Source: a virus (Duplodnaviria > Caudoviricetes). Taken from it: a stretch of 64,000 bases of DNA. The notes under the pieces are model-generated. The model saw nothing but the letters and a program-made list of their open reading frames with translations. It searched no databases and had not been told where the DNA came from. The stretch is from the IMG/VR virus record IMGVR_UViG_2775506876_000001, positions 12,549 to 76,548 of that record; one strand, given 5' to 3'. This document shows positions 1 through 64,000 of the stretch, in pieces. The position numbers were made by a program, and so were the translations under genes. Each line of letters starts with the position of its first letter. The stretch's first letter is position 1.

Positions 1-22
1 TCAAAAACAACGAGTAAAAAAA

Positions 23-313
23 ATGAACGTTTGTAAAGCTATTCAATGTCCTTATTTTAACGCTAAAACTAATAATTACGGATGTCAAAGATATCAAGTT
101 TCAAACCATTGTCATTTGATTAAAGACTTTCAATTTTTAGCACCAACACAGTATGTTTTAGTTTGTCAAGAAACGACAGAATTAGATAAAATTAAATCGG
201 TCAACAAAGAATATTTTTTAACTGATGAAAAATATCAGGATGATAAAAAGTTTTTAGAAACTCATTCTGGTTGGTTTAACGCTCATAGCTTTAAAGTTGG
301 AAATCTGATTTAA
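23..313 (+). CDS. Hypothetical protein, Cys-rich N-terminus
   Basis: 96-aa ORF followed by a hairpin terminator. Confidence 0.55.
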   Translation: MNVCKAIQCPYFNAKTNNYGCQRYQVSNHCHLIKDFQFLAPTQYVLVCQETTELDKIKSVNKEYFLTDEKYQDDKKFLETHSGWFNAHSFKVGNLI

Positions 314-340
314 CCAATTTCTAAAACTTGAATAACTGTT

Positions 341-372
341 ATCCCTGGTCAAAAACAACCAGGGATTTTTTA
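341..372 (+). terminator. Rho-independent terminator
   Basis: ATCCCTGG-loop-CCAGGGAT followed by a T run. Confidence 0.7.
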
Positions 373-411
373 TTGTTACAGATCAAGCTGCAAAACTAGT
401 CTATATTACCC

Positions 412-495
412 TTGACAAATTTAAACTTTTATGCTATAGCAAATAAATTCTATATTTTTAAAATTGAAAAGTGACTTTTTGAATTGCCAGACAAA
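412..495 (+). promoter_or_regulatory. Repeated sigma70-type promoter cassette, copy 1
   Basis: TTGACA-17bp-TATAGC, then the 15-bp palindrome; near-identical copies at 17516-17584 (-), 19385-19454 and 51999-52083. Confidence 0.75.
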
Positions 496-579
496 TAAAA
501 AAACCCTAGATTTAAAGTCTAGGGTAATGTTGTCCATTACTTAGCTACCAAATTTTAAAACCAGTTAGCGATTGCTAGA

Positions 580-1407
580 TTACGGCAACAAACTAGATTG
601 ACCACGTAACACTTTGTAGTTGGTTTCGTTAGGGTCATAAGCTGTGAAAGTTATGTTGTACGCTCTTTGGTTTTGAATAGAGAAAGATAGGTTTAATTTA
701 CCTTCAACACCTGCATAAGGGAAGATGTACCAGAGTGTTGGATCTGTTGAAGGATCACCACCGACATAAGGTCTAATTACTACAGTACGATATGGAAGTT
801 CAAGAGATCCGGTTGTTAATCCAGAGTCATCACCCATTGTAATCAACTCTGGTAAACCACCAGCTAAACCAGCACTACCCTGGTAAGCAGCAGCGTTTGT
901 GGCAACTCGCATCAAGTCAATTCGATCGTCTGCAATTGATACTTGAGCGTTAGCTGTCATACCAACTTTGGTTTTGTTGAATGGAGCCATAGAAGCTTGA
1001 GTTAGGTTATCCTGATACATTTCTTCTATGTTCACCGTTGCAGCTTCTAACTGGTCAGAAGCTTTAATGACAACGTTCAATGGTGTAAAGGTTAGTGTGA
1101 CACTTGCACCAGTTGCAGTTGCATTAGCGCTCAAAGTGATGCTGGTACTAGAACCTTTAGCAGCAACATAAGTACCTGCGGGAATACCAGTACCAGAAAC
1201 CGCCATACCTACTTGAACGTTTTGAAAACCGTTGGCGGTACTTGTAGTTACTGCTGTACTTCCTGAAGTTGTAGAACAAGCAGCAACTGTAAAATCTGCT
1301 GTATTTTGATAAGTTGTTACCAGGGTTGTAGCTAACCCTTTAAGTTCAGTAAGTGTTAAGGCTGGTGTGATAATTGTAAATTCGGCTGGCCCACGAAGTT
1401 TAGCCAT
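580..1407 (-). CDS. Major tail tube protein with an inserted small beta domain
   Basis: Lies after tail terminator-like gene; C-terminus 'LNLSFSIQNQRAYNITFTAY' typical of siphophage tubes; insert 'NVQVGMAVSGTGIPAGT'. Confidence 0.7.
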   Translation of the reverse strand: MAKLRGPAEFTIITPALTLTELKGLATTLVTTYQNTADFTVAACSTTSGSTAVTTSTANGFQNVQVGMAVSGTGIPAGTYVAAKGSSTSITLSANATATGASVTLTFTPLNVVIKASDQLEAATVNIEEMYQDNLTQASMAPFNKTKVGMTANAQVSIADDRIDLMRVATNAAAYQGSAGLAGGLPELITMGDDSGLTTGSLELPYRTVVIRPYVGGDPSTDPTLWYIFPYAGVEGKLNLSFSIQNQRAYNITFTAYDPNETNYKVLRGQSSLLP

Positions 1408-1428
1408 TAATTTTAAATCCTCTTAATA

Positions 1429-1812
1429 TTAATAGAATCTGTAAACGAAATAACCACAGTAACTCATAACTTCTTGTACATAACCTAAATAAAAATCCTT
1501 GATTTTGTTGAAATTTGTAGATGTTCTAAAAGTGTTCATCAATGTTTCAACACGTTCAAGGATTCCATTGGGTTTTGTAAGTTGAAGTTCTTTTTGTGTG
1601 TAAATAGTTATTTGTATCTCTGGGTTTTTTATTTCATTTGAAATATATCTACCAGATGCATTATCACGAATAATACTCACAACTATTTTAGGTAGATTAA
1701 AGTTGCTTAAATTCCCTGATGGATGTTCAGGTAATATCTCTGCAATACCGTTTAAGTTTGCAGTCAAATAATCAAAAATTTCTTTTCTTATTTGGAAACC
1801 TGAAGTCATCAA
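1429..1812 (-). CDS. Putative tail terminator / completion protein
   Basis: Size, synteny and 'EIQITIYT' strand. Confidence 0.55.
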   Translation of the reverse strand: MMTSGFQIRKEIFDYLTANLNGIAEILPEHPSGNLSNFNLPKIVVSIIRDNASGRYISNEIKNPEIQITIYTQKELQLTKPNGILERVETLMNTFRTSTNFNKIKDFYLGYVQEVMSYCGYFVYRFY

Positions 1813-1893
1813 AGTTATCAGAGAATATAATACTTTCTAACCTAAAAGTATTATATCATAAGTAAAATTAATGTAATAAGTAAAACTTATAAT

Positions 1894-2223
1894 TTATTGA
1901 AATTCTGATAAAATTTCTGAACGTATTTGTGGTACTGAAGATCTGACAAAACCTGTTTTAGCTTCGACATAAACAGCGTAATTTACAGCCCGTTTAATGT
2001 TCTGTTCGCGTTTGATACCGTAAAGAGTTTTACCACCTAAACGGATTTTACAGCAGACATTGTTACCCTGGATAACAGGTTTTTCAGCTTCAATACTTTC
2101 AAAAAGTCGCTGAGTGTCTACAGGTGTAACATTCCTGATAATTTCAACAGAACGACCAGAACCTCTGTGGATTTTTTCAGCAACTTGTTGTTTAATTTTT
2201 TCAATCTGACTTTGAATGTTCAT
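1894..2223 (-). CDS. HK97 gp10-like tail completion protein
   Basis: 'TPVDTQRLFESI' and 'NYAVYVE' motifs. Confidence 0.7.
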   Translation of the reverse strand: MNIQSQIEKIKQQVAEKIHRGSGRSVEIIRNVTPVDTQRLFESIEAEKPVIQGNNVCCKIRLGGKTLYGIKREQNIKRAVNYAVYVEAKTGFVRSSVPQIRSEILSEFQ

Positions 2224-2576
2224 GACCAGTCATTAGGACTATAAGATTTTTTAGGAATCATAGAACCTTTAAAAGTTTGCCCAAAGATTTTTTCTAATTC
2301 TTTAAATCTGGTTCTATGAACGTTTTGGAAAATAAAATCACCTTGAACATTGTTATCGATAGTGATGATTGTTTTAGTACCGTTTTGAATTTCACTAGGT
2401 AACAGCCAATATTCAACCTGATTAGAATTGACTACATTACCAACAAAAAAGTTTCTTTCATTTTCAATACCTGTAGCTTCAAAAGTTCTAGTATTTTGAT
2501 CAAGTTTTATAGATACTTCTATAATCAATTGATTGATTTGAATTACTGCGTTAGTTTCGTAAAATGTTCTAGGCAT
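2220..2576 (-). CDS. Putative head closure / head-tail joining protein
   Basis: Synteny and 118-aa size; 4-bp overlap with next gene. Confidence 0.4.
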   Translation of the reverse strand: MPRTFYETNAVIQINQLIIEVSIKLDQNTRTFEATGIENERNFFVGNVVNSNQVEYWLLPSEIQNGTKTIITIDNNVQGDFIFQNVHRTRFKELEKIFGQTFKGSMIPKKSYSPNDWS

Positions 2577-2600
2577 AAATAATAAATTAATAAAATATTT

Positions 2601-4028
2601 TTAAGTACCCATCAAATTTTTAACACCCTTGTTAACTTGAGTAAATGCAAGTGATAGAGCATCACCAGTATCACTGATTAACGGAACACCTGGAACACCT
2701 TCAAATTGATTAATAACTTTTAGAAAATCATCTGACCAGGGTTCATTTACTATGTAAAATTTACCTTTTTCAGCAGCTTCTGCACAGGGTAACGCTCTAA
2801 TAGCCTTAGAACCTTCAGGTTTTACACCACGTACCCGATAAGCTTTTAACAATGGTTTAAAACTGTTCTCTAGCCATAGAATGCTTTGTGAACCACCTTC
2901 AAGTTCTATAAATACTGGTACTGATTTAGGTTGTTTTTCAACAGTTGAAATTACGTAATTCTGAGTTGAATGTGCATCTTTCTTGCATGGATACCAATTT
3001 AAAATGTAAAAATTTTCTTTATATTTCCCGATTAATACACCAACCGTGTAGCAACTAGTATCTTTGTCAGTTGCGGCAAAGTCCCAAGCTATTACTTGAT
3101 AATCAAAATATTTTGGTAAATCGTTCTGAGAAATTTTCTTAAACCATGAAGCTTTGAAAATACTGTTGGCATTTGAAACTGCTGGGATAGTGTCTAATTC
3201 TTCTGATGCTCCATCACCATACTGCTCATAAATTTCTGATACCCATTTATTTTCATTTTCTTTAGTCCAGGGTTGTCCACTTGTTAAACAAATACGTTGA
3301 TACAAACCCTGGTTAACAGCATCTTTAAAAGTGTTTTTCTGCTTATAATATTTTTCTTCACCTTTGTTTACAGCTTCGCAAAGTTCATTAAAAGGATTAT
3401 CAATACCATTATGAGTTGATACTATAAAAACCTTACAACCCCAAATGAGCATTGATTTTACAGCTTTCAAAAACTCTAAAGGATTTGTGAGGAACGAAAA
3501 TTCATCGCATAGAACATTTCCTTGTAAACCTCTGATAGAACTAGGTTTACTAGATAATGCCATCACTTTTTTATTAGACTTAAAATTAATTCTTAAACTT
3601 AAAATAGAGTCTTTTTCTGACTCGTATAAATCTTCTTTGATTTCACTAGCAGCTAATTGAAAATGTTTAACCCAATAGCTACAACTTTCTAAAAACTCTT
3701 TAGCCATTGACAAGCTAGTGCCAATATAATAAAAATTTTTACCGTTTTGTTTAGCAGCCGTTAAAACAGCATAAGCAGCTAACGCCCAGGTTGCCCCGAT
3801 TCTTCTAGATTTTTCCCAAATTAATATTTTATTTTCTGGATTTTCGGCAGCTTTGTAAAATTGTTGTTGATAGGGAAAAAGTATCGGTGGTAATTCACGG
3901 AATAATTTATTATCTTCGGGTAAACAATCGGAAACTTCCCTAGATATTTTATCGATGTTATCCAGGGAAGTTTTATTGATATTCAGAACCGTTTTAGGTT
4001 TGATTTTTGTTTCTAAGATAATTTTCAT
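2601..4028 (-). CDS. terL: Terminase large subunit (Mu gp28-like ATPase plus RNase H-like nuclease)
   Basis: 'WEKSRRIGATW' Walker A, 'VLCDEF' Walker B, 'AWDFA' and 'DTGDALSLA' nuclease acidic residues. Confidence 0.93.
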   Translation of the reverse strand: MKIILETKIKPKTVLNINKTSLDNIDKISREVSDCLPEDNKLFRELPPILFPYQQQFYKAAENPENKILIWEKSRRIGATWALAAYAVLTAAKQNGKNFYYIGTSLSMAKEFLESCSYWVKHFQLAASEIKEDLYESEKDSILSLRINFKSNKKVMALSSKPSSIRGLQGNVLCDEFSFLTNPLEFLKAVKSMLIWGCKVFIVSTHNGIDNPFNELCEAVNKGEEKYYKQKNTFKDAVNQGLYQRICLTSGQPWTKENENKWVSEIYEQYGDGASEELDTIPAVSNANSIFKASWFKKISQNDLPKYFDYQVIAWDFAATDKDTSCYTVGVLIGKYKENFYILNWYPCKKDAHSTQNYVISTVEKQPKSVPVFIELEGGSQSILWLENSFKPLLKAYRVRGVKPEGSKAIRALPCAEAAEKGKFYIVNEPWSDDFLKVINQFEGVPGVPLISDTGDALSLAFTQVNKGVKNLMGT

Positions 4029-4031
4029 TAT

Positions 4032-4430
4032 TTAGGCATTATCAATTCCTAATAATTTACTTTTTATTTCAAAGATCGCTTCAGCGCTCAAACCACCACT
4101 AGCTTTCTCGGATTCTTTTTCGTTAACAACTGCCGGATTAATTACGATATATCCTGCTCTAGTTAACTTCTCTATAGCAGCTTGATCAGTCATAGAATTA
4201 GCAACAAGTTGTAGAACCCAATTAGGTGTTGGATTTAATGTAGTTTGCTTATCAATATTGGTGCTTCTAGTAACTTCTACAGGAATTTCATGACCATCTT
4301 CATCGTATAAAGATTTTACAGATTTTTTCTGGCTGGTTTTAACAGTTTGGGTAGTTTCACCTTGTTCTAGTAGCGTTTTAACTCTGTCTAAAAATAATTC
4401 TTCAATCTCTGGTGTAATTTTGATAAACAT
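4032..4430 (-). CDS. Putative terminase small subunit
   Basis: Directly upstream of terL; C-terminal 'GGLSAEAIFEIKSKLLG' resembles Mu-like small-subunit tails. Confidence 0.5.
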   Translation of the reverse strand: MFIKITPEIEELFLDRVKTLLEQGETTQTVKTSQKKSVKSLYDEDGHEIPVEVTRSTNIDKQTTLNPTPNWVLQLVANSMTDQAAIEKLTRAGYIVINPAVVNEKESEKASGGLSAEAIFEIKSKLLGIDNA

Positions 4431-4485
4431 AATATCTTAAATTCACTAGTATAATATAAATAACTATAACTTAATATTATAATTC

Positions 4486-4839
4486 ATGTTCAATAATCTA
4501 TCGACAGCATTAGAAACTGTTAAAAGATATCTTCAAATTGATGATTTAGATAGTACCGAAGATATTTTCTTAACAACATTACTCGAAAATAGCACCGGAA
4601 CTAATCGAGAAACTAACCAAAAAGAATATAGACCTTTTTATGTTTGTGCCAAATTTAGAAAATTTAAACCAGCTAATAATGGTGTTATTGAAATGTCAGG
4701 TACTGATACTGTTAAATTTCAAGATCCTGAGTTAGTTATCCAGGGTTTTATCGAAATGCAACAAGAGCTAGATAAAGCCTTGATTAATATTAAAACTAAT
4801 ATTGATACTAGCCATAGATTCAGCGTTTTTGTTGTCTAG
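4486..4839 (+). CDS. Putative head-tail connector (adaptor) protein
   Basis: 'LETVKRYLQIDDLDSTEDIFLTTLL' resembles gp6/gp15-like adaptor N-termini. Confidence 0.55.
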   Translation: MFNNLSTALETVKRYLQIDDLDSTEDIFLTTLLENSTGTNRETNQKEYRPFYVCAKFRKFKPANNGVIEMSGTDTVKFQDPELVIQGFIEMQQELDKALINIKTNIDTSHRFSVFVV

Positions 4840-4877
4840 AGTAAAAAGTGACTTTTTAGAATTTAAATTTTACAAAT

Positions 4878-6323
4878 ATGGTTTTAACTTTAAAAAATGA
4901 TTCCAGATATCTTTTATCAATGTTCAGTAGCCTATATGCTGAAAAACTTAACAGCAATACTACTGTTGATGTAAATATCTCTAGTCCTAGTTTATCCAGG
5001 CAAGAGCTTAATAATTTATCTAGGACAAACGGGATAATTAAACGTGCTATTTACGAATATCCTAAATCAGCATCAAATTCTTGGATAGATTTAAATTTCA
5101 GCAAAGAAACTAATCTAAAAAACCAGGATGTTTTAGATTATTTAATGCGTATTCCATACTATACAAATCTCCAAAAAGCTGTTCATGGTTATGGTGCTAG
5201 AAATGCTTTTAAGTATGCCTCTGGACTAGCGCGTAAACTTGGCAGCGCTTTTATAGTTCTTGGGATAGCTGATGGCAACGATTTATCAGAACCTGTTAAT
5301 TTAAACAATATTCAGTCAATAGACTGGATGTTTGTTTATGATTGCTATGACTTAACTAGAACAGTCATTAATGATCAAGAATTTTTTCAATTATCAAATG
5401 ATGCTAATCAGTTAATACATCCTAATAGAGTTCTAAACTTTTATGGTAATAAGTTAGACACTGAAATCGAGTATGTAAACTCAAATTACAGACATGATTC
5501 AGTAATTAATTTGATGTTTGAAGCTTTCAGCAACTGGGTTACAGGTTCTAAAGCAATCTATGAAATGCTTTTGACTGGTAATATGTACACTTTTGGCATC
5601 GAAGATTTATCAGAGGATGTTAAACGTGATATTGACCAGGGTACAACCGAATATCAAGATTACATGCGATCGCGTGCTGAATCTGTAAAAACTGGGATGT
5701 CTGCAACTAACTTGTTGATTTATGACAAGATGCATGAATTAGTTGAAAATATATCTAGAAATTTTTCAGGAACCAAAGAAAGCTTTGAAGCGTTGCAAGA
5801 TACTCTGGCTTCTGTTGTTGATATGCCACGCTGGAAACTTTACAACGAATTTGGTACGGCAGGGTTAGCAGCGTCTGTTGAATCAGCGAGAATTTTACAA
5901 TTTAATTGGGCTATTTCAGTACAAGATTGGCAGATAGAAAACTGGCTAGAACCTGTTTACAAGTTATGTCAGTTTTGCATGTCTGCTAAAAATTTATATG
6001 GTTCAATTGTTGATAACTTTGGTGAAAACTCAATAATATTTCCAATTCAATTGAAGCTTACAAAGCTTGAAGAAATTGAATTGGAAAACTTGGCTATGGA
6101 TAGAAACCAAAAGTTACTTTTAATGGGTGCTATCAGTCCTGATGAAGTCCGAAAACAGTATGAAAACTCAGTTTTTAATCCTAATATTACCCTGGATAAC
6201 AATCTATACAAAGCATATCAGAACAAAAAAGAACAAGAACAGAAAATGATTTTAAACCAAAACAATTTAAATAATAAAGATAATTCAGGAAATAACAAAA
6301 ATGATAAAAACTCTAGTAAATAA
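4878..6323 (+). CDS. Portal protein (DUF1073-like)
   Basis: 481 aa; 'IHPNRVL', 'DMPRWKLY', 'GAISPDEVR' motifs; upstream of DUF2213-like gene. Confidence 0.85.
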   Translation: MVLTLKNDSRYLLSMFSSLYAEKLNSNTTVDVNISSPSLSRQELNNLSRTNGIIKRAIYEYPKSASNSWIDLNFSKETNLKNQDVLDYLMRIPYYTNLQKAVHGYGARNAFKYASGLARKLGSAFIVLGIADGNDLSEPVNLNNIQSIDWMFVYDCYDLTRTVINDQEFFQLSNDANQLIHPNRVLNFYGNKLDTEIEYVNSNYRHDSVINLMFEAFSNWVTGSKAIYEMLLTGNMYTFGIEDLSEDVKRDIDQGTTEYQDYMRSRAESVKTGMSATNLLIYDKMHELVENISRNFSGTKESFEALQDTLASVVDMPRWKLYNEFGTAGLAASVESARILQFNWAISVQDWQIENWLEPVYKLCQFCMSAKNLYGSIVDNFGENSIIFPIQLKLTKLEEIELENLAMDRNQKLLLMGAISPDEVRKQYENSVFNPNITLDNNLYKAYQNKKEQEQKMILNQNNLNNKDNSGNNKNDKNSSK

Positions 6324-6492
6324 AGTTGTAACTTTACCAGCCTATGAAGTCTGTTTACAAATCGAAAGTTACAATAAAGAAACTGATTGTTATTTACTTC
6401 ACGACTTTCATTATCGCTACAAAACATTGACGATATCTAGACATTATTTAATATCTTTGCTTGATTCTGGATTATCTAAAATATTGACTTAA
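6301..6492 (+). CDS. Small hypothetical protein
   Basis: 63-aa ORF overlapping the portal stop. Confidence 0.35.
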   Translation: MIKTLVNKVVTLPAYEVCLQIESYNKETDCYLLHDFHYRYKTLTISRHYLISLLDSGLSKILT

Positions 6493-6585
6493 AATTATTT
6501 TCTTGACATATTGTAAAAAATATAATATATGCTATAGTATTATAAGTTAAACTAATACTATAGCAAATCTGTATTAAGTTAAATA

Positions 6586-7809
6586 ATGAAGCTTTTCAGG
6601 ATAGATTCAAATAACAAAAAACTGGAATGGCAAAAACTTGATAATGGTTCGTACAAAGCCTATGTGACACTAGGTATTGCAGATTTACCATTAGAGTACC
6701 AAGACATTTCTGGTAACAAGTATATTGAAACTATTACTGAAAATGAATTATTTAACGATGATAGTTTGCTAACTGCTCACGGTTTACCAATAACTTTTAA
6801 CCATCCTAAATTTGGCATATATAACCAAAACGCCGAAAATATTTTAGTTGGTTCTACCCTGGAAACTTATTTAAGACAAGACAAAGCTTTATTGATGCCA
6901 GCAATTATTACTGATAAAAGAGCGATCGCTCTAATCGATAATGTGTTGGAAAACAATCAAAATATCTTTGTTGAATTAAGTCCAGGGTATTGGTTAAAGG
7001 ATAAACAGTTTAACAAAGATTCAAATGTTTGGGAGCAAATTAACCGAACTTACGATCATTTAGCTTTGTTGAACCCTGGTGAAGGTAGAGGCGGTCAAAA
7101 AATTATTTTAAGAACAGATTCAAATATTTCTTTGTGTACCAGTCTAGTTACTGAAAACACTATTGAAAGTTACGAATCTGATTATGGTATCCAAACTATT
7201 GAAACGGAAATTGCAACAATGACAACTCGGAAGATCTCTTATCAAGAAAAAGATTATGAAGTTCCAGTACTTCAGCAAGATGGAAAAGATTACGTAGCTT
7301 TTTCAGAAGTTCAAGCACTGTTAACAGATTCAAATCTAAGGATTGATTCTAAACAGAAAAATTTGAAATCTGAAATCGATTCAGCTAACGGTAAACTAGC
7401 AGCTTTACAAATTCAATTAGATTCTAAAGCTGAAATGATCACTTTAGATCAAGCATCTGGAATCATTTCTGAATCAATCGAACTTTGGCAAAAAGTCGAA
7501 CCAATTTTTAAAGCTGATTCTAAAGATTTCAAACCTGATTACAGTCTAAATCCTACACAAATCAAAGAACTTTATATCAAAAAGTTCCATCCCTCTATTA
7601 ATTTAGATAATCAATCAGCCGTATTTGTTGATGGTGTTTGGTCTGGCATTAGTCCAGGGATTGTAAATCAAGTTAAAGATAATGCTTCTAACAAAGTTCA
7701 AGCACAACTTGACTCTTTGAAATCTGCTAACACTGTCCAAACAGATTCGGCCGATGATGAAATTGAAAAAGCTTATAGAGAACTAGAATCGCGCGTAAGT
7801 TCTAAATAG
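6586..7809 (+). CDS. Prohead protease / scaffold (DUF2213-like)
   Basis: 'PITFNHP', 'ELSPGY', 'YDHLALL..GRGG' motifs; coiled-coil C-terminal half. Confidence 0.85.
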   Translation: MKLFRIDSNNKKLEWQKLDNGSYKAYVTLGIADLPLEYQDISGNKYIETITENELFNDDSLLTAHGLPITFNHPKFGIYNQNAENILVGSTLETYLRQDKALLMPAIITDKRAIALIDNVLENNQNIFVELSPGYWLKDKQFNKDSNVWEQINRTYDHLALLNPGEGRGGQKIILRTDSNISLCTSLVTENTIESYESDYGIQTIETEIATMTTRKISYQEKDYEVPVLQQDGKDYVAFSEVQALLTDSNLRIDSKQKNLKSEIDSANGKLAALQIQLDSKAEMITLDQASGIISESIELWQKVEPIFKADSKDFKPDYSLNPTQIKELYIKKFHPSINLDNQSAVFVDGVWSGISPGIVNQVKDNASNKVQAQLDSLKSANTVQTDSADDEIEKAYRELESRVSSK

Positions 7810-7854
7810 TTTCAAAAATAAAAAGTCACTTTTCAAAATTCAAGGTAAACAGAA

Positions 7855-8364
7855 ATGCCAATCGGACAAACTAGCGTAAAGTATACGCAAGATTTTGCAT
7901 TATTTGAAGGACAGGTACTCTCTAACCCTGGTGTAAATGTTGTTAGAGAACGTTATAACCTTTCTGGTGCTGTTATTCCTTTCGGTCGTGCTGTAGTTGT
8001 CGGTGGTACTAAAAATGCTGTAATTCTTCCTAATACTACAGGATTAACACCAGTTGGTTTAACAATCATCAATCAATATCATTCAAGTCCCGATCTTGGT
8101 GATAATACATCAATTATTGGATATCCTGATAAATCCCTGGTTAGTATTGTTACTCGTGGTGGTGTAGATGTTGTAGTTTATTCTGCAACCGCTACAGATA
8201 TTGATGATCCTGTGTTTTTTAGACATGCTAACGGAACGGGTTTAGCTGGTTTTGGTACATTCAGAAACTCTACAGCAACCGATTATACAGCTTGGACTGC
8301 TGCAAGATTTGTTAAAAAAACCAGTGGTGCTGGTTTAAGTGTTATCAATATCGGTGGTTTCTAA
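7855..8364 (+). CDS. Capsid decoration / cement protein
   Basis: 'IPFGRAVV' motif; between protease and capsid genes. Confidence 0.75.
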   Translation: MPIGQTSVKYTQDFALFEGQVLSNPGVNVVRERYNLSGAVIPFGRAVVVGGTKNAVILPNTTGLTPVGLTIINQYHSSPDLGDNTSIIGYPDKSLVSIVTRGGVDVVVYSATATDIDDPVFFRHANGTGLAGFGTFRNSTATDYTAWTAARFVKKTSGAGLSVINIGGF

Positions 8365-8423
8365 AATTCTAGAAACCTTTTAGTATTTTGCAAACCATAA
8401 TCAGATAATCAGAACAAAATAAT

Positions 8424-9383
8424 ATGGATGGAATTATACAAGCTGGGCACTATTTAAGACAGCAATTAAGAGAAGTTACACCGGACATTATTAGAACCCA
8501 ATACCCTGAGTTATGGGGTTATGAAGGTAAACATCATACTGTACAGATGAATTTACCATTCGGTTTACGCGAAATTTGGCAATCTAGAATCGATCATTCT
8601 GGTGTTGCTGTAAATTTTGGTGGTAAAGCTACCGATATTCCTTTAGCAAATTTTGGTATCGGTGCTGATAAATACAAAACAGTTATCGGTGTTTTAGGTG
8701 CTGAATGGGATTGGATGGAATTACAATCTCAAGAACAAGCCATGAAAGCCAATTTACCTACAGTAGATTGTGTAACCGAATATCGAGCAGCACTTGAGAA
8801 AGGTTTACGTGAATGGGTACATTTAAAAACCCTTTTTGGTGACACAACCATAGGGTTTAATGGTTTGTTTAATCACGCTGAAATTGAAGTTATTGATACA
8901 ACAACAAACCTTAATACAGCAACATCCAGGGATTTACAGAACTTCTTTAGAGGTATTATTAAAGACTTCAAAAAGAATTCTAGATTAACTGCAAGTCCTA
9001 CAAAGATTCTAGGATCTATCGACTTAATTTATGCTTTGAATGCACCATTTACCGATGCGGCTGGTGCTGTAACTGCTAAAGGTTCAGCTAGAGAAGCGTT
9101 ATTAACTAGTGGTGATATTGCAAGTATTGATGAAGTTAATGAACTTTCCAATAGTTACTTATCTCAATTTGGTGTAACTGCTGCTAGCACAACTAAAGAC
9201 GCTTTCATACTTTATGAACCATCAGCCGAAACATTGTATAAGCGTCAATCTAGAATTCTAACAACTCCGGTTGGTCTTAAAGATGATCAGATGACTTATA
9301 GAACTACCGGACTTGTAGCAGTTTCAGAAGTCATTATCAAACGTCCATATCGAGTTAAAATTTACACTTATCCTAAATTCTAA
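8424..9383 (+). CDS. Major capsid protein (DUF2184-like, HK97 fold)
   Basis: 'ATDIPL', 'LFGD..GFNGLFNH', 'VIIKRP' motifs; synteny. Confidence 0.87.
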   Translation: MDGIIQAGHYLRQQLREVTPDIIRTQYPELWGYEGKHHTVQMNLPFGLREIWQSRIDHSGVAVNFGGKATDIPLANFGIGADKYKTVIGVLGAEWDWMELQSQEQAMKANLPTVDCVTEYRAALEKGLREWVHLKTLFGDTTIGFNGLFNHAEIEVIDTTTNLNTATSRDLQNFFRGIIKDFKKNSRLTASPTKILGSIDLIYALNAPFTDAAGAVTAKGSAREALLTSGDIASIDEVNELSNSYLSQFGVTAASTTKDAFILYEPSAETLYKRQSRILTTPVGLKDDQMTYRTTGLVAVSEVIIKRPYRVKIYTYPKF

Positions 9384-9384
9384 T

Positions 9385-9633
9385 ATGGCAACAGTAACTT
9401 ATTATCCTGAAAGAGAAAATAGAAAAGCTGCTAGAACTTTTCTATTTGATGTCAACAAAGTGACTTTAAACCCTGGTGAAAATGAAGTTAATGATAACTT
9501 AATCAGTAAGTTCAAACAACTTGAAACGGTTCAAGAACTTGTCGAAGATGAAGTTATTAAAATTACTGAAATTGTTGTTAATAACTCAGTTTTAAAAAGA
9601 CCACCAGTTGTTGATGACGAAGACGAAGAATAG
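9385..9633 (+). CDS. Small head-associated protein
   Basis: Directly after capsid gene; 'VTLNPGENEV'. Confidence 0.5.
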   Translation: MATVTYYPERENRKAARTFLFDVNKVTLNPGENEVNDNLISKFKQLETVQELVEDEVIKITEIVVNNSVLKRPPVVDDEDEE

Positions 9634-9657
9634 CTGATAATTTCGAGATTCTTTGTA

Positions 9658-9684
9658 AAATCCCTGGTAATAATCAGGGATTTA
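9658..9684 (+). terminator. Terminator after head operon
   Basis: AAATCCCTG...CAGGGATTT hairpin. Confidence 0.6.
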
Positions 9685-9706
9685 AACTTTAAATATATTT
9701 TTGATT

Positions 9707-12700
9707 ATGCCTTTAATTGATGGATTTATAGGAACTTCAGGAACCGATTTATCTGGTAGAACTGCTTATAACGGTTCAACATGGACTAGAACCAGAAACG
9801 ATGGTGATAATACAAATTCAAAATTAATCATAAGTCCATCGGGGCGTGTAAGACAATGGAAAAAAATAAATGCTTCAAACTTTAGTGTTCACGCAAATAG
9901 TACACAAGTTAACACCACAAATTTTTATGAAGTTTTAGGCATTTTTAAATGGTATGGAGATCCTGATTTAATATCTTCAAGCCGTTCAAGTATTGGTTTT
10001 GGTTTAAGATATTTGAATTCTAGTAATAGTGGTTATGCTGCTACTATTAGATATTCTGAAGCGACTGGATCAACAAAATTATTTGCAATTTATAATTTAC
10101 AAAGTAACCAATATCCTAAGCAATCAGGAACTAATGAGAGTAGATGTCCATTAGTAACAGGACATAGCTATGCCATAATTATTCAAGCCGTTTCCGGTGC
10201 AATAAATGCTGGTGTGTTCAGTCTAACAACTGGTAAATGGTTAAGCGGTGGGCTGTTTGATACCATTTCAAATACTTTAGTAGTTTCATCAAAAGTTATA
10301 AACCCAAATATAACCCAGGTTGGTACACCTGCTATATTTGCAATTTTTGATCCGGCAACAAATCCTGCTGATGATGTTTCTTACAGCACTATACAATTTC
10401 ACGGTGCTGTCAGTGATGTTTTGTCTGAAGTTCCAAAATTAACTGTGGTTTCAGCACCACAGCAAGGTTTATCAGGACAAGCATCGACTAACTTTACTTT
10501 AGGATATACAGGGATTTTAGCACCAGGGAAAAATTATACTATTGTTCCCAGCGATTCGGGTGCTGGTGGTGTTTTTACACCTTCAACATTTAATATAAGT
10601 ACTACAAACACTACAGTAAGTTTTACTTATAAACCACCATTATTAAATCCAACCGATCCGCCTCAAGAAATTCCATTATCTTTTACGGCTGATGGTGTTT
10701 TATTAACCCAATCGAATTATACTAGTTATTCTTCAAACACCAATATTACTGATGATGGAACAAACCCAACATTTGAATATGTTGGATACACTAGCCCTAA
10801 TTTTAGGGTAACAATCAACGGTGTAAATCTGCCAACAACTGTTAACTTATCTGATAACAGTAATGGTGTTTTTACTCCAAATACTTTAACATTTACCTAC
10901 CCTGGACAAGAACTAACTTTTAAATACAGACCTAATAGTTTAGGTGATATCACATTATTTATAACGGGTAATAATTTTACAACAAAAACTTATAACTTTC
11001 AGGGATTAACACCAACAGTAGATATTAAATCAAGTCCAAATGTTGCTTGGCTCAACTATGCTAGTAAAACTTTCACTGTTGGTTTAAATGGTGGTGTTAG
11101 TCAACTGGCCGGTTCAATACCTTTAACTTTTAACTCTAGTGGTGGAACTTTCACACCTGCTAATGTAACTTTAACTGGTGCAAATCCTACAGCGACTTTT
11201 ACATTTACACCAAACACTACTGGCAATAAAACTATTACGATATCTTCAATATATGCAATATCAGCAACTAAAAATATTTTTGTTGGATTAAAACCGACAA
11301 AAATAACTTTAACTTTACCTAGTAAAAATAATTGTGAAATCAGCCAATATTCAGAAGCTTTTAATATTAGTGTTGATGGACTTGTTATCGATAATATAGA
11401 AGTTTTAGTAACTGATAATAATAAAAATTCTATAATTCCAAAAATAATATTTAGTAACCCTGATCAGATACCAAATCCGGTAAATAGTAAAGATTTTATA
11501 ATCAAAGTTTGCAACTCAGAAGCATTTATATTAACTGCAATATCACCAGGATTGACATCTAATTCCGTATCATTTACAGGAATTTTGGACACAACTAATT
11601 ATGATAGAAGTTTCATATTTAATGATGATTTTGAAAGAGGTAACACAACCTCATTGGGAAATGGTTGGTTACATGGTTCTCAATATTCTTTAGTTGATGG
11701 AAAAGTTGTCACAACTAACAAAACATTATCTGATGTTATAACTTTTTTCAGAGGTCAAGTAGTCAGAACCACTGTTAGATGTTTCCTAGATGAAGAATCT
11801 TTTACATTAACAAGTGCAGAATTAAACGCTTTTCATAAAGTTATTGTAGGTGATACGGTTCTTGGTAATAAACAAATACCGACAAGCACAACCGTTACAG
11901 CGAAAGCATCTAACAATTCATTAACACTTTCTAAAAAACCGACAGACAGTAATCCTAAAGACTGTTTAAGAGGTATTAGTATTGTAAATTCTGAAATAGA
12001 ATGTGAAATTCAACCACCATTAAGTTATCTTTGGAATCAGATACACACAGCAAGAATTATCAGCCGTAAACAAGAAAACAAAGACGCTAAATATTTTGTA
12101 GATATCAGTGCTGAAAACAAAGGTTCAACAATGGTTGTGATAGCATCTTTATTTACAAAGATTTCAACCAGGGAAAAGCCTGATAGAATTTATGTAAGAA
12201 AAGTTTATTTACAAAATACAGCACACACTTTCAGATTTACCACAATAACTTATGATTCTACAACAGTTTTAGAATTACGTGCTATTAACCCTAATAATGG
12301 AATAACAACTTTTATTTTTAGGGTTGTCAACGGTGAACCTGAATTACAAAAACCTGGTGATATTGGTATAAGCCACAATGGTGTTGCAACATTTAATAGT
12401 TTCTCTTATTACTCAATAACTACTAAAAAGAAAAATTCACCATTAAATTTTTATGTAGATATAAATAATGGGAATGATAACAACAATGGTAGTTATTCAG
12501 CACCATTTCAAAATATTTCTAAAGCCTTAAGTAAATATGAAAAAGGTAGAAATCTGATAATTGTAATCAGACCAGGGACATACAACACAACATATACAGA
12601 AGAAAATCCATTAATTCTTAGGGATGGTTGCAGTATTGTAGGTGAATCAACAGCACCAGTAATAAAAGCAAGTGTCTTAATTGATCAGAGTTCCGATAGT

Positions 12701-13066
12701 TCTTTAAATAATTTGATATTTGATGGTAACAACTATCAAATTAAAAAAGCTGTGACAATCAGAGATGCTTACAATTTTATTTTCAAAAATATAGAAATTT
12801 ACGGATACCGTGAAACAGCTTTAGATATTCAGCGAGTATCAGAAGCCGAGTTTAGCGATTTTAAAATAACAGACAGTAGTTATAGCAGCTTAATTCTAGG
12901 TTACATTCCAAGCTTCAGCACCGATAAGCAAACATCAGTTATTTTATTTGGTTTCTTGTTCAAAACGATTTTTAGAGATTTTTATATAAACACCCTGGAC
13001 TCTAGAGGTGGTCAAGCTTTCTTGGCTTGGTCTGAACATTGGGAACGTTTGAATAATTATTTATAA
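9707..13066 (+). CDS. Large virion adhesion/fibre protein (Ig-like repeats, DUF1565-like motif, start of a beta-helix)
   Basis: Repeated 'GGxFTPxT(L/F)T' units; 'FYVDINNGNDNNNGSYSAPFQNISKAL...IRPGTY'; ATG at 9707 preferred to TTG at 9701. Confidence 0.7.
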   Translation: MPLIDGFIGTSGTDLSGRTAYNGSTWTRTRNDGDNTNSKLIISPSGRVRQWKKINASNFSVHANSTQVNTTNFYEVLGIFKWYGDPDLISSSRSSIGFGLRYLNSSNSGYAATIRYSEATGSTKLFAIYNLQSNQYPKQSGTNESRCPLVTGHSYAIIIQAVSGAINAGVFSLTTGKWLSGGLFDTISNTLVVSSKVINPNITQVGTPAIFAIFDPATNPADDVSYSTIQFHGAVSDVLSEVPKLTVVSAPQQGLSGQASTNFTLGYTGILAPGKNYTIVPSDSGAGGVFTPSTFNISTTNTTVSFTYKPPLLNPTDPPQEIPLSFTADGVLLTQSNYTSYSSNTNITDDGTNPTFEYVGYTSPNFRVTINGVNLPTTVNLSDNSNGVFTPNTLTFTYPGQELTFKYRPNSLGDITLFITGNNFTTKTYNFQGLTPTVDIKSSPNVAWLNYASKTFTVGLNGGVSQLAGSIPLTFNSSGGTFTPANVTLTGANPTATFTFTPNTTGNKTITISSIYAISATKNIFVGLKPTKITLTLPSKNNCEISQYSEAFNISVDGLVIDNIEVLVTDNNKNSIIPKIIFSNPDQIPNPVNSKDFIIKVCNSEAFILTAISPGLTSNSVSFTGILDTTNYDRSFIFNDDFERGNTTSLGNGWLHGSQYSLVDGKVVTTNKTLSDVITFFRGQVVRTTVRCFLDEESFTLTSAELNAFHKVIVGDTVLGNKQIPTSTTVTAKASNNSLTLSKKPTDSNPKDCLRGISIVNSEIECEIQPPLSYLWNQIHTARIISRKQENKDAKYFVDISAENKGSTMVVIASLFTKISTREKPDRIYVRKVYLQNTAHTFRFTTITYDSTTVLELRAINPNNGITTFIFRVVNGEPELQKPGDIGISHNGVATFNSFSYYSITTKKKNSPLNFYVDINNGNDNNNGSYSAPFQNISKALSKYEKGRNLIIVIRPGTYNTTYTEENPLILRDGCSIVGESTAPVIKASVLIDQSSDSSLNNLIFDGNNYQIKKAVTIRDAYNFIFKNIEIYGYRETALDIQRVSEAEFSDFKITDSSYSSLILGYIPSFSTDKQTSVILFGFLFKTIFRDFYINTLDSRGGQAFLAWSEHWERLNNYL

Positions 13067-13133
13067 TAGTTTTATAACAATTCTATAATATTTGTTTATT
13101 TGTCTGACAATTCAAAAAGTGACTTTTTAAAAT

Positions 13134-16100
13134 ATGGCAGAAAATATTATATTTCCAAATAACGCTAACTTGCTGATTCCTAGAAATTTTACAATAAATG
13201 GACAAAATTATACAGCAACAATTAATCTTAGAACCGGACAACCTTTTAATATAGACAACACTGGTGCAACTGATGTTAGTCAAGAAATGCAAGATTTTCT
13301 TGACTGTAAAATGACTTATGGTGGGAACAGAATTAATTATTTACCCAATGGAACATATTTAGTTAGTAAAACGTTGTATTGGGCTGGTTATCTATTTATA
13401 AACAATGTTGCTCTTATAAATGTCACTGTAACTGCTGGTAGTAATATAATCACGGCTAGTTCAGGAACTTTTACAAATGTCCAAGTAGGTCAATCTGTTG
13501 TTGGCACGGGTATTCATCCAGGGACAACAGTAACAGCAGTCACAAATACGGCAAGTATCACAATCAGTCAAGCAGCATGGACAAGTTTTAGTGAAGGAAA
13601 TAGACAGAAGCGTCAAATTTTACAAGGACAAAACAGAGAATTAACTAAAATCAAGCTTGCAAATAATTTAGGATCAAATTTTAATCAAAAAGCTGTAATC
13701 AACACGGGTTTAATTCCTGCACAGAGATTTAGAAATGCTGTCAGGGATTTGACAATAGATATAGGTTCTGGAAATCCTTTAGCTATCGGTTTGCAATTTT
13801 GTGCGCATAACCAAGGTGTAGCCAGAAATTTAAATATTATTTCAAGTGATCCTAATAAAGCTGGTAGAGCAGGTTTAGATCTTAGGAATACCAATGAACC
13901 TGCACCGATGCTTTGTAAAGATATTATGATTGATGGGTTTGATTATGGTGTTTGGGCTTGGTCTGGTGTTGGGATTACTTTATGTGATATTACAGTAAAA
14001 AATCAATTGCAATACGGTATTTATAATACTAGTGGTAATTACGGTGCTACCCTATTTATGGAAAATATTACATCTATAAATAGTGTTCCAGCATATTACA
14101 ACATTTACGGTAATAATTTTACAGCTTGTGTTTCCCTGGTCAATTGCAATTTTCATAACAATGGTAATCCTACTAATGCGATCGCACTAAGTACCAACTG
14201 TTTAGCATTTTTTGCAAGAGGTTTGAACATCTCTGATTATGCAACAGCTATCCAAAATACTGCGGATGGTACTAATTTAACTGGTAATATTTCAAATTAC
14301 GAATATTACACAGGAATGCTAGGAACCGGAACAAATACCAGTCAGACAACTAACTTGGGTGTTCCTGATAATATTGCATTACCAATTGAACCAACACCAG
14401 TAGTAACTTGGGAACAAGATTTTAGTAAATGGGTATGTCCCCAAGATGTTGGCGGAGTAATTTCAAGCACTGTTGATCAATCAACTTTTATCCAAGCTGC
14501 AATTGATATTCCGGGTAAAAATACTATTTATTTTCCGAGAGGAACTTATTTAATTAACAACAATATTTATATTCGTGGTGATATAAAACGTTTTATTGGT
14601 TGTGAAGCTTCCCTGACTGGCATTGGAAAAATAATAGTAGGTGATGGTTCAAGTAACACAGTAATTATTGAACGCTTCGATGGTCTTGCAGGCAATCAAA
14701 TTCAACATTTAACTAGCAGAACTTTGATAATATCTAGTGTTACTTCAAACACTGATAACGTTAGGACTTATACAAATATTTCAGATGATTTAACAACTAT
14801 CGGAACAGGAAAAATATTTTGTGAAGACTTTGTAACCGATTCAATAGAAATGATAGGTAACAGAGGATTCTTTAGACAATTTAATCCTGAAACTGGCAGC
14901 AGTCCTGACAAATTAATTTTAAGAAATAGTGCTTGGTTATTTTGTGTCGGAATGAAAACCGAAAAAAATCCGACACCAATAAGATTAGAAACTAATTCTA
15001 GATTCGATGGTAGCTGTTTTTTCTATTCGACAAGTACTAATGAACCTGCTAAAGTTGAACCCTTGGTAGAACTTACTGATGCTGAGGTTTCTTTAACTTT
15101 TACAGAATCCGTAAATAACAATAAACCATTTTTGGCTAATGTTATCGAAGAAAGAGCGGGACAAGTTAAAATACTTTATAAATCTTCATCAGGAACTACT
15201 GGTGAATCAGTAGCATTGACAACTGTTAGAAGACTTCCTAGTGATGATATAAATATCAATGATATTTCACCAGGGTTTGTAGACTTGGTGATTGAAAACG
15301 GTAGTATCGTTGTAGGTGATGTCAACAATGCTTGGAATGAAAATTTAGAATTAAAATATAGAACCCAACAATCAGCGATCGCTATCCATTTAGCAGACTT
15401 TAGGAATTCTAAAATTCAATACAATCAATTCAATGGAATGTTGTCTATTTGGAATTCCAAAAGCAGTAATATATTAATTCAATATAATCAATGGGATTAT
15501 GAAAAATCTGATAGTACTGGGTATTGTATTGGATTACATGATACTGGTTTAAAAGTACAATTCAACATTTTCAAAAATTACGGATACGCTTTTAGAAATG
15601 TATTAAATATAATCCCTGGTGCTTATGTTGATAACACAAACATGCCTAGCCCTACCATAAACAACAATATATTTTGTAGACCTTATTTAAATTCTGTAGC
15701 TCAATTTGGTGGTAATAAATTTACTAGTTTTCCTTTTAATTTCTACAATAACACCGTAATCTTAAACAGTAGTTATTCAGCTTTTAAATTTAGTTACGGC
15801 TTTAACAATTCTAGTGCTATTTCATCAACCACAGAAGCCACCAATGTTTATAGTAAATTCCAAAATAATATATTCATTTGTAATTCTGAAAGTGTTGGCA
15901 GCACAGGATTGGCTACAGGAAGTGTTACCATCAGCTACAATGCTTTTCAAAATACCACGGTAATCGGAGCAAATACTTTAAATGTTCCGGTAGATTTTGA
16001 AAGTACAAACCCTAGCACAAACGTATGGGAATATAAATTAAGATCTACAAGTATTTTGATTAATGCAGGTATCCCGATTACGGATATAACACCTATATCT

Positions 16101-16631
16101 GCGGTGTCTATAGGTGCGTTGCAATATGGTAATCCCTGGACAATCACACAACCAGGTAAATTTAAAAATACCATGAATGTGTTGCCAGAATACGAAATAC
16201 TAGCAACACTTACATCGGATAACAATCAAAATATATTGCCAACAATTATGAATATGACAGCAACTAAGTTAAATTCGATAACATTCCCAGATTATCAAAG
16301 ACTAGAAACGCAGTTCAAATCTGGTGAAACTTTTGCTCAAAGAACATCTTTTTTGAGTAATGGAATGGTTCTATCAATTACCCAAAAAATGAATCATGAA
16401 GAATTAGAAAGTCTATTAAATTTTTATAACTCTGTTGGCGGAACCCTAAATAGTTTTGTTTTACCAGAGGAATTTTATAAATTACCTCAAATAATCCAAA
16501 ACCGAATTTACAATTTAAACGCTATACAAAAATGGAAATTTGAAAAACCCCCAATAGTTAGCCCGATAGTTGCAAGCTTTTTAAGAGGTTGGTATCAAAT
16601 CGAAATTTCATTAATATCTGTTATCAGATAG
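13134..16631 (+). CDS. Tailspike/depolymerase (pectate_lyase_3/GH55-like beta-helix) fused to a C-terminal distal-tail-like domain
   Basis: Two 'D.T..(IQ)...YxPxGTY' motifs, 'FRNAVRDLTIDIGSGNP'; C-terminal 130 aa paralogous to the N-terminus of 25859..27469. Confidence 0.75.
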   Translation: MAENIIFPNNANLLIPRNFTINGQNYTATINLRTGQPFNIDNTGATDVSQEMQDFLDCKMTYGGNRINYLPNGTYLVSKTLYWAGYLFINNVALINVTVTAGSNIITASSGTFTNVQVGQSVVGTGIHPGTTVTAVTNTASITISQAAWTSFSEGNRQKRQILQGQNRELTKIKLANNLGSNFNQKAVINTGLIPAQRFRNAVRDLTIDIGSGNPLAIGLQFCAHNQGVARNLNIISSDPNKAGRAGLDLRNTNEPAPMLCKDIMIDGFDYGVWAWSGVGITLCDITVKNQLQYGIYNTSGNYGATLFMENITSINSVPAYYNIYGNNFTACVSLVNCNFHNNGNPTNAIALSTNCLAFFARGLNISDYATAIQNTADGTNLTGNISNYEYYTGMLGTGTNTSQTTNLGVPDNIALPIEPTPVVTWEQDFSKWVCPQDVGGVISSTVDQSTFIQAAIDIPGKNTIYFPRGTYLINNNIYIRGDIKRFIGCEASLTGIGKIIVGDGSSNTVIIERFDGLAGNQIQHLTSRTLIISSVTSNTDNVRTYTNISDDLTTIGTGKIFCEDFVTDSIEMIGNRGFFRQFNPETGSSPDKLILRNSAWLFCVGMKTEKNPTPIRLETNSRFDGSCFFYSTSTNEPAKVEPLVELTDAEVSLTFTESVNNNKPFLANVIEERAGQVKILYKSSSGTTGESVALTTVRRLPSDDININDISPGFVDLVIENGSIVVGDVNNAWNENLELKYRTQQSAIAIHLADFRNSKIQYNQFNGMLSIWNSKSSNILIQYNQWDYEKSDSTGYCIGLHDTGLKVQFNIFKNYGYAFRNVLNIIPGAYVDNTNMPSPTINNNIFCRPYLNSVAQFGGNKFTSFPFNFYNNTVILNSSYSAFKFSYGFNNSSAISSTTEATNVYSKFQNNIFICNSESVGSTGLATGSVTISYNAFQNTTVIGANTLNVPVDFESTNPSTNVWEYKLRSTSILINAGIPITDITPISAVSIGALQYGNPWTITQPGKFKNTMNVLPEYEILATLTSDNNQNILPTIMNMTATKLNSITFPDYQRLETQFKSGETFAQRTSFLSNGMVLSITQKMNHEELESLLNFYNSVGGTLNSFVLPEEFYKLPQIIQNRIYNLNAIQKWKFEKPPIVSPIVASFLRGWYQIEISLISVIR

Positions 16632-16829
16632 TTCAAGATTATCCGATGATTTCACAAATTCTATAGAATTACGTGAATTATCAAAACCGATGTTCAACTT
16701 AACAATCAAATCTAAAAATGGTTGAAAAATTACTAAAAGTGTAGCTGCAATTAAAACTCTTTCGGTGATTTTTGAACGAAAGAGTTTTACAATACTACTT
16801 TCAGTTCTACTATCTAGATTAATTATCAT
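16611..16829 (-). CDS. Small membrane protein (possible holin/lysis accessory)
   Basis: One hydrophobic segment; overlaps upstream ORF. Confidence 0.35.
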   Translation of the reverse strand: MIINLDSRTESSIVKLFRSKITERVLIAATLLVIFQPFLDLIVKLNIGFDNSRNSIEFVKSSDNLELSDNRY

Positions 16830-17163
16830 CGTTATCTACCATTTTTTCAGAATAATAATCTTGATCGTCAATGCTATCAATATTATCATTCAAAAAATTA
16901 TGGACTTTATCTGACTTAAAGTAGATTTTTATAATTTCAAAAAGTTTTTTTTGTCTACGTTCTATCCTAATTATTCTTTGATTTAAAATTGTCCATTTTT
17001 TAGGAACATCCCAATACTTAATAAGCACAAGTAACATTAATGCTGCACCAACCATTAAAGCAGCTAGCTCTTGCTCAACGAGTCTTTGTACAGTTTTTAA
17101 AACTAAATACTCTATACTAAGTTGTGATTCAGCATCAGCAAAAACAAATAAATTTAATAACAT
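16819..17163 (-). CDS. Membrane protein, possible holin
   Basis: TM 'LAALMVGAALMLLVLI' followed by basic/coiled segment. Confidence 0.45.
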   Translation of the reverse strand: MLLNLFVFADAESQLSIEYLVLKTVQRLVEQELAALMVGAALMLLVLIKYWDVPKKWTILNQRIIRIERRQKKLFEIIKIYFKSDKVHNFLNDNIDSIDDQDYYSEKMVDNDDN

Positions 17164-17311
17164 AAACTTATACGTCAGTAAATCTATTATATTTAATAGT
17201 TATCTAAGACACAATAGGTATTTACACTATTATGTAATTTTGTCAATTATCTTTAAATAATCTTTACAATATAAAGTTTGCTAGAATTTTAGAAATAATT
17301 TAGCAACAGTT

Positions 17312-17500
17312 ATGACTAGAAACAAAATTGTAATTTTTTCAGGAATACTGGTTTTATTAATAGTTGTCAACGCAATAACCTACATTAACCAAAGTTGCTC
17401 AAAAATAATTAAAGAAGCTGTAGACCAGGGTGATATACAAGTTTTACAGGATATCAACTCTGGTAGAAAATATTGCAGACCCGCAGGAAAATTATTTTAA
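17312..17500 (+). CDS. Small membrane-anchored protein
   Basis: N-terminal TM helix. Confidence 0.5.
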   Translation: MTRNKIVIFSGILVLLIVVNAITYINQSCSKIIKEAVDQGDIQVLQDINSGRKYCRPAGKLF

Positions 17501-17515
17501 TTTGTCAGACATTAT

Positions 17516-17584
17516 AAAAAGTGACTTTTTAATTTTAAAAATATAGAATTTATTGTCTATAGCATAAAAGTTTAAATTTGTCAA
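17516..17584 (-). promoter_or_regulatory. Repeated promoter cassette, copy 2 (leftward)
   Basis: Reverse complement TTGACA(17584)-17bp-TATAGA plus 15-bp palindrome. Confidence 0.7.
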
Positions 17585-17650
17585 GGGTATTTATAATAAT
17601 TTTCAGATTTTGTAGCCAGATTGAAAACTACAAAAAATATTTGGTTGTTG

Positions 17651-17970
17651 GTTTCAATCCCTGATAGGGATTATTAGGTATCGCTAGATTCATTACTGAG
17701 GAAGATTACAAGGGCATAGGTTTCAATCCCTGATAGGGATTATTAGGTATTGCTAGAATTACGTAATGAGGCTGTTGAGTTTTTACGTAAGTTTCAATCC
17801 CTGATAGGGATTATTAGGTATTGCTAGTTTAGGCTTTTTAGTGCTGATATCCCTATTAACGTTTCAATCCCTGATAGGGATTATTAGGTATTGCTAGATT
17901 TTTAGCTGGGATATCTTACGCTCCAATTGGTTAGTTTCAATCCCTGATAGGGATTATTAGGTATTGCTAG
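17651..17970 (-). CRISPR. Orphan CRISPR mini-array: 5 repeats of 37 bp, 4 spacers (32, 34, 33, 36 bp)
   Basis: Repeat GTTTCAATCCCTGATAGGGATTATTAGGTATTGCTAG at 17651, 17720, 17791, 17861, 17934; reverse strand ends ATTGAAAC; the single mismatched repeat is at 17651 (trailer); no cas genes in window. Confidence 0.97.
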
Positions 17971-18120
17971 GGCTACCTTTTGAAAGTCTTTGTCTATAAG
18001 GTTTTCACGGTTCGGTTGCGTCAATCTACTTAAAAATATCATTACAGCCATTAAACTGTCAAGGTTTTGGTCAAATAGCTATAGATCAACACTGAACCAA
18101 TCAATTCAAAATCAAAGCTT
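17971..18120 (-). promoter_or_regulatory. CRISPR leader
   Basis: Reverse strand reads TTGACGCAACCGAACC..GAAAACC..CTTTCAAAAGGTAGCC into the first repeat, resembling cyanobacterial leaders. Confidence 0.65.
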
Positions 18121-18122
18121 TT

Positions 18123-19236
18123 CTAGGGCATTCTAGACCAGGGTAAAAGCATGTATGAATCTAGGGTACTTAGATAATCTAGAACCTTTTAACTATCTAT
18201 TGTCATTAAAACATCTTATTGCAAATAACTGTACTAGAGTATTTATGCTTATTAAGTACTACTGTAATAGTACAGATATTCTCAATAAGCTCAATATTCT
18301 CAATAAGACCACAAAATTTTTTGTAGTTTTTTGTAATGGTTTTTGTAGAAATTACAAACTACAAAAACCTTATGTAGCAAGGATTTTGTAATAGTTTTTG
18401 TAGATTTTGTAGTTTTGAGCCGGATATAAATCTCTACAGGTGTACTAGTACAGGTGTACTATCAAAGTGTACTAGTAAAATTTATACAAACTAGTACTAT
18501 CAAAGGCTTATAGAAATCTATGATTTAATCTGGCTAGAGAAAAATAATCATAAATTTTTGTAGTCCAGGGTAGTTGTACTAACAAAAACCTGAGTAAATC
18601 ATAAAAAATCTAAATAAGTATTTTTACTTATAAATTTGTACTAGTTATATAAAGGATAAATTAATATAAGTTTTTCTTATACTTCTTTATGTTTTATATA
18701 TGTAATACAAATTAAATAGATTATTTGTACTAGTTTAAGTATTTATAACTATTTAGGTTTTTGTTAGTACAACTACCCTGGGCTACATAATTTTTTGATT
18801 ATTTTTCTCTGACCATAGAAAACTAGATATTCATATAAGTCTTGATATATAAGATTTTCTTGTACTACAAAACTACCTGTTTTTATATTACAGACATACT
18901 ACAAAGCTCTAGAGATTTATATCCGGCTCAAAACTACAAAATCTACAAAAACTATTACAAAATCCTTGCTACATAAGGTTTTTGTAGTTTGTAATTTCTA
19001 CAAAAACTATTACAAAAAACTACAAAATTTTTTGTAGTCTTATTGAGAATATTGAGCTTATTGAGAATATCTGTACTATTACAGTAGTACAAGTAAGTAT
19101 AAATGCTTAAAATAGTATATGTATAAGCTAAACTTATCAATGAAAACTACAAAAAGTCTGAAAGCCTTGTAACAACTAGAATCTTTATTCAGCTTGATAA
19201 ACTAATCGTGCTGCCACCCTGGTCTAGAATGCCCTA
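18123..19236. repeat. Nested palindromic element A (about 1.1 kb); inverted copy of element B
   Basis: Arms 18124-18144/19216-19236 (21 bp), 18256-18436/18910-19090 (181 bp), 18536-18591/18755-18810 (56 bp); dense ACTACAAAA and GTACTA iterations. Confidence 0.93.
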
Positions 19237-19384
19237 TAACTTACCCGATCATCGAACAAACCCTTTTGTACTTCCAATGAATCAAGGCTTTTTGTAATCG
19301 ATTCTGGAAACTACAAAAATTTTTGTAGTCCATTTTGCAACTCTGCGATAAACTACAAAATTCAAAAATTGTTTTAAAATACCC

Positions 19385-19454
19385 TTGACAAATTTAAACT
19401 TTTGTGCTATAGAGAATAATTTATAAAATATTCAAAATTAAAAAGTCACTTTTT
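19385..19454 (+). promoter_or_regulatory. Repeated promoter cassette, copy 3, upstream of nucleotide-metabolism genes
   Basis: TTGACA-17bp-TATAGA plus AAAAAGTCACTTTTT. Confidence 0.75.
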
Positions 19455-19522
19455 AAAATAGTTTTATAATATAAGTGTTGAATTTTGGAATTGTCTGCCA
19501 TCTTTTACAGATGGCTTTACTT

Positions 19523-19804
19523 ATGGATAATCAAGAAAAACCAGATATTCTTTTGATACTTTCACAAGAACATCCAGAATTAAAAGAATATTTTTTACAG
19601 CGTAGAAATATAGGGCTACAAACATACGGTAAACGTTTAAACCCTTTTAATGGTAGAGATGCTTACAAAGATTTGTTTGAAGAATTACTAGATGCCTGTG
19701 CTTATGCATATCAGCTTTATTTAGAAAATCCTAATGATACTAAATATCATGTGATTTATGAAGCTGTTACTGAATTAACAAAATTAGTTTTAGAGAAAAA
19801 GTAA
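19523..19804 (+). CDS. Phage protein, possibly all-alpha nucleotide pyrophosphatase-like
   Basis: 'GLQTYG..L...NGRD..DLFEELLDACAY'; next to dcd; ATG at 19523 preferred. Confidence 0.5.
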   Translation: MDNQEKPDILLILSQEHPELKEYFLQRRNIGLQTYGKRLNPFNGRDAYKDLFEELLDACAYAYQLYLENPNDTKYHVIYEAVTELTKLVLEKK

Positions 19805-19805
19805 T

Positions 19806-20393
19806 ATGACAATTAAAAGTGATCGATGGATCTCTGAGCAAGGCTCTAATCTAATTAATCCGTTCTGTAACAGTTTGATTAGAAAACAGGATGATCTAAA
19901 AGTTATTAGTTATGGATTATCTAGTTATGGTTATGACATCAGATTGTCGGGCAAAGATTTTAGGATTTTTAAACACATCCCTGGTCAAGTAGTCGATCCT
20001 AAAAATTTCGATCCAAAATTTCTTGAAAAAGCCGATTTGTATTTTAACGATGATGGTTCAAAATATTTTATAATTCCGGGGAATAGTTACGCTTTAGGTG
20101 TTGCCAAAGAATTTTTAGATATTCCTGATGATGTAACTGTTATCTGTATTGGTAAATCAACTTATGCAAGAGTAGGTTTGATAGCCAATTTAACACCTGG
20201 TGAGGCAGGATGGAAAGGTCATTTAACTCTTGAAATCAGTAACAGTTCTAATAGTGATTGTATTGTTTATGCTGATGAAGGAATCGTACAATTATTATTT
20301 TTCCAAAGTGATGAAAAATGTCTAACAACTTATGAAGCCAGAAATGGTAAATACCAAAATCAATCTGAACAGATAACAATAGCCAAAGTATAA
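19806..20393 (+). CDS. dcd: dCTP deaminase
   Basis: 'ISYGLSSYGYDIRL', 'GKSTYARVG', 'EAGWKGHLTLEI', 'GKYQNQ'. Confidence 0.95.
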   Translation: MTIKSDRWISEQGSNLINPFCNSLIRKQDDLKVISYGLSSYGYDIRLSGKDFRIFKHIPGQVVDPKNFDPKFLEKADLYFNDDGSKYFIIPGNSYALGVAKEFLDIPDDVTVICIGKSTYARVGLIANLTPGEAGWKGHLTLEISNSSNSDCIVYADEGIVQLLFFQSDEKCLTTYEARNGKYQNQSEQITIAKV

Positions 20394-21378
20394 TAACTTT
20401 GGTATAGGTTTTTTTAATCCTAGAATGATAAAAAGTTCTAGGATTTTTTATATAATAGATATGTTCTTAGCTACTTGATTTTATGAATAACATTGTTGAA
20501 TTATTAGGCTTTTATGGTGGTGATAAAAGAGTTTGTTTATCAGCTTGGCAAAGTACTACAGAAGAATTAGGAATTGATTTACCCGATGATATTTCTGATA
20601 GGGTTGATGTGATTTTTGAATATCTATGTACCCAGAAAAAGAAAACACCTTTTGAATTATTAAATTTTTTAGCTGAAAATCATCACGAAACACCTTTTGA
20701 AAAAGCTATTTTAGATTTTCAATTAACAGGTGATATTGCATCACACATACATGTAATCAAACATAGAATAAGTAGTGTAAATGCAGAAAGTCAAAGATAT
20801 AAAGAGTTTATTTATGATCGTTTTTATATTCCTGATGATTGGCAAGGAATTCAAGCTACTGGTGATGTAACTTGGTTTACTAATTTTGAAGAAGAATGTG
20901 TTTTTAGCAATAAAAACGAATATTGGCAAGACATTTTAGAAAATTATAGTCAATTAGGGTTTAATTTATATCATCAAGCTATTGAAGATTTAACACCAGT
21001 TTTAGGTAAAAAAACGTGCTAAAGAATCAGCTAGATATTTTCTCGGTTATAATACTCAAATAAACTTTGACTGGCAGATGAATTTTAGAAGCTTTGTAAA
21101 TATTCAACAATTAAGAAATAGTGATCATTCTCAAAAAGAAATTCATTACATTGCCAACACCATGCTTTATTTAGTTGAGAATATCCCTGGACAACCGTTT
21201 AAATATTGTTTAAAAGCTTTTGGATTAAAGTCTGATCCTAATTGGTTGTTAAATCATCAAAAATTACTTGAAGATTTAAAATTGCTAAATAATCTATAAC
21301 TTTGGTATAGGTTTTTTAATCCTAGAATTATAAAAAGTTCTAGGATTTTTTATATAATAGATATGTTCTTAGTTACTT
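20393..21378 (+). repeat. ~84-bp direct repeat preceding each thyX gene (20393-20476 and 21296-21378)
   Basis: ATAACTTTGGTATAGGTTTTTTAATCCTAGAA...TTCTAGGATTTTTTATATAATAGATATGTTCTTAG; contains a hairpin and TATAAT. Confidence 0.9.
20483..21299 (+). pseudogene. thyX: FAD-dependent thymidylate synthase ThyX, frameshifted at an A7 run (21008-21014)
   Basis: 'HETPFE' and 'KHRISSVNAESQRY'; removing one A gives GKKRAKESARYFLGYNTQ...MNFRSF, joining ORFs 20483 and 21078. Confidence 0.85.
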
Positions 21379-21387
21379 AATGGTTTT

Positions 21388-22197
21388 ATGTTTCAACCTA
21401 AAGTCAAAATTATTAAAGATTCGGTTAACGCTGCAACTGGTTCTAGAATTACAACTTTTGTTTTAACTTATCATCGTTTTATACATTCTGAGTTCATGAC
21501 TTATAGAATGTTTTCTAGAAATGCTTCAAGTTCTAGAGCAATTCCTGTAGAGAAAATGATTCAAAAAGTTATTGATCAACAGGTTGAGCCACTTTATTGG
21601 GGTAAGAATCAACCAGGGATGCAAGCGAGTCAAGAATTATCATCAGAAGAAATAGAGCAAGCCAGATTACAATGGAATGCCGCAAAAGCAACAGTAATTT
21701 CTTATGCTCGACAAATGATTGAAAAAGGTGTACATAAACAAATAGTCAATAGAATTTTAGAACCTTTTTCAACCATTACAGTAATTTGCACATCCACAGA
21801 TTATCAAAACTTTTTTAATCAACGTTGTCATCCAGATGCACAACCAGAAATACAAGCTTTAGCATATTTAATGAAAGCTGAGTATGATAAATCAAAACCT
21901 GATATCTTATACCCTGGTGAATGGCATTTACCATTTTATGATTTAGAGAATGATAAAGGTATTTTTGGTGATGATATTTTAAAAGTGTGTGTTGGTAGAT
22001 GTGCAAGAGTTAGTTATTTAAATCATGATGGTAAGCGTAATTTAAGCAAAGATATTGAATTACATGATAAATTACTTGTTGCTAACCCAAAACATCTTAG
22101 TCCTTTTGAACATGTAGCGATCGCTCAAACTGGTAATAATGCTAATTTTTTGGATTTTAAAAGTTATAGATATATTTTAGAAAATTCTGGTTTATAA
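21388..22197 (+). CDS. thyX: Second ThyX-like thymidylate synthase (different subfamily)
   Basis: 'TYRMFSRNASSSRAIP', 'HKQIVNRILEPF', 'AQPEIQ', 'RCARVSY', 'HLSPFEH'. Confidence 0.88.
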   Translation: MFQPKVKIIKDSVNAATGSRITTFVLTYHRFIHSEFMTYRMFSRNASSSRAIPVEKMIQKVIDQQVEPLYWGKNQPGMQASQELSSEEIEQARLQWNAAKATVISYARQMIEKGVHKQIVNRILEPFSTITVICTSTDYQNFFNQRCHPDAQPEIQALAYLMKAEYDKSKPDILYPGEWHLPFYDLENDKGIFGDDILKVCVGRCARVSYLNHDGKRNLSKDIELHDKLLVANPKHLSPFEHVAIAQTGNNANFLDFKSYRYILENSGL

Positions 22198-22243
22198 ATA
22201 ATCTATAATATTAGTGGCTCATACTAAACAGCAATGGACTATC

Positions 22244-22282
22244 AAAAATCCCTAAAAGAATTTTAAACTTTTAGGGATTTTT
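22244..22282. terminator. Bidirectional terminator between convergent genes
   Basis: AAAAATCCCTAAAAG...CTTTTAGGGATTTTT. Confidence 0.75.
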
Positions 22283-22304
22283 CTTTTTATATAACTTTGT
22301 AACT

Positions 22305-22934
22305 TTAGGAATCTTCAAACAATTCTAAAATTATTTCCCAATCAGGCTTACATTTTTGAGTAATTTCAGATCTGTTTTCAACTATAAATTTTTTAAAATT
22401 ATTTCTATGAATTATAATTCTATTACCATTTTCTACAGGATTTAAAATATTCTTCCATCGTTTAATTTTTAACCAAGATTGAACTTTATCGTACGAAACA
22501 TTTAGAATTTTCTCTATTTGCCTGACACTTACATATTGATCTGCAACATCCCTAGACAAACCTAATTTAACTATTTGTGCGTGAATAGCGTTTACAGTTC
22601 TAAAGCTTAAATTTTTTTCCAGACAATAACCATTTAATTTTTTAACAATTTCTGGAAATGGAAGTAAACCACAATATCTTTCTAGTATTTCTATTTCTCT
22701 GGGATGCCAATCTCTAACCATCAAAGAATTTTTACCACCTCTTACCATCAATCCTTTCTGTTTAACATATTTACTTATCAAATATTGAGATACTTCATGA
22801 CCATTGGTTTTTAATAATAATTGTAATTTTTTTACGATGCCCCAAACATCCTGATAATTTTCATCAATAATTTTAGTTATTTCACTAGATTTTACATATT
22901 TTAAATCTAGTTTTGATTTGGGATTCCTTGCCAT
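22305..22934 (-). CDS. Putative DNA-binding (HTH) protein
   Basis: 'WHPREIEIL', 'SVRQIEKILNVSYDKVQSWL'. Confidence 0.6.
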   Translation of the reverse strand: MARNPKSKLDLKYVKSSEITKIIDENYQDVWGIVKKLQLLLKTNGHEVSQYLISKYVKQKGLMVRGGKNSLMVRDWHPREIEILERYCGLLPFPEIVKKLNGYCLEKNLSFRTVNAIHAQIVKLGLSRDVADQYVSVRQIEKILNVSYDKVQSWLKIKRWKNILNPVENGNRIIIHRNNFKKFIVENRSEITQKCKPDWEIILELFEDS

Positions 22935-23067
22935 ATTTTAAAAAGTCACTTTTTGAATTGTCCTACAAATCTATTATATAACTTGATTTTATAAGATGTC
23001 TGAAATAATACATAATAAAAAGTTATGTTATAATATTATAAATATCAGTTTTATTCATATTTATATA

Positions 23068-23787
23068 ATGCTTACGACCAGGTTAGTAGTAGGCAAAATT
23101 TACCGAACTAATGGTGATGTTCTGACATCATCCAAAATTTTATTCAAACTTTTAAATAGTTCTTACATAGCTGATGGTCAAATAGTCAAATCAGAGATTA
23201 TTGCAGACATAGATAATCAGGGTAATCTATACACCACAACAGATTTAGGAAGCATCATTAATGGTGTGAGACTTTGGTGTAATGAGCAAGGTGATATAGC
23301 ATCTGAATACGCTTGTTTTTTACCAGGGAATGAGGTATTCAAATTTACTTTACCATCAGGTAATTCTGACATTCAGCTATCGGTTTTAAGACAAGCGGGA
23401 ATAACCCAGAATGATCCTCAGTACAATACCCTGGCCACTTACGTTGATAACTTAGTAAATTCTAAAGGTACTGGGAAAATCTCGATACCTTTTAGTTATG
23501 GTGATGCTTCACCAAAGATTTTGATTAATAGTTTTCAAGGTTTAGTCGACACTGTAACTATTCAAATCAATCAAGTTTTTAATGAAATTTCTTTATTATC
23601 AATAACAGATTCATCAAATCAAACTTTATTGTCTAGTGATTATTGTGATGTGACAACTGTTGCAAGTTATGAATCTTACCCGTTTTTCAAATATGAAAAC
23701 TCGGTTGATATTTTCTTGAATATTCAACTTGGAAATGGTGTAAACCAAGGAAATGGTTTTGTAGTTTTAGGAATCAAGGAGTTATAA
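23068..23787 (+). CDS. Virion structural protein
   Basis: First of four tightly coupled ORFs; ATG at 23068 preferred. Confidence 0.5.
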   Translation: MLTTRLVVGKIYRTNGDVLTSSKILFKLLNSSYIADGQIVKSEIIADIDNQGNLYTTTDLGSIINGVRLWCNEQGDIASEYACFLPGNEVFKFTLPSGNSDIQLSVLRQAGITQNDPQYNTLATYVDNLVNSKGTGKISIPFSYGDASPKILINSFQGLVDTVTIQINQVFNEISLLSITDSSNQTLLSSDYCDVTTVASYESYPFFKYENSVDIFLNIQLGNGVNQGNGFVVLGIKEL

Positions 23788-23790
23788 AAA

Positions 23791-24477
23791 ATGTCTAAAT
23801 TTGCAGATTTACTCGGTACTGTTGTAAGTTATTTTAAAATCGGTACGAATGGCGTAAGACTCAAAAACAGTTCGGGAAATTTATTAATTAGAAATAGCAC
23901 TGATAGCGCAGATAGTTCAGTTACAGCTAGTACTATCAATATTTCTAGTGACAATTTTGTAATTAATAGTGATGCTGCGAACACTAGCGCTGATAGAAGT
24001 ATCACTATTGCTAGACCTACATCAGGTATGTCTGCGAGTTACACATTAACACTACCAACGAGTGTTGGTAGTCCTAACCAAGTGTTAACAACTGATGGAA
24101 CAACTGGAAATTTATCCTGGGTAAATGCTGGTGGTTCAACAACTGACAAGGTTAGTACAGACACAACTAATTTAGCTTTTGGTAGTACCAGTCCCGTGTC
24201 AATGTTTACTTTACCAGCTAATTCTGTAATCCAAGCTGTTCGTGTGATAGTAGACACGGCTTTTAATGGTACACCTTCATTATCTATCGGTATTTCTGGT
24301 ACAACTTCAAAATATGTAGCGACTAATCAAGTTGATTTAACAACAATCGCAATTTACGAAATTTATCCAGGGTTGACAGCTAACGGAAGTTCGGAAAGTT
24401 TGATAACTACTTATAGTGCTGGTAGCGCATCTGTTGGCGCTGCAAGAATTGAAGTTGATTATGTAATTCCTGCTTAG
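23791..24477 (+). CDS. Tail fibre-like protein
   Basis: 'YTLTLPTSVGSPNQVLTTDGTTGNLSW' fibre motif; Ser/Thr-rich. Confidence 0.7.
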   Translation: MSKFADLLGTVVSYFKIGTNGVRLKNSSGNLLIRNSTDSADSSVTASTINISSDNFVINSDAANTSADRSITIARPTSGMSASYTLTLPTSVGSPNQVLTTDGTTGNLSWVNAGGSTTDKVSTDTTNLAFGSTSPVSMFTLPANSVIQAVRVIVDTAFNGTPSLSIGISGTTSKYVATNQVDLTTIAIYEIYPGLTANGSSESLITTYSAGSASVGAARIEVDYVIPA

Positions 24478-24478
24478 T

Positions 24479-24988
24479 ATGAGTAAGTTTTCAGATATTG
24501 TTGGCGCGATTTCAGATTTTTCAATCGGCTTAAAACAGCTAACAGGCGATCGCGCTTTAAAATTTTTATCAAATAATTTTATTGCTTCACTAGTCTGGAA
24601 CCCGACAGCTAATAGAACTATCCGATTACCTGATACATCAGGAACCCTGGTTACTGTTGGTTACGGTTCTTATAACCCGGTAATTGTTTTAACTGCTAAT
24701 AAAACTTTAGTTATTACTGAGCAGAATGTTTGTTATCTTTGTGAAAATACAACCACCATTAACATTACTGTTCCTGATAATGCAACTGTAAATTTCCCTA
24801 TCGGAACAGAATTTGAAATAATTCAGTATGCAACATCAACCGTAACTATTAATGCTGGCACAAACGTTTTTATTTACAAAGGTGGAAGTGCCACAACAAC
24901 TGGTCATGTAATCATAGCTGAAAATTACTCTGTTTCTTTAAAATATTTAGGGTCTAATGAATGGTTAATTACTGGTGATGTAAGGTAG
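24479..24988 (+). CDS. Tail fibre-like protein
   Basis: 'TANRTIRLPDTSGT', 'FPIGTEFEIIQ', 'NEWLITGD'; N-terminus resembles preceding gene. Confidence 0.65.
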   Translation: MSKFSDIVGAISDFSIGLKQLTGDRALKFLSNNFIASLVWNPTANRTIRLPDTSGTLVTVGYGSYNPVIVLTANKTLVITEQNVCYLCENTTTINITVPDNATVNFPIGTEFEIIQYATSTVTINAGTNVFIYKGGSATTTGHVIIAENYSVSLKYLGSNEWLITGDVR

Positions 24989-24993
24989 TTAAA

Positions 24994-25857
24994 ATGAGAA
25001 AGAGTACCTTTACTTTAACTAGATATATCCGTTCAACATTTCCAAATCTTCCTAATAATAGATTAAAAATTGTTGAAAGATCCTGTAAATTAGCTGCTGT
25101 TGATGAAAGTTACTCAGCTTACGATGTTATCAATAGTTTAAATAATTGTAATTGGTATTGTTTCGATGCTAATTCCAGTTTTACAGACACTAGTGGAACA
25201 ACACCAGCCACAACAAATAGCGCGATCGCTTGTGTTAAACCCTGGATAGGTTCGGGTAATATCACACAATCAACTAGTAGTAAAAGACCCACATTATTAT
25301 CAGATGGTGCTAGTTTTAATAGTACCAATTTAACCTTTTTAATAGGTTCAACAAACCTTTCAAATACTAATTATTCTGCTTTTGTTGTTGCTAATGTAAC
25401 CGCAAACAGTAAAGGTGCTATATTTGCTAACCAAAATGATGCTAATAATATAACCGCTGGATGGTTTTTAGGTGTTGGTAGCACAACACCTGATACTAAT
25501 GGTAATAATTTACTTGGTGGTTCTAGCGGTACTGGTGGAGGTTTTATAACTTCAAGTTTTAATTGTACTGGTTCCAAAAAATTATTAGGAATGACACGTA
25601 ACAATACCGATTCAACTATCAGATTATACGGTAATAATATAACAACTACCGTAGGTTCCAATAACACTTATCCTTCTAATAGTATTACTGGTGGTTTTCA
25701 AGTTGGTGGTTATTTTAGAAGTACTGGTTCTATTAATAGACACTGCGACTCTATTATTTACTCTGTTATTACAGGAAATTTTCAAATGCAAGGCTCAACT
25801 TTGAGAAGAATCACAAAGTTTTTAAACTTTTATCATAGTTTAGGATTAACCTTATAA
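24994..25857 (+). CDS. LamG/concanavalin-like virion protein
   Basis: 'WYCFDA', 'TQSTSSKRPT', ends 'FLNFYH'. Confidence 0.55.
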   Translation: MRKSTFTLTRYIRSTFPNLPNNRLKIVERSCKLAAVDESYSAYDVINSLNNCNWYCFDANSSFTDTSGTTPATTNSAIACVKPWIGSGNITQSTSSKRPTLLSDGASFNSTNLTFLIGSTNLSNTNYSAFVVANVTANSKGAIFANQNDANNITAGWFLGVGSTTPDTNGNNLLGGSSGTGGGFITSSFNCTGSKKLLGMTRNNTDSTIRLYGNNITTTVGSNNTYPSNSITGGFQVGGYFRSTGSINRHCDSIIYSVITGNFQMQGSTLRRITKFLNFYHSLGLTL

Positions 25858-25858
25858 A

Positions 25859-27469
25859 TTATTTTGTGGAAAAAATAAAGTTTATACTAAATACATAAAT
25901 TGCAGATTCATCAGTATAATTTAAATTTTCATAAATTATTTCACCCGTTGGTAATATAAAAAATCTTATAAGACTTAAAGTACCAGTAATATTGACGTTA
26001 GCAGCAACACCATTAAAAATTAAACGTTTTGAGGTTCTCATACCAACTGGTAATGTCGCGATAGTTGTCAATAAACTCGGTTTCGATGGTATCTGTATAG
26101 TTCCCTGAATTTCAACATCACCATTTTGTTTTTTAATTGCTCTAGCCGGATGATAATCTGCTGAATAGTTACTAGAACCATTTTGTAGTGTTAAAGTTCT
26201 CCAATTGGCATTAAGAATTAAATCGGTTTGTACAGTTGTCGGGTTATGTGTGAAACCTGAACTATCTGATATGCTAGTTCCATTAGGATTACTATTAACA
26301 ATTTCCCAATGTTGACCAGCATCTAAAGATTTTAAATTATAATTTAAATTGCCACGTAACCAAACAATACAATCATTTCCACTAGATGTTGTTGTACCAT
26401 CTCTAATATCACCGACAGCATTTGTATAAGTTCCTAAAGAATATTCATATTTAATTTCATCAATAATACTTACTTGATTCCCATAATTGTAAGGTTGAAA
26501 TCTAAATTCCAAATTAAAAGTCCCTGCGTTTGTTATTGGAGTTTGTAAGGAACTTCTATAAATTTGACATTTTCCTGATCCTGTTAGATTACTAGGTTGA
26601 ATTAATTTTATTTGAACAGGATAAAAAGTGTTAACATTACCACCGACAGTAAATGATCTGTAACCAGAGGTATCGACACCATTACTATAAACACTTCCAG
26701 AAACACCAACACCACCAGAAACTATTAAAGCACCACTAGAACTATTAACCGATGGTGTAGCATTTGTGATTGATACAGGATTTTTAAAATTATTATGTGT
26801 GTATCCTATTAAATTACCATCAATATATTGATAGGCTGTTTCATCACGTTTATGGATAAAAACAGTACCATTCCCTGGTGTATATTTTTGCCAAGCGTTA
26901 TTGATAAATTTAAAAATTGAACCTGTTGTGAAATTAATAACTTGTTCTGAATATAAAACATTAGCATTTGAAATTGTTACTGGTGCTTGATAATCTTGCA
27001 CCGCTATAGTCTCACAAAAATATACATCAATAGCCATAACATCTAAACCAGAATAAATTGTTAATCTTTGAACTGATATGTTAGTTGGAACAGAAACGAG
27101 TTTTATACTAGTTTTAAATAAACCTCTAACACTTGAAGCAACAATAGTTTCAACTGAAATAACATTTTCAAATTTCCAATAAACATTTTGTGTATTTATT
27201 AAACTTTTAATGATTGTTGGTTGTTTAAAAATCTCGTCTGGTAATGTGAAACTTCCTGTTAAACCTCCAACAATATCCCAAAATTTTAATAATTCTGATA
27301 CTTCATTTTGATTTATGAAATCTAAAATTAATGTTAATTTTGCATTAGTTAAAGCTGATAAATAATGTAAGGATTGTTCATTACCATCAGAAAATCTTAA
27401 AACTTTTTTAAATGTTTCTGGCGCTTCATAATTAATTCCAGAGACTGTTATAACCGGAAATATTGCCAT
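25859..27469 (-). CDS. Distal-tail-like domain fused to fibre/receptor-binding domains
   Basis: N-terminus paralogous to the C-terminus of 13134..16631; 'SSSGALIVSGGVGVSG' repeat; 'IATLPVGMR' C-terminal fibre motif. Confidence 0.65.
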   Translation of the reverse strand: MAIFPVITVSGINYEAPETFKKVLRFSDGNEQSLHYLSALTNAKLTLILDFINQNEVSELLKFWDIVGGLTGSFTLPDEIFKQPTIIKSLINTQNVYWKFENVISVETIVASSVRGLFKTSIKLVSVPTNISVQRLTIYSGLDVMAIDVYFCETIAVQDYQAPVTISNANVLYSEQVINFTTGSIFKFINNAWQKYTPGNGTVFIHKRDETAYQYIDGNLIGYTHNNFKNPVSITNATPSVNSSSGALIVSGGVGVSGSVYSNGVDTSGYRSFTVGGNVNTFYPVQIKLIQPSNLTGSGKCQIYRSSLQTPITNAGTFNLEFRFQPYNYGNQVSIIDEIKYEYSLGTYTNAVGDIRDGTTTSSGNDCIVWLRGNLNYNLKSLDAGQHWEIVNSNPNGTSISDSSGFTHNPTTVQTDLILNANWRTLTLQNGSSNYSADYHPARAIKKQNGDVEIQGTIQIPSKPSLLTTIATLPVGMRTSKRLIFNGVAANVNITGTLSLIRFFILPTGEIIYENLNYTDESAIYVFSINFIFSTK

Positions 27470-27530
27470 ATAGACATTTATTATAAAAATAATTCAGGAT
27501 ATAATATTATATTATACTTCGATATTATAC

Positions 27531-28040
27531 ATGACTGAATACAATAATACTGTTATTCATGTTGGTGATTTATTCACTGTCAGAATATACAAAGAAACCG
27601 TAATATTTAGATGGCAAAATTTTGTATCAAACCAAATTATTACCTGGTCAAATAAGCAATACACATATTTACCAATAAATTTTAAAAGTCCTGCTAAATC
27701 CCTAGAAGTTTCTAGCGAATCAACAATTATCAGTGTTCCAAATTTACCAGAAATCAGACAATATGTTGAAAATTACAAAGGTTTTAGAAATTCAATAATA
27801 GAATGTGTTTCGGTTTATCCTGATAATCCCAATGCTACACCACGATCAAAAGATTTAATGGTTGTCAAAAGTTCTCGATATGTTAATGCTTCTATAGAAT
27901 TTGAATTAAGTTCCAGATTATCTAGTATTCAGGGTAATATACCATCAACATTTTTCACAACTGGTAAAAACGTCAATGGTCTAAATATTGTTGGATATAT
28001 CCCTGAGATTCCCGTGACCTCTAATATCAATTTGAGTTGA
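27531..28040 (+). CDS. Tail tip protein (lambda gpL-like position)
   Basis: 'QYTYLPI', 'IEFELSS'; synteny with NlpC and gpJ-like genes. Confidence 0.55.
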   Translation: MTEYNNTVIHVGDLFTVRIYKETVIFRWQNFVSNQIITWSNKQYTYLPINFKSPAKSLEVSSESTIISVPNLPEIRQYVENYKGFRNSIIECVSVYPDNPNATPRSKDLMVVKSSRYVNASIEFELSSRLSSIQGNIPSTFFTTGKNVNGLNIVGYIPEIPVTSNINLS

Positions 28041-28046
28041 TTAAAT

Positions 28047-28391
28047 ATGCTTGAATTACCGAATAAGTTTTATAAGTGGCAAGAATTTGATTGTTTTACC
28101 TTAGCTCAAGAAATGCGATCGCTTTTAAATTTAGAACCGTTACCAGATTTTAATTGGATTTATCGAGAGTATAATAAATTAAATTATCCTAAAGATTTGG
28201 TTAAAGTGTTTTTAGATGCTTATGCTAAACAATCAAATGTTGATAAAGCTAATTTAGTGTGTCTCGATTGGGAAGGTTACAAAGCGCTAGGCACTGTTTA
28301 CCAGGGTACAATAATCTATATCATTAACAAACCTATTCAGCGACCTATCGAAAGATTAAGATTATGGATTGATAGTTTTTGGTTTTACTAA
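28047..28391 (+). CDS. NlpC/P60-like tail assembly protein (gpK-like)
   Basis: 'FDCFTLA...LPDF' motif. Confidence 0.6.
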   Translation: MLELPNKFYKWQEFDCFTLAQEMRSLLNLEPLPDFNWIYREYNKLNYPKDLVKVFLDAYAKQSNVDKANLVCLDWEGYKALGTVYQGTIIYIINKPIQRPIERLRLWIDSFWFY

Positions 28392-28440
28392 AACAAAAAG
28401 TCACTTTTTAAATTGTCTGACATATTATTGATATAATTTG

Positions 28441-31248
28441 ATGTTAAACAAAGAAATCATAGAAATTTTAAAAGATAATCATGGTATTGAAATTACCGAA
28501 AACGATTTAGCAGCTATACACGAATTTCAATACTTTCTAGAACTTGATAGACAAACCAAATTAGCTTTAACACACTCTGGTGATGTTAACGTTCAAGATG
28601 CACCTGTAATCGGTGTTATTTTAGGTGGTGCTTTAGGTGCTTTTGCTGCTCCATTAATCGGTGTAGGTTTGCTTGCTGGCGCTTTGATAGGTGCTTCAAT
28701 AGGTTGGAGATTATTGGGTGGTGGTCAAAAATCTAATAAATCTCAAGATCCTGTAGAACAAGTTAAAAAACGTGATAGTGCTGTTGCTAATTTTGGATTT
28801 AATACAGCACCTTCCATAGTACCTTTAGGTGGTGCTATACCTTTAGTTTACACAAATACTGATATCAATGTTAATGGTGGTGTTAGAACCTCTGGATTCA
28901 TATTAAATTCCAGGGTAGAGACTTTATCAGGCACTCAAAAATTATATGTGCTTTATGGTCTATGTTTAGGTGAAATAAATTCTATTGAAAACACAAAAAC
29001 ATTACTTGATAATCAATCCCTGGACAACTTTTTTTCTGATGAATATTCACAAGAATTTAGACTTGGTACAAAAACCCAAACAGGTATAGATTCTTTTCCT
29101 TATTACAGTACTGTCAACAATTTATCAACTAACACATACTTTGGTTTTACTTACAAGCGTAAAACTACAAACACTGTTAGTTACACAGGTAATTTTATTC
29201 AAATAGATCCTGATAACTTAGGAATTTACAATACTTCTGATCGGTTGGTTATACATGATGATGTTTCAACAGTTTTACAACCTTTTAAAATCACAAATTT
29301 AAATTTATTTGAAACCAATAAACTTTCTATTAATAATACTATCGCTGTCCAAAATCAAAAAGAAATATTTGTAACGAATACTGCAACTTTCAAAACTAGT
29401 AAAAAGTGTAGTGAAATTCACATAAATTTCGTTTACAGAATATCGGCTAGAAATGAAAACAACGATAATATTTATCATTCAGTTATATTTTATTTATATT
29501 TGAATGGTGTTTTTATCAGGCAATTGATATTATCAAATAATTCTGATTCTGAGTTAAAAGGTGTTATCAAATTAAAAAATTTAAGCTATCAAAAACATAA
29601 AGTAGAAATCGAATCTAGAAGGTATTTAAATAATGGGATGGTTACACAACAATTAGGATCTTATAATGATATTGCTTTTTCAACTGGTGTAATTTTTAAC
29701 GGTAAGGATGTGCTGCTAGTAACTGGTGCTTATCCACAAGATACTAATGCTTTAATTGCTAACGGGAATTTTAATTATGAAGATACAAAAAAATTTGTAT
29801 CTAATGAACAATCAGCACCTTGTAAAATTACAACCGTGAATGAAATAGTTTACCCAAGTGATTTAAACCATTTATTCATGGCTAATTATCCGGGTATTGT
29901 GTTGGCTAGTTTAATTATTCAAGCTTCCGAGCGTGTGCAAAGTGATCCGAATCCTTCATTTTTTATAAGCAAGGGTAGAATTTGTAAAAATATTTTAATG
30001 GCTGGTGTTGCTGGAAACGGTAGTAACAATAGTAATTTAATCGATTTAACAAAGAATTTTATAGCCAGTTTTCCTGCTAATGCTCCTGGAAATTTACGAA
30101 ACGAAACTTACATTAGAAACCTTGATAAACAAGTTGAAAGCTACGGTTTTTATGTTGGTGTTAATAATATTCAATCCCTGGTTAATTTACAATTTGAAGA
30201 AAATGATAGATATGTAATTTATGAATTAGGAAGTTCTAACTATTTTCCTGATATTTTCGTTGACTTATTAACCACAAACATTGGTGGACTAGCAGGATTT
30301 TTACCAGAGAATCTGATTCAAGACTTTTTTATAGATTATGAGTCAATTGTGAAATCTAGAAAGTATTGTGTAACTAACAATTATTTTTGGGATGGTGCAA
30401 TAGATTCTACAATTAATTTTGAAGAATGGGTGACCAGGGAATCATTAACTAGTTTGTTATTCCCTTGTAGGACTGGTGGAAGATATGGATTAATCCCAGA
30501 ACAACAAACAAACCCTGTAGCTATTTTTAGTGCTTCAAATATTATCGAGAATAGTTACAGTGAAGAAAACGTTCAAATCGATAATTTAAATTGCATACAC
30601 GTAACTTTTAGCGACGGTACAGACGATTTAAAACCTAAAGTGATCAGCGTGATGACTGCTGATGCTTATAACGGTTTAGAACCTCTGTTCCCTGAATCTT
30701 TAAAATTTACTAGCATCACTAATCAATCGCAAGCTGAAAAAGTCGGCAAAGTTTATCTAAAATCTCGGCTAAATCAAACCAAAGTTATAAATTTTTCTAC
30801 AGGTTTACAAGGTTTCGGTGTCCGCGAAGGTGATTTAATCATCATCCAATATTTAACAACAGAACTAGTAAACGAATTTTCAGGATTTGTTGTTTCGCTT
30901 GAAAAGAACCAGGGAACATTCCATGATTATTTTTTGAGTGTTCCTTTACCTTCGAGTTTACCGATTAACTACCCTGGTGTGAACACTTATAAATTATCTA
31001 GTGGTAACATAGAACGCTCTAAAACTTGTGAAATTGTTGTTAGTAATAATAAACGTTGTCTGAGAATTTATGGTTTATCAAATATTCTAGAATCCGGTGA
31101 TTATGTAATAGTTACTGAGGATGTAGAAAGTAGAAAAACTTTTAGGGTTAACAAAATAGAACCACAAGATGATGGTTCAGTAAATATTCAAGCTCTCCGA
31201 TGGATTCCTGATATTTTAGATGGTTCTGATTTATTTGTAATCGATTAA
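28441..31248 (+). CDS. Tail tip / host-specificity protein (gpJ-like)
   Basis: Hydrophobic Gly-rich N-segment, 'GGAIPLVY', 'LCLGEI', 'YFWDG', 'FRVNKIEPQDDGSVNIQA'. Confidence 0.8.
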   Translation: MLNKEIIEILKDNHGIEITENDLAAIHEFQYFLELDRQTKLALTHSGDVNVQDAPVIGVILGGALGAFAAPLIGVGLLAGALIGASIGWRLLGGGQKSNKSQDPVEQVKKRDSAVANFGFNTAPSIVPLGGAIPLVYTNTDINVNGGVRTSGFILNSRVETLSGTQKLYVLYGLCLGEINSIENTKTLLDNQSLDNFFSDEYSQEFRLGTKTQTGIDSFPYYSTVNNLSTNTYFGFTYKRKTTNTVSYTGNFIQIDPDNLGIYNTSDRLVIHDDVSTVLQPFKITNLNLFETNKLSINNTIAVQNQKEIFVTNTATFKTSKKCSEIHINFVYRISARNENNDNIYHSVIFYLYLNGVFIRQLILSNNSDSELKGVIKLKNLSYQKHKVEIESRRYLNNGMVTQQLGSYNDIAFSTGVIFNGKDVLLVTGAYPQDTNALIANGNFNYEDTKKFVSNEQSAPCKITTVNEIVYPSDLNHLFMANYPGIVLASLIIQASERVQSDPNPSFFISKGRICKNILMAGVAGNGSNNSNLIDLTKNFIASFPANAPGNLRNETYIRNLDKQVESYGFYVGVNNIQSLVNLQFEENDRYVIYELGSSNYFPDIFVDLLTTNIGGLAGFLPENLIQDFFIDYESIVKSRKYCVTNNYFWDGAIDSTINFEEWVTRESLTSLLFPCRTGGRYGLIPEQQTNPVAIFSASNIIENSYSEENVQIDNLNCIHVTFSDGTDDLKPKVISVMTADAYNGLEPLFPESLKFTSITNQSQAEKVGKVYLKSRLNQTKVINFSTGLQGFGVREGDLIIIQYLTTELVNEFSGFVVSLEKNQGTFHDYFLSVPLPSSLPINYPGVNTYKLSSGNIERSKTCEIVVSNNKRCLRIYGLSNILESGDYVIVTEDVESRKTFRVNKIEPQDDGSVNIQALRWIPDILDGSDLFVID

Positions 31249-31263
31249 AAAGGTTTAAAAAAT

Positions 31264-31482
31264 ATGCCAGTAATCAAACTTGATTCAAGAAGATTTCAAA
31301 TTTTTTATAGACTTTACCAGGGTAAAACTGATAGACAGATTGGTCAAGAATTAAAATTACCTGGATACACTATTACTTATAACAAAGCACAGTTATTTAA
31401 AATTTTAAATGTGAAAAAACGCGCTGAACTACCAAATTTAGCGCGTAATTTCAAAATTGTTTTAGATTGTCCGATAGGTTAA
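31264..31482 (+). CDS. LuxR-type HTH regulator
   Basis: 'QGKTDRQIGQELKL..TI......FKILNVKKRAEL'. Confidence 0.8.
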   Translation: MPVIKLDSRRFQIFYRLYQGKTDRQIGQELKLPGYTITYNKAQLFKILNVKKRAELPNLARNFKIVLDCPIG

Positions 31483-32258
31483 CAAGCAACTGATTCATCT
31501 ACAACAAAATCAGGGTTTTCATATTTTCTGATTTTGTTAAAGAATTTTAACATAATTTCTTCTGTTGTTCCTGGTTTTTCAAATTCATCGGTCATAGGAA
31601 CATCATTAAAATAATATGTCCAGATGTTTCTAGCAAAACACCAAGCTAAAACACCGATTCTAATTTCTTGATCAGCTACAAGGTAGCAGACATCAACCTT
31701 GTGAATATTATCTCTGTGTTGATAATTTCCAAAATAATTTGTGACTCTTAAAATCAAATTATATTTTTTGGCTAATTCTTCAGTTTTATCCAGGGTTTGA
31801 CGTTTAGCTTCATAACGTTTAGCAACTTTTTCATGTGCTAATCTTTTAGATTCGGCAGCTTTTCTTTCTTCAAAACGTCTTTTAGCTTCATGTTTGACTT
31901 CTAGCCGTTCTAGTTCTTTCTGTATTTTTTGCTCCATTGCGTCTGTAATTTCCATAATATCCTTTTTGTTGTTTAGTTTTTTATTAGGGAACATCTTTTT
32001 AATAACACTGTTAGTTACTATTGGGTAATTAGCAGTGTTATACACGCTTTCTAATGTTATATCAGGAATTTCAAAATTAGTCAATAGAACTAGATCATTC
32101 CTAGGTATGGACTTTTCCAAATACAGATACATTCCAACGAATTTCTTTAACCGTGACTTAAATTCCCTGGTTAATTTAAATTCTTTTAACTGTTCATCGT
32201 TATTTGGTAAAAATCTGGAAACTAGGATCTCTCTATCGGTTAAGGTAACTGTTGACAT
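31479..32258 (-). CDS. Hypothetical protein with charged coiled coil
   Basis: 259-aa ORF. Confidence 0.5.
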   Translation of the reverse strand: MSTVTLTDREILVSRFLPNNDEQLKEFKLTREFKSRLKKFVGMYLYLEKSIPRNDLVLLTNFEIPDITLESVYNTANYPIVTNSVIKKMFPNKKLNNKKDIMEITDAMEQKIQKELERLEVKHEAKRRFEERKAAESKRLAHEKVAKRYEAKRQTLDKTEELAKKYNLILRVTNYFGNYQHRDNIHKVDVCYLVADQEIRIGVLAWCFARNIWTYYFNDVPMTDEFEKPGTTEEIMLKFFNKIRKYENPDFVVDESVAC

Positions 32259-32316
32259 GGTTTTTAAAAATTTCTGATATTTGTATTATATATTTTCTGG
32301 TTTAAAAAGTCACTTT

Positions 32317-32820
32317 TTAAATTTTTACCATTTTTCCAACAAAACCTAAGTCTTGAAAATTATCTTTAAACCTGGTAATAACACTAGATTTATTTGATAA
32401 ACACATAAACGCGTTGTAATTACGGGGACTTTTACCAGGTTCCATAGTTTTCCCATCTATCCAGGGTATTCTATTTCTTACAATTACAGTAGGATATGTC
32501 AGCAATTCAGGAACTTGAAATAACACAGACTCGCTAAAAGCGGCAAAAATAATTGAAACGTGTTTATGTTCTTGAATAGTAGCGATCGCTTTGATAGCCC
32601 AAAGTTTAGCAGGTGTCGGTGGATTGGTATACACAAAATTATGTTTCCAAGATATTTCTAAACCGTTAACACCTTTGATAGGGCAAGGATCGAAAATGTC
32701 TTTAGTGTCAAAAGTTGAGTAAACTTTATTCCAGATATACCCTGGTGTGTAGTACTCTTGTGATGGTTTGTGATTTCCAAGTAATGAATGATTATTCATA
32801 ATTTTAAGCTGCTTTAGCAA
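32317..32820 (-). CDS. Phage N6-adenine DNA methyltransferase-like protein
   Basis: 'EYYTP', 'FDPCP', 'NGLEISW...VYTNPPT' (NPPY variant). Confidence 0.65.
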   Translation of the reverse strand: MLKQLKIMNNHSLLGNHKPSQEYYTPGYIWNKVYSTFDTKDIFDPCPIKGVNGLEISWKHNFVYTNPPTPAKLWAIKAIATIQEHKHVSIIFAAFSESVLFQVPELLTYPTVIVRNRIPWIDGKTMEPGKSPRNYNAFMCLSNKSSVITRFKDNFQDLGFVGKMVKI

Positions 32821-33274
32821 AAGATTTATTGTTTTTGATTAGTTCAGAAAACGAGTTAAACCCAAAATGTTTGGCAACTGGTAATAGATGTCTACAAACT
32901 TTTTTACCAGGGAAAGGCAATCCATATTGTTTTTGATTTTGGAAATCTGTGCAACTACATGTGTAATCGGTTTGATAAATTTCAACTAAATGTGTATCAT
33001 GGCTAGATTCAAATTTTACAAATGCTCGAATTGAATCTAAATCATTAACATCAGCCATGTTTAAAACTTCATAACTTTCTGTTAAATGCGCGTTAATACG
33101 AAAACTATAAAAATCTTGTTGATAGGTTTTAAAGCTTATAAATGTACAGCAGTTACCTCTATTTATTTTATAGCGTGCCAAAACTTTACCTTTAACTACA
33201 CGTATTTCGGCAACATCTTTAGCTTTAATATTTAGAATTCTGGCTGTTGCAGCTTTAGTTATGTAGTTAATCAT
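32804..33274 (-). CDS. SWIM zinc-finger protein
   Basis: 'CSCTDF...VCRH'. Confidence 0.75.
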   Translation of the reverse strand: MINYITKAATARILNIKAKDVAEIRVVKGKVLARYKINRGNCCTFISFKTYQQDFYSFRINAHLTESYEVLNMADVNDLDSIRAFVKFESSHDTHLVEIYQTDYTCSCTDFQNQKQYGLPFPGKKVCRHLLPVAKHFGFNSFSELIKNNKSFAKAA

Positions 33275-33512
33275 GTTAATTATGGTTAATTAAGGTTATT
33301 TAGAGTTAATTAGGTAGTTGATCACGGTCTGAACCGTTCCATATATCTATAATATGTCGGACAAAATATAATGTCAAGGGTTTTAAAATCAAAAAGTGAC
33401 TTTTTAAAATTAAATAATTTGAAATTATATATTACTTTAGATATATAAGCTTATATTATAGTCATGGTATAATATAAGTATTGTAAATTTACAATAAACC
33501 TAGGTTTAAATT

Positions 33513-33770
33513 ATGGCTACTACAGACGTTTTAAATCAGTTAGCAGATCAGATTGTTGCTCTAGCTTCCTTGGTCAGACAACTCATTGCAACTAAGGCTG
33601 ATGACAGTAATAAAATCGCTCAGCTAACTGATCAAGCACTTCAAAAAGACACACAGATTCAAGAATTGTTATCTAGCGATCAAGTTTCCAGTGAAAAAGC
33701 GGTTCAACTTAGTAACGAGATAAAAGCACTAGTCACAGAGGCTACTGCGGCTCTAGCTCAACCTGCTTAA
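33513..33770 (+). CDS. Coiled-coil hypothetical protein
   Basis: Heptad pattern; followed by terminator 33790-33828. Confidence 0.6.
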   Translation: MATTDVLNQLADQIVALASLVRQLIATKADDSNKIAQLTDQALQKDTQIQELLSSDQVSSEKAVQLSNEIKALVTEATAALAQPA

Positions 33771-33847
33771 TTAAATCTATCTAGACAATAAAAAACCCTT
33801 AGTAACTTAAAATTACTAAGGGTTTTTTAGTTTTATGTCAATTTTAT

Positions 33848-34021
33848 TTATTTTTTAAAAATATTGGCATATTTATCGTAATTTCCGATTATTTCTTTTA
33901 TTTTGTCGTGATTCAAAATTCCATCAGATAACGCCGTAACACCTGCCAAATTGTACATATTTGTTTTACCAGAAACACGAATTTTTTCAAAACAATCAAA
34001 ATCTTTTTTTGTGATTTCCAT
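33848..34021 (-). CDS. Small hypothetical protein (57 aa, not in ORF track)
   Basis: Hand translation MEITKKDFDCFEKIRVSGKTNMYNL...; starts just after the upstream stop. Confidence 0.55.
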   Translation of the reverse strand: MEITKKDFDCFEKIRVSGKTNMYNLAGVTALSDGILNHDKIKEIIGNYDKYANIFKK

Positions 34022-34025
34022 AAAT

Positions 34026-34478
34026 TCAACTCCTTTTTGTGTAAATGATATCGAAAATTAAATGTACCAGTGCTGAAAGTTCCATTGCAACATAGAGAAT
34101 CATAGAATATTTCAGAACAGTTTCAAGATTTTGAAAATCGTTGTAAACCAATAATAGACCGGGAATAAACAACAAGTAACAGAATCTAATCAAACTTCCG
34201 ATAATCGGAAAATGTGTATAAAAGTTCCGATTAAAAAAGTTACCCTTGTGTTTAAATAACGCTCTATACGGTATCCAATAAAACTTTAGAATCGACCATT
34301 TTTGAGAAGGTCTAGATTTTTTCATATCTAAATCAGGACTTAAATATAACCCTGAAAATAGATAGAACCCTGAAAATGTTGCTAGTGTTATCATGTCCAG
34401 GGAATAGTATGAGCCTATAGCCCAAAACCCTGGTAATGATAGAAATATTGATTTATCGTGAGTTTTGCCAGATGCCAT
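34026..34478 (-). CDS. DUF2227-like metal-binding membrane protein
   Basis: 'MASGKTHD', 'LSPDLD', 'WIPY', 'THFPIIG', 'HLIFD'. Confidence 0.75.
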   Translation of the reverse strand: MASGKTHDKSIFLSLPGFWAIGSYYSLDMITLATFSGFYLFSGLYLSPDLDMKKSRPSQKWSILKFYWIPYRALFKHKGNFFNRNFYTHFPIIGSLIRFCYLLFIPGLLLVYNDFQNLETVLKYSMILYVAMELSALVHLIFDIIYTKRS

Positions 34479-34765
34479 AAAATTACTTACCTTTTACCCA
34501 TCCTTTAAACTGGCAAGTGATATCTTTAATCGGTTGTCCATCACTCGTGAAACCTTTTTCTTTAATTTCAATATTGATAATAGCTTCTGGTATTTGAGGA
34601 TTATCAGAATATTGAGATGATTGTGTTGATTTAATTACCATAAAATTTTTCCTGTTTTCAGAACTTTCTATAATATGTCAGACATTTCTAAGTTTGTCAA
34701 TACTTAAAAAGTGACTTTTTAAAATCTTAGTCATATTATGTTTGATGCATATTATAAAAAATTTG

Positions 34766-35446
34766 TCAAGAGTATTTAAGCTTATATTTTTTAAAATTAT
34801 CAGATTGACAAAACAAACAGTTACGATTTTTAATCAATCTGATAGAATAACCAGAATCTTGGAATTCATGTCCATTGCTACAAATAGAACCAAAAGCGTA
34901 TAATTCCGGTTTTCTACGAAGTTCAATTAAAAAATCTGTAGCCTCTTGACTTAATTCAGCATTTTTGTATTCTCGCTGAATTCCTAGTTTTTCCCTGGTC
35001 ACTTGTTGGTATATTATTTTTTGTTGCTTTTTGATTTTTTCTTCATTTTCTAAACGGTAATTTATTGCGCAAAAAATACATCTTTTTGATATTTTATATC
35101 TGATAGAATAACCAGAATTTTCAAATTCATGATTATTCGGACAGATAGTACCAAATCTAAAATCATCGGAATTTTTACCACTAGCTTTTAAAAAGTTGAT
35201 AGCCGATTTAGTCAAAGGTGTAAATTTACCAAAAACCGATTCTTTTTTCTGTTTCACATGATCTTTACATTTTCTAGTTTTATTACATTCATAACAATTA
35301 TTACCGTTTTTATATCTGATGGAGTAACCAGAATCTCGGAATTCATGATTGTTCTTACAAATTTCACCAAATCTGTATAATTCTGGATTGCAGCCAGCAA
35401 ATATTAAATGATCTATAGCTTCTTGGCTTAATTCTGGGTAATTCAT
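34766..35446 (-). CDS. Protein with three Cys/His repeats
   Basis: 3x 'FGxICxNxHEFxxSGYSIR..CxxC'; ATG at 35446 preferred. Confidence 0.7.
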   Translation of the reverse strand: MNYPELSQEAIDHLIFAGCNPELYRFGEICKNNHEFRDSGYSIRYKNGNNCYECNKTRKCKDHVKQKKESVFGKFTPLTKSAINFLKASGKNSDDFRFGTICPNNHEFENSGYSIRYKISKRCIFCAINYRLENEEKIKKQQKIIYQQVTREKLGIQREYKNAELSQEATDFLIELRRKPELYAFGSICSNGHEFQDSGYSIRLIKNRNCLFCQSDNFKKYKLKYS

Positions 35447-35622
35447 ATCGATTAAATAAAAGTGACTTTTCAAGTATACAAACAATTCATAGAATTGTCT
35501 ACCTTTGAAAAGTCACTTTCTAGCTATGGGTATTATAAAAAGTTTGTCAAGTACTTGTAACAATCTGTAATGTCTCGGATAACTTTAATGGTTCAGTCCA
35601 GGTACAGCGTTTTTCTGTTTGC

Positions 35623-37236
35623 TTAAAATTTCGGAACAATACCAAGATAGTAATGACCAAGATAAGCAAACACAACGGGCTGTTTCAATCTTTGTGAAAC
35701 AACTTTGTAATTTTTATACTGTTCGCGTAAATTATCCCGGTCTTTCTTATCAGGTACTGCTTGAGGAAGATTTAAAGCGGTCTCGATAACTTTATAGCTT
35801 TCCATTTCTCGGTTATCTTTAATATATTTGTTGCCAAGTAACACAAGATTTAAACATGACCTAGTGCTTTGATCTAACTCTTTAATGCCTATGGCTTTCA
35901 GGTTTAAACTGTGTAATATTGCGACAAATTTGACGTTGTACTCCCGCCCAATAATTAAAATGTCTAATAACAATTGTGAATATTGAACATCAGCTTCATC
36001 GAGAGCGATCGCAGAACTGATCCAATCATCGAGTAACACGATAAAAGGTTTAAGATTATTGCGTCGATCTTCATCCAGGGACAATCTACGCTCATATTCA
36101 GTTTTGATATCGTTAAAAAATTCTTGTGCTTCTTGGATTTTGTCATCACCTATAAATCTATAGCAACAATCTTGTTCTCTTAAACCTTCGTAGCTGTCAT
36201 TTTTTACGCTGAATACTCTGGCATCAAACTCTGTGTAAGTGTCCTTTAATTGCCTCAAATACTCTTTAACGAATGAACTTTTACCACTACCTTGTTGTCC
36301 AATAATCACTGTTGAACCATCAGACTTTACAAGACTCTTAATCATGTCTCTAGTGTCTTGCTCAGATTTAGCAACATCAAAGTTACTACCCTGGACAGAA
36401 TCGTTTTGATTATCAAAATTATCCGAACTGTTGCTAGAACCATCTGAACCGTTGCCAGACTTTTCTAAATTCGGTTCATAACCACGTTGATCCAAACGTT
36501 CCATTTTCTTTTCACTAGTTTTTGACTCTAAATCATGCTTAAATTTTTCAGCTTTTAACCGTGCTAAATCTAAATCAAAACTAGAATTCTCGATAAGTTT
36601 TTGCTTTCTAGATTGTTCCTGTAAATATTCCTGATAAGCTAGTTTTTGCTCATCGGACATGTCCATCATTCTCAAACTTTGAAATTCACTTTCAATATTT
36701 TCTTGGATGTACTGAGTTTCTAGAACGGTTCTATACTTGGTTGTTTCGCGAGACTGCAAACCGATTAACTGAGCTTCAAGAGTTTCAGTTTTGTATTGTT
36801 CAAATAGTTCAGGGAATTCTCGCTTGTATCTGGTTGATGTCAGGCTGTAAAGTCCGTAAGAAACTGTTGAAAGTCCTACAGCCGCTATAGCATAAAAAAG
36901 GTAATTTGGGTTAGTTGCTTTATTAAAATTTACAATGTGTCTACCAGTTGCCGGAATCAAAAATTTATCATTCCCTGTAACAAATTCTGGGTTAGGTTTC
37001 AACTCATCCTTTTTCAACAAAAACTTAGGGCTAGTCCTAAATATGTCCTGACCATTTTTACAGAATTCAGATCTTGGTGTACTGTGTAAAACTTCTGGGA
37101 TAAAGCAAAAATCTACAGTATCATATTTAACATCTGACATACTAGTATACATCGATACAATACTGATGCCAGCAAAACAGAATGCTAATTTTGCTGTGTT
37201 ATCTCTTTGTTTCTTGATCTGTTTAAGCGGGTTCAT
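35623..37236 (-). CDS. Membrane-anchored P-loop ATPase (FtsK/HerA/coupling-protein-like)
   Basis: Two N-terminal TM segments, coiled coil, 'GQQGSGKS', 'IVLLDDW', 'IGREYNV..V..LHS'. Confidence 0.75.
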   Translation of the reverse strand: MNPLKQIKKQRDNTAKLAFCFAGISIVSMYTSMSDVKYDTVDFCFIPEVLHSTPRSEFCKNGQDIFRTSPKFLLKKDELKPNPEFVTGNDKFLIPATGRHIVNFNKATNPNYLFYAIAAVGLSTVSYGLYSLTSTRYKREFPELFEQYKTETLEAQLIGLQSRETTKYRTVLETQYIQENIESEFQSLRMMDMSDEQKLAYQEYLQEQSRKQKLIENSSFDLDLARLKAEKFKHDLESKTSEKKMERLDQRGYEPNLEKSGNGSDGSSNSSDNFDNQNDSVQGSNFDVAKSEQDTRDMIKSLVKSDGSTVIIGQQGSGKSSFVKEYLRQLKDTYTEFDARVFSVKNDSYEGLREQDCCYRFIGDDKIQEAQEFFNDIKTEYERRLSLDEDRRNNLKPFIVLLDDWISSAIALDEADVQYSQLLLDILIIGREYNVKFVAILHSLNLKAIGIKELDQSTRSCLNLVLLGNKYIKDNREMESYKVIETALNLPQAVPDKKDRDNLREQYKNYKVVSQRLKQPVVFAYLGHYYLGIVPKF

Positions 37237-37315
37237 GTTGTCCAGGTAATATTATACAAAAATGTCTGACAACTATTATAACAAGTGTCAGACATTTTAA
37301 AAAGTGACTTTTTAG

Positions 37316-37879
37316 TTAATCCATAAGATCCTTTAAAAATTTATAACCCATAACACCAGCAGCAGCACCACAACCTGTTAAAATTATAAATTTTAAATCA
37401 GGGTTAATTCCTTGTCTTTTATCCCTTTCATAATCTTGTTTATCTTGCTCATAAGCAGTAGCACTGACATCAGCAATTTTTAAAATATTACGAATCTCGC
37501 TTGTAGCAACAAATGTTAATGTTCCTGCTAATATCAATTTAATCAAACCATTAATAAGTTTCCCGTTAACACTGAAATTCATAGATTCACTGTCCTTAGA
37601 TATATTGAAATTGTCAGCGATCGCTTTCATAGCTGGTACTGATCCAATTGTAAAGCCTCCAAGAACAGCTAAGAACAGTGTAGAACCAACGTGAATCAAC
37701 CAAAGCGTTATGAACACATTCATAGAATTAAACATAACCATTTCTAACCAAGATTTAACAAATTCTTGTCTATTCAACTCTTTCAGATAATCTTGCTCAA
37801 GTCTTGCTAAATGTTCCTGGTTTTCCCTGGTAAACTCCAAATTTTGTTCTTGATTTTCATTTTCTTGAATATTAAACAT
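37316..37879 (-). CDS. Multi-pass membrane protein
   Basis: About 4 hydrophobic segments. Confidence 0.65.
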   Translation of the reverse strand: MFNIQENENQEQNLEFTRENQEHLARLEQDYLKELNRQEFVKSWLEMVMFNSMNVFITLWLIHVGSTLFLAVLGGFTIGSVPAMKAIADNFNISKDSESMNFSVNGKLINGLIKLILAGTLTFVATSEIRNILKIADVSATAYEQDKQDYERDKRQGINPDLKFIILTGCGAAAGVMGYKFLKDLMD

Positions 37880-38050
37880 GATATAATTCCTTTACACACT
37901 AGAGATTGCTATTTAAAAACCTTTAAAGTATGCTTATTATTTTAAAGGTTTTTTCTTGTCTGACATATTTTAACATTATAGTAAAAATTTAGACAATAAA
38001 AAATCCCTAGTTGTTATCCAGGGATTTAAAAAGTCACTTTTTGAATTAAA

Positions 38051-38647
38051 TCAATCGTTTCTCTCTTGTGTTTGTAAAGTGTTTTTAATAACACGTTTCA
38101 TATTCTTTTCGCAACAAAAAAACATAGACTTAAACAAATCAATATCATTTTCAACAGCTATCAAAAAGATAGATTGAATAATGTTAACAGAGATTTCAAA
38201 AAACTTTTCAGGATCAATATCAATGTTAAAAAGAATTGATTTTTTATAAAGTTCACAAAGGTTAAAAACATTTTCTGACAAATCTAGATTAAGATTTTCC
38301 GGGAATCCATTATATATATTAGCAAAAGTGAATTTCTCATCATAAGCCAATATAGCTAAATAAGCTAAAACATCACATAATTCTAAACCTAAATTATGTG
38401 TGTCTTTATCAGTTTTATCTTTGATTTTCAAAATAGATAAAACTTCACCAGCTTCACCAGCAACACCTAAAATTAAAAGAGTTGTTTTGTGAATTTCATC
38501 AACTTTATAATTTTGTTGATTTAAAATAAAAAATTTCTGAAAGCTTCTAAGCAAAGAATAAATTGATAATCCATTTTTTTCTTTTGAATTACAAGAATTT
38601 TCCATAGATGTTAACAAATTGTTCATGTCTTTTATTACTTCTGTCAT
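38051..38647 (-). CDS. MazG-like nucleotide pyrophosphohydrolase
   Basis: 'LGVAGEAGEV...ELCDVLAYLAILA'. Confidence 0.7.
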   Translation of the reverse strand: MTEVIKDMNNLLTSMENSCNSKEKNGLSIYSLLRSFQKFFILNQQNYKVDEIHKTTLLILGVAGEAGEVLSILKIKDKTDKDTHNLGLELCDVLAYLAILAYDEKFTFANIYNGFPENLNLDLSENVFNLCELYKKSILFNIDIDPEKFFEISVNIIQSIFLIAVENDIDLFKSMFFCCEKNMKRVIKNTLQTQERND

Positions 38648-38794
38648 TTCTTTAATCCTTGTTTTTTGTCCGACAAATATATACTAACTAATAATATTAT
38701 AAATGTCAACAAGTTTAATAAAAAATCCCTAATTGTTATCCAGGGATTTAAAAAGTCACTTTTTGATTTATCTAGTTTACAAAAATTGTAAGAT

Positions 38795-39469
38795 TTACAC
38801 AAACAATCCTAAACGTTCTCCAATACTTTGTAAAAAGCCTATAACACCTCTAGAAGCTGGTGTGTAATCTTTTTTGATTATATATTCCGGTCTTGACTGA
38901 TCACCATTGGTTAACAAGTGTGAAACAACCGCTTTTTGGTAATTTCTATCTTCTTGAATTTGTTTGATGCTTACCTGGTTTACCGTGTTAATAAGTTTTG
39001 CCTGCCCATCAACATTTTGCATCGATTGTTTAATCATGCCTTGTAGCTTGATATAAGACATTTCTAAATTATGTCGTTGATGTTCGAGCAATTTAGCGTG
39101 ATGAAAGTCAATAGCGTTTTCAGAACGACTATGTAAATATTGACTATTGGCTAACTTGATAGATGACTGAGCTTTTTCAATTTGTGTTGAACCTTTACCA
39201 GCAGCCTTGAGAATTTCTGCTTGATCTAAATTATATTGAGTTGTTGCTGTAATTTGATTAAGAATTGCTGCTTTTAATTGTGGTGCTAAATCATTATAAG
39301 TTTGTGCCTCTAAATTCATCTGTCCAAGCTGTTGACAAGCTTGTAACTGTGCTTCAGGATTACTGGTGTCTAAAGCCTGTTCCATCAATCCAAACATGTC
39401 ACCATAATTTTGAGAAAGCTTTCTAGACAGAGTTTTACCGTGTTGGGCAACATGATTTTTAAATTTCAT
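38795..39469 (-). CDS. Gln-rich coiled-coil protein
   Basis: 224 aa, helical, amphipathic C-terminus. Confidence 0.6.
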   Translation of the reverse strand: MKFKNHVAQHGKTLSRKLSQNYGDMFGLMEQALDTSNPEAQLQACQQLGQMNLEAQTYNDLAPQLKAAILNQITATTQYNLDQAEILKAAGKGSTQIEKAQSSIKLANSQYLHSRSENAIDFHHAKLLEHQRHNLEMSYIKLQGMIKQSMQNVDGQAKLINTVNQVSIKQIQEDRNYQKAVVSHLLTNGDQSRPEYIIKKDYTPASRGVIGFLQSIGERLGLFV

Positions 39470-39478
39470 AAAATAACC

Positions 39479-39898
39479 TCAATCATTTTTGTAAGTGTCA
39501 GACATATTATAACAAAGATTGATTTTGGTTTCACTATTATTACAAGATTTTTTTAAATAATTTTGGTAATTATTTGAATCCACTTGAGTAAATAAAGGAA
39601 ATAAAATAGCACTTGTGACCAGGGTAAAGAAACAAATTAAATAAAATGTTGTGTTTCTGTCTTGTACATGTTGCCAATAATTTATCAAATTCGACTTTGA
39701 TTGTTTTACCCTGGTCAATCTAGTTTTAATATCATCTAGAACTGTTTCAGAACTTGTAATTTTATCAATTAATTCTAGTTCCTGAACAACAATATTATTC
39801 AATTCGTTCTCGACAGTATCAGATATCAAAGCGATCGCTTTAGATTTTGAATCCAAACTAGTTTTAATTTCCTGGGCAGTATCTTTAAAGTTTTCCAT
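39479..39898 (-). CDS. Coiled-coil protein with one TM helix
   Basis: 'FYLICFFTLVTSAILFPLF'. Confidence 0.6.
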   Translation of the reverse strand: MENFKDTAQEIKTSLDSKSKAIALISDTVENELNNIVVQELELIDKITSSETVLDDIKTRLTRVKQSKSNLINYWQHVQDRNTTFYLICFFTLVTSAILFPLFTQVDSNNYQNYLKKSCNNSETKINLCYNMSDTYKND

Positions 39899-40020
39899 AA
39901 CCTTAAAATTTTAAAAAGTCACTTTTTAAATATAACAAAAAATCCCTGGATATTTTCCGGGGATTTATAAAACTGTAAGTTAAGTGGATTATCAGTAGAT
40001 GCATTTTTATAATATCATAA

Positions 40021-40215
40021 TTACACAGGTTTTTGATTCTTCTTAATCTGATAACCAATACCAGCAGCCACTAAACTTCCTAAAATTGTTACTGGTTCAG
40101 GAACGTCTTGAGGTTGTTTTTGCACTTGCTGAACTTGTTGTTTTTGTACTTGATTTGGTTGGTTGTCGCTAGGACAAGCTAAACCTAATGTGAAAATACA
40201 GAGAATGATATCCAT
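40021..40215 (-). CDS. Miniature PEP-CTERM sorting-domain protein
   Basis: Hydrophobic N-terminus, Gln-rich linker, 'VPEPVTILGSLVAAGIG..KK'. Confidence 0.8.
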   Translation of the reverse strand: MDIILCIFTLGLACPSDNQPNQVQKQQVQQVQKQPQDVPEPVTILGSLVAAGIGYQIKKNQKPV

Positions 40216-40353
40216 ATATAGATGATAAGTTTACATCTATATTATATCGTTTATGTATATGAAAAATATAAAGCTATTATAAATGTTCTGTAAAATAAAA
40301 ATTCTTCGGATAGTTTCAATTTATCCGAAGAATTTAAAAAGTGACTTTTTGAT

Positions 40354-40542
40354 TTAGATTAAATCTTTGAATTCATCCAGGGTAATTTGCTTGATGTATC
40401 TACGGTTTGCTTGTGCCGCTAAACGCTTCATTTGTCTTTTGGTTGTTCCCGTAACACAAGCGTTTTTAAATCGTGTAATATCCCAATAAAAACGAACGTG
40501 TATGGAACCTAAGTTAGCAAATTTATTGAAAGATTTGTTCAT
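40354..40542 (-). CDS. Small basic hypothetical protein
   Basis: 62-aa ORF in a co-directional cluster. Confidence 0.45.
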   Translation of the reverse strand: MNKSFNKFANLGSIHVRFYWDITRFKNACVTGTTKRQMKRLAAQANRRYIKQITLDEFKDLI

Positions 40543-40641
40543 GTTTTAGCTCTTTGGTAACTGAGCTAATGAAAAGAACCTCTAGTTTTGATTAACATAT
40601 TAAGATTTCCTTAAACTACTTGACAAAATTAACTGTTTGTG

Positions 40642-40878
40642 TTAATGAGCGTAAATTCCATAAACTTCTAGAGTATCTTGCCGATAACGATGGTTTTCTG
40701 GAAGCTTTTCTACAATTTCAATGTGATGTGAAATTATACAAGATTTCCAATCATAAACATCATCATCATCAAGCCATTCTAGCTGAAGTTGTAAAGCTTC
40801 CTCTGGTGTTTGAGCTTCGATGTAATTAATCTGGATTTCACCACCTTTATCTAGGTCTAGAGTGCTTTTGTAAATCAT
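40642..40878 (-). CDS. Small acidic hypothetical protein
   Basis: 'IEAQTPEEA'; ATGA overlap with upstream ORF. Confidence 0.55.
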   Translation of the reverse strand: MIYKSTLDLDKGGEIQINYIEAQTPEEALQLQLEWLDDDDVYDWKSCIISHHIEIVEKLPENHRYRQDTLEVYGIYAH

Positions 40879-41033
40879 GATTGTTTTTTAGGTTGTCTTA
40901 CATCACAAGGTTCAAAATCGGATTGTGTGTCTCGTAAGACTGCACATTTAGCATAATCTCTGGGGTTGTCATAGTGATAATCACATGTTTGGCATTGTTT
41001 AGGGATGTTGTCTTTTTCTGATTGTTTCGACAT
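40875..41033 (-). CDS. Small Cys-rich protein (52 aa, not in ORF track)
   Basis: MSKQ...CQTCDYHY...CAVL...EPC; AAGGA RBS; TGA overlaps next ATG. Confidence 0.6.
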   Translation of the reverse strand: MSKQSEKDNIPKQCQTCDYHYDNPRDYAKCAVLRDTQSDFEPCDVRQPKKQS

Positions 41034-41035
41034 TG

Positions 41036-41323
41036 TTTTGAATCCTTTAGAGTTAGTGGTTGTCTAGATAGAAATTGATTGACCAAGGAACTGATTATGA
41101 TTCCCACCATTGCCCATTATCTTCTTCATTTGATTCTTCAGCCATTACTTCAAGAATTTGTTCGTTTTCCCAAGCTTTATAAACAGCTTGGCTAATATTT
41201 TCAGAAAGTTCTACTTCAATAGAACCTTCAACTTTTTCAAATGAAACGATGCCATTAAATAGATAAGCCTTGTAAATCTTCATGATTTTGAATCCTTTAG
41301 AGTTAGTGGTTGTCTAGATAGAA
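41036..41323. repeat. 38-bp direct repeat (41036-41073, 41286-41323) flanking ORF 41095..41283
   Basis: TTTTGAATCCTTTAGAGTTAGTGGTTGTCTAGATAGAA. Confidence 0.9.
41095..41283 (-). CDS. Small hypothetical protein
   Basis: AAGGA RBS within the repeat. Confidence 0.55.
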   Translation of the reverse strand: MKIYKAYLFNGIVSFEKVEGSIEVELSENISQAVYKAWENEQILEVMAEESNEEDNGQWWES

Positions 41324-41446
41324 CCGGATTGCGTCAAGAATGACCTGAGTTAAGGTTTTTTCTTTGTTTTTACAGAATTCCTCAAGCTCTTGTCTGAGTT
41401 TTGGTGGAATTCGTAAACCAAACTGGGGTATTAAGTTCTTAGCCAT
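41303..41446 (-). CDS. Ribbon-helix-helix (Arc-like) regulator (47 aa, not in ORF track)
   Basis: MAKNLIPQFGLRIPPKLRQELEEFCKNKEKTLTQVILDAIRFYLDNH. Confidence 0.75.
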   Translation of the reverse strand: MAKNLIPQFGLRIPPKLRQELEEFCKNKEKTLTQVILDAIRFYLDNH

Positions 41447-42172
41447 ATTTATAATATAACTGCTAGTTAGATACTTGTCATGAGTATTTATTACTAATTT
41501 AGATAAACGATCGCTATAATATTGTACGTACTCAGGTAAGTTACAACAGACACGATTATTTCAGACCAGGGAACGGTTATTACCCTGGACATAAATTACA
41601 GATATAGTCAGATTACTGAAAGCCTTACACAAAGCCGATCGCTTCTATAATCGCAGGGTAGCGATTGAGACTACACACTGGCTGGAACGCTTACACGGCT
41701 TATGTTACGGGTACATAATGATGATGCATATGTAAGGAAGCGATTTTTCAAGATACTAGGGAAATATGGGCACTTTTCGAGGGTTAAAAAAATTAGCGAT
41801 TTTCAAAGTTCAGTAAGCGATTATCCTTACACAGCAAGGCTTTAAACCACTTATTTTTTAAAAGTGTTCAGTGACCATAAAGAGTGTTAGTTCAGATTAA
41901 ATTATCTTGTAACACTGAACTATTTTTAGAAAGCTTTATATAGCAACAATTACAGCCAGCGATTCAACATAATCGCTGAATCGCTCTTAACAATTCTTAA
42001 CTAAAAAATAAGTAAAAGTACTCTTGTAATCAGTTAAAAAATGTGTTAGTGTTCAGACTGAATTCAACGATTTTCAGAACTGAATCAATTAGCGATTAAA
42101 AAAGATGCTACGATAGTGAAAACGTTAAAAAGTTCTTTGAACTCTACTGAACTATGCTAAAAGGTGGTTTAC

Positions 42173-42649
42173 ATGCCTATAACCTTCCGTAAAAAGACCA
42201 ATACAGGTGTAAAAAAGAATACACCATTAAAACTTAAATTAGAATCGCTATTCGGTAAAAAGCTAAATAGCACCCAAGTTAACCGGATACAATCCGAGAT
42301 TCTGAAAAGTGGTTTTGTAACTTCTGAAAACAACATTACAGACAAAGCATTGCAGGATTATGCTAAGTTCAAAACCTGTTTTCCTAAATACATTTACAAA
42401 AAAGATGAACTAGAAAAAGCAAAGGAAATCACAAAGACTATTGAGCATGATGATTACATTTACAGTGCAGAAAATATTTTCTACAAAATTAAAGAACTTT
42501 TACCAGGGTTAGCAGATAGCACTATCTATTACTGGTTTGAAAAAGCTGGTAGTAAATTTAGCACCGTTAAAAGTTATGGATTAGATATAACCGTTTTGGT
42601 TATGTATCAGGCTGTAAGACGTAAAGAAACTTTATTCACAGGAAAATAA
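42173..42649 (+). CDS. Putative DNA-binding protein
   Basis: Basic; 'LADSTIYYWF' HTH-like; followed by terminator 42712-42750. Confidence 0.5.
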   Translation: MPITFRKKTNTGVKKNTPLKLKLESLFGKKLNSTQVNRIQSEILKSGFVTSENNITDKALQDYAKFKTCFPKYIYKKDELEKAKEITKTIEHDDYIYSAENIFYKIKELLPGLADSTIYYWFEKAGSKFSTVKSYGLDITVLVMYQAVRRKETLFTGK

Positions 42650-42767
42650 ATCAAATGGCTTATCCAAAAACACACAAATCTCTAGAATAATTTCAAAACA
42701 AATTAAGCATTAAAAAACCTCTAGATTATTCAAAATTCTAGAGGTTTTTTAATGTTTCAAAAGCTAA

Positions 42768-43133
42768 TTAGTACATCGTGTTAATAGCAAAATTATATAG
42801 ATAACCCGCTAACCTTTCCCGTAATATTTGCCAGACAACATTATCACCAGTCTCGACAGTATTGTATAAGGTCACAAAAATTTTCTTGATGTTCTGGTCA
42901 GTGATGCTATCGATGATTTCTTTGGTTATTTCTAAATCAGTAATTTTGTTCAGATACCAGTTAAAATCTTTCATGCTGTTTAAAGTTTCCGTAGTTTCAA
43001 CTAAAATCGTTCTTTCACCACCGCAATGATCACAAACATTATCATAACCAGTACCTTTACCATCAAATCCTGAACCACCACAAAAACAACAATCAATTTC
43101 CATAATTTTGCATTTTGTTGATGAATTCATCAA
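42768..43133 (-). CDS. Protein with DnaJ-type CxxCxGxG zinc finger
   Basis: 'CCFCGGSG...CDHCGG'. Confidence 0.6.
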   Translation of the reverse strand: MMNSSTKCKIMEIDCCFCGGSGFDGKGTGYDNVCDHCGGERTILVETTETLNSMKDFNWYLNKITDLEITKEIIDSITDQNIKKIFVTLYNTVETGDNVVWQILRERLAGYLYNFAINTMY

Positions 43134-43386
43134 CGAAGAGATCTAACTCTCGCTTTGCTAAATCCCGATCTCGGAAAGTCTTGCTATTACTTCCTGATCC
43201 AATAGTAGTTAGTGCAGCCATAAATTTTTTGCCATGTGGGAAAGTTAATACATGATGTATATAGGCTTTTGGTTTAAGGTGATGGTATCTTTGCATCTGT
43301 TCATATTCGATTTCCTCAGAATGGCGAATATCAACAGTACCAACGGTTGAGGTATCAGGTCTTTTTGGTGTGTCGTCTATCCACAT
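43093..43386 (-). CDS. Hypothetical protein
   Basis: ATG at 43386 follows AAGGA RBS in the repeated leader. Confidence 0.5.
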   Translation of the reverse strand: MWIDDTPKRPDTSTVGTVDIRHSEEIEYEQMQRYHHLKPKAYIHHVLTFPHGKKFMAALTTIGSGSNSKTFRDRDLAKRELDLFVDEFINKMQNYGN

Positions 43387-43387
43387 A

Positions 43388-43781
43388 ATTTTAAATCCTT
43401 TCAATTTTCTAAGTTGATTGTGTTACTTGACTAACACCCTGGATTATCTAAATTATTTTGATAAAATTTTCAATTAATTTAGATAATCCAAAATGTTGTC
43501 CAAATACTACTAATCAACTAATCGACACATTCTTCAACTTCAATTTTATTTAAAACACCATAAAAAACATTACCTTTAACAATTTGTCCATGATATTGAA
43601 TTTTATCAGCATCATTAACATCTATATCACTTTCAAGAGCATTTCTAATAGCATCTTGTTCATTGTCAGCTTCGATTTTTACAGAAACATAACCAGTAAA
43701 AGGAACTCTAACAATATATGTAGCCATGATTTTAAATCCTCTAAATTTTCTAAGTTAATTGTGTTACTTGACTAACACCCT
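43388..43781. repeat. ~53-bp direct repeat leader (43388-43440, 43729-43781)
   Basis: ATTTTAAATCCT..AATTTTCTAAGTT.ATTGTGTTACTTGACTAACACCCT upstream of two consecutive minus-strand genes. Confidence 0.85.
43518..43727 (-). CDS. Small phage protein
   Basis: 'VKIEADNEQDAI' motif common in small phage proteins. Confidence 0.6.
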   Translation of the reverse strand: MATYIVRVPFTGYVSVKIEADNEQDAIRNALESDIDVNDADKIQYHGQIVKGNVFYGVLNKIEVEECVD

Positions 43782-43825
43782 AGAACATCTAAATAATTTA
43801 GATGTTCTAAAGTAATATTCAAATT

Positions 43826-44398
43826 TTAAACTTTAAACAATTCTAGGATATCATCGGCTGCTTGTTGCCATTGCCGTTGATTGTGTTGAACAGCTTCAGA
43901 AATTTCTTGAAGTTTTTGAACAGCCAAGCTATCAGTACGATTTTGAATTTCTATAATCTCTGAAGCTGTTTCAGCGATCGCTTGAGCTTCCAAATTGGCT
44001 TGGTATTCAACATACTTTTTAATAGCACCGATAACTTGACTAGCTAATGACTGTCTGGACTTAAAGTTGTTGCTGATATTCTGAGACACTTCAGTGACTT
44101 CTTGACTAGTCAAAGTTATTTGCAACTTTTCTGAATGTTTTTGAATAAGCTGATGTTTTTCAGATTCAGAAATTTGTATTTGGTTTTTACCAGGGATAGA
44201 CAAAGCTGATTGCTCTTTGTCCTTGACTGTTCCCTGGTCTGTAACGATTGCTTGGCTGATCATTTGTTTTTGTTCTGTTGTTGCTGTTTCTAAGTTGATA
44301 TTTAACAAAAATGCTTTATCTCTGATCTGTTGACTGGTTGCATTAAACCCAGAATCTTTTACCTGATTTCTAATCGTGTCGATAACATTTTTAGTCAT
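43826..44398 (-). CDS. Coiled-coil hypothetical protein
   Basis: Gln/Glu-rich helical 190 aa. Confidence 0.55.
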   Translation of the reverse strand: MTKNVIDTIRNQVKDSGFNATSQQIRDKAFLLNINLETATTEQKQMISQAIVTDQGTVKDKEQSALSIPGKNQIQISESEKHQLIQKHSEKLQITLTSQEVTEVSQNISNNFKSRQSLASQVIGAIKKYVEYQANLEAQAIAETASEIIEIQNRTDSLAVQKLQEISEAVQHNQRQWQQAADDILELFKV

Positions 44399-44594
44399 GT
44401 TTTCCTGTCATGTTTTCGATTTTTACAATGAACTCTAGAGCAATAAACCCGTGAAATTCTTTAGGCTTGTTTTGATATAAAGTTGCTTGTTTAACATCTT
44501 TAGTTAGTTGTCTGGAACCAACAAAAAGTTGATTCTCTGGATGATAAAGCATGTAAATTTTCAAGTTATCTAAATTGTTAAGCATAATTACCAA
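44391..44594 (-). CDS. Hypothetical protein
   Basis: Overlapping operon arrangement. Confidence 0.45.
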   Translation of the reverse strand: MVIMLNNLDNLKIYMLYHPENQLFVGSRQLTKDVKQATLYQNKPKEFHGFIALEFIVKIENMTGKHD

Positions 44595-45058
44595 GCACTA
44601 AAAAGTAAGGAAGGTTTTTTGCTGGTTTCGTAATGACCTTTTAAAATCAAAGCTGCTTGCAAAGCGTTATTACACGGTTTAGATTGTCCCAAGCTTATAA
44701 AGCTATATGACCAACGTTTCCAAATATCGTTAAATCTGATAACACCAACAAAATCCTTGTTGCAATAAATCAAAAACTTTGTGTCTGTAACATCAGATTT
44801 AAGGTTGTAGTGTAAACCTTGATTTTTACAAGCATCGGAAACATCATCAACTATGGTACGTTCTCGGTCATTTAGAATTTGGTTAAGTTTGTCGGCTAAG
44901 TTAAACCAGTGAACTTTTTGATTAGCCTTAAATGCTGGATATAATTGCTTAATCCGATAAACTGTAACAATTCCTGAAAGATTGTGAACTTTAGCAACCA
45001 AAAATTTAATTCGATTTTTTAAAGATTGTGTAAGTTTAGAATCAATTAAGCTATTCAT
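44588..45058 (-). CDS. Hypothetical protein
   Basis: 156 aa, preceded by the palindrome cassette. Confidence 0.55.
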   Translation of the reverse strand: MNSLIDSKLTQSLKNRIKFLVAKVHNLSGIVTVYRIKQLYPAFKANQKVHWFNLADKLNQILNDRERTIVDDVSDACKNQGLHYNLKSDVTDTKFLIYCNKDFVGVIRFNDIWKRWSYSFISLGQSKPCNNALQAALILKGHYETSKKPSLLFSAW

Positions 45059-45252
45059 AACGTTTAAGGTAATCTGAAAAGTGACTTTTTGTTTTGTCCG
45101 ACAAATCTATAATATGTCGGACAAAATTTTATAACATCCGTAAATATACTGAAATTATAATAAAACTTACAAGTATCCTATTAAACAAAAAATCTCTAGT
45201 GTTAGACTAGAGATAAAATTTTAAAAAGTGACTTTTTGATTTTTATCGATTT

Positions 45253-45417
45253 TTAGCTTTTAACACTTTTGGATAATATAAAAGGTTGTGGTAAATCTAT
45301 CAACACTCGTAATATTTCGGATATAGTTGATTCTGTGGCACTAGAGATAGTTTCTAGCTTAGTAAATTGCTCATCAGTAACCCTTACCGATATTTTAACC
45401 AATTTATTATTTTTCAC
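45253..45417 (-). CDS. Ribbon-helix-helix (CopG-like) protein (54 aa, GTG start, not in ORF track)
   Basis: VKNNKLVKISVRVTDEQFTKLETISSATESTISEILRVLID; AAGGTG RBS. Confidence 0.65.
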   Translation of the reverse strand: MKNNKLVKISVRVTDEQFTKLETISSATESTISEILRVLIDLPQPFILSKSVKS

Positions 45418-45520
45418 GATTTCACCTTATATAATAATGTCCTACATTAAATTTAGCATAAAAAATTCCCTGGACAATAGTAATTTTATCCAGGGAATAA
45501 ACGCTTAACCGATTTGAAAA

Positions 45521-46822
45521 TTAAGCAGCTTCTTGTTGTTCAGACAATTCAGAGGGTTTTTGTTTGCTTTGAATTTTTAAAACCTGTTCCTGAATTTTCT
45601 TAACTTTGTCAGCAATTTTAACAATTTGTTCAGGCATCAAATCAGGGTATTCTTGTACAGCCAGATTACTTAAGAACAAAGCAAAATCAGCTAAGTTATC
45701 TTTGGCTTGTCCTAACGCTTCAAAGGTAATAGCTTGTCTTTGAATGGTTTCAGAATCTTGTTCAGAATCTTGTTCAGAATCTTGTTCAGAATCTTGTTCA
45801 GAATCATCATCGTTATCATTAATCAAATTCTCAACACTAGCGGTTAAGAATTCTTTGGCATGTTCTAACGCTTCAACAGTTAAAGCATTATTAGAACCAT
45901 CTTGTAAACCAACAAAATCTAAAGCTTCATTAATGACTTTTTCAAAATCAGCTTCAGTTTCTTTGGTAATTTTTTCAACTTCATCGACTAAAGCGAAAGG
46001 TAGAACACCAGATTCAACAAGTTCTAGGACTTGTTCACCTTTTTCTAAAATTTCCTCAACACGATCAACGTCTTTAATTGTGACTTTGTTTTTACCCCTT
46101 TCATTAGCTGATTTAACAGCCAAGTCTAAATAGTTTTTGGATTCAATACCAGCTTTGCTAGATTTAGCTAACACTGTATCAGCTATTGCTAAATCTATGG
46201 TTCCATCATTTAAAGCGGACTTTATAAATTCATCCTCTGTTGTGGATACTCTTAAAATCTGCTGTATCCAAGTTTCTGATTTACCCTGAATTGCTGCTAT
46301 AAAAGTTGTAACCTTTTTACGTAATTTTTTAACAGCTTTTTCATCCGGTTCCGTACCATTTTCTTTGATATATTCATCTAAAACTTGTTGATATTTAATA
46401 TCAAAGATTTCCTGAATGCCTTTAGAATATTCAAACGGTTTTAGTTGATTATTGGTTGTTCCTAAAGAAAGCATCCAACTTTTGCGCTTGATAGGATCTT
46501 CAGCATCCTCAACGGGCATGATAATATACGGAAAATCTAAAGATCCTTTGTATTCGGGATCTGTTGCAAGATTTTGTAGAGCTGCTAATCTGGAATTACC
46601 ATCCCAGACAACCCTTTTACCATCAACATTATATACAGATGGTAAAACAACACCAGGAATTTTAACACCACCATCAGCCTTGATAGCGGCTGTTAACTCT
46701 GGTCTATCGATTATTTCACGATAATTTTCGTCAGTTACAACAAATTCGGAATAATTTGCAGTATAATAGGTCTTTTTAGTTGCTGCCATATCAGTTACGT
46801 TATCCTCTAAAATGTCCGACAT
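45521..46822 (-). CDS. ParB/Srx-like N-terminal domain protein with HTH and acidic C-terminus
   Basis: 'GVKIP....VVWDGNSRLAAL' (GxxRxxA box); 'IAAIQGKSETWIQQIL' HTH. Confidence 0.72.
   Translation of the reverse strand: MSDILEDNVTDMAATKKTYYTANYSEFVVTDENYREIIDRPELTAAIKADGGVKIPGVVLPSVYNVDGKRVVWDGNSRLAALQNLATDPEYKGSLDFPYIIMPVEDAEDPIKRKSWMLSLGTTNNQLKPFEYSKGIQEIFDIKYQQVLDEYIKENGTEPDEKAVKKLRKKVTTFIAAIQGKSETWIQQILRVSTTEDEFIKSALNDGTIDLAIADTVLAKSSKAGIESKNYLDLAVKSANERGKNKVTIKDVDRVEEILEKGEQVLELVESGVLPFALVDEVEKITKETEADFEKVINEALDFVGLQDGSNNALTVEALEHAKEFLTASVENLINDNDDDSEQDSEQDSEQDSEQDSETIQRQAITFEALGQAKDNLADFALFLSNLAVQEYPDLMPEQIVKIADKVKKIQEQVLKIQSKQKPSELSEQQEAA
45749..45805. repeat. 12-bp tandem repeat encoding (DSEQ)4
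   Basis: TTCAGAATCTTG x4 plus a partial unit. Confidence 0.9.
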
Positions 46823-47085
46823 ATTTTTTATAGCACCTATCGGCTTAAACTGTCTAGTGTTTACTAAATAATTTTACCACGATTCAAAAAGTCACTTTTT
46901 AAACTTTTATCTATAATAATAAGTCAAAAAGCATAAAAAATCTAGTTTATATAAGTAATTTTTATATAATCTGTAAAATAAATATTATAAAAAGAAAAAT
47001 AATTAAGTAATTTTAGCAATTGAAATTGCTTGTTTAAACTGTAATCATTTAAATAGTGTTGATACTTCGCTTGAACTCTAGGATT

Positions 47086-47265
47086 ATGTTAAAGAAACCA
47101 AAGAAAATTTCCGACAAATTAATGGGGTTTTTTGTTACTCCAGAGGAAAAAATATTAATCATCCAAGCTAAACCTGATGATGTAAGTATGTCAGAATTTT
47201 TAAAATCAATAGTGATGCCAATTGTTACGAAAATGGTGATTTTAAAAAGAGCAAAATCACCTTAA
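47086..47265 (+). CDS. Putative RHH-like regulator
   Basis: 'LMGFFVTPEEK.......SMSEFLKSIV'. Confidence 0.55.
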   Translation: MLKKPKKISDKLMGFFVTPEEKILIIQAKPDDVSMSEFLKSIVMPIVTKMVILKRAKSP

Positions 47266-47313
47266 AGTTTTACAAAAGGTTTAAAGCCTTTTGTAAAACG
47301 CTTTAACAATTTG

Positions 47314-50004
47314 TCAAAGTTTTAACAATCCATTAACCTGATCAAACTCTGCTAAACCATGTTTAGCAACGTCTAGAAAAAGCTCAAGTATTTCTGGTTT
47401 TCTCAAATATTTCTTGTCTTTATTCCCATATTCTCTCAATACCTGAGCTTTTCTACAAAATGCATCTTTATAAAAATCTGATGCTTCGATAAATTGTTTT
47501 TGTTTATTTTCAAGAATTTTTTTACATTTTTTGATAAATTCTTGAAAAAGAAAGAGTTTTGATTGATCTATGTTTTCTAACTTATCCGTTAGGCTATGTT
47601 TGTAAACTAAACTAGCTTTTTCAATCAACCACATCCCAATTGCACAAGCTCTTAACATTGTTTCGTCACTCATGTGTTGTAAATCTTTATCAACACCTTC
47701 AGCAATTCTTAAGCAATGTAATGTTAATGCAATTCTGGCAACTTGTTCTGGTATACGGTTAAGCCATTGCCCAAAAGCTTCATTAGTGTCAATGACATTT
47801 CTAGATTTCTCTAAAGTCTGATTTCTGAATGCTGCCCAGATAGCGTGGCTTGTCTTGGTGTTTTTGACCAGGGTATTAACTGGTTCACCCTTAACAGGAT
47901 CTACAACGTGTGAAGCGTTTTGTATCTTTTTGTAAAGATTCAGACAGATTTCAGGAAAATCGAAATTAGTCTGAATATCTTCTAGAAACTTGTTGGGAAC
48001 CACAATCGGTTCGGCAATCGGGACATAAAGGAATCTTCCACAGATACCTGACCCAACATTATTATCGATATCAAAAGTATTATAGAAGCGTTTGGTTTGA
48101 ATCGTACTGAGCATTGAGCATCTAAAAAAGTCGGCTTCTTCTTCAGATGTGCTGACACGATTTCTTAAGGTTGTGTCACCATTCCAAATACGGATGAACT
48201 GATCTAGCGCATTCCCTTTCTTGTTGTTGTTAATGGTATCAATGCCACTTAAAAAGTCTGTTACTTCATCAGGACTAATTAGCAAGCCATAATTTTTATG
48301 TTCCCCAGACATTGTGCTAATAGCTTGTAAGCTCGAATCAGTCACGATGTATGGGTGGGCTTTTGTAGGTGTTGGACACATAACTTCCCGAATCTTTACC
48401 ATATCCATATCATCGGGAATGCTAGATTGATATGTTTGTTGTAAGTACTGGGCTTCTTTTTCATCTTTCTTTAAGGTTTTCCAATACTCTGAAAAAGCGT
48501 TATAAGCTTTGTTATCTTGAATATATGTGTTATTGGCTTCGACAGCCAAACGCTTAAAAGACTTTTTGAAAGGATCAACGGCTAAAGATTTACCATCCGT
48601 AGAACCACCTAGAAAAATAGTAAATATATTACTCGAACAAATACCAGTACTATTAAAATTAAAATTTGTGAACTTGCTTATTACACTACTAGAACAAGTC
48701 AGTAGTGACATAATTAAGTATTCTTCAGGTATATTATTTTCTACACCATATCTTTTTAAATCTTTTAAAATTGATGTACCGGATAATACATAGTCAGCAC
48801 TTAATTTAGATGTCTGTGCTTTCTGTATATCAGACAATCCAGATTGGAAAGTGACTTTTTGATCCTCTGAATAATCTACCTCAGACAACATATTTTCAAT
48901 TGTCTGGATCATTTCCTGATCTCTATACCCTGGTTCACGATCAAAAGTCTGTCTAAAAGCTAAACCAGCGATTATAGGTAGTTCGGCTGAAGTGAAATTT
49001 TTGACTTTTAAGCGGTTAACGTTTTCCTGTAACTCTTGGAATTTATCTAGATTTTTCCTTTCTTGGTGTTTTTGTAAATTCTGATCAAGATTAAAAGCTG
49101 AATTCCATTCTTGAGCTAGTTCTTTAAGTTCTTGATCATCCAGGGTAGGCTCAGGCTTACTGTTAAAAGCACTATTCCATATTGTTTCTGATTCGCTTCT
49201 ATCTATAGAAGGATTACAAGCTTGGCAATACTGCTCAAAAAGTTCATCAGCAGCACCCTGGTATTTAATACCTAGCTGATTTAATCTGTTTTCAGTACCA
49301 ACTAAATTCACAGCTAATTTGTAGCCTGAGTTGTTTCTAGAACCTTGTTCAGCACCATTAATAATCAATTGTCTATCGGAACCAGTCAGAAAAAATTCGA
49401 GTATTGGAATATCTTGTCTAAAATCTGGTAAAGCTGATGATACTTGCTTTTCCGGTTTAGCTTCAGATTTACCGTTAGATTCTAGATAACTATATATAGG
49501 GTGATTTTTAGATATCGTTGCCACTGGTAAATGATTTGAATAATAAGGTTGATTAGTTTTCGGATGGATGCCAGCAATAACTTGATAATGTTTACCCGTT
49601 CTAAATTCCAGTTGTTCTTGATCACCTGTAGCGATCGTGAAATGTTCAAAAGGTTTTTCGATTTTGTAAATTAAAGCTTCTCTTTGTCCAGGGTTAGAAC
49701 TAATCGTTAGTGTCTCTGGTAGTTCAAAACCTAGCAAATCAAAGAATTCTATAGCTGTAATACCATCCTTATCGATCGCTATGTATTCATTACCCAGAAC
49801 TATAGAAAGCATAGTCATATCAGGGTAATCCGAAAGCTTATCTAGAGTTATAGTTCCGTTTTGCCAACCTTTAGCACCTTTACAAGGAATTTTCTTATCG
49901 TTTAAACCTTTCTTGCAAGGCACAAAAGCTGTAAAAACTAAGCTGGCTATTTGATTTAGGTCAATTACTGTAGCAGTAAACTTTGTAGCGGTTGTTGTTT
50001 TCAT
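47314..50004 (-). CDS. Primase-polymerase (Prim-Pol) + PriCT + DUF3987-like ATPase replication protein
   Basis: 'IAIDKD', 'AGIHPKTNQPY', 'GSRNNS', 'GGSTDGKS', 'PDEV'. Confidence 0.8.
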   Translation of the reverse strand: MKTTTATKFTATVIDLNQIASLVFTAFVPCKKGLNDKKIPCKGAKGWQNGTITLDKLSDYPDMTMLSIVLGNEYIAIDKDGITAIEFFDLLGFELPETLTISSNPGQREALIYKIEKPFEHFTIATGDQEQLEFRTGKHYQVIAGIHPKTNQPYYSNHLPVATISKNHPIYSYLESNGKSEAKPEKQVSSALPDFRQDIPILEFFLTGSDRQLIINGAEQGSRNNSGYKLAVNLVGTENRLNQLGIKYQGAADELFEQYCQACNPSIDRSESETIWNSAFNSKPEPTLDDQELKELAQEWNSAFNLDQNLQKHQERKNLDKFQELQENVNRLKVKNFTSAELPIIAGLAFRQTFDREPGYRDQEMIQTIENMLSEVDYSEDQKVTFQSGLSDIQKAQTSKLSADYVLSGTSILKDLKRYGVENNIPEEYLIMSLLTCSSSVISKFTNFNFNSTGICSSNIFTIFLGGSTDGKSLAVDPFKKSFKRLAVEANNTYIQDNKAYNAFSEYWKTLKKDEKEAQYLQQTYQSSIPDDMDMVKIREVMCPTPTKAHPYIVTDSSLQAISTMSGEHKNYGLLISPDEVTDFLSGIDTINNNKKGNALDQFIRIWNGDTTLRNRVSTSEEEADFFRCSMLSTIQTKRFYNTFDIDNNVGSGICGRFLYVPIAEPIVVPNKFLEDIQTNFDFPEICLNLYKKIQNASHVVDPVKGEPVNTLVKNTKTSHAIWAAFRNQTLEKSRNVIDTNEAFGQWLNRIPEQVARIALTLHCLRIAEGVDKDLQHMSDETMLRACAIGMWLIEKASLVYKHSLTDKLENIDQSKLFLFQEFIKKCKKILENKQKQFIEASDFYKDAFCRKAQVLREYGNKDKKYLRKPEILELFLDVAKHGLAEFDQVNGLLKL

Positions 50005-50368
50005 ATATTTATTACTTCAGACCTGAATCTATTATACTATGTTTGTAAAAATCATATAATACTGATGTAAAAGCTTTACTTATACCACAATCTCTATAAT
50101 ATCATTAAAATTTATAATGCTTCTGAACAGTATTATCTGTGTTATAGTTAAATCAACATAAAATATTACTTCAAACCTAATTTTCAGCCAGCCCTAAAAG
50201 TTGGCTGATTTTTTTATCTAAAATTTGTCGGACAAATCAAAAAGTGACTTTTTGATTTTTAAATTTAAAGTTTGTAAATACCTATATGAAAATTGTGTAA
50301 ATACCTATAGACGTTAGTAACAGCACTAAGTATTATATATAGTTACACAAATCTCACAGGTTAGATAT

Positions 50369-50602
50369 ATGGCTGTCAAGTCTTTAGTCAGACCAACCAA
50401 TCACCAGCTATCACAATCACAAATAGAGTTTTACCAAAATCTGAGACTCCAGAAAGCTTACAAAGAAGCCGAAATGTATAAGAGAAACTGCTTGAGAATA
50501 AAATCAGAACATTGTATATTTTGCAACTCTCAGAAGTTAGTTTTAACACCTCTATCAAAGGAAAGGACTTTTAAATGTTCAAGTTGCAACAGAAGTTTCT
50601 AG
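50369..50602 (+). CDS. Small zinc-ribbon protein
   Basis: 'CIFCNS...FKCSSCNRSF'. Confidence 0.65.
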   Translation: MAVKSLVRPTNHQLSQSQIEFYQNLRLQKAYKEAEMYKRNCLRIKSEHCIFCNSQKLVLTPLSKERTFKCSSCNRSF

Positions 50603-50805
50603 TATATTTTGTATATTTTGAATAAAATCAGATATATTACATCATTAATCATCAGCTTGGGCATCTATAAGTATCAACACTAATAACCCTGTCAGAATTC
50701 TGGCAGGTTTTTTAGTAAATTTTGTTCTATAACACATTCTTGTAAAATTGTCAATTAAATATTGAATAACAGTGTGTTTGACCAGGGTAAACGCTGATTA
50801 TAGTA

Positions 50806-51849
50806 TTTTTGTAGTTTTCATTGATTTTCATTGATAAGTTTAGCTTATACACATGTTATTTTAAGCATTTATACTTACTTGTACTACTGTAATAGTACAG
50901 ATATTCTCAATAAGCTCAATATTCTCAATAAGACTACAAAAAATTTTGTAGTTTTTTGTAATAGTTTTTGTAGAAATTACAAACTACAAAAACCTTATGT
51001 AGCAAGGATTTTGTAATAGTTTTTGTAGATTTTGTAGTTTTGAGCCGGATATAAATCTCTAGAGCTTTGTAGTATGTCTGTAATATAAAAACAGGTAGTT
51101 TTGTAGTACAAGAAAATCTTATATATCAAGGCTTATATGAATATCTAGTTTTCTATGGTCAGAGAAAAATAATCAAAAAATTATGTAGCCCAGGGTAGTT
51201 GTACTAACAAAAACCTAAATAGTTATAAATACTTAAACTAGTACAAATAATCTATTTAATTTGTATTACATATATAAAACATAAAGAAGTATAAGAAAAA
51301 CTTATATTAATTTATCCTTTATATAACTAGTACAAATTTATAAGTAAAAATACTTATTTAGATTTTTTATGATTTACTCAGGTTTTTGTTAGTACAACTA
51401 CCCTGGACTACAAAAATTTATGATTATTTTTCTCTAGCCAGATTAAATCATAGATTTCTATAAGCCTTTGATAGTACTAGTTTGTATAAATTTTACTAGT
51501 ACACTTTGATAGTACACCTGTACTAGTACACCTGTAGAGATTTATATCCGGCTCAAAACTACAAAATCTACAAAAACTATTACAAAATCCTTGCTGTGTA
51601 AGGTTTTTGTAGTTTGTAATTTCTACAAAAACCATTACAAAAAACTACAAAATTTTTTGTAGTCTTATTGAGAATATCGAGCTTATTGAGAATATCTGTA
51701 CTATTACAGTAGTACTTAATAAGTAAAAATACTCTAGTACAGTTATTGTCATTAACATGTTTTATTGACAATAGATAGTTAAAAGGTTTTAGATTATCTA
51801 AGTACCCTAGAATCCATATATGCTTTTACCCTGGTCTAGAATGCCCTAG
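50806..51849. repeat. Nested palindromic element B; inverted copy of 18123-19155
   Basis: Reverse complement aligns with element A with only scattered substitutions; 181-bp arms at 50881-51061/51535-51715. Confidence 0.93.
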
Positions 51850-51998
51850 GACTTACCAAAGTTATTTGAACGGCTTCTGATAGCTTTTATATAGATATAA
51901 GGTTTTTGTGTCCAGATTGAAAAACTACAAAAATTTTTTGTAACTCTGCGATAAATTACAAAATCCAAAAATTGTTAAAGAATTATTATAAAATACTC

Positions 51999-52083
51999 TT
52001 GACAAATTTAAACTTTTGTGCTATAGCAAATAAATTCTATATTTTTAAAATTGAAAAGTGACTTTTTGAATTGCCGGACAAAA
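51999..52083 (+). promoter_or_regulatory. Repeated promoter cassette, copy 4
   Basis: TTGACA-17bp-TATAGC; nearly identical to 412-495. Confidence 0.75.
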
Positions 52084-52116
52084 CACTATAATATTAGTAG
52101 TGTTTTCAAAATTATT

Positions 52117-53070
52117 ATGCTTTTACAAGAATCCAAAACAGTTATTATTCCTGATAGCTTTATTCCTGATTTAGTTATCTATCATAATGTTGTAGAAGAT
52201 TTTGCTTGTCCTGATGGTTTTGCAGCTTCTTGGGTGTGTTATAGAAAGTACTCAGAGATTAACCCTGATTTAGAATATGTTGGCTGGACTTACGATAAAG
52301 CGAACCAGGGAATAATACCAGACTTGACAAATTACAAAAATATTTTGGTGGTTGATTTTAGTTTCAAACCAGCTTTTTTAAATTATTGGAAAGAAAGAGG
52401 AAAAGCTATTTACGTTATTGATCATCATGAAGGCTTTTTAGAAACTGTTAAAAAATCTAGTTATACCCTAGACAACTTGATTTTTGATGATCAAGAGTGT
52501 GGTGCTACGTTAACTTGGAAAACTCTTTACCCTGGACAACCAATACCTAAGCTTCTGCAATATGTACGTGATCGCGATTTATTCATCAAACAATTACAAT
52601 ATTGTGATGAAGTATTTTCAGGACTTTCAAAGTTACGTAGAAGTTTCAATTTGTTTGATCAATTGCTGGAACTAGAAAATATAGATTTTCAATTAGTTTT
52701 AGATTTTCTAGTTCCTTATGGTGAGCCATCGGTACTCAAGAAACGTGAAAAGATTCAAATATATTTAAATCGCGTAGAATTTTATGGTGATATTCCGGTT
52801 GTTAAGCTTAATAAATCTGATATAGCACTTAAAAGCGATCTTGGTGAAGTACTCAGTAGCTACTATCCATTTAGTAAATTTGTGGTAATCATAAACAAAG
52901 GACAACCCGAACATATAAGAATTAGAAGTAGTATTTATACTTATAACACTAATTTGATTGAATTGTTTTCGGATATAGAGTCTATAAGTGGTTTGAAAAA
53001 TGCTGCCAACTTTAAATGGTATGGATCAGACCAGGGATTAAAAGACTTAATAGTTCAAAAGAGTGTATAA
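52117..53070 (+). CDS. DHH-family phosphoesterase (NrnB/oligoribonuclease-like)
   Basis: 'IYH...CPDGFAAS', 'VVDFSF', 'IDHH', 'YVRDRDL'; ATG at 52117 preferred. Confidence 0.8.
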   Translation: MLLQESKTVIIPDSFIPDLVIYHNVVEDFACPDGFAASWVCYRKYSEINPDLEYVGWTYDKANQGIIPDLTNYKNILVVDFSFKPAFLNYWKERGKAIYVIDHHEGFLETVKKSSYTLDNLIFDDQECGATLTWKTLYPGQPIPKLLQYVRDRDLFIKQLQYCDEVFSGLSKLRRSFNLFDQLLELENIDFQLVLDFLVPYGEPSVLKKREKIQIYLNRVEFYGDIPVVKLNKSDIALKSDLGEVLSSYYPFSKFVVIINKGQPEHIRIRSSIYTYNTNLIELFSDIESISGLKNAANFKWYGSDQGLKDLIVQKSV

Positions 53071-53412
53071 CTGTTATAATTAATATAGTCAGCCAATCTA
53101 CAATACTTATATAACCCGTTTATCTTTTATTGATACACGGGTTTTTATTTTAAAAAGTGACTTTTTGAATAGTTTTTATTTTATATTATAAAAACTTATA
53201 TATTATACCATGATATTATAAATTATATTTATCTAAATTATATTCAAAATTGGTTGACACTCTTTAAAAGTTTGCTATTATAGATTTGTCGGACAAAATA
53301 AAAAGTCACTTTTCAAATTGTCTGACATAAAGTGAAGACATCGGGAAAGACTGAAGATGTGAAGACTTTTAGGAAAGACTAAAAATGTTCTTATTTAGGT
53401 AGGTATTTAGAA

Positions 53413-53655
53413 ATGGAAAACAAATCTATTCAATCTCAGTTATTTGACTATAAAGATTGGGATCAGGCTGATACAATGTGTTTTCAATTTTACGATGTAA
53501 TTTTGAAAATTGATATAGCTGAATTTAAAGTTGGCACAAAATTTCATTGTGTTTACATAGATTTTTCAAAATCTAAGTTAGTTTTAATGTTACCTGATGG
53601 TAATTACAAACAATTTCAGTTAAATGTTTCGGTAGGTTCTGAACTAATTAAATAG
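53413..53655 (+). CDS. Hypothetical protein
   Basis: 80-aa ORF with AGGT RBS. Confidence 0.55.
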   Translation: MENKSIQSQLFDYKDWDQADTMCFQFYDVILKIDIAEFKVGTKFHCVYIDFSKSKLVLMLPDGNYKQFQLNVSVGSELIK

Positions 53656-53756
53656 TTCTTTAACTATTTAAAATTGTCCCGAGCATGACATAAAAGGCTT
53701 ACAAATTAACTCAAGTAATCTCAATTAACCCAAATTAACTCTAAAGGATTCAAACA

Positions 53757-54770
53757 ATGGCAATTATCAAATTAAGTCTAGAAAATTTCGAGTCTTTACG
53801 CAATTTAACTTTTGGAGCAGATGGATATTATCCTGTAACATTTGAACAAATTGAGGAACATTCGTTTTATCCAGAACTAACTAAAATTCTGAAAGCTGTT
53901 AAGCCTGATTTTAATGAGAATAACGTTTTTAGTATTCGAGTAAATAATGGATACGCAGATGCTGTTTATGGTTTTTCATTAGTTAAGAAAAACGGGAAAG
54001 CGGTTTTACAATTTGGAACAGGTGATGATTTAAATGAAGTTGAAATTGCTTACAAAATTGATCAGGATGATGATTCTGGTGAAGATGTTGTTAAGTTTAA
54101 AGCTGGTTTGGCAACTTTAGAATTTAAAGAAAACCAAGGTAATATTATCACATTCTTGAGATTTGGTAAAAATCAGATCTCTATATTTGCCAAATGGCTT
54201 TCTAATGTTAAATATGAGGATCTAGAAAATTTAGAAAATGTTAATGATTTAACTTCTGTTTTAGATTCTTTTGGTGTGTTTGGTGTTAAATTGACGGATT
54301 TAGTTAGACCTTATGTACGTGCTAATAAACCGTTGAAACCAGCTTTAGTTGCAGATGTTAAGTATTGGGAAATTCAAGAAACACACCCGGAATATGGAGC
54401 ATCTGTTAAATTTTATATTTCCGGGATTGATCAGGCATTAACTAAAGATGGTGTTTTAATTAAAAATCCTGAAGCTGTTTATGTACCTGCTAATCAAATG
54501 TCAGCAATATTAATTAAACAGGAAGGAACCCCCGATAAACCCAGTCTTGCTCAAAGAGCATTAGAGGCAATGGCTAATGGTGGTAAGTTACAGCTTATTA
54601 TCACCAGTATTGCTAAAAAAGATCCTGAGAAATATAATCCAGGGAATTTGTTAAAAATTGTTCCCGGAAATCAACAACCAGCTAAACCAGCCTTAGCACC
54701 AGCAACAACTAAAGTTGTTGAAGCTGTTCAAATTGATGAAAAAGAACTAGCTGTTCTAGAAAAATTCTAG
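53757..54770 (+). CDS. Hypothetical replication-module protein (candidate ssDNA-binding protein)
   Basis: Upstream of helicase and PolB; strong RBS; flexible acidic tail ending in Phe; own terminator. Confidence 0.4.
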   Translation: MAIIKLSLENFESLRNLTFGADGYYPVTFEQIEEHSFYPELTKILKAVKPDFNENNVFSIRVNNGYADAVYGFSLVKKNGKAVLQFGTGDDLNEVEIAYKIDQDDDSGEDVVKFKAGLATLEFKENQGNIITFLRFGKNQISIFAKWLSNVKYEDLENLENVNDLTSVLDSFGVFGVKLTDLVRPYVRANKPLKPALVADVKYWEIQETHPEYGASVKFYISGIDQALTKDGVLIKNPEAVYVPANQMSAILIKQEGTPDKPSLAQRALEAMANGGKLQLIITSIAKKDPEKYNPGNLLKIVPGNQQPAKPALAPATTKVVEAVQIDEKELAVLEKF

Positions 54771-54848
54771 TTCTTTGATTAACCTAAGTATCCCTATTAA
54801 TTTAGGGATACTTTTTAAAAATCCCGTAATGTTAAGAATTATAACAAT

Positions 54849-55067
54849 ATGTTGACACTAATTTATTTCTATGATTTTTGCTTGTTAACTAACATTTTTC
54901 TTTACACAACCATATTTCTTTATAGTTATCTGAAAGATTTTGATTGTTTGAAAAATGTTCGGATTCATCTAGTAATTTTATATCTGTTTTTGGTTGTTCC
55001 ATCATTGCCGATAAACATAATCACTTTTGTTTCTCTGGTTATCCAAGAAATTGAAAGCGATCGCTAA
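54849..55067 (+). CDS. Small 2-TM membrane protein
   Basis: Two hydrophobic segments. Confidence 0.45.
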   Translation: MLTLIYFYDFCLLTNIFLYTTIFLYSYLKDFDCLKNVRIHLVILYLFLVVPSLPINIITFVSLVIQEIESDR

Positions 55068-55087
55068 TTAACCCGATTAACCTAAAA

Positions 55088-57052
55088 ATGAAAAATACAC
55101 CAGAATACTTGAAAAATCTTGAACAACAACTCGCTTCAAAATTACGTTGTTACCAAGCTGAAGGAATCCAAGAAATCGACACATTAATAGACCAGGGTGT
55201 AAAGTCTATATTACGTCAGAATTTTACAGGAACGGGCAAGAGTGTTGAGCAAAATTATCTAGCTATCAGACACTTAACACAGTCTGAAGATAATATAGTT
55301 TTGATGCTTGTTCACAGGGAAGAATTACTCGATAATTTGGCTGATTATTTTCATCAGAATAAAGTCTATATCAGCTTTATTAAATCCGGTTTAAAAACTC
55401 TTAGTTCCAGGGTTTATATTGCCAGTGTTGACACTCTTAAAAACAAACTGGATAAATTAGATTTGAAACCTACAATGATAATTGCTGATGAATGTTTTCC
55501 GGCAGGAACTTTAGTGGATGGAAAACCAATCGAACAGTATAAGGTTGGTGATTATGTATGGTCTGTTGATGAAAATAATCCTTTTGGTAGCCGTTTAATT
55601 AAGAAAAAAGTTACTAAAATTTTTAAAAGTGTTTCTAATGAATTTAGTACTATTAGATTATCAAATGGCAGGATGATAACTTCTACACTCAATCACCCTT
55701 ATTATGTTTGTGGTAAAGGATGGGTAAAATCAGAAAAGTTAAAAACTGGTGATGAAGTTTTTAAACTTTATAAAGGACGTTGGGAAATTTTAGAAGTTAA
55801 AGACACTTATTTACATTTTGAAGATGACACTATTGTTTACAATTTAGAAGTCGAAGATTATCACACGTATTTTGTAGATGATATTTTGGTTCACAATTGT
55901 CATCATAGCCCGGCTAAATCCTGGAAAAAGATTTTAGATTATTACCCTGATGCAGTTAAACTAGGATTTTCGGCAACACCAGAACGTTTAGATGGTAAAA
56001 GCTTTACAGATATCTACCAAGCTTTAGTAGTTGGTAAATCATATCAATGGTACATTGACAATAATTTTTTAGCACCGTTCCGCTTTGTTAACCCTGGTCA
56101 CTTTGTATCTTTTGACTTTAAAAAAACTCGTGGTGAATTTGATTTACAACAACAATCAGAAATACTTAATAATGATGTGATTAATGCTGATGCTGTTGAA
56201 ACTTGGCACAAATTTACACCAGGGTTAAAGACTGTTGTATTTTGTTCAAGCGTTGAGCATTCCAAACAAGTCGTTAACGCTTACAATGAATTTGGACTAC
56301 AACAGTATGGAAAAGAGATTGCTGTACATTTGGATGGAACAACGGATAAAACCTACCGTAGAGAGTCTCTAAAACGTTTCAAATTGCCTGTAGAACATCC
56401 AGACAGTTTGTTAATAATTTCTAATTTTAATATCTTGAGCGAAGGTTTTAATTGTCCAGATGCTTCTGTTACACAATGGCTACGCAAAACAGCATCAGAA
56501 ATTGTGTACGACCAGGGAAACGGTAGATCTAACCGTTATCAACAAGGAAAGATTCAACACATCATTGACCATGTTGGTAACAAATTAATTCACGGTTATC
56601 CAAACAGAATCCGTAGCTTTGATTTAAAAGGTAAAAAGCAACGAGAACTAGAAGCTAAATATAATCTAATTTGTCCTAATTGTTCAGAAATTCTACACAA
56701 TGATTACAGGATACTTGCAAAAGCGGTAGAAACCATAGAGTGTGATAACTGTGGTGTAACCGTTCTAGTACCTCAACCAAAAATTAGAAAACCTAGACAA
56801 GAAAAAGAAATCGATTTGAACGCAGAGATGATTTTAGACACTTGTGACGATTCATACAGTGTCAATATGTCTGCATTATTCAGAAAGTATGAAAACCTAA
56901 ACAACAAAAAATTTTTTGACGCTTTGATAAATAAGCATCAACATTTAACCCTTGATGATTTTAAATCAGCTTGTGTTTATCGAAACGTGCATGAAAGTTA
57001 TGCTTACTCGGCTTGGTCTAGAAAGCTACAAAGTGTGCTAAATGTTAAATAG
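55088..57052 (+). CDS. SF2 (DExH) helicase with intein and C-terminal Zn finger
   Basis: 'TGTGKS', 'VHREEL', DE|CH split by intein, 'SATP', 'EGFNCP', 'QGNGRSNR'. Confidence 0.92.
   Translation: MKNTPEYLKNLEQQLASKLRCYQAEGIQEIDTLIDQGVKSILRQNFTGTGKSVEQNYLAIRHLTQSEDNIVLMLVHREELLDNLADYFHQNKVYISFIKSGLKTLSSRVYIASVDTLKNKLDKLDLKPTMIIADECFPAGTLVDGKPIEQYKVGDYVWSVDENNPFGSRLIKKKVTKIFKSVSNEFSTIRLSNGRMITSTLNHPYYVCGKGWVKSEKLKTGDEVFKLYKGRWEILEVKDTYLHFEDDTIVYNLEVEDYHTYFVDDILVHNCHHSPAKSWKKILDYYPDAVKLGFSATPERLDGKSFTDIYQALVVGKSYQWYIDNNFLAPFRFVNPGHFVSFDFKKTRGEFDLQQQSEILNNDVINADAVETWHKFTPGLKTVVFCSSVEHSKQVVNAYNEFGLQQYGKEIAVHLDGTTDKTYRRESLKRFKLPVEHPDSLLIISNFNILSEGFNCPDASVTQWLRKTASEIVYDQGNGRSNRYQQGKIQHIIDHVGNKLIHGYPNRIRSFDLKGKKQRELEAKYNLICPNCSEILHNDYRILAKAVETIECDNCGVTVLVPQPKIRKPRQEKEIDLNAEMILDTCDDSYSVNMSALFRKYENLNNKKFFDALINKHQHLTLDDFKSACVYRNVHESYAYSAWSRKLQSVLNVK
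55493..55897 (+). mobile_element. Mini-intein (135 aa, no homing endonuclease)
   Basis: Starts CFPAGT, block B 'TLNHP', ends 'VYNLEVEDYHTYFVDDILVHN' followed by Cys. Confidence 0.93.
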
Positions 57053-57148
57053 CTTACTAAGTATATTACATGTTTGACAAATCTATAAAGACTAAACTAT
57101 TATAGATTTGTCGGACAAAATAAAAAGTCACTTTTTGAAATTACAAAT

Positions 57149-57334
57149 ATGATACCTAGACTTAAGCTTTTTGACTATTACATCCAGAGAAAACCGTTAT
57201 TATACAAAAATTGTCTAGTGTATATAACAGAACTCAGTAATTTAACGGATTCTGAACAATGGGCAAAGATTGATAGACCTTTTTCAACAGCCAGACATGA
57301 ATTTGTATTAATTAATGAATTGAAGGAAATCTAG
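57149..57334 (+). CDS. Hypothetical protein
   Basis: Operon with polB. Confidence 0.5.
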   Translation: MIPRLKLFDYYIQRKPLLYKNCLVYITELSNLTDSEQWAKIDRPFSTARHEFVLINELKEI

Positions 57335-57338
57335 AATT

Positions 57339-57632
57339 ATGAAAAACACCGAGTTGTCATCAGAATCTAAAAGAATTATTAATAATTATCCAATAATTTT
57401 AATAGGGTATGGAATTTCAGGAAAAGTTCCTAAGCAAATTAATTTGTATAGAATTTTAAATTTAGTCACTGAACACAAAAACGATTTACCGGATTATTAC
57501 CCAGATTTAGCAGATCAAGTTTGTTTTTATAAAGGTGATGATTACAGTTTATTGGAAGATGTTTTAAATGAATATAGCAGCTTAGATTTTTTAAAAGTTT
57601 GGGAAAACGGACAAGAAATTAAGGTTAGATAA
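57339..57632 (+). CDS. Hypothetical protein
   Basis: Operon with polB. Confidence 0.5.
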   Translation: MKNTELSSESKRIINNYPIILIGYGISGKVPKQINLYRILNLVTEHKNDLPDYYPDLADQVCFYKGDDYSLLEDVLNEYSSLDFLKVWENGQEIKVR

Positions 57633-57633
57633 C

Positions 57634-59682
57634 ATGACTATATCCCTGGATAAACCAAAACAATTTAGCGCTAGAAAGGTTGTAGAAATTATCGGTAATC
57701 GTATTCATATAGATGAGTCTAGATTAGATTTGTTTCATTATCCTGAATACGATTTACCAGAATGGAAACCAACGATAAATTTAAAACCTTACGCAGAATT
57801 AAGTCAATTTTATGTTGATATTGAAACCTCTGGATTGAACCCTGATGTTGATAAGGTTGAATTAATTGGACTTTATAACGAAAAAAATGTAGCGGTTATT
57901 ATCAATTGTTTGGCTAAACCTATTAACAAACAATTGTTGATAGATAAATTGAATCAAGCTGACACAGAAAATGTTAAATATTCTGGTAATAATTTAGTTG
58001 TCATTAATTCAGGTTCAGAAAAACTAGGGCTACAAAAATTTGTTGAAATATTAACTAAAAAGAATCCCGATTTATTTGTAACTTTTAATGGTTTTAAATT
58101 TGATTTACCGTTCATTATTAAACGTTGTCTAGTTAATAATGTTAAACATTATTTTTATGTAAATGACAAGCGTGAAACTTGTCATAAAACGGCTCAAAAA
58201 TGGGGTAAACCACAAACTTATAATGGTATCTGGTTAACTACATATCCTAAAGACAAATGTGCCATTATAGACCTCTATAATCAGGTTCTAGCATGGGATT
58301 TTGTAGCTAGGAAGTTAACTAGTCATAGCCTAAAACAATCAGTGTTACAGACTGGCTTAAGGTCAGAAGCTAGACTCGAACTGAGTTATGAAGAAATGAG
58401 GGTTGTTGTTAATCAGGGAAAAATAGAGGAGTTTGCGCAATACCTTGTTTATGATTTAGAAGATACTAAATTATTAGGTGATTTTTTAATTCCGGCAATT
58501 TACTATCAGAAATTATTTTTACCTGATTGGAAATTGCAAAGCATAAGCCATTCTGGTAACGGTTCAAAACACAATGATATTCTGAAAAAACATTACTCTA
58601 TTAAAGGTCAAAGTTTACCAGGGACAGACCAAAAATTACTTTTTGAAGGTGGTTTAACTGGTGCTAATGCTGGATATTACAAGTATGTTTCAAAGATTGA
58701 CGTAGCATCACTTTATCCCAGTATCATGCTAACTTATTGTATTTGTAGTATTAAAGATGTTGATAAGTTTCAGCTTATATTATTGAAATATTTATTAAAC
58801 TTTAGGCTTGAATTAAAGGCTAAAAAGAAAGCTAAAACAGCCACTAATGAAGAAATACAAACCGAAGGATCATTCAAAATAATGATCAATTCTATGTATG
58901 GTTCTCTTGGTACAACAGGAATTGAATTTAATGATTATGTAGCAGCAGCTTTAGTCACAGCTTATGGCAGAGCTATTCTAAAACTGATGGTTAAATTAAT
59001 ACAAGAAAATGGTGGAACCGTTGCGAGCATTGATACTGACGGTGTTTATTATAGTACTAATGATTCTACGTATGAATTGAATAAACAGATTCATAAAATT
59101 GTACAGTCACAGATGCCCAAGGGTATCAATTTAGATTATGAACTAGAGGCACAAGCATTTTTTGTACCACCAAATGATATTTACAACGGTATTAAAAGTT
59201 CTGTTGTTACAGGAACCGATGAAGATGAAGACGGTATCCGAAACGATGGACTAAAGAAAAACTATATCATCGTTGATTTAAAAGGAAAGCTTAAATCTAA
59301 AGGTAAATATGTTAAGCGCGATCGCTGCAAACTAGAGAAAGAGTTTCAGCCTACCCTGGTGCTTAAGCTATTAGAAAGTGTTGAGGCTGCAACAAACTAT
59401 TATCAAGACATAATTAATCAGATGAAACTTGGTATTTATCCGGTTGAAAACTTAAAAATTACCCGAACTATTAGAAAGGGTGAAATCAAAATGTTATCTC
59501 TAGGTTCTGAAGGTGAACAAGTCAGTTACTATTTTGCAGAACCGCAAATAGTTATCGGTAAACGTGGTAAACCTTTAAAAAACAAACAAGAGATCCGTAT
59601 TACTGAAGGTGTACCAGGTTGGAACTTTTACCAAGACTTGGTAACTAAGATGTTCGATGAAGTTATGCAATTTGTAAAGTAA
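57634..59682 (+). CDS. polB: Family B DNA polymerase with 3'-5' exonuclease
   Basis: 'DIETSG', 'FNGFKFDLPF', 'YDLED', 'DVASLYPSIM', 'KIMINSMYG', 'DTDG'. Confidence 0.95.
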   Translation: MTISLDKPKQFSARKVVEIIGNRIHIDESRLDLFHYPEYDLPEWKPTINLKPYAELSQFYVDIETSGLNPDVDKVELIGLYNEKNVAVIINCLAKPINKQLLIDKLNQADTENVKYSGNNLVVINSGSEKLGLQKFVEILTKKNPDLFVTFNGFKFDLPFIIKRCLVNNVKHYFYVNDKRETCHKTAQKWGKPQTYNGIWLTTYPKDKCAIIDLYNQVLAWDFVARKLTSHSLKQSVLQTGLRSEARLELSYEEMRVVVNQGKIEEFAQYLVYDLEDTKLLGDFLIPAIYYQKLFLPDWKLQSISHSGNGSKHNDILKKHYSIKGQSLPGTDQKLLFEGGLTGANAGYYKYVSKIDVASLYPSIMLTYCICSIKDVDKFQLILLKYLLNFRLELKAKKKAKTATNEEIQTEGSFKIMINSMYGSLGTTGIEFNDYVAAALVTAYGRAILKLMVKLIQENGGTVASIDTDGVYYSTNDSTYELNKQIHKIVQSQMPKGINLDYELEAQAFFVPPNDIYNGIKSSVVTGTDEDEDGIRNDGLKKNYIIVDLKGKLKSKGKYVKRDRCKLEKEFQPTLVLKLLESVEAATNYYQDIINQMKLGIYPVENLKITRTIRKGEIKMLSLGSEGEQVSYYFAEPQIVIGKRGKPLKNKQEIRITEGVPGWNFYQDLVTKMFDEVMQFVK

Positions 59683-59695
59683 AAGGTTAAAAAAT

Positions 59696-60076
59696 ATGGA
59701 ATTAACATTTAAAATCCCTGGTTCAATCCCTGGTAAAGCCAGACCAAGAGTAACTCGTAACGGTACTTATATGCCTCCAAAATATGTTGAATTTAAGGTA
59801 AGTTCAAGAAAATTTTTACCTAAAGTTTCACAACCGTTAACACCACCTATATCAATTAAAATAGCTTTGATAGGTAGTCATAAATCAGATTTAGATAACA
59901 TAGCGGGAACTATCCTAGATATTTTAGTTGACCAAGGAATACTTGATAATGATTCTAGTAAACAAGTGCCTGATATTCACATTACTAGGTTTGAAAGTTC
60001 TAAAGAAAAATTTGCTCAAGTAACATTAAGTGAAATTTCTAAATTCACTTATAAAGATTATTTAAAAGCTGTTTAA
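59696..60076 (+). CDS. rusA: RusA-family Holliday junction resolvase
   Basis: 'PGKARPR', 'DLDNI....LD.L.....DND..V'. Confidence 0.85.
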   Translation: MELTFKIPGSIPGKARPRVTRNGTYMPPKYVEFKVSSRKFLPKVSQPLTPPISIKIALIGSHKSDLDNIAGTILDILVDQGILDNDSSKQVPDIHITRFESSKEKFAQVTLSEISKFTYKDYLKAV

Positions 60077-60166
60077 ATTAAAAAGTCACTTTTTGACCAT
60101 GCCAATTTATGACAACACTTGCCAAGCTTTGCTATAATATGTCAAGTGTTGTCAATTTTATTATGT

Positions 60167-60376
60167 ATGCCTAAAACCAAAATGCTACAGTGCATCTATG
60201 ATAAATCTATTAAGGATATTGCAACTATCCAGGGTAAAGGATTTAGCGATCGCACTTTAAGACGCTTGATAGCTAACAACGAGTTAAGGCAAGGCTATCA
60301 CTATATTAGAACGGGAACGGGTATCTTAAAATTTAACCTTGACCGATTTAACGAATACTTATCAGGAATTCAGTAA
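60167..60376 (+). CDS. Excisionase-like HTH protein
   Basis: 'SDRTLRRLI....QGYHY......FNLD'; near integrase. Confidence 0.6.
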   Translation: MPKTKMLQCIYDKSIKDIATIQGKGFSDRTLRRLIANNELRQGYHYIRTGTGILKFNLDRFNEYLSGIQ

Positions 60377-60646
60377 CATGTTTGATTTTAATAAGGGTTT
60401 TACGTATCCGGTAGACAGATGTTATTATTTCATAATCAATGAAGATGAAGAAAAACCGGGAAATTATATTTGCCAAACATCTGTAAAGTTTTACAACCCT
60501 AAAGTTTTAGGAATGTATGAACAAAAATCTTTTAAACGTTCATTTTATTGGAAAGAAATACAAACTTATCAAAATTTGTAGATTCAAACCAATTTCAACA
60601 AAATGTTTGATTTAACGAATACTTATCAGGAATTTAGTAACATGTT
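60345..60646 (+). repeat. 38-bp direct repeat flanking ORF 60378..60581
   Basis: GATTTAACGAATACTTATCAGGAATT(C/T)AGTAACATGTTT at 60345 and 60609. Confidence 0.9.
60378..60581 (+). CDS. Hypothetical protein
   Basis: ATG right after the upstream stop, with AGGA RBS. Confidence 0.5.
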   Translation: MFDFNKGFTYPVDRCYYFIINEDEEKPGNYICQTSVKFYNPKVLGMYEQKSFKRSFYWKEIQTYQNL

Positions 60647-60911
60647 TTCAAGAATGATAAAAACTAAACTTTTTCATTTTGGCAACGGAACCGTTTTAGA
60701 TGTCTCTAAAATAGTTTATGTAACTGGTGTGTGTTCAAATGAATTTTTTTCTTTAAAAAGTGGTGAAGTTTCAACTAGTTATGATTTTACCGTAAGTTTA
60801 ATAAACGGTAAGGAAATTAAATATTCAAACGAAAATTTTGAACACGTTGAAAATTTAAAAATACAATTATTACATGCTTGGTCAAAGTATTCAGAAAGAT
60901 TTTCTGAGTAA
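60603..60911 (+). CDS. Hypothetical protein
   Basis: ORF followed by bidirectional terminator 60934-60972. Confidence 0.5.
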   Translation: MFDLTNTYQEFSNMFSRMIKTKLFHFGNGTVLDVSKIVYVTGVCSNEFFSLKSGEVSTSYDFTVSLINGKEIKYSNENFEHVENLKIQLLHAWSKYSERFSE

Positions 60912-60985
60912 TTACTAATGTTTTGGAAAATAATAAACCCTGGTCAGTTTTGATATTGACCAGGGTTTATTTTATTGGCTATCTA

Positions 60986-61240
60986 TTACAAGTCTAGTAA
61001 CTTTCTAAATTGTCGCTTCATGTTTTCTGTACCTACTTTTAAACCATTGTGATATTCGTTATACATGGCGTTTACAATCTGTTTAATCAAGCTTAAATCA
61101 GTTGTTTGAAAAATGATACAAGTATCGTAATCTTCATCATATATTTCGCAGTAATCATCGTGAATTAAAATGTGATGGTCATCAATAAACAATTCTTGTT
61201 TTTGTGAATTAAATTTCATTTTACTGTTACCAATACCCAT
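60986..61240 (-). CDS. Hypothetical protein
   Basis: AAGGA RBS; 84 aa. Confidence 0.5.
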   Translation of the reverse strand: MGIGNSKMKFNSQKQELFIDDHHILIHDDYCEIYDEDYDTCIIFQTTDLSLIKQIVNAMYNEYHNGLKVGTENMKRQFRKLLDL

Positions 61241-61285
61241 GATTCTTTTCCTTTTGTGTTAGCGAGTGAATTGATTTTTTAACGT

Positions 61286-61441
61286 TTAGTAACCGTTGTT
61301 ATCTAGCCAATTGACAATGATAAACTTGAGCAACTCAGAACGATTTTTAGAGTTTGTTGACTTTACTGTGTTGTCTATTCTAGAGAGAATTTCTTCAGGG
61401 ATATAAAAGCCGATGTTTTTTCCTAAAGGTTTACCACCCAT
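61286..61441 (-). CDS. Ribbon-helix-helix (CopG-like) protein (51 aa, not in ORF track)
   Basis: MGGKPLGKNIGFYIPEEILSRIDNTVKSTNSKNRSELLKFIIVNWLDNNGY. Confidence 0.7.
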   Translation of the reverse strand: MGGKPLGKNIGFYIPEEILSRIDNTVKSTNSKNRSELLKFIIVNWLDNNGY

Positions 61442-61451
61442 TATTTTTTAC

Positions 61452-62222
61452 TCACTTTTTATTTACTTGTTGTTTAGCTTTTTTGATGTTTGCAGCCGTA
61501 ACTGCTTCAATAGGTTTGATGTTATCTTCATCAATGAACTCAGCAACTCTAGCTTCAGCGCGTTCTAAAGTTCTCAGACTATTAGCATCGATATGATCAC
61601 GGCTTTCATTTCTAGAACATCCTAAGAACTGTTCTAAATTCTTAGCGTCAACATTCCATAATGCTTGGTAAATTGCGTTAGTTGTCACAGCATACATTGC
61701 ATGAATAGGTCTAGATGTTGCACCAGGGTTACGCTGATACCAATCTCTGATCGCGTCTGTTAAAGGTAATCTACCGTTATCAATTCCTGAACGTCTGACT
61801 TTATCCCAGATTAAAAGTAATTGTTTTTGAGCTTCTTCCGCTTCATTTGTTAGAGCTTGAAAATTACCATTAATTACGTGCCATAGAGTTTTATTAGCCC
61901 AAAATTTGAAATCAACAGATGACCAAGCTGCTAAATCTAAAGCTATTAAATGGTGTATCCAAGTTCCTCTTAGATTAATATCTCCGTGTAGTATCTGTAT
62001 AATTAAGTCCGTCCCTGAGAAGGACTCACTTAGTTTAACTAAGTATTCCTGTGTTTTACTATACTCTAAATACTTAGCCCATCTTTTTCCACTCGCTTTA
62101 CACATTTCTGTGGCGTTAACATATCCTTTAGGAATTAACACACCACTAATTAATGTTTCTTCAGATGTTTGGCTAATCACTTGATTAGCGTATTGATGAG
62201 ATGCTAAATTAATCTCAGCCAT
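61452..62222 (-). CDS. KilA-N domain DNA-binding protein (antirepressor-like)
   Basis: 'GYVNATEMCKASGK', 'RGTWIHHLIALDLAAW'. Confidence 0.9.
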   Translation of the reverse strand: MAEINLASHQYANQVISQTSEETLISGVLIPKGYVNATEMCKASGKRWAKYLEYSKTQEYLVKLSESFSGTDLIIQILHGDINLRGTWIHHLIALDLAAWSSVDFKFWANKTLWHVINGNFQALTNEAEEAQKQLLLIWDKVRRSGIDNGRLPLTDAIRDWYQRNPGATSRPIHAMYAVTTNAIYQALWNVDAKNLEQFLGCSRNESRDHIDANSLRTLERAEARVAEFIDEDNIKPIEAVTAANIKKAKQQVNKK

Positions 62223-62328
62223 TACTTATCACTGTAAGTTATTGGTTAGTGGCAGGTTTGAATTAACGGTTCTTGCCTGCCATGTCTTTATACTACATCA
62301 GCTTTGAAAGCAAGTCAATGAGTATTTA

Positions 62329-62661
62329 TTACTTATTGAAATAACTTTTAGCAAATTCACCAGAAATTTTTACACAAAAAGCATTCTCATTTGTAAATGC
62401 TTTTTGTTCTTTTGTTGGAAAATATTTAACTAAATTTTCAGACACTTTAAGAATTATTTGGCTAGTGTTTGTTGCAAAATATTCTCCAACTTTTATATTT
62501 TGAAAAGTTGTTTTTTCGTTTTTAGAAACTAAATCATTTAATTCTTTAAAAAACAAAGCTTGTTTTTCTGACTCTGCAAAAATACTGAAATGTTTCAAAG
62601 GGTAGGAATCCTGTGTAATTACTGTAACGTTTTTTTCGTTGTCAACTTGGTAATAATTCAT
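62329..62661 (-). CDS. Hypothetical protein
   Basis: 110-aa ORF between two copies of a promoter repeat. Confidence 0.55.
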   Translation of the reverse strand: MNYYQVDNEKNVTVITQDSYPLKHFSIFAESEKQALFFKELNDLVSKNEKTTFQNIKVGEYFATNTSQIILKVSENLVKYFPTKEQKAFTNENAFCVKISGEFAKSYFNK

Positions 62662-62806
62662 GTTTTCTCTCGGTTGGTTGTGTTTGTTTCTATGTCTCTA
62701 TATTAGACAAGCTTTCAAAGCAAGTCAATAAGTATTTATTACTAATTTAAATAAAACAATAATTCTATAATTCGATGATATCGAACAATCAAATTACAAC
62801 CGATAT

Positions 62807-64000
62807 CTATAATTCAGGAACCTTAAGATCCTTGTTAAACCCTGCATAGTGCTTGTAAATTATCTCTGGGCTATTGCCTACCCAGTTTGCAACGTCTTTG
62901 GCATCTATACCAGAGTCTAGACATAGCGTGATAAATGTGTGTCGAGTCTGGTATGGATTCTTGTAACTTGATAGCTTACCCTGGTCAATCAAGTCTTTAA
63001 TTATCCCGTTTTTCCATACATTGTATTGCCAGTACTTGAAATCTATCAGTTGCTTGTTGTACTTGTTAGTAAAAATAAATTGTTCAGGCTTATGGCTAGA
63101 CAATTTAAAATCTAGAATGATCTGGTGTAACTGGTCATTAATTGGAAATTTTCTTTTACGCTGAGTCTTTAAACTGTTCTGAATATGCTTTTGACTTTGA
63201 ACTAAAATCTGTTCAAAAATTATAAATTTTTCATTCAGATTTATATGTTTCCATTGCAAGGCTAGTGCTTCACTCGGTCTAGCACCAGTAAAAAATAAAA
63301 ACTGGACAAGGAACGAATAGCAACCATATTTTTTACTGTGTTCAAAAGCATCAATAATTAAGTCTCGCTCAGTTCTCGTAAACGGATTTATGTCTAGTTC
63401 TTGCTTTTTGGGTTTTGGTAACGCTTTAATCACATCAATGAACGGATTGCTTTCTATAATTTTTTCATTGACTGCCCAGCTACAACAGCGTGAAATTTCT
63501 GATAAATATTTACGGACAGAGTAAAGCGTTTTAGTTTCAAGTAAAATATTTTTGATTTTTAGAGCGTCTGTGACCAGGGTGAACTGTTGTGATTGTATCC
63601 AATTGTTAACCTGTTCTAGCCTAGATTTAATTGTATTCAGGCTGTAAACGTTTCTCTTTACATCAATATATCTAGGGAACAGAATTTTCAAGTCACTAGA
63701 GTTAATGACACGAGTCTCGTTAACTATCCAATCATCCCAGTTAAATTTACCAGCTTCTAGCTGACCATTAACTATCTTGATTTTTTGCAAAACATACTTT
63801 AACCCGTTTTCAGTTAAAGTACCGTGTTTACCCATGCTTATGAATTGCTGGTAAGGTTTTGCAGAGTCTTTTTTCAACCAGGGTTTAACGGGTAGTGTGC
63901 CACGTAACCATAATTTATTATTCTTAATGACAATTGATACATAACTTTTGGTTATCTTTAATTTCTCGTTTTCTTGTGCAACCCTGGACTGAATATCCAT
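62807..64000 (-). CDS. int: Tyrosine recombinase / integrase, cyanobacterial type
   Basis: 'TGARPSEALAL', 'PYQTRHTF', 'GNS...HY'; N-terminal 'LWLRGTLPVKP...PYQQFI'. Confidence 0.93.
   Translation of the reverse strand: MDIQSRVAQENEKLKITKSYVSIVIKNNKLWLRGTLPVKPWLKKDSAKPYQQFISMGKHGTLTENGLKYVLQKIKIVNGQLEAGKFNWDDWIVNETRVINSSDLKILFPRYIDVKRNVYSLNTIKSRLEQVNNWIQSQQFTLVTDALKIKNILLETKTLYSVRKYLSEISRCCSWAVNEKIIESNPFIDVIKALPKPKKQELDINPFTRTERDLIIDAFEHSKKYGCYSFLVQFLFFTGARPSEALALQWKHINLNEKFIIFEQILVQSQKHIQNSLKTQRKRKFPINDQLHQIILDFKLSSHKPEQFIFTNKYNKQLIDFKYWQYNVWKNGIIKDLIDQGKLSSYKNPYQTRHTFITLCLDSGIDAKDVANWVGNSPEIIYKHYAGFNKDLKVPEL

Follow-up and report, generated by a model that had tools for sequence, protein, structure and literature searches.

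Does a phage without cas genes of its own carry a genuine CRISPR array here, and if so, what would it use the array for? The question is raised by a short run of repeats in the 64,000-nt stretch of viral DNA that we analysed, which we refer to as the window. A sequence-only reading had described five repeats and four unique spacers on the minus strand; the numbers, the coordinates and the repeat string were all correct. The 37-nt repeat occurs five times (Table 1) with start-to-start steps of 69, 71, 70 and 73 nt, and Tandem Repeats Finder returned a period of 70. Four of the five repeats are identical, the fifth differs by a single change, and the four spacers are all different and mutually unrelated. 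A 22-nt core of the repeat was found five times in the window compared to no occurrence in 100 shuffles. The Rfam family CRISPR-DR5 (RF01318) matched four of the five repeats at 41.6 bits (gathering score 40), all on the minus strand as had been proposed; the variant terminal repeat was absent from the Rfam matches listed. The minus-strand repeat is predicted to form a hairpin with an 8-bp stem (-8 kcal/mol, z -2.46), and its 3' 8-nt end is ATTGAAAC. In CRISPR arrays the terminal repeat is usually the variant one, and here the variant lies at the end away from the proposed leader. Two DNA sequencing runs from one sample, which was possibly the source of the assembly, reproduced the array without differences. 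We have next to no doubt that the locus is a real CRISPR array with a leader, phage-borne and cas-less. Two further features of the spacers were observed, for neither of which the chance level was assessed: S2 has the 8-nt palindrome TTACGTAA at both its ends, and S3 and S4 have in common GATATC, four bases and CTAAAAA.

Table 1. Window coordinates of the array, the palindromic elements around it and the integrase gene at the prophage end.
Feature	Position	Strand	Evidence
Outer left arm of palindrome copy 1 (pairs with 19314-19459)	17511..17643	.	Alignment
Terminal, leader-distal repeat, one T-to-C change	17651..17687	-	Repeat comparison
Spacer S1, 32 nt, oldest by position	17688..17719	-	
Repeat 2, 37 nt	17720..17756	-	Rfam
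Spacer S2, 34 nt	17757..17790	-	
Repeat 3	17791..17827	-	Rfam
Spacer S3, 33 nt	17828..17860	-	
Repeat 4	17861..17897	-	Rfam
Spacer S4, 36 nt, leader-proximal	17898..17933	-	
Leader-proximal repeat, 8-bp hairpin followed by 3' end ATTGAAAC	17934..17970	-	Rfam and folding
Leader, homologous to the leaders of host DR5 arrays, N-1 and YongM	17971..18123	-	Alignment
Promoter-like site: TTGACA (18062-18057), 18-nt spacer, TG-extended TATTTT ending at 18033 (10/12)	18033..18062	-	Aligned with TTGACA of host leaders
Inner palindrome copy 1, centre ~18673, includes the 184-nt arms	18124..19239	.	Alignment
Slot opposite the cassette in copy 1 (right arm), empty, 74 nt	19240..19313	.	Alignment
Outer right arm of palindrome copy 1	19314..19459	.	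Alignment
Second copy of the palindromic element	50224..52095	.	Slot 51850-51980 (131 nt) without CRISPR cassette
Tyrosine integrase, prophage end	62807..64000	-	PF00589, E 1.5e-12; att core just beyond the window

To whom the array belongs was decided by its surroundings. The window corresponds to C1:626,187-690,186 (minus strand) of a two-contig host genome of 9.96 Mb, a large cyanobacterial genome of the filamentous type. Its GC content is 31.4% compared to 41.4% for the contig, and the low-GC tract extends from ~626 to 704 kb. PHROG matches were obtained for a large terminase (2.1e-35), a portal (4.7e-37), a head-maturation protease (1.3e-33), a major head protein (4.8e-20), a J-like tail fibre (1.2e-23) and a primase/helicase (2.1e-19); two of the ten prophage proteins scanned had no match. 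Directly upstream of the array are the genes of two ~1,100-residue proteins with pectate-lyase-like domains, and directly downstream are those of dCTP deaminase and ThyX, which places the array between tailspike and nucleotide-metabolism genes. The element interrupts a host gene for an AAA_23/SMC_N ATPase, of which the N-terminal 116 residues are encoded on one side and the other 632 residues on the other. A 28-nt att core was found at C1:626,020-626,047 and at 703,859-703,886, in frame with both parts of the ATPase gene. The virion genes, the integrase, the split host gene and the 28-nt att repeats together indicate an integrated temperate phage of ~77.8 kb. The array-bearing element is thus an integrated temperate prophage in the host chromosome, and the window is most of that prophage. 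The earlier description of the array as phage-borne stands in that it lies inside a prophage with terminase, portal, protease, capsid, tail, integrase and att sites; the notion of a free phage genome does not. An ordinary orphan host array in a chromosomal island would fit with the many DR5 arrays that are scattered through the host genome and have leaders of the same kind. However, this array is 45.9 kb and 31.3 kb away from the ends of an att-bounded, low-GC prophage and amid phage genes, and we find such an origin scarcely credible.

Several other features of the prophage were recorded. A 19-nt motif, TTTAGATACGTTTTTAGAT, recurs just inside both of its ends. Beyond the left end of the window, at C1:693,120-702,734 (L010:2934-12548), is the gene of a protein of 3,204 residues in which tape-measure, M23 peptidase and VanY domains are joined. 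The thyX region (20483-22197) is interrupted: its two ORFs, 20483-21022 and 21388-22197, are separated by an ORF of 73 residues, and no Rfam intron family reached threshold in the window. When relatives were sought with the terminase, one IMG/VR contig at 26% identity was found and none among the genome contigs, and neither collection held a phage relative that would show conservation of the cassette. Among the matches listed, the best for the terminase were Mu-like Burkholderia phages and a Microcystis phage (41-46% over about half of the protein), and those for the capsid did not exceed 28% identity.

Within the prophage, the array occupies one side of a symmetrical element. The non-coding region 17511-19459 is an imperfect palindrome centred at ~18673, with arms of 184 nt at 97% complementarity and of 94 nt at 81%. 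In a global alignment of the two halves, 17511-17643 pairs with 19459-19314 and 18121-18672 pairs with 19239-18674. Between these paired blocks the left arm contains 477 nt (17644-18120) compared to 74 nt (19313-19240) in the right arm. The asymmetry of 403 nt coincides with the array and its leader, in keeping with the ~380 bp that had been estimated and likened to the length of the array. A second copy of the palindromic element lies elsewhere in the prophage; over 1,025 nt, its segment 50825-51849 and the reverse complement of 18123-19146 have 97.9% identity. The cassette slot measures 521 nt in copy 1 compared to 131 nt in copy 2, and homology among all palindrome arms resumes exactly at 18124. 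The counterpart sites in the opposite arm and in copy 2 are empty, which bears out the placement of the array in one palindrome arm. Leader and array make up a discrete cassette of ~470 nt that is present in a single arm of this 2-kb palindrome. The terminal repeat starts with TTTCAATC, and in the alignment of the outer boundary this string falls on a TTTCAATC in the empty site; the cassette may have been captured via this microhomology between repeat start and palindrome, although the match could be chance. A single junction of 17589 with 18193 (30 nt on one side) in the contigs of the two DNA runs was not taken as excision, as it fits the cassette-free paralogous arm of palindrome copy 2.

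The other arm of palindrome copy 2 (50264-50790) carries different cargo, namely a 77-residue ORF (50369-50602) with a CxxC...CxxC pattern, followed by a hairpin and a T-run at 50679-50716. No NCBIfam match was found for the ORF. The two 1,025-nt copies are inverted and lie 31.7 kb apart, each being the core of a 2-kb palindrome, and these cores are rich in ACTACAAAA/TTTTGTAGT motifs. The prophage segment between the inverted copies may be invertible. An invertible segment of ~30 kb is described for the A-1/N-1 cluster in a 2026 preprint.

To characterise the leader, we took the 120 nt that precede the first repeat, aligned them with seven leaders of host DR5 arrays and derived z scores from shuffles. 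Six of the seven host leaders had 78-85 identical positions over ~110 aligned (z 9-16), and the weakest had 73 of 100 (z 4.8). The leaders of the arrays in phages N-1 and YongM also aligned with it, at z 6 and z 10, respectively. Blocks common to the leaders are CTTGACA, a -10-like element, GATTGACGCAAC, ACCTTGAAAACC and CTTTCAA. The best promoter-like site in the 2.7-kb region 17000-19700 of the window, which is of the sigma-70 type, lies in this leader, on the minus strand. The leader is thus on the right side of the array, where it had been placed from the letters alone, and it is both homologous to host leaders and furnished with a promoter-like site. In a search of the family, 155 of 201 genomes had matches, and among the matches listed outside the prophage's own genome all were confined to the array and ~95 nt of its leader. 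Over the final ~12 nt before the first repeat, five of the seven aligned host leaders read CTCCG[GA]GC, a consensus from which this array and both other phage arrays, N-1 and YongM, deviate. In type I systems the leader-repeat junction usually matters for spacer integration, and its divergence makes continued acquisition uncertain. As judged from these bases, the acquisition of new spacers by the mini-array is doubtful.

If the phage array functions, from where would its Cas proteins come? No Cas family was found in the 26 prophage ORFs scanned against PHROGs or Pfam. Genome-wide, the matches to Cas1, Cas6 (PF10040) and RAMP were all outside the prophage (C1:626-704 kb), in agreement with the array having been called cas-less. 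The host has a complete type I-D locus at C1:837-850 kb, ~165 kb from the phage array, with Cas3', Cas10d/Csc3, Csc2/Cas7, Csc1/Cas5, Cas6, Cas4, Cas1d and Cas2. The genome contains one Cas1 match (C1:837,611-838,468). The Cas6 of the I-D locus is encoded at C1:839,609-840,448. A second host Cas6 (C1:1,743,497-1,744,639) lies beside a III-D locus with Cas10, three Csx7, Csx10 and a ring-nuclease-like protein. The I-D locus adjoins a 15-repeat array whose repeat, in crRNA sense, has 31 of its 37 nt in common with that of the phage. The six differences are confined to the first 12 nt, and the 3' 25 nt, which comprise the whole hairpin and the 8-nt handle ATTGAAAC, are identical. This similarity, together with that to the N-1 repeat, upholds the earlier classification of the repeat as I-D-like, and a matching host Cas system, the complete I-D set, is present in the same genome. 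The differences in the first 12 nt of the repeat and the divergence of the leader-repeat junction suggest that loading, and above all acquisition, is possibly impaired.

A separate observation concerns the host arrays themselves. A group II intron of the host is present in three genome copies (C1:833,708-835,839; 6,181,114-6,183,246; 7,621,410-7,623,542), and all three are in DR5 CRISPR arrays, each exactly one base past a repeat (...GGGATTGAAAC A / GTGCG..., crRNA sense). The reverse transcriptase of the intron matched TIGR04416 at 5e-82, below the model cut-off. From these insertion points, the end of the CRISPR repeat looks like the homing site of the intron; a keyword literature search found no report of group II intron homing to the CRISPR repeat end.

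The explanation that we favour, with moderate confidence and by analogy with N-1, is that the cas-less, virus-borne mini-array is used with the host Cas6 and I-D Cascade against competing mobile elements. The cassette would probably have been captured from a cyanobacterial array. The array would be transcribed on the minus strand from the predicted leader promoter, and the host I-D Cas6, possibly with a contribution of the III-D Cas6, would cleave the transcript at the hairpin base of every repeat. Once the host I-D Cascade had been loaded with the four crRNAs, entering DNA that combines a matching protospacer with a GTN-type PAM, most likely that of a competing phage or other mobile element, would be destroyed, and the prophage and its lysogen would be shielded from superinfection.

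What the spacers target bears directly on this explanation. By eye, no self-match of any spacer had been seen, and none of the four had a second match in either contig of the 9.96-Mb host genome, the best non-self match being 16 nt exact. The spacer search that had been suggested, covering IMG/VR and cyanobacterial genomes, likewise matched no target. There were no exact matches in IMG/VR for a 25-26-nt piece of each of the four spacers; S4 and S3 had none in 388 other genomes of the family, and S2 and S1 none in 14 other genomes of the genus, at up to three mismatches. Such exact or near-exact searches are insensitive to diverged targets. When spacers and array were compared with INPHARED (50,697 phage records), 22 records matched, N-1 and YongM by the repeat and the remainder weakly (E ~4) and mostly from phages of unrelated hosts. 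On plasmids no spacer target was found, the seven matching records being all repeat matches. An earlier suggestion was that the spacers steer host Cas proteins to genes on the host chromosome or plasmids. We regard this as highly improbable, since no supporting evidence emerged from either contig and the complementarity of the spacers to the I-D and III-D loci was not above that of shuffled spacers.

In the opposite direction, a host spacer matches the prophage. The spacer at C1:964,751-964,787, in a 19-repeat DR5 array (C1:963,703), matches window 32607-32643 at 32 of 37 nt, with the first 10 nt perfect and a 5' flank of GTT. The PAM of type I-D systems is of the GTN type. The match suggests that the phage lineage has been under CRISPR pressure and that the host lineage has met a relative of the phage; the five mismatches may explain why the prophage is tolerated. 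Short host-spacer matches at window 6098-6121, which overlap with repeat sequence, were discounted as chance. Under such pressure the array could serve another purpose. Its repeat transcript might act as a decoy that titrates Cas6 or Cascade subunits, or as a crRNA-like regulator (Racr-like or crlRNA-like) that silences host immunity, and in either form protect the prophage from the host I-D system. The host spacer with its GTT flank would be in line with this, and precedents are described for repeat-mimicking RNA anti-CRISPRs (PMC10651486) and for phage crRNA-like regulators (bioRxiv 10.1101/2024.10.29.618823). However, what is present is an array with four full-length unique spacers, not repeat units that are solitary or truncated. 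Beyond the array, the window contained no other copy of the repeat core, and so no solitary repeat, at up to three mismatches, and the spacers match the I-D and III-D loci no better than shuffled ones. We therefore give a counter-defence RNA only a small share of the probability.

The cassette might also be a neutral passenger. On this account, a piece of a cyanobacterial array was gained by illegitimate recombination and kept in a tolerant non-coding region, where it has no function for the phage. This would fit with the absence of a spacer target from every collection searched, with the diverged leader-repeat junction and with the acceptance of other cargo by the slot in palindrome copy 2. 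It would also fit with the isolation of the repeat variant. The exact phage repeat occurs at no other place in the host genome, and it was found neither in IMG/VR nor in the contigs of 185,579 species genomes; a single metagenome match of 22 nt, without repeat structure, was rejected as chance. On the other hand, four of the five repeats are identical, and the hairpin, the handle and the promoter boxes are intact. Cassettes of leader and array occur, moreover, in at least three phages, namely the isolates N-1 and YongM and this prophage, which is structurally unrelated to N-1. Their repeated retention argues for selection, with the count of three taken irrespective of any kinship between N-1 and YongM. 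A functionless array is therefore unlikely in our judgement, though it carries appreciable weight.

The use of the array with host Cas proteins could also be part of something larger. Leader and array might together be a mobile module that passes between Nostocales chromosomes and unrelated phages such as N-1, YongM and this prophage, sits in a slot of a duplicated palindrome and still acquires spacers. Movement would proceed by recombination at the repeat microhomology, and the landing site would be the cargo slot of the 2-kb palindrome that borders a ~32-kb, possibly invertible segment. Spacers would be taken up in the lysogen by the only Cas1-Cas2-Cas4 module of the host. We consider this reading rather improbable; if it were true, the prophage would be a transmissible and updatable immune memory.

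Phage-borne arrays without cas genes are already known, and their targets and use are still largely inferential. The present genome offers a test system, as it contains an array, a homologous leader, a matching I-D locus with the only Cas1, a III-D Cas6 and two empty sites. The lysogen, if it is in culture, would let one ask whether a temperate cyanophage extends the CRISPR immunity of its host. That a phage structurally unrelated to N-1 captured the same kind of leader-array module can be put forward as an argument that the module is selected for rather than accidental. A keyword search of the open-access literature found no report of a prophage-borne array in heterocystous cyanobacteria, and we do not claim a first.

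The spacers of archaeal-virus mini-arrays reportedly match related viruses, whereas a target was found for none of the prophage spacers. Those arrays, which differ also in belonging to viruses of archaea, are described as short and cas-less with host-type repeats, and use of the host Cas proteins was proposed for them (Medvedeva et al. 2019, PMC6858448). The arrays of Clostridium difficile prophages likewise lie inside a prophage but belong to another phylum and CRISPR subtype; they are described as resembling the host arrays, being located at or near the structural module and having spacers that match other phages (cited in PMC4916379). RNA anti-CRISPRs, as described in PMC10651486, also are phage mimics of host CRISPR repeats, but they are solitary repeat units, in contrast to the regular array with four canonical spacers and a leader found here. 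Nostoc phage YongM (MT426122) has a DR5-type repeat and a homologous leader in common with the prophage. It differs in having two repeats and one spacer only, and in a hairpin loop of TATTA compared to TATCA here.

The Nostoc cyanophage N-1, which had been named as a precedent for a cas-less array, proved to be one in detail. Its array is described as having five DR5 repeats, four spacers, a leader of ~120 bp and no cas genes, and as being transcribed during infection (Chenard 2016, PMC4916379). According to a preprint, the N-1 repeat is a substrate of the Anabaena I-D Cas6, Alr1566, and a poorer one of the III-D Cas6, Alr1482, and it is six positions off the closest host repeat (bioRxiv 10.1101/2020.04.14.041012). 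Both arrays thus have five 37-nt DR5-type repeats, four spacers and a leader of ~120-150 nt, and both are cas-less. The 3' 25 nt of the repeat are identical, the leaders are homologous, and each repeat has, on the published description of N-1, six differences from the closest host repeat. For the four N-1 spacers, too, no targets are reported (PMC4916379; bioRxiv 10.1101/2020.04.14.041012), which is a further likeness to the prophage array. Both phages encode a related DNA polymerase B, and in both the array lies just outside one of a pair of inverted repeats, which are ~0.7-1 kb long and separated by ~30 kb; those of N-1 are at least 720 nt long and ~29 kb apart.

The two phages are otherwise very different. 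N-1 is reported to be a lytic myovirus, whereas the prophage is integrated and temperate and has an integrase. The first 12 nt of the two repeats differ at six positions, and the prophage array abuts its inverted repeat whereas the N-1 array lies ~2.6 kb off. For the prophage, a single genome shows both the I-D locus of the lysogen and the insertion sites without a cassette. When the first 50 kb of N-1 were compared with the prophage by tblastx, the only matches were the cassette, DNA polymerase B and one 53-residue match outside the window, with no structural genes in common. DNA polymerase B (window 57634-59682; E 1.8e-141, ~35-70% identical in segments) was the only sizeable protein-coding similarity; the primases are unrelated, as are the sequences of the inverted repeats. 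With so little in common beyond the cassette, and with the best listed terminase and capsid matches in phages of other groups, the cassette here represents a separate capture of this kind of module by a structurally unrelated temperate phage. By its sequence, the prophage array is a further case of the N-1 kind, in a temperate phage of different structure.

Follow-up and report, generated by a model that had tools for sequence, protein, structure and literature searches.

The locus lies in a window of 64,000 nucleotides, and in its host it belongs to an integrated cyanobacterial prophage of 77.8 kb with an integrase and 28-bp att repeats. The original prediction had spoken of a phage with twin elements. 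The locus proves to be a prophage integrated in a 9.96 Mb chromosome and not a free phage genome, and there are three copies of the element (A, B and C), the third to the left of the window, which makes at least two segments flippable. The copies and the main genes are as follows, with coordinates counted from the first letter of the window.

18124..19236, no strand: copy A, the full element from one terminal inverted repeat to the other (~1.11 kb); the tract kept alike between A and B is 18123-19155
18126-18144 and 19216-19234: terminal inverted repeats of copy A, GGGCATTCTAGACCAGGGT and its exact reverse complement
50780..51848, no strand: copy B, inverted relative to A
51828-51846 and 50780-50788: ends of copy B, a full terminal repeat and a 9-nt remnant, GACCAGGGT
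-1815..-784, outside the window (G000:C1:690971-692002; L008:785-1816): copy C, in the orientation of B
47314..50004, minus strand: DUF3987 protein of 896 aa (putative primase-helicase), reading away from copy B
52051..53070, plus strand: DHH phosphoesterase (RecJ-like fold family), the first gene right of B
59696..60076, plus strand: RusA-like Holliday junction resolvase
62807..64000, minus strand: tyrosine integrase at the right prophage end
64140, outside the window: attR (28-bp repeat)

A tail-fibre J-like gene lies inside the segment between A and B, and the PolB and helicase genes lie outside it. The large gene beside copy B had been labelled a Prim-Pol gene, a name that the searches do not bear out: Pfam assigns its 896-aa product only DUF3987 (residues 426-802), and NCBIfam and PDB sequence searches gave no matches. 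In Pfam, PHROGs or NCBIfam scans of 49 ORFs, a set that leaves out about 15 ORFs of at least 90 aa (mostly structural genes at 1429-9383), no member of the ParB, invertase or Erf/RecT-type recombinase families appeared. Hints of DNA binding in the same set come only from one KilA-N domain protein and from weak HTH signals in 22305-22934.

The inverted match between copies A and B is far above chance. Gapped blastn aligns 18123-19146 with 51849-50825 at 97.9% identity over 1,025 nt (E = 0), and a repeat search of the window returns arms at 18157-19146 and 50825-51814 that are 98% complementary over 990 nt, with a spacing of 31,678 nt. The similarity extends to 19155/50806 once a 10-bp tandem duplication, TTTCATTGAT (50816-50835), is allowed for. 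These alignments confirm the claim that 18123-19155 is the reverse complement of 50806-51849, and the scattered substitutions and the 10-bp duplication described with it are both seen. Copy C contributes a 97% identical stretch (G000:C1:690971-691918, window -1731..-784) that ends ~0.8 kb left of the window. In the three-copy alignment, 906 of 948 shared core columns are invariant and 42 are variable, and the stretch 18559-18762, which includes an AT-rich centre, is identical in all three. Similarity drops sharply at the edges of the tract: the 70-90 nt that lead from the core to the terminal repeat are wholly unlike among the copies, whereas the core is 97-98% alike, and the flanks of every copy are unique.

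Repeats of 1 kb are difficult for short reads, and contigs end there, which is the ground for suspecting that one or more copies were misassembled. We give this suspicion next to no weight, in agreement with the earlier remark that the repeat is not a perfect assembly echo. Specifically, the copies differ at the 42 variable columns, each has its own flanks, and the 9.96 Mb genome was assembled in just two contigs. Furthermore, the coverage analysis that the original prediction had proposed was run on Logan contigs, which break at repeats, from two runs of one sample. The contig of the collapsed central 533 nt (18407-18939) has a depth of 95.7 against ~36.5 in its neighbours in run X1 and of 143.8 against ~60 in run X2, and this 2.4-2.6-fold depth is as expected for three copies. 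The contigs of both runs yielded no joints, though linkage across a 1 kb repeat is beyond what contigs can show.

Every copy taken alone forms a quasi-palindrome: its self-complementarity reaches 80% over 870-890 nt, and two arms of 184 nt, 97% complementary, enclose an AT-rich centre.

18256..18439, no strand: left palindrome arm of A, rich in CTACAAAA/TTTTGTAG motifs; pairs with 18907-19090 (97%)
18597..18750, no strand: AT-rich centre of A, with two flanking ATTTGTACTAGTT motifs
18907..19090, no strand: right palindrome arm of A
50881-51064 and 51532-51715: palindrome arms of B
about 51221-51374: AT-rich centre of B

The centre of A (18600-18750) contains 84-86% AT against a prophage mean of 68%, and the element folded as single-stranded DNA reaches -287.6 kcal/mol, compared with -76.5 +/- 6.0 for 20 shuffles (z = -35). 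The motif CTACAAAA occurs at 47 sites in the window where 7.0 are expected, and 42 of its 61 sites in 96 kb fall within the elements, whose share of those 96 kb is 3.5%. Copy A holds 14 of these sites within its bounds and 19 when the flanks are included (17600-19480), arranged mirror-symmetrically about 18673, together with six TGTACTAST and four ATTCTCAATAAG sites; symmetric arrays of CTACAAAA and TTGTACTAGT are present in each copy. The element contains no long ORF, and an Rfam scan of 17300-19600 returned CRISPR repeats only. Small ORFs in the arms were considered as genes and rejected: their 13 variable sites fall at codon positions 1, 2 and 3 in the numbers 6, 3 and 4, and the amino acid is unchanged in the codons of only 2 of the 13. 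The description of the element as non-coding is thus borne out by arm ORFs that carry no coding signature. The words "homogenised" and "origin-like" have likewise held up, given copies that are 97-98% alike and an anatomy of motif arrays round an AT-rich centre.

Origin function fits this anatomy. Short motif arrays next to an AT-rich region are features of iteron origins, and the candidate layout would consist of symmetric binding-site arrays round an easily melted centre, set between outward-pointing promoter-like blocks. The element's role would then most likely be that of a protein-loading site for replication, i.e., a candidate origin. No DnaA box was found in copy A. The cumulative GC skew has its minimum at copy B, where it coincides with a switch in gene orientation, and it shows no turn at copy A; since the skew follows gene orientation, it is uninformative on an origin. 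That a replication gene adjoins only copy B counts against an origin role. Satellite phage P4 requires two iteron clusters in cis, ori and crr, both bound by its primase-helicase, the alpha protein. Like the prophage, P4 has a small genome in which a short repeat forms more than one cluster and a large primase-helicase gene lies alongside. By analogy, the DUF3987 protein could use the CTACAAAA arrays in the way that the alpha protein uses these clusters. The clusters of P4 are, however, short and a few kb apart, whereas the prophage has 1 kb palindromes separated by 20-33 kb.

Herpes simplex virus provides a parallel for the whole arrangement. Its genome has one oriL and two oriS, which are AT-centred palindromes between divergent genes, and its inverted repeats give rise to four isomers. 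The prophage resembles it in having three palindromic, AT-centred elements with outward promoter-like blocks and inverted copies, and in the four isomers that would be expected from general recombination linked to replication. The sequences and proteins are unrelated, the viral origins measure 45-144 bp against 1 kb here, and they are proven origins where the prophage has candidates. A stronger claim built on this parallel is that a temperate tailed phage carries three functional palindromic origins, and that recombination between firing origins yields the four isomers and aids the switch from theta replication to concatemers. We consider this claim tentative, possible rather than probable. 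If it is true, the N-1/A-1(L) cyanophages would have a reduced form of the same device in their inverted repeats, which would explain the isomerism reported for these phages.

The surroundings of the copies carry their own signals.

17488..17601, minus strand: promoter-like block left of A, with TTGACA, 17 nt, TGCTATAG and then the AAAAGTSACTTTT palindrome; points left
17651..17970, minus strand: CRISPR-DR5 mini-array of 5 repeats and 4 spacers; read on this strand, its leader (17993-18122) adjoins, and abuts, copy A
19311-19328: perfect 18-bp palindrome, CTACAAAAATTTTTGTAG, ~55 nt upstream of the right-hand A block
19353..19459, plus strand: promoter-like block right of A; points right
51981..52095, plus strand: promoter-like block right of B; points to the DHH, helicase and PolB genes
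1..501, plus strand: right surroundings of copy C, with a small ORF (23-313) and a promoter-like block (394-501)

Five promoter-like blocks are kept alike, with the invariant pattern TTGACAAAT.TAA..TT.T.TGCTATAG: two flank A, a third lies right of B and a fourth left of C, and the fifth stands to the right of C at a distance of ~1.2 kb, past three small ORFs. All five are directed away from the nearest copy. They speak for a reading in which the copies would be three early-control regions: a prophage repressor, or some other transcription factor, would bind the CTACAAAA palindromes and the other motifs as operators and control the blocks, and inversion would be incidental. The palindrome CTACAAAAATTTTTGTAG just upstream of A's right-hand block would suit such a regulatory role, as would the palindrome AAAAGTSACTTTT, which is scattered in intergenic DNA (26 sites against 0.02 expected) and shows that repeated DNA signals serve this phage as a means of control. 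However, some 14 half-sites over 1 kb, an AT-rich centre and near-perfect homogenisation exceed what promoter control usually needs. The promoter scan, furthermore, shows no excess of sigma-70-like sites (20 against 13.8 +/- 4.0, and 9 against 15.6 +/- 3.9), a count that omits the left-A block, whose -10-like hexamer ends in A or C. No repressor candidate emerged among the 49 scanned ORFs, in which the KilA-N protein and the weak HTH signals were the only hints of DNA binding. Regulation as the element's main role therefore seems unlikely to us, and it would be compatible with an origin role rather than exclusive of it.

The ends of the element raise a different possibility, namely a selfish, non-autonomous MITE-like transposon of ~1.1 kb that entered the phage at three intergenic positions. 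The terminal inverted repeats of 19 nt match at 19/19 positions at both ends of A, are full at one end of B and appear in a 16/19 version at one end of C; TA follows every complete end, and a long ORF is lacking. Dispersed host copies that are similar from end to end, which mark MITE families, are not seen. Specifically, all seven matches to the element in the 9.96 Mb genome lie at the three loci, and all four sites of the terminal repeat lie at the copies. Among 60 related genomes, none holds a full-length element and six hold fragments of only 30-75 nt (E 5e-6 to 4e-4). A blastn search of a phage collection with the element's DNA gave no match, an exact 26-mer of the element was not found in three public collections, and the terminal repeat was not found in IMG/VR, all of these being collections that may lack records of the window's own genome. 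The high identity is, moreover, confined to the inner ~950 nt, with outer 70-90 nt that are unlike, which points to gene conversion of old copies rather than to recent transposition. The promoter-like blocks in the flanks are paralogues of one another too, which makes the duplicated region larger than the element, and the TA may be part of the repeat itself. A mobile origin of the three copies is thus improbable. The prophage's own proteins likewise have only distant kin: the best matches of the DUF3987 protein in 389 family genomes are partial, at 24-50% identity over at most ~750 of 896 residues, and PolB is matched in 81 of 388 family genomes at only 37-47%. No close relatives were found in IMG/VR through the DUF3987 protein and PolB, or of the prophage in JGI metagenomes and GTDB genome contigs.

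The reading we prefer, with a confidence slightly better than even, is that the repeats are three copies of one cis-acting non-coding element of a 77.8 kb temperate cyanophage, a recombining element that most likely serves as an origin-like loading site. Recombination between the copies would keep them 97-98% alike. A runs opposite to B and C, so that homologous recombination is expected to flip the A-B segment (32.6 kb) and the C-A segment (19.9 kb), which could produce up to four genome isomers. The agents may be host RecA or phage functions, together with the phage's RusA resolvase. Because inversion leaves the linkage between promoters and genes unchanged, it would most probably be a by-product. 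A crossover between B and C, which lie in direct orientation, would delete or excise 52.5 kb; such a prospect counts against the preferred reading, in which such loss has to be explained away by selection. Both the origin function and the recombination in the prophage are what we infer, and the flip-flop idea for the prophage is supported by analogy with related phages.

Inversion can also be the work of a dedicated recombinase. The G segment of Mu with Gin, the C segment of P1 with Cin and the FRT sites of the 2-micron plasmid with Flp all depend on short crossover sites and on a recombinase encoded alongside, and the invertible segments of Mu and P1 span a few kb and switch tail-fibre genes. 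The prophage resembles these systems in having a segment between inverted repeats, for which two orientations exist in theirs. By this route, a recombinase would act at a short site in the repeats, as at gix or FRT, and the integrase might moonlight in that role. The prophage does encode one tyrosine recombinase. Furthermore, the 8-mer GCATTCTA occurs in its att core as well as in the terminal repeat, and in each of these TTCTA stands a few bases upstream of CATTCTA, a weak, post hoc resemblance. That recombinase is, however, the sole one of its kind and sits at the att end of the prophage, like an ordinary integrase. None of the six genome matches to the serine invertase domain PF00239 falls in the region, the repeats measure 1 kb and the segments 20-33 kb, none of which is typical of a Gin/Cin/Hin switch, and inversion rewires no promoter-gene pair. 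A kilobase at 98% identity would, moreover, be unneeded by such an enzyme, whereas general recombination uses and maintains it. Dedicated site-specific inversion is accordingly very improbable, and homologous recombination is the likelier mechanism because no invertase gene was found.

The architecture had not been recognised as one described for phages, but inversion of this kind is in print (PMC8297451; 10.64898/2026.02.14.705889): the layout is a variant of repeat-flanked inversion already described, and the flip-flop idea itself is not new. As far as the available parts of these two sources go, an invertible segment of ~30 kb flanked by inverted repeats is present in A-1(L), N-1, Elbi, YongM, A-Lf14 and others (PMC8297451; 10.64898/2026.02.14.705889). 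The Elbi announcement of 2021 noted inversion of the repeat-enclosed segment, with 29,932 bp enclosed (PMC8297451). In turn, a preprint of 2026 reports, by PCR, Sanger sequencing and read mapping, that isomers coexist in four phages of the A-1(L)/N-1 cluster; in its available part these are members other than N-1, YongM and Elbi, and its Supplementary Table 6 adds five more phages with such repeats (10.64898/2026.02.14.705889). The same part leaves the mechanism and purpose of the repeats open and raises a possible role of lysogeny (10.64898/2026.02.14.705889). Isomerisation of the prophage would be the same phenomenon that has been shown in N-1/A-1(L)-type cyanophages, which have a single pair of repeats.

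Paired copies were also looked for in related cyanophages, as had been suggested, and were found in all three examined: N-1 (724 nt, 98.3%, with ~28.9 kb between), YongM (517 nt, 100%) and Elbi (617 nt, 99.7%). In each of the three, the pair adjoins primase genes, and the annotated records name no integrase or invertase product, an observation on annotation names only that speaks against site-specific inversion there. The prophage shares with this type its pair of near-identical, long, non-coding inverted repeats (1,025 nt at 97.9%) some 30 kb apart (31,678 nt between the arms), in a PolB-encoding cyanophage of Nostocaceae without an apparent invertase gene. Its large primase-type gene abuts copy B and is directed away from it, as in N-1, and in both cases the copies are near-identical inside one genome and dissimilar from phage to phage. 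With N-1 it further shares a CRISPR-DR5 mini-array and the motif TTGTACTA[GC]T, which is confined to the repeats in both genomes (9/9 sites in the prophage, 6/6 in N-1) and is absent from YongM and Elbi; in a post hoc test, 500 resamples gave a shared repeated 10-mer only six times.

The differences are as clear. The prophage has three copies of ~1.0-1.1 kb instead of two of 0.4-0.7 kb; they are quasi-palindromes with an AT-rich centre, whereas N-1, YongM and Elbi have non-palindromic repeats; and it is integrated in a chromosome, with an integrase gene and att repeats of its own. Its primase-type protein belongs to DUF3987 instead of the DUF5906 of the N-1 cluster, with no BLASTP similarity between the two. 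Of the primase, helicase, PolB and baseplate/tail-fibre genes that characterise the segment of this type, N-1 carries PolB and helicase inside, while in the prophage these two lie outside the A-B segment. Isomers have been demonstrated in the cluster and are predicted in the prophage. By shared proteome it falls outside the N-1 cluster, and kinship is distant and thin: among the 147 ORFs of at least 60 aa in the 96 kb stretch, six match N-1 (tblastn, 1e-5) and seven match YongM at 1e-5, one of them outside the prophage, and PolB identity is 43-46%, with a value of 45% for the Nostoc phages N-1, A-1 and Elbi.

A further published parallel concerns the group II Campylobacter phages CP21, CP220 and CPt10, in which, according to the available part of the source, large modules are separated by long repeat regions (PMC4546147). 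There, too, several long non-coding repeat regions made of short units, some of them two-armed and inverted, lie at module borders, and their recombination with one another is given as the cause of module inversion; those regions vary in unit number instead of being near-identical, and the phages are virulent and T4-related (PMC4546147).

The prophage thereby offers the layout of the A-1(L)/N-1 type in a temperate, integrated and only distantly related phage, and its repeats are legible: predicted binding sites form symmetric arrays, the centre is AT-rich, and one motif recurs in N-1. These features, together with the lack of a detected invertase gene, point to general recombination between cis-acting, probably replication-related sites. 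Should the origin reading fail, the locus would remain a neat example of how three repeats within one prophage genome are kept alike. It also provides concrete sequences (CTACAAAA and TTGTACTAGT) and a lysogen for origin mapping, isomer counting and binding assays. Among the related phages, the annotations already place the enclosed segment of N-1, relative to the terminase gene, in the orientation opposite to that of YongM and Elbi.

The original prediction had described twin non-coding elements in inverted orientation at 18123-19155 (copy A) and 50806-51849 (copy B). The repeat search of the window bears out this pair, with inverted arms at 18157-19146 and 50825-51814 (990 nt, 98% complementary, spaced by 31,678 nt), as does gapped blastn, which aligns 18123-19146 with 51849-50825 (1,025 nt, 97.9%); allowing for a 10-bp tandem duplication in B at 50816-50835, the similarity extends to 19155/50806. 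The elements are not twins, however, as the whole-genome search revealed a third, 97% identical copy C at C1:690971-691918 (window -1731 to -784), in the same orientation as B. All seven matches to the element in the two-contig, 9.96 Mb host genome fall within these three loci; the window itself corresponds to C1:626187-690186 on the minus strand of that genome. The contigs of one sample break at the repeat, and the 2.4-2.6 fold depth of its collapsed central piece supports three copies. On the circular phage map, successive element centres are separated by 19.9, 32.65 and 25.25 kb. The non-coding nature of the repeats also held: neither A nor B contains an ORF longer than 78 aa, and the small ORFs of the palindrome arms (six occurrences in total) carry no coding signature, their 13 variable sites being distributed 6/3/4 over codon positions 1/2/3, with only 2 of the 13 in codons that keep their amino acid.

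The locus that hosts the repeats is a prophage. A 28-bp direct repeat at window positions -13699 and 64140 brackets 77,839 bp, its two copies being candidate attL and attR sites; the prophage interior has a GC content of 31.6%, versus 40.8% in the right host flank. Both 28-bp repeats lie within or at the end of ORFs, so the site of integration seems to have been a host gene encoding an AAA_23 domain rather than the tRNA-Thr gene located 4.8 kb further right. The prophage comprises the following features (L008 is a stretch flanking the window):

Features of the prophage
L008:12626-13228 (-), window -13227 to -12625 (+): GGDEF-domain ORF, 200 aa, just inside the left prophage end, a possible cargo gene
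L008:2934-12548 (+), window -12547 to -2933 (-), left of the window: tape-measure protein with VanY and M23 peptidase domains, 3,204 aa, unusually long for such a protein
2601-4028: large terminase subunit
47314-50004, minus strand: DUF3987 protein
55088-57052, plus strand: ResIII/Helicase_C helicase with an intein (Hint/intein domain at residues 146-270)
62807-64000: tyrosine integrase
elsewhere in the prophage: tail-fibre proteins, dCTP deaminase, ThyX-like genes, FtsK/A32-like ATPase, DHH phosphoesterase, PolB, RusA and a KilA-N protein

The two ThyX-like ORFs (20483-21022, 179 aa; 21388-22197, 269 aa) are each preceded by one unit of a 93-96 nt direct repeat (92.7%; 20393-20485 and 21296-21390), which suggests a partial gene duplication.

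Structurally, every copy of the element is a quasi-palindrome, 80% self-complementary across 870-890 nt, with arms of 184 nt at 97% and inner arms of 94 nt at 81-82%. The single-stranded DNA fold of A's core reaches -287.6 kcal/mol, compared with -76.5 +/- 6.0 in 20 shuffles (z = -35). The centre (18600-18750) has an AT content of 84-86%, where the prophage averages 68%, and the stretch containing it, 18559-18762, is identical in all three copies. In the three-copy alignment, homogenisation is confined to a core some 950 nt long, with 906 of 948 shared columns invariant; C has 24 private differences, B has 11 and A has 7. The 70-90 nt outside the core are dissimilar from copy to copy; beyond them lies a terminal inverted repeat, GGGCATTCTAGACCAGGGT. 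Copy A carries it intact at each end, B has one intact copy and a 9-nt remnant at the opposite end, and one end of C matches it at 16 of 19 positions. Allowing up to three mismatches, the host genome has no further occurrence. Recent transposition would predict uniform similarity from end to end, and the contrast between core and outer parts speaks against it. Instead, a sharp-edged core at 97-98% within diverged outer parts that retain the terminal motif points to gene conversion among old copies. As a side observation, GCATTCTA is common to the terminal repeat (18126-18144) and the att core (64140), both with TTCTA a few bases upstream of CATTCTA; this likeness is weak, was noted post hoc and could be due to chance.

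The elements are furthermore packed with short motifs. The window has 47 CTACAAAA sites where 7.0 +/- 2.6 would be expected, and across the 96 kb studied, the three elements, amounting to 3.5% of the sequence, hold 42 of its 61 sites. Within copy A their arrangement is mirror-symmetric around position 18673, and they are often paired as palindromes, such as CTACAAAA-NN-TTTTGTAG. Two further motifs, TGTACTA[GC]T (18/18 sites) and ATTCTCAATAAG (11/11), are confined to the elements, and copy A contains no DnaA box by the consensus applied. CTACAAAA-NN-TTTTGTAG and ATTTGTACTAGTT may represent protein-binding sequences, with the DUF3987 protein or small neighbouring proteins as candidate binders.

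The copies are accompanied by five paralogous blocks, each roughly 100 nt long. Two flank A, one lies right of B and one left of C; the fifth (394-501) is about 1.2 kb to the right of C, with three small ORFs in between. All five point away from the nearest copy and contain the invariant TTGACAAAT.TAA..TT.T.TGCTATAG, after which comes the palindrome AAAAGTSACTTTT. Judged by eye, they are promoter-like; a scan for sigma-70-like sites returned no overall excess and left these blocks uncounted because their second hexamer lacks the final T. The palindrome AAAAGTSACTTTT is also dispersed, with 26 sites in the window against 0.02 expected (e.g., 467, 4844, 13115, 22941, 45077, 53153 and 57123); it is intergenic in the roughly 20 copies for which context was listed, often adjoining TTGTCnGACAA and a TATAAT-like hexamer, and resembles a promoter or operator signal specific to this phage.

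Taken from the sequence, the symmetric binding-site arrays, the AT-rich centre, the outward promoter-like blocks and the position of B beside a primase-type gene are consistent with an origin of replication. At B, cumulative GC skew reaches its minimum, in agreement with an origin but confounded by gene orientation. Frequent recombination of inverted copies would necessarily also invert the enclosed DNA, 32.6 kb in the case of A with B and 19.9 kb in the case of C with A. Copies B and C are direct repeats, so that their recombination would delete or excise DNA. Since crossovers inside the core would leave every promoter-like block with its own genes, promoter-gene linkage would remain unchanged and inversion would thus have no obvious regulatory effect; it is taken to be a by-product. 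No resolvase or invertase domain is present in the region (none of six genome matches falls within it), it contains no tyrosine recombinase apart from the att-end integrase, and neither ParB nor an invertase was found among 49 ORFs scanned, with about 15 ORFs lying outside the scan.

Paired copies do recur in related cyanophages, as each of the three examined carries one near-identical inverted pair, one repeat of which adjoins the primase gene:

Inverted repeat pairs in related phages
N-1: 19656-20378 / 49999-49276, 724 nt, 98.3%
YongM: 35951-36467 / 65429-64913, 517 nt, 100%
Elbi: 21808-22424 / 52973-52357, 617 nt, 99.7%

According to the annotations, the enclosed primase-PolB-baseplate segment is oriented relative to the terminase gene in N-1 opposite to YongM and Elbi. 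The prophage PolB shares 43-46% identity with its counterparts in the Nostoc/Anabaena myophages N-1, A-1, A-1(L), YongM, YongM2, Elbi and Dfl-JY23. Kinship is thin all the same: only 6 of 147 ORFs of at least 60 aa match N-1 by tblastn at 1e-5, and the large primase-type proteins of prophage and relatives belong to different Pfam families with no BLASTP similarity. No close relative of the prophage was found in the collections searched (family genomes, IMG/VR, JGI metagenomes and GTDB contigs). In both prophage and N-1, TTGTACTA[GC]T is confined to the repeats (9/9 and 6/6 sites, respectively), whereas YongM and Elbi have no such site; a repeated 10-mer common to both repeat families was reached in 6 of 500 resamples in a post hoc test.

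The original prediction of a dual origin or flip-flop system is thereby supported in part: a repeat architecture with precedent for inversion in related phages stands, but its presentation as undescribed fails, as inverted repeats around an invertible segment of about 30 kb are in print for N-1-type phages. Specifically, the Elbi announcement reports a 29,932-bp inversion between 504-bp inverted repeats and same-place repeats in A-1 and N-1 (PMC8297451). A 2026 preprint describes nine related phages with a conserved region of about 30 kb between 400-700 nt repeats, with both isomers together in four of the nine by PCR, Sanger sequencing and read mapping; it leaves the inversion mechanism open and raises the question of lysogeny (10.64898/2026.02.14.705889). 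Chenard et al. 2016 contains no mention of an 'inverted repeat', and its 'ori' label is confined to a figure legend. In Campylobacter group II phages, long repeat regions believed to recombine separate the modules (PMC4546147). New relative to this known layout are the three copies, their palindromic structure and their occurrence in a temperate and distantly related phage.

Left of A, inside the prophage, Rfam places a CRISPR-DR5 mini-array (17651-17970, minus strand; five repeats, four spacers), and its strand implies that the array leader abuts copy A. The repeat is absent elsewhere in the host genome at up to three mismatches and matches the N-1 array at 89% as well as a vestige in YongM; its spacers match no phage record. 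Further short repeat families occupy window positions 34816-35389, 41031-41331 and 43384-43803, including three 97-nt units inside ORF 34766-35485 and paired repeats of 51-79 nt, 89-90% identical, that start with CAT.ATTTT.AATCCT.

Follow-up and report, generated by a model that had tools for sequence, protein, structure and literature searches.

What might a membrane-anchored ATPase and its small neighbours do in a prophage that already has its own terminase? The stretch of DNA analysed here (64,000 nucleotides, hereafter the window) belongs to a 77.9-kb integrated tailed prophage of a cyanobacterium, in which the genes in question lie in the leftward, replication-side block, while TerL (Terminase_6N/6C), portal and major capsid protein are encoded at 2.6–9.4 kb of the 64-kb window. 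An earlier note, made from the sequence, had proposed that these genes spread phage DNA from cell to cell along a filament of the host. We find that this interpretation is, as a whole, partly supported. Our own answer, given tentatively and at just under even chances, is that the region codes for a membrane machine whose core is a membrane-anchored FtsK-HerA ATPase, a relaxase-independent motor that would move the double-stranded DNA of the element at or through the cytoplasmic membrane. The four co-directional genes described before are indeed open frames, all on the minus strand, and a fifth, MazG-like gene lies inside the same span. The features, with the evidence for each in brackets, are:

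35623..37236, minus strand: membrane-anchored FtsK-HerA-superfamily ATPase, 537 aa, P-loop domain at the C terminus (ORF, Pfam, alignments, AF2, hydropathy)
37259..37311, no strand: intergenic signals between the 187-aa membrane-protein gene and the ATPase gene (inverted repeat, motif counts)
37316..37879, minus strand: multi-pass membrane protein, 187 aa (ORF, hydropathy)
38001..38027, minus strand: terminator-like hairpin after the MazG-like gene (sequence nearly the same as that of 38723–38749)
38051..38647, minus strand: weakly MazG-like protein, 198 aa (Pfam, PHROG)
38723..38749, minus strand: terminator-like hairpin after the 224-aa gene (sequence nearly the same as that of 38001–38027)
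38795..39469, minus strand: Gln-rich helical protein, 224 aa, without hydrophobic segment (ORF, BLASTP, HMM)
39479..39898, minus strand: protein with helical N-terminal half and one hydrophobic segment (82–100), 139 aa (ORF, hydropathy)

The ATPase has the two N-terminal hydrophobic segments and the P-loop that had been read from it: two 19-residue segments at 15–33 and 114–132, with Walker A at G313–S320 and Walker B at D403–D404 by alignment. The Kyte-Doolittle means of the segments are moderate (1.35 and 1.30), with values of up to 2.3 at equivalent places in relatives, and at least one hydrophobic segment lies N-terminal to the ATPase domain in all 23 representatives. The loop of about 80 residues between the segments holds a Cys pair, C44 (invariant) and C59, which is conserved in the alignment. 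Residues 112–250 are predicted to be helical in a full-length model of low confidence, followed by a low-confidence linker (251–292) and the P-loop domain (285–537). Among 23 diverse members the motifs GxxGxGKS and hhhhDD are conserved, with the Walker A G/K and the Walker B D invariant; Arg R459 (R175 of the domain) is invariant as well and could be an arginine finger. The prophage ATPase has no residues beyond the ATPase domain, compared with 87–204 in 20 of the 23 representatives, and therefore no evident DNA-recognition part, so that the DNA-binding tail envisaged earlier is missing. Relatives differ greatly in their C-terminal tails, and one of ten tails scanned gave a weak HTH match (HTH_IclR, E 0.0018). 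Pox_A32 is the sole Pfam family above cut-off for the ATPase (25.2 bits for the full protein and 27.5 for the domain, cut-off 22.8), a match reached by one of the 23 family members, the prophage protein itself. FtsK_SpoIIIE (PF01580) stays below its cut-off (E 0.19, 11.6 bits, cut-off 24) and is matched by one of 23 members (E 8.2e-4).

Structure prediction places the domain more precisely. The AF2 model of residues 285–537 (pLDDT 93.2, pTM 0.90) was used in an exhaustive structure search (model residues 1–253), in which the 19 best of 48,161 chains are all of FtsK-HerA type, with Z between 11.9 and 14.4: DndH-C, EccC, TcpA, HerA, FtsK, EssC, TdpAB, VirB4 and the packaging ATPase STIV2 B204. 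EccC, TcpA, DndH-C, HerA and FtsK lead (Z 13.6–14.4), TrwB reaches Z 10.7, and the Foldseek top 8 includes EssC, EccC, TcpA and DNA-bound FtsK. Judged by this model, the fold class of the domain is the FtsK-HerA superfamily of P-loop ATPases, which bears out the FtsK-like translocase fold suggested before. Going by fold class only, we infer that DNA would be the substrate; protein-secretion (EssC/EccC) and defence (DndH, HerA) ATPases match at the same Z as DNA translocases.

Could the substrate be a protein instead? EssC and EccC are the top Foldseek matches (E 2.9e-6 and 6.8e-6) and tied for top Z, which would suit a T7SS-like protein-export ATPase or another non-DNA membrane function, with small upstream genes as substrates or subunits; several genes of 52–91 aa do precede the module, both on plasmids and in the window (40021–41283). 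However, these small proteins show no conservation between window and plasmids (iterative HMM, 86 related loci), EssC and EccC carry three ATPase domains against the one found here (PDB titles), and Pfam and NCBIfam scans gave no T7SS partner family. We consider such a function very unlikely. A packaging ATPase was another candidate. In a library of viral structures the best match is a Nodularia phage protein of 712 aa (E 1.4e-13, TMq 0.80), and A32-like packaging ATPases come next with many matches; B204 itself gave Z 12.3. Unlike these A32-type ATPases (Pox_A32, STIV2 B204), the module shares its prophage with a terminase and a portal. An A32/PRD1-type packaging role was rejected because the prophage has TerL, portal and capsid and because capsid-less plasmids carry the gene.

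The fixed companions of the ATPase in the proposed machine would be the multi-pass membrane protein and the soluble helical protein. The former had been described as having about four transmembrane segments; its multi-pass nature is borne out, with three segments by our scan (52–70, 107–125 and 164–182), the first stretch of which could fit two. It is the positional and topological counterpart of the membrane protein of ~130–250 aa that precedes the ATPase in related loci, with one close homolog (68%) and a weak hhalign match to the main plasmid membrane family (39.7% probability, 73 collinear columns). The 224-aa protein is Gln-rich (12.1%), helical and free of hydrophobic segments, as had been noted. 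It matches a 223-aa protein of pNPUN04 (BLASTP E 3.2e-11) and is a member of a cyanobacterial family placed two genes upstream of the ATPase on plasmids; its matches in the ESM Atlas are unnamed cyanobacterial clusters only. The 139-aa protein, whose single hydrophobic segment agrees with the earlier description, showed no similarity to the similarly placed 147-aa plasmid family in HMM searches of related loci. At the level of sequence, homology between phage and plasmid partners is solid for the 224-aa protein only; the membrane protein shows it weakly and the 139-aa protein not at all. None of the partners has kinship to a named family in Pfam, PHROG, NCBIfam or the ESM Atlas, and the likeness to Spd proteins that had been drawn is one of analogy only. 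The 198-aa protein matches Pfam MazG at E 0.0074 (below cut-off) and PHROG 229 at E 4.6e-5, and has no counterpart in the 86 related loci fetched. Two near-identical terminator-like hairpins flank its gene, which therefore looks like an insertion into the module, and it is probably an accessory gene outside the conserved set.

How widespread is this arrangement? Our comparison set comprised the 86 related loci, with 81 ATPase ORFs of at least 430 aa. The 224-aa family recurs in 46 of the 86 loci (iterative HMM, 46 hits), a membrane ORF lies upstream of the ATPase in 71 of the 81 ORFs, and the 147-aa family is present in 41 loci. The module gene set is no chance arrangement: the trio of ATPase, 224-aa helical protein and multi-pass membrane protein is syntenic, and on plasmids of filamentous cyanobacteria, Nostoc among them, it is found again after ParM, in the order ParM, small genes, 147 aa, 223 aa, 192 aa, ATPase. 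There it occupies a fixed backbone position beside ParM and a replication gene, not a variable island. Relatives of the ATPase also occur on seven IMG/VR contigs (two with terminal repeats, two proviruses) and in isolated phages, namely nine GenBank records of Nodularia siphoviruses of 139–147 kb. Viral rows are dispersed in the ATPase tree, with five changes, at least three of them forced by well-supported branches. The module is a plasmid backbone part of filamentous cyanobacteria that has repeatedly been passed between plasmids and phages. All named relatives lie on plasmids, contigs or phages of filamentous cyanobacteria, bar two metagenome bins labelled as other phyla, and to this extent the restriction to filamentous hosts that the earlier note proposed to check holds; it is confounded, however, because the DUF3987 replication protein of the same prophage, taken as a control gene, is spread over nearly the same hosts.

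The ParM-led plasmid operon fits segregation as well as transfer. The ATPase may be a segregation device only, an FtsK/SpoIIIE-like motor acting at the closing septum or in cell differentiation and not between finished cells, by which copies of the plasmid or phage genome are cleared or pumped into the daughter cell and the inheritance of the element is secured. The plasmid module stands in a co-directional gene string starting with ParM/StbA, beside a replication gene and a tyrosine recombinase, and several plasmids of one genome can have copies of their own (seven loci in Nostoc flagelliforme FACHB-838, five in Nostoc sp. FACHB-892), as expected for replicon-specific maintenance functions. 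For Bacillus phages, PMC8597652 discusses phage-borne FtsK/SpoIIIE genes linked to segregation of the phage genome into spores. The host genome gave no PF01580 match above cut-off, which is weak evidence because ftsK is listed in Nostoc punctiforme (PMC12691664). Against a role confined to segregation, the prophage copy is integrated and already segregated by the chromosome, and no ParM-like gene was detected in the window. Furthermore, the family is found in the Nodularia siphoviruses, which we take to be lytic, and a lytic phage needs no inheritance. We regard segregation only as unlikely.

Some plasmid homologs carry a PGAP name that implies a type IV coupling protein. If this name is apt, the ATPase would hand relaxase-bound single-stranded DNA to a T4SS supplied in trans. 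Among the 29 PLSDB matches, seven coincide with genes annotated as 'type IV secretory system conjugative DNA transfer family protein', 19 of these 29 plasmids are typed mobilizable or conjugative, and two N-terminal hydrophobic segments with a nucleotide-binding domain are the layout of coupling proteins. On structure, TrwB is matched as given above and TcpA of the Clostridium perfringens plasmid pCW3 (PDB 6o1x), an FtsK-like coupling protein, shares the top score with two others (Z 14.4, rmsd 3.4, 15% identity over 210 aligned residues). Like the module ATPase, TcpA has a single compact FtsK-like domain behind an N-terminal membrane anchor; it works with a relaxase and a Gram-positive T4SS. 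The prophage setting is different: its 100%-complete host genome gave no match in profile searches for relaxases PF03432, PF01076 and PF08751 or for VirB4 PF03135, the families covered, although control genomes did, and the element itself has no relaxase or T4SS, in line with the earlier note. Moreover, the 29 plasmids include 10 typed as non-mobilizable and 13 as mobilizable but lacking a T4SS; T4SS-DNA_transf, TraG-D_C and TrwB_AAD_bind are not among the Pfam matches of the prophage ATPase listed up to E 1, TrwB_AAD_bind being found in one of 23 members (E 8.6e-4); the 253-residue domain model has no inserted all-alpha domain; and no use of a coupling protein is known for phages. The missing Pfam, relaxase and VirB4 matches also led us to reject assignment to the VirD4/TraG/TrwB class, and we hold a coupling-protein function to be very improbable, the least probable of the readings weighed here.

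Does the relaxase-independent motor that we favour resemble systems known to move double-stranded DNA? TraB and Spd proteins of Streptomyces form a dsDNA translocation complex, and plasmids such as pSVH1 and pIJ101 employ one FtsK-type ATPase and small membrane proteins, without relaxase or T4SS, in a multicellular filamentous host (PMC4447253). The hosts of the module are likewise filamentous wherever they are named, and like TraB/Spd the module combines an FtsK-HerA fold with membrane partners and lacks relaxase and VirB4. Unlike TraB, its ATPase has no detected sequence kinship (FtsK_SpoIIIE at 11.6 bits), no C-terminal DNA-binding domain and no adjoining clt-like repeats (no such array within or beside 35400–35700, next to the ATPase gene), and a long helical stretch separates its anchor from its motor; its host is diderm, its element a tailed prophage and its partners are unrelated to named families. 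The TraB likeness put forward before thus stands for fold, membrane anchor and partners but not for the C-terminal DNA-recognition domain, the clt-like repeats or an FtsK_SpoIIIE match, and on the latter grounds we rejected a TraB type in the strict sense. In some related loci short repeats with a period of 7–13 occur downstream (TRF, permissive score, no control). FtsK/SpoIIIE and the module ATPase are alike in having a membrane anchor, a linker and a RecA-like motor (Z 13.6 with the E. coli FtsK motor). In contrast, the latter lacks alpha and gamma domains and a Pfam match to this family, is carried by mobile elements and not by the chromosome, and has two hydrophobic segments where FtsK has four. 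None of TraB, TcpA and FtsK is known to have a long helical stretch between membrane anchor and motor.

A diderm precedent is TdtA of Thermus thermophilus ICEth1, a HerA/FtsK-type ATPase of an integrated mobile element with a phage-type recombinase; this hexameric, membrane-located protein pushes DNA out of the donor in transjugation, to be taken in by a naturally competent recipient (PMC5365140). By this description, transjugation may offer a practicable model for a filament of diderm cells. TdtA is accompanied by a NurA-like nuclease and a restriction enzyme (PMC5365140), partners that the window does not contain.

HerA-type ATPases also take part in defence. A membrane-anchored ATPase like HerA or DndH, its C-terminal part acting as a variable effector or sensor, might guard the lysogen or plasmid host against phage or foreign DNA. 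Prophages and plasmids often bear defence genes, DndH-C, Sir2-HerA and TdpAB are among the best structural matches (Z 13.0–14.4), the tails of relatives vary greatly, and PADLOC returned a weak mad8 match for the P-loop region only (E 1.6e-4). Yet PADLOC found no defence family for the ATPase beyond this level and nothing for its partners, so that we rejected the HerA/DndH-type class, and no nuclease, Sir2 or other effector partner was found in the window by Pfam, PHROG and NCBIfam scans. The fixed plasmid position by ParM and the replication gene and the occurrence in large Nodularia phages also speak against defence or exclusion, which we judge distinctly unlikely.

We now return to the relaxase-independent motor. 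The ATPase would move the double-stranded DNA of the element in the manner of TraB, TdtA or FtsK/SpoIIIE; its ring assembly and the direction and purpose of transport are what we infer. Within this reading we split the weight about equally: element DNA would be exported or spread to adjacent cells of the filament, or it would be cleared or segregated at the division septum. In a more far-reaching version, which we put forward as speculative and rather unlikely, plasmids and phages of filamentous cyanobacteria would share a relaxase-independent dsDNA pump at septa that passes their genomes to neighbouring cells. ParM of the plasmids would push DNA poleward, which in a filament means towards the septa, and a single infected or induced cell might then be enough for a phage to take over the entire filament, either ahead of lysis or in its absence. 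If true, such a septal pump would be for cyanobacteria what TraB/Spd spreading is for Streptomyces, and it would be a new way for a virus to be transmitted within a multicellular bacterium.

Finally, the gap between the membrane-protein and ATPase genes (37259..37311) contains a palindrome of 20+20 nt with two copies of ATGTCTGACA, and after it a single AAAGTGACTTT. Each motif is found repeatedly in the prophage, ATGTCTGACA nine times and AAAGTGACTTT 29 times, against 0.18 expected for each.

The module occupies 35623-39898, where five genes, all co-directional, lie on the minus strand:

39479-39898, minus strand, 139-aa protein, N-terminal half helical, one hydrophobic segment
38795-39469, minus strand, 224-aa protein, Gln 12.1%, no hydrophobic segment
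38723-38749, terminator-like hairpin, near-identical to that at 38001-38027
38051-38647, minus strand, 198-aa protein, weakly MazG-like
38001-38027, second terminator-like hairpin
37316-37879, minus strand, 187-aa protein, three or four hydrophobic segments
35623-37236, minus strand, 537-aa P-loop protein (the ATPase), from ORF and hydropathy scan

An earlier note, made from the sequence alone, had reported co-directional genes here, and the four that it described are indeed present; the MazG-like gene within the same span was missing from its list. The near-identical hairpins bracket this gene, and no counterpart of it occurs among related loci; we interpret it as an accessory gene that entered an older unit of three or four genes, seemingly together with a terminator hairpin. 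The 224-aa protein genuinely belongs to a plasmid family of 223-aa proteins (E 3.2e-11 to the pNPUN04 protein), which an iterated profile finds in 46 loci; its matches in the ESM Atlas are unnamed cyanobacterial clusters only, with scores below 0.9. The 187-aa protein agrees with its counterparts in position and topology (a membrane-protein ORF lies upstream of the ATPase in 71 of 81 loci) and marginally by profile match in sequence, and the 139-aa protein agrees in position only, with no profile match to its counterpart. In distant branches, viral contigs included, a 226-289-aa gene and a membrane-protein gene occupy the two corresponding places, with profile matches that are weak but collinear.

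The window corresponds to the minus strand of C1:626187-690186, C1 being one contig of a two-contig, 9.96-Mb host genome. It falls in a low-GC island from about 625 to 704 kb (GC about 0.31 vs 0.414 for the chromosome), in which a 28-bp exact direct repeat at C1:626020 and C1:703859 bounds a 77.9-kb element with the following genes:

window 62807-64000, tyrosine integrase, just within one element end
TerL, portal and major capsid protein
J-like tail fibre, helicase and DHH phosphoesterase
DUF3987 primase-helicase, family-B polymerase, RusA and KilA-N
L094:3021-12635 (locus L094 on C1 of host genome G000, outside the window), 3204-aa tape-measure-like ORF with tape-measure, M23 peptidase and VanY domains

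This element is an integrated tailed prophage, and the module sits within its leftward block at 31.5-50 kb, which ends with the DUF3987 gene. The 3204-aa tail protein is unusually large, with two cell-wall hydrolase domains. Just within the far prophage end, a 200-aa protein (L094:12713-13315, minus strand) matches GGDEF slightly over the Pfam cut-off (24.9 vs 23.8 bits) and is possibly a diguanylate cyclase carried by the prophage. The host genome also encodes a second, divergent ATPase copy of 619 aa at C1:9161009, with a membrane-protein gene upstream; its locus (G000:C1:9150000-9169999) is probably another integrated element. A serine resolvase and a GH25 lysozyme are encoded near this second copy, as is a protein of 1179 aa that combines M23 and lytic-transglycosylase domains.

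What kind of ATPase is it? Sequence comparison alone places it at the level of the P-loop. In Pfam it scores slightly over the cut-off for Pox_A32 (25.2 vs 22.8 bits), followed by generic P-loop families, and far under the cut-off for FtsK_SpoIIIE; no NCBIfam model is matched above its cut-offs, and NCBIfam, PADLOC and a profile search of PDB sequences together yield P-loop-level matches only, the best PDB-sequence match of the family profile being Hsp101 (E 6.2e-4). Structure prediction was more informative. The full-length AlphaFold2 model, built with 11 sequences, was too poor for use (pLDDT 55.6), so only the ATPase domain is interpreted: residues 285-537, modelled with 23 diverse relatives, reached pLDDT 93.2 and pTM 0.90. 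In an exhaustive structural alignment of this domain to 48,161 representative chains, FtsK-HerA-superfamily ATPases took all of the first 19 places, with DndH-C, EccC and TcpA at Z 14.4, HerA at 14.3, FtsK at 13.6, VirB4 at 12.7 and the STIV2 packaging ATPase at 12.3; TrwB came behind this group at Z 10.7, and secretion ATPases and RecA-type proteins lay near Z 10. The Foldseek ranking agrees on the superfamily. In a viral structure library the best match by far was an uncharacterised Nodularia phage protein of 712 aa (E 1.4e-13, TMq 0.80). A role in protein export, for which the EssC/EccC matches are the sole argument, strikes us as very unlikely.

Residues invariant in the 23 members comprise the Walker A Gly and Lys, a Lys after strand 2, the Walker B Asp, R459 and two Pro. 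Hydrophobic segments at 15-33 and 114-132, moderately hydrophobic in the window protein and stronger in relatives, mark a membrane anchor, and at least one N-terminal hydrophobic segment is present in all 23 representatives. The loop between the two segments carries a Cys pair, of which C44 is invariant, and this conserved pair would fit an oxidising, periplasmic location of the loop. In the full-length model the second segment is followed by about 115 residues of predicted helix and then by a low-confidence linker. The window ATPase ends where the motor domain ends; 87-204 additional residues follow in 20 of the 23 representatives. Such variable tails, together with the DndH and HerA structural matches, would suit a defence or exclusion system, which we nevertheless consider improbable, as the module has a backbone position and no effector was found.

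Directly downstream of the ATPase gene lies a gene for a 239-aa protein (34766-35485, minus strand) made up of three internal repeats (58-nt DNA repeats, 79-81% identical), each with a zinc-ribbon-like C..H...C..C pattern. Its only PHROG matches are weak ones to families of unknown function; it could be a separate DNA-binding partner of the tail-less ATPase. The second gene downstream of the ATPase gene encodes a DUF2227 'metal-binding' membrane-like protein (34026-34478, minus strand; Pfam E 9.6e-27), for which no counterpart was found among related loci.

The ATPase family is small and unnamed in Pfam. An exhaustive profile search of 1.84 billion representatives gave 153 clusters with E ≤ 1e-30 and 330 with E ≤ 1e-10; a word-indexed search returned 11 proteins, query included. 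Relatives are carried by 29 PLSDB plasmids (20 from Nostoc, two each from Oscillatoria, Leptolyngbya and Tolypothrix, and one each from Calothrix, Aulosira and Microchaete) and by 59 genome contigs, mostly of Nostoc, with some of Mojavia, Anabaena, Calothrix and Stenomitos. Also among these contigs are those of two metagenome bins, labelled Saprospiraceae and Acetobacteraceae; we suspect misbinning, since their sequences nest among Nostocaceae in the tree. Among ten distant clusters looked up, two had organism names, Dulcicalothrix and Nostoc. Viral relatives occur in nine GenBank records of Nodularia siphoviruses and on seven IMG/VR contigs, two with terminal repeats (75.7 and 188 kb) and two of them proviruses. 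The Nodularia phages were reached only with a more distant viral relative as query; no GenBank phage was matched by the window ATPase, by 15 kb of window DNA or by one viral relative. Viral rows are scattered through the ATPase tree (five changes, at least three forced by well-supported branches), which indicates more than one transfer of the module between plasmids and phages.

Of 401 genomes sampled evenly across the phylum, 16 match, the host genome itself counted, and these are concentrated in the window's own family (6/45) and one other family of the order (5/25). Twelve further families (225 genomes) gave two short, weak matches only, in genomes of 1.8-2.0 Mb (65-94 residues, E about 5e-4), taken as P-loop noise. 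The DUF3987 replication protein of the element, used as a control, has a nearly equal bias towards filamentous hosts, so that the restriction may only mark a gene pool and cannot be taken to argue for a function linked to the septum.

The module keeps a constant gene order on plasmids: ParM/StbA, several 53-91-aa genes, the 147-aa gene, the 223-aa gene, a gene for a membrane protein of about 190 aa, and the ATPase gene, with a replication gene upstream of the module and a response regulator or tyrosine recombinase downstream. No ParM-like protein was found in the window by Pfam or by hhalign against plasmid ParM groups; a 433-aa ORF (45521-46822) considered for this role had no match in either. 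A type IV coupling protein is implied by the PGAP name on 7 of the 29 plasmid matches, but we regard this identity as highly improbable, given that the host genome gave no match to VirB4 or to the three relaxase families searched and that the ATPase domain is without T4CP hallmarks. The same host genome (100% complete) gave no Pfam FtsK_SpoIIIE match over cut-off; PMC12691664 lists ftsK for Nostoc punctiforme, and the host FtsK may be divergent or have been missed by the genome search.

Fold class, membrane anchoring, a fixed membrane partner and carriage by replicons without relaxase or type IV secretion genes together lead us to propose, tentatively, that the module is an ATP-driven machine of the cytoplasmic membrane, whose anchored motor would handle the element's own double-stranded DNA there; for the ATPase we infer rings, DNA binding and a direction of transport. 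FtsK/SpoIIIE is one precedent. Streptomyces TraB with Spd proteins is a working precedent (PMC4447253), and so is TdtA of Thermus, by which a diderm donor expels DNA for the recipient to take up via competence (PMC5365140). The earlier note's TraB-like interpretation, with spreading from cell to cell, is partly supported: neither of the refuting outcomes that it named for fold and host range, a non-translocase structure or homologs just as frequent in unicellular species, was observed, the predicted fold of the motor domain being that of FtsK-HerA translocases. The element's replication gene, however, has the same host restriction, and TraB's defining tail and clt site are absent from the window copy. 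The ParM-led operon and the per-replicon copies favour a role in inheritance, whereas presence in phages isolated on Nodularia and in an integrated prophage with no need of partition favours a role in infection or spread. That the motor serves segregation only, a version of the general reading proposed here but one without passage between cells, seems to us rather unlikely.

Filamentous cyanobacteria are true multicellular bacteria, and we know of no mechanism for the movement of mobile DNA within their filaments. For such movement, or else for a novel form of inheritance of elements, the module offers a concrete and testable candidate: a conserved membrane motor of the DNA-pump class, common to their plasmids, temperate phages and isolated phages and found without conjugation genes. 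Two model strains carry plasmid-borne homologs, Nostoc sp. PCC 7120 on pCC7120gamma (61987-63933 of that record) and Nostoc punctiforme on pNPUN04, which makes genetics feasible. Full-text literature searches, covering main texts, yielded no description of the ATPase family or the module; some homologs might be listed as coupling proteins in Supplementary Table 4 of Popin et al. 2021 (PMC8600333), a compilation of relaxase, T4CP and T4SS assignments for 424 cyanobacterial plasmids.

The window contains two recurrent short motifs. One, the 11-nt near-palindrome AAAGTSACTTT, has 29 copies where chance predicts 0.18 (for example at 468, 4845, 28397, 35459, 35509, 37301, 39915 and 60082), almost always between genes and in both prophage arms, and is a candidate promoter, operator or terminator element specific to the phage. 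ATGTCWGACA occurs nine times against 0.18 expected (including 17503, 28414, 34675, 37262, 37286, 37957, 39496 and 53319), often 10-25 nt from the first motif, as immediately upstream of both the tail-fibre gene (28438) and the ATPase gene; together the two motifs may make a composite regulatory site. Since both motifs stand in the gap between the 187-aa gene and the ATPase gene, at a 20+20-nt palindrome, the latter may have its own start signal, of the type used throughout the element. Upstream of the module, a 64-aa protein (40021-40215, minus strand; Gln 18.8%) has a Cys at position 14 and a C-terminal PEP motif, hydrophobic stretch and basic cluster; we take its start to resemble a lipoprotein signal and its end a PEP-CTERM sorting signal. 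Also upstream of the module, a 51-nt direct repeat (90% identical; 41031-41081 and 41281-41331) precedes two successive small genes.
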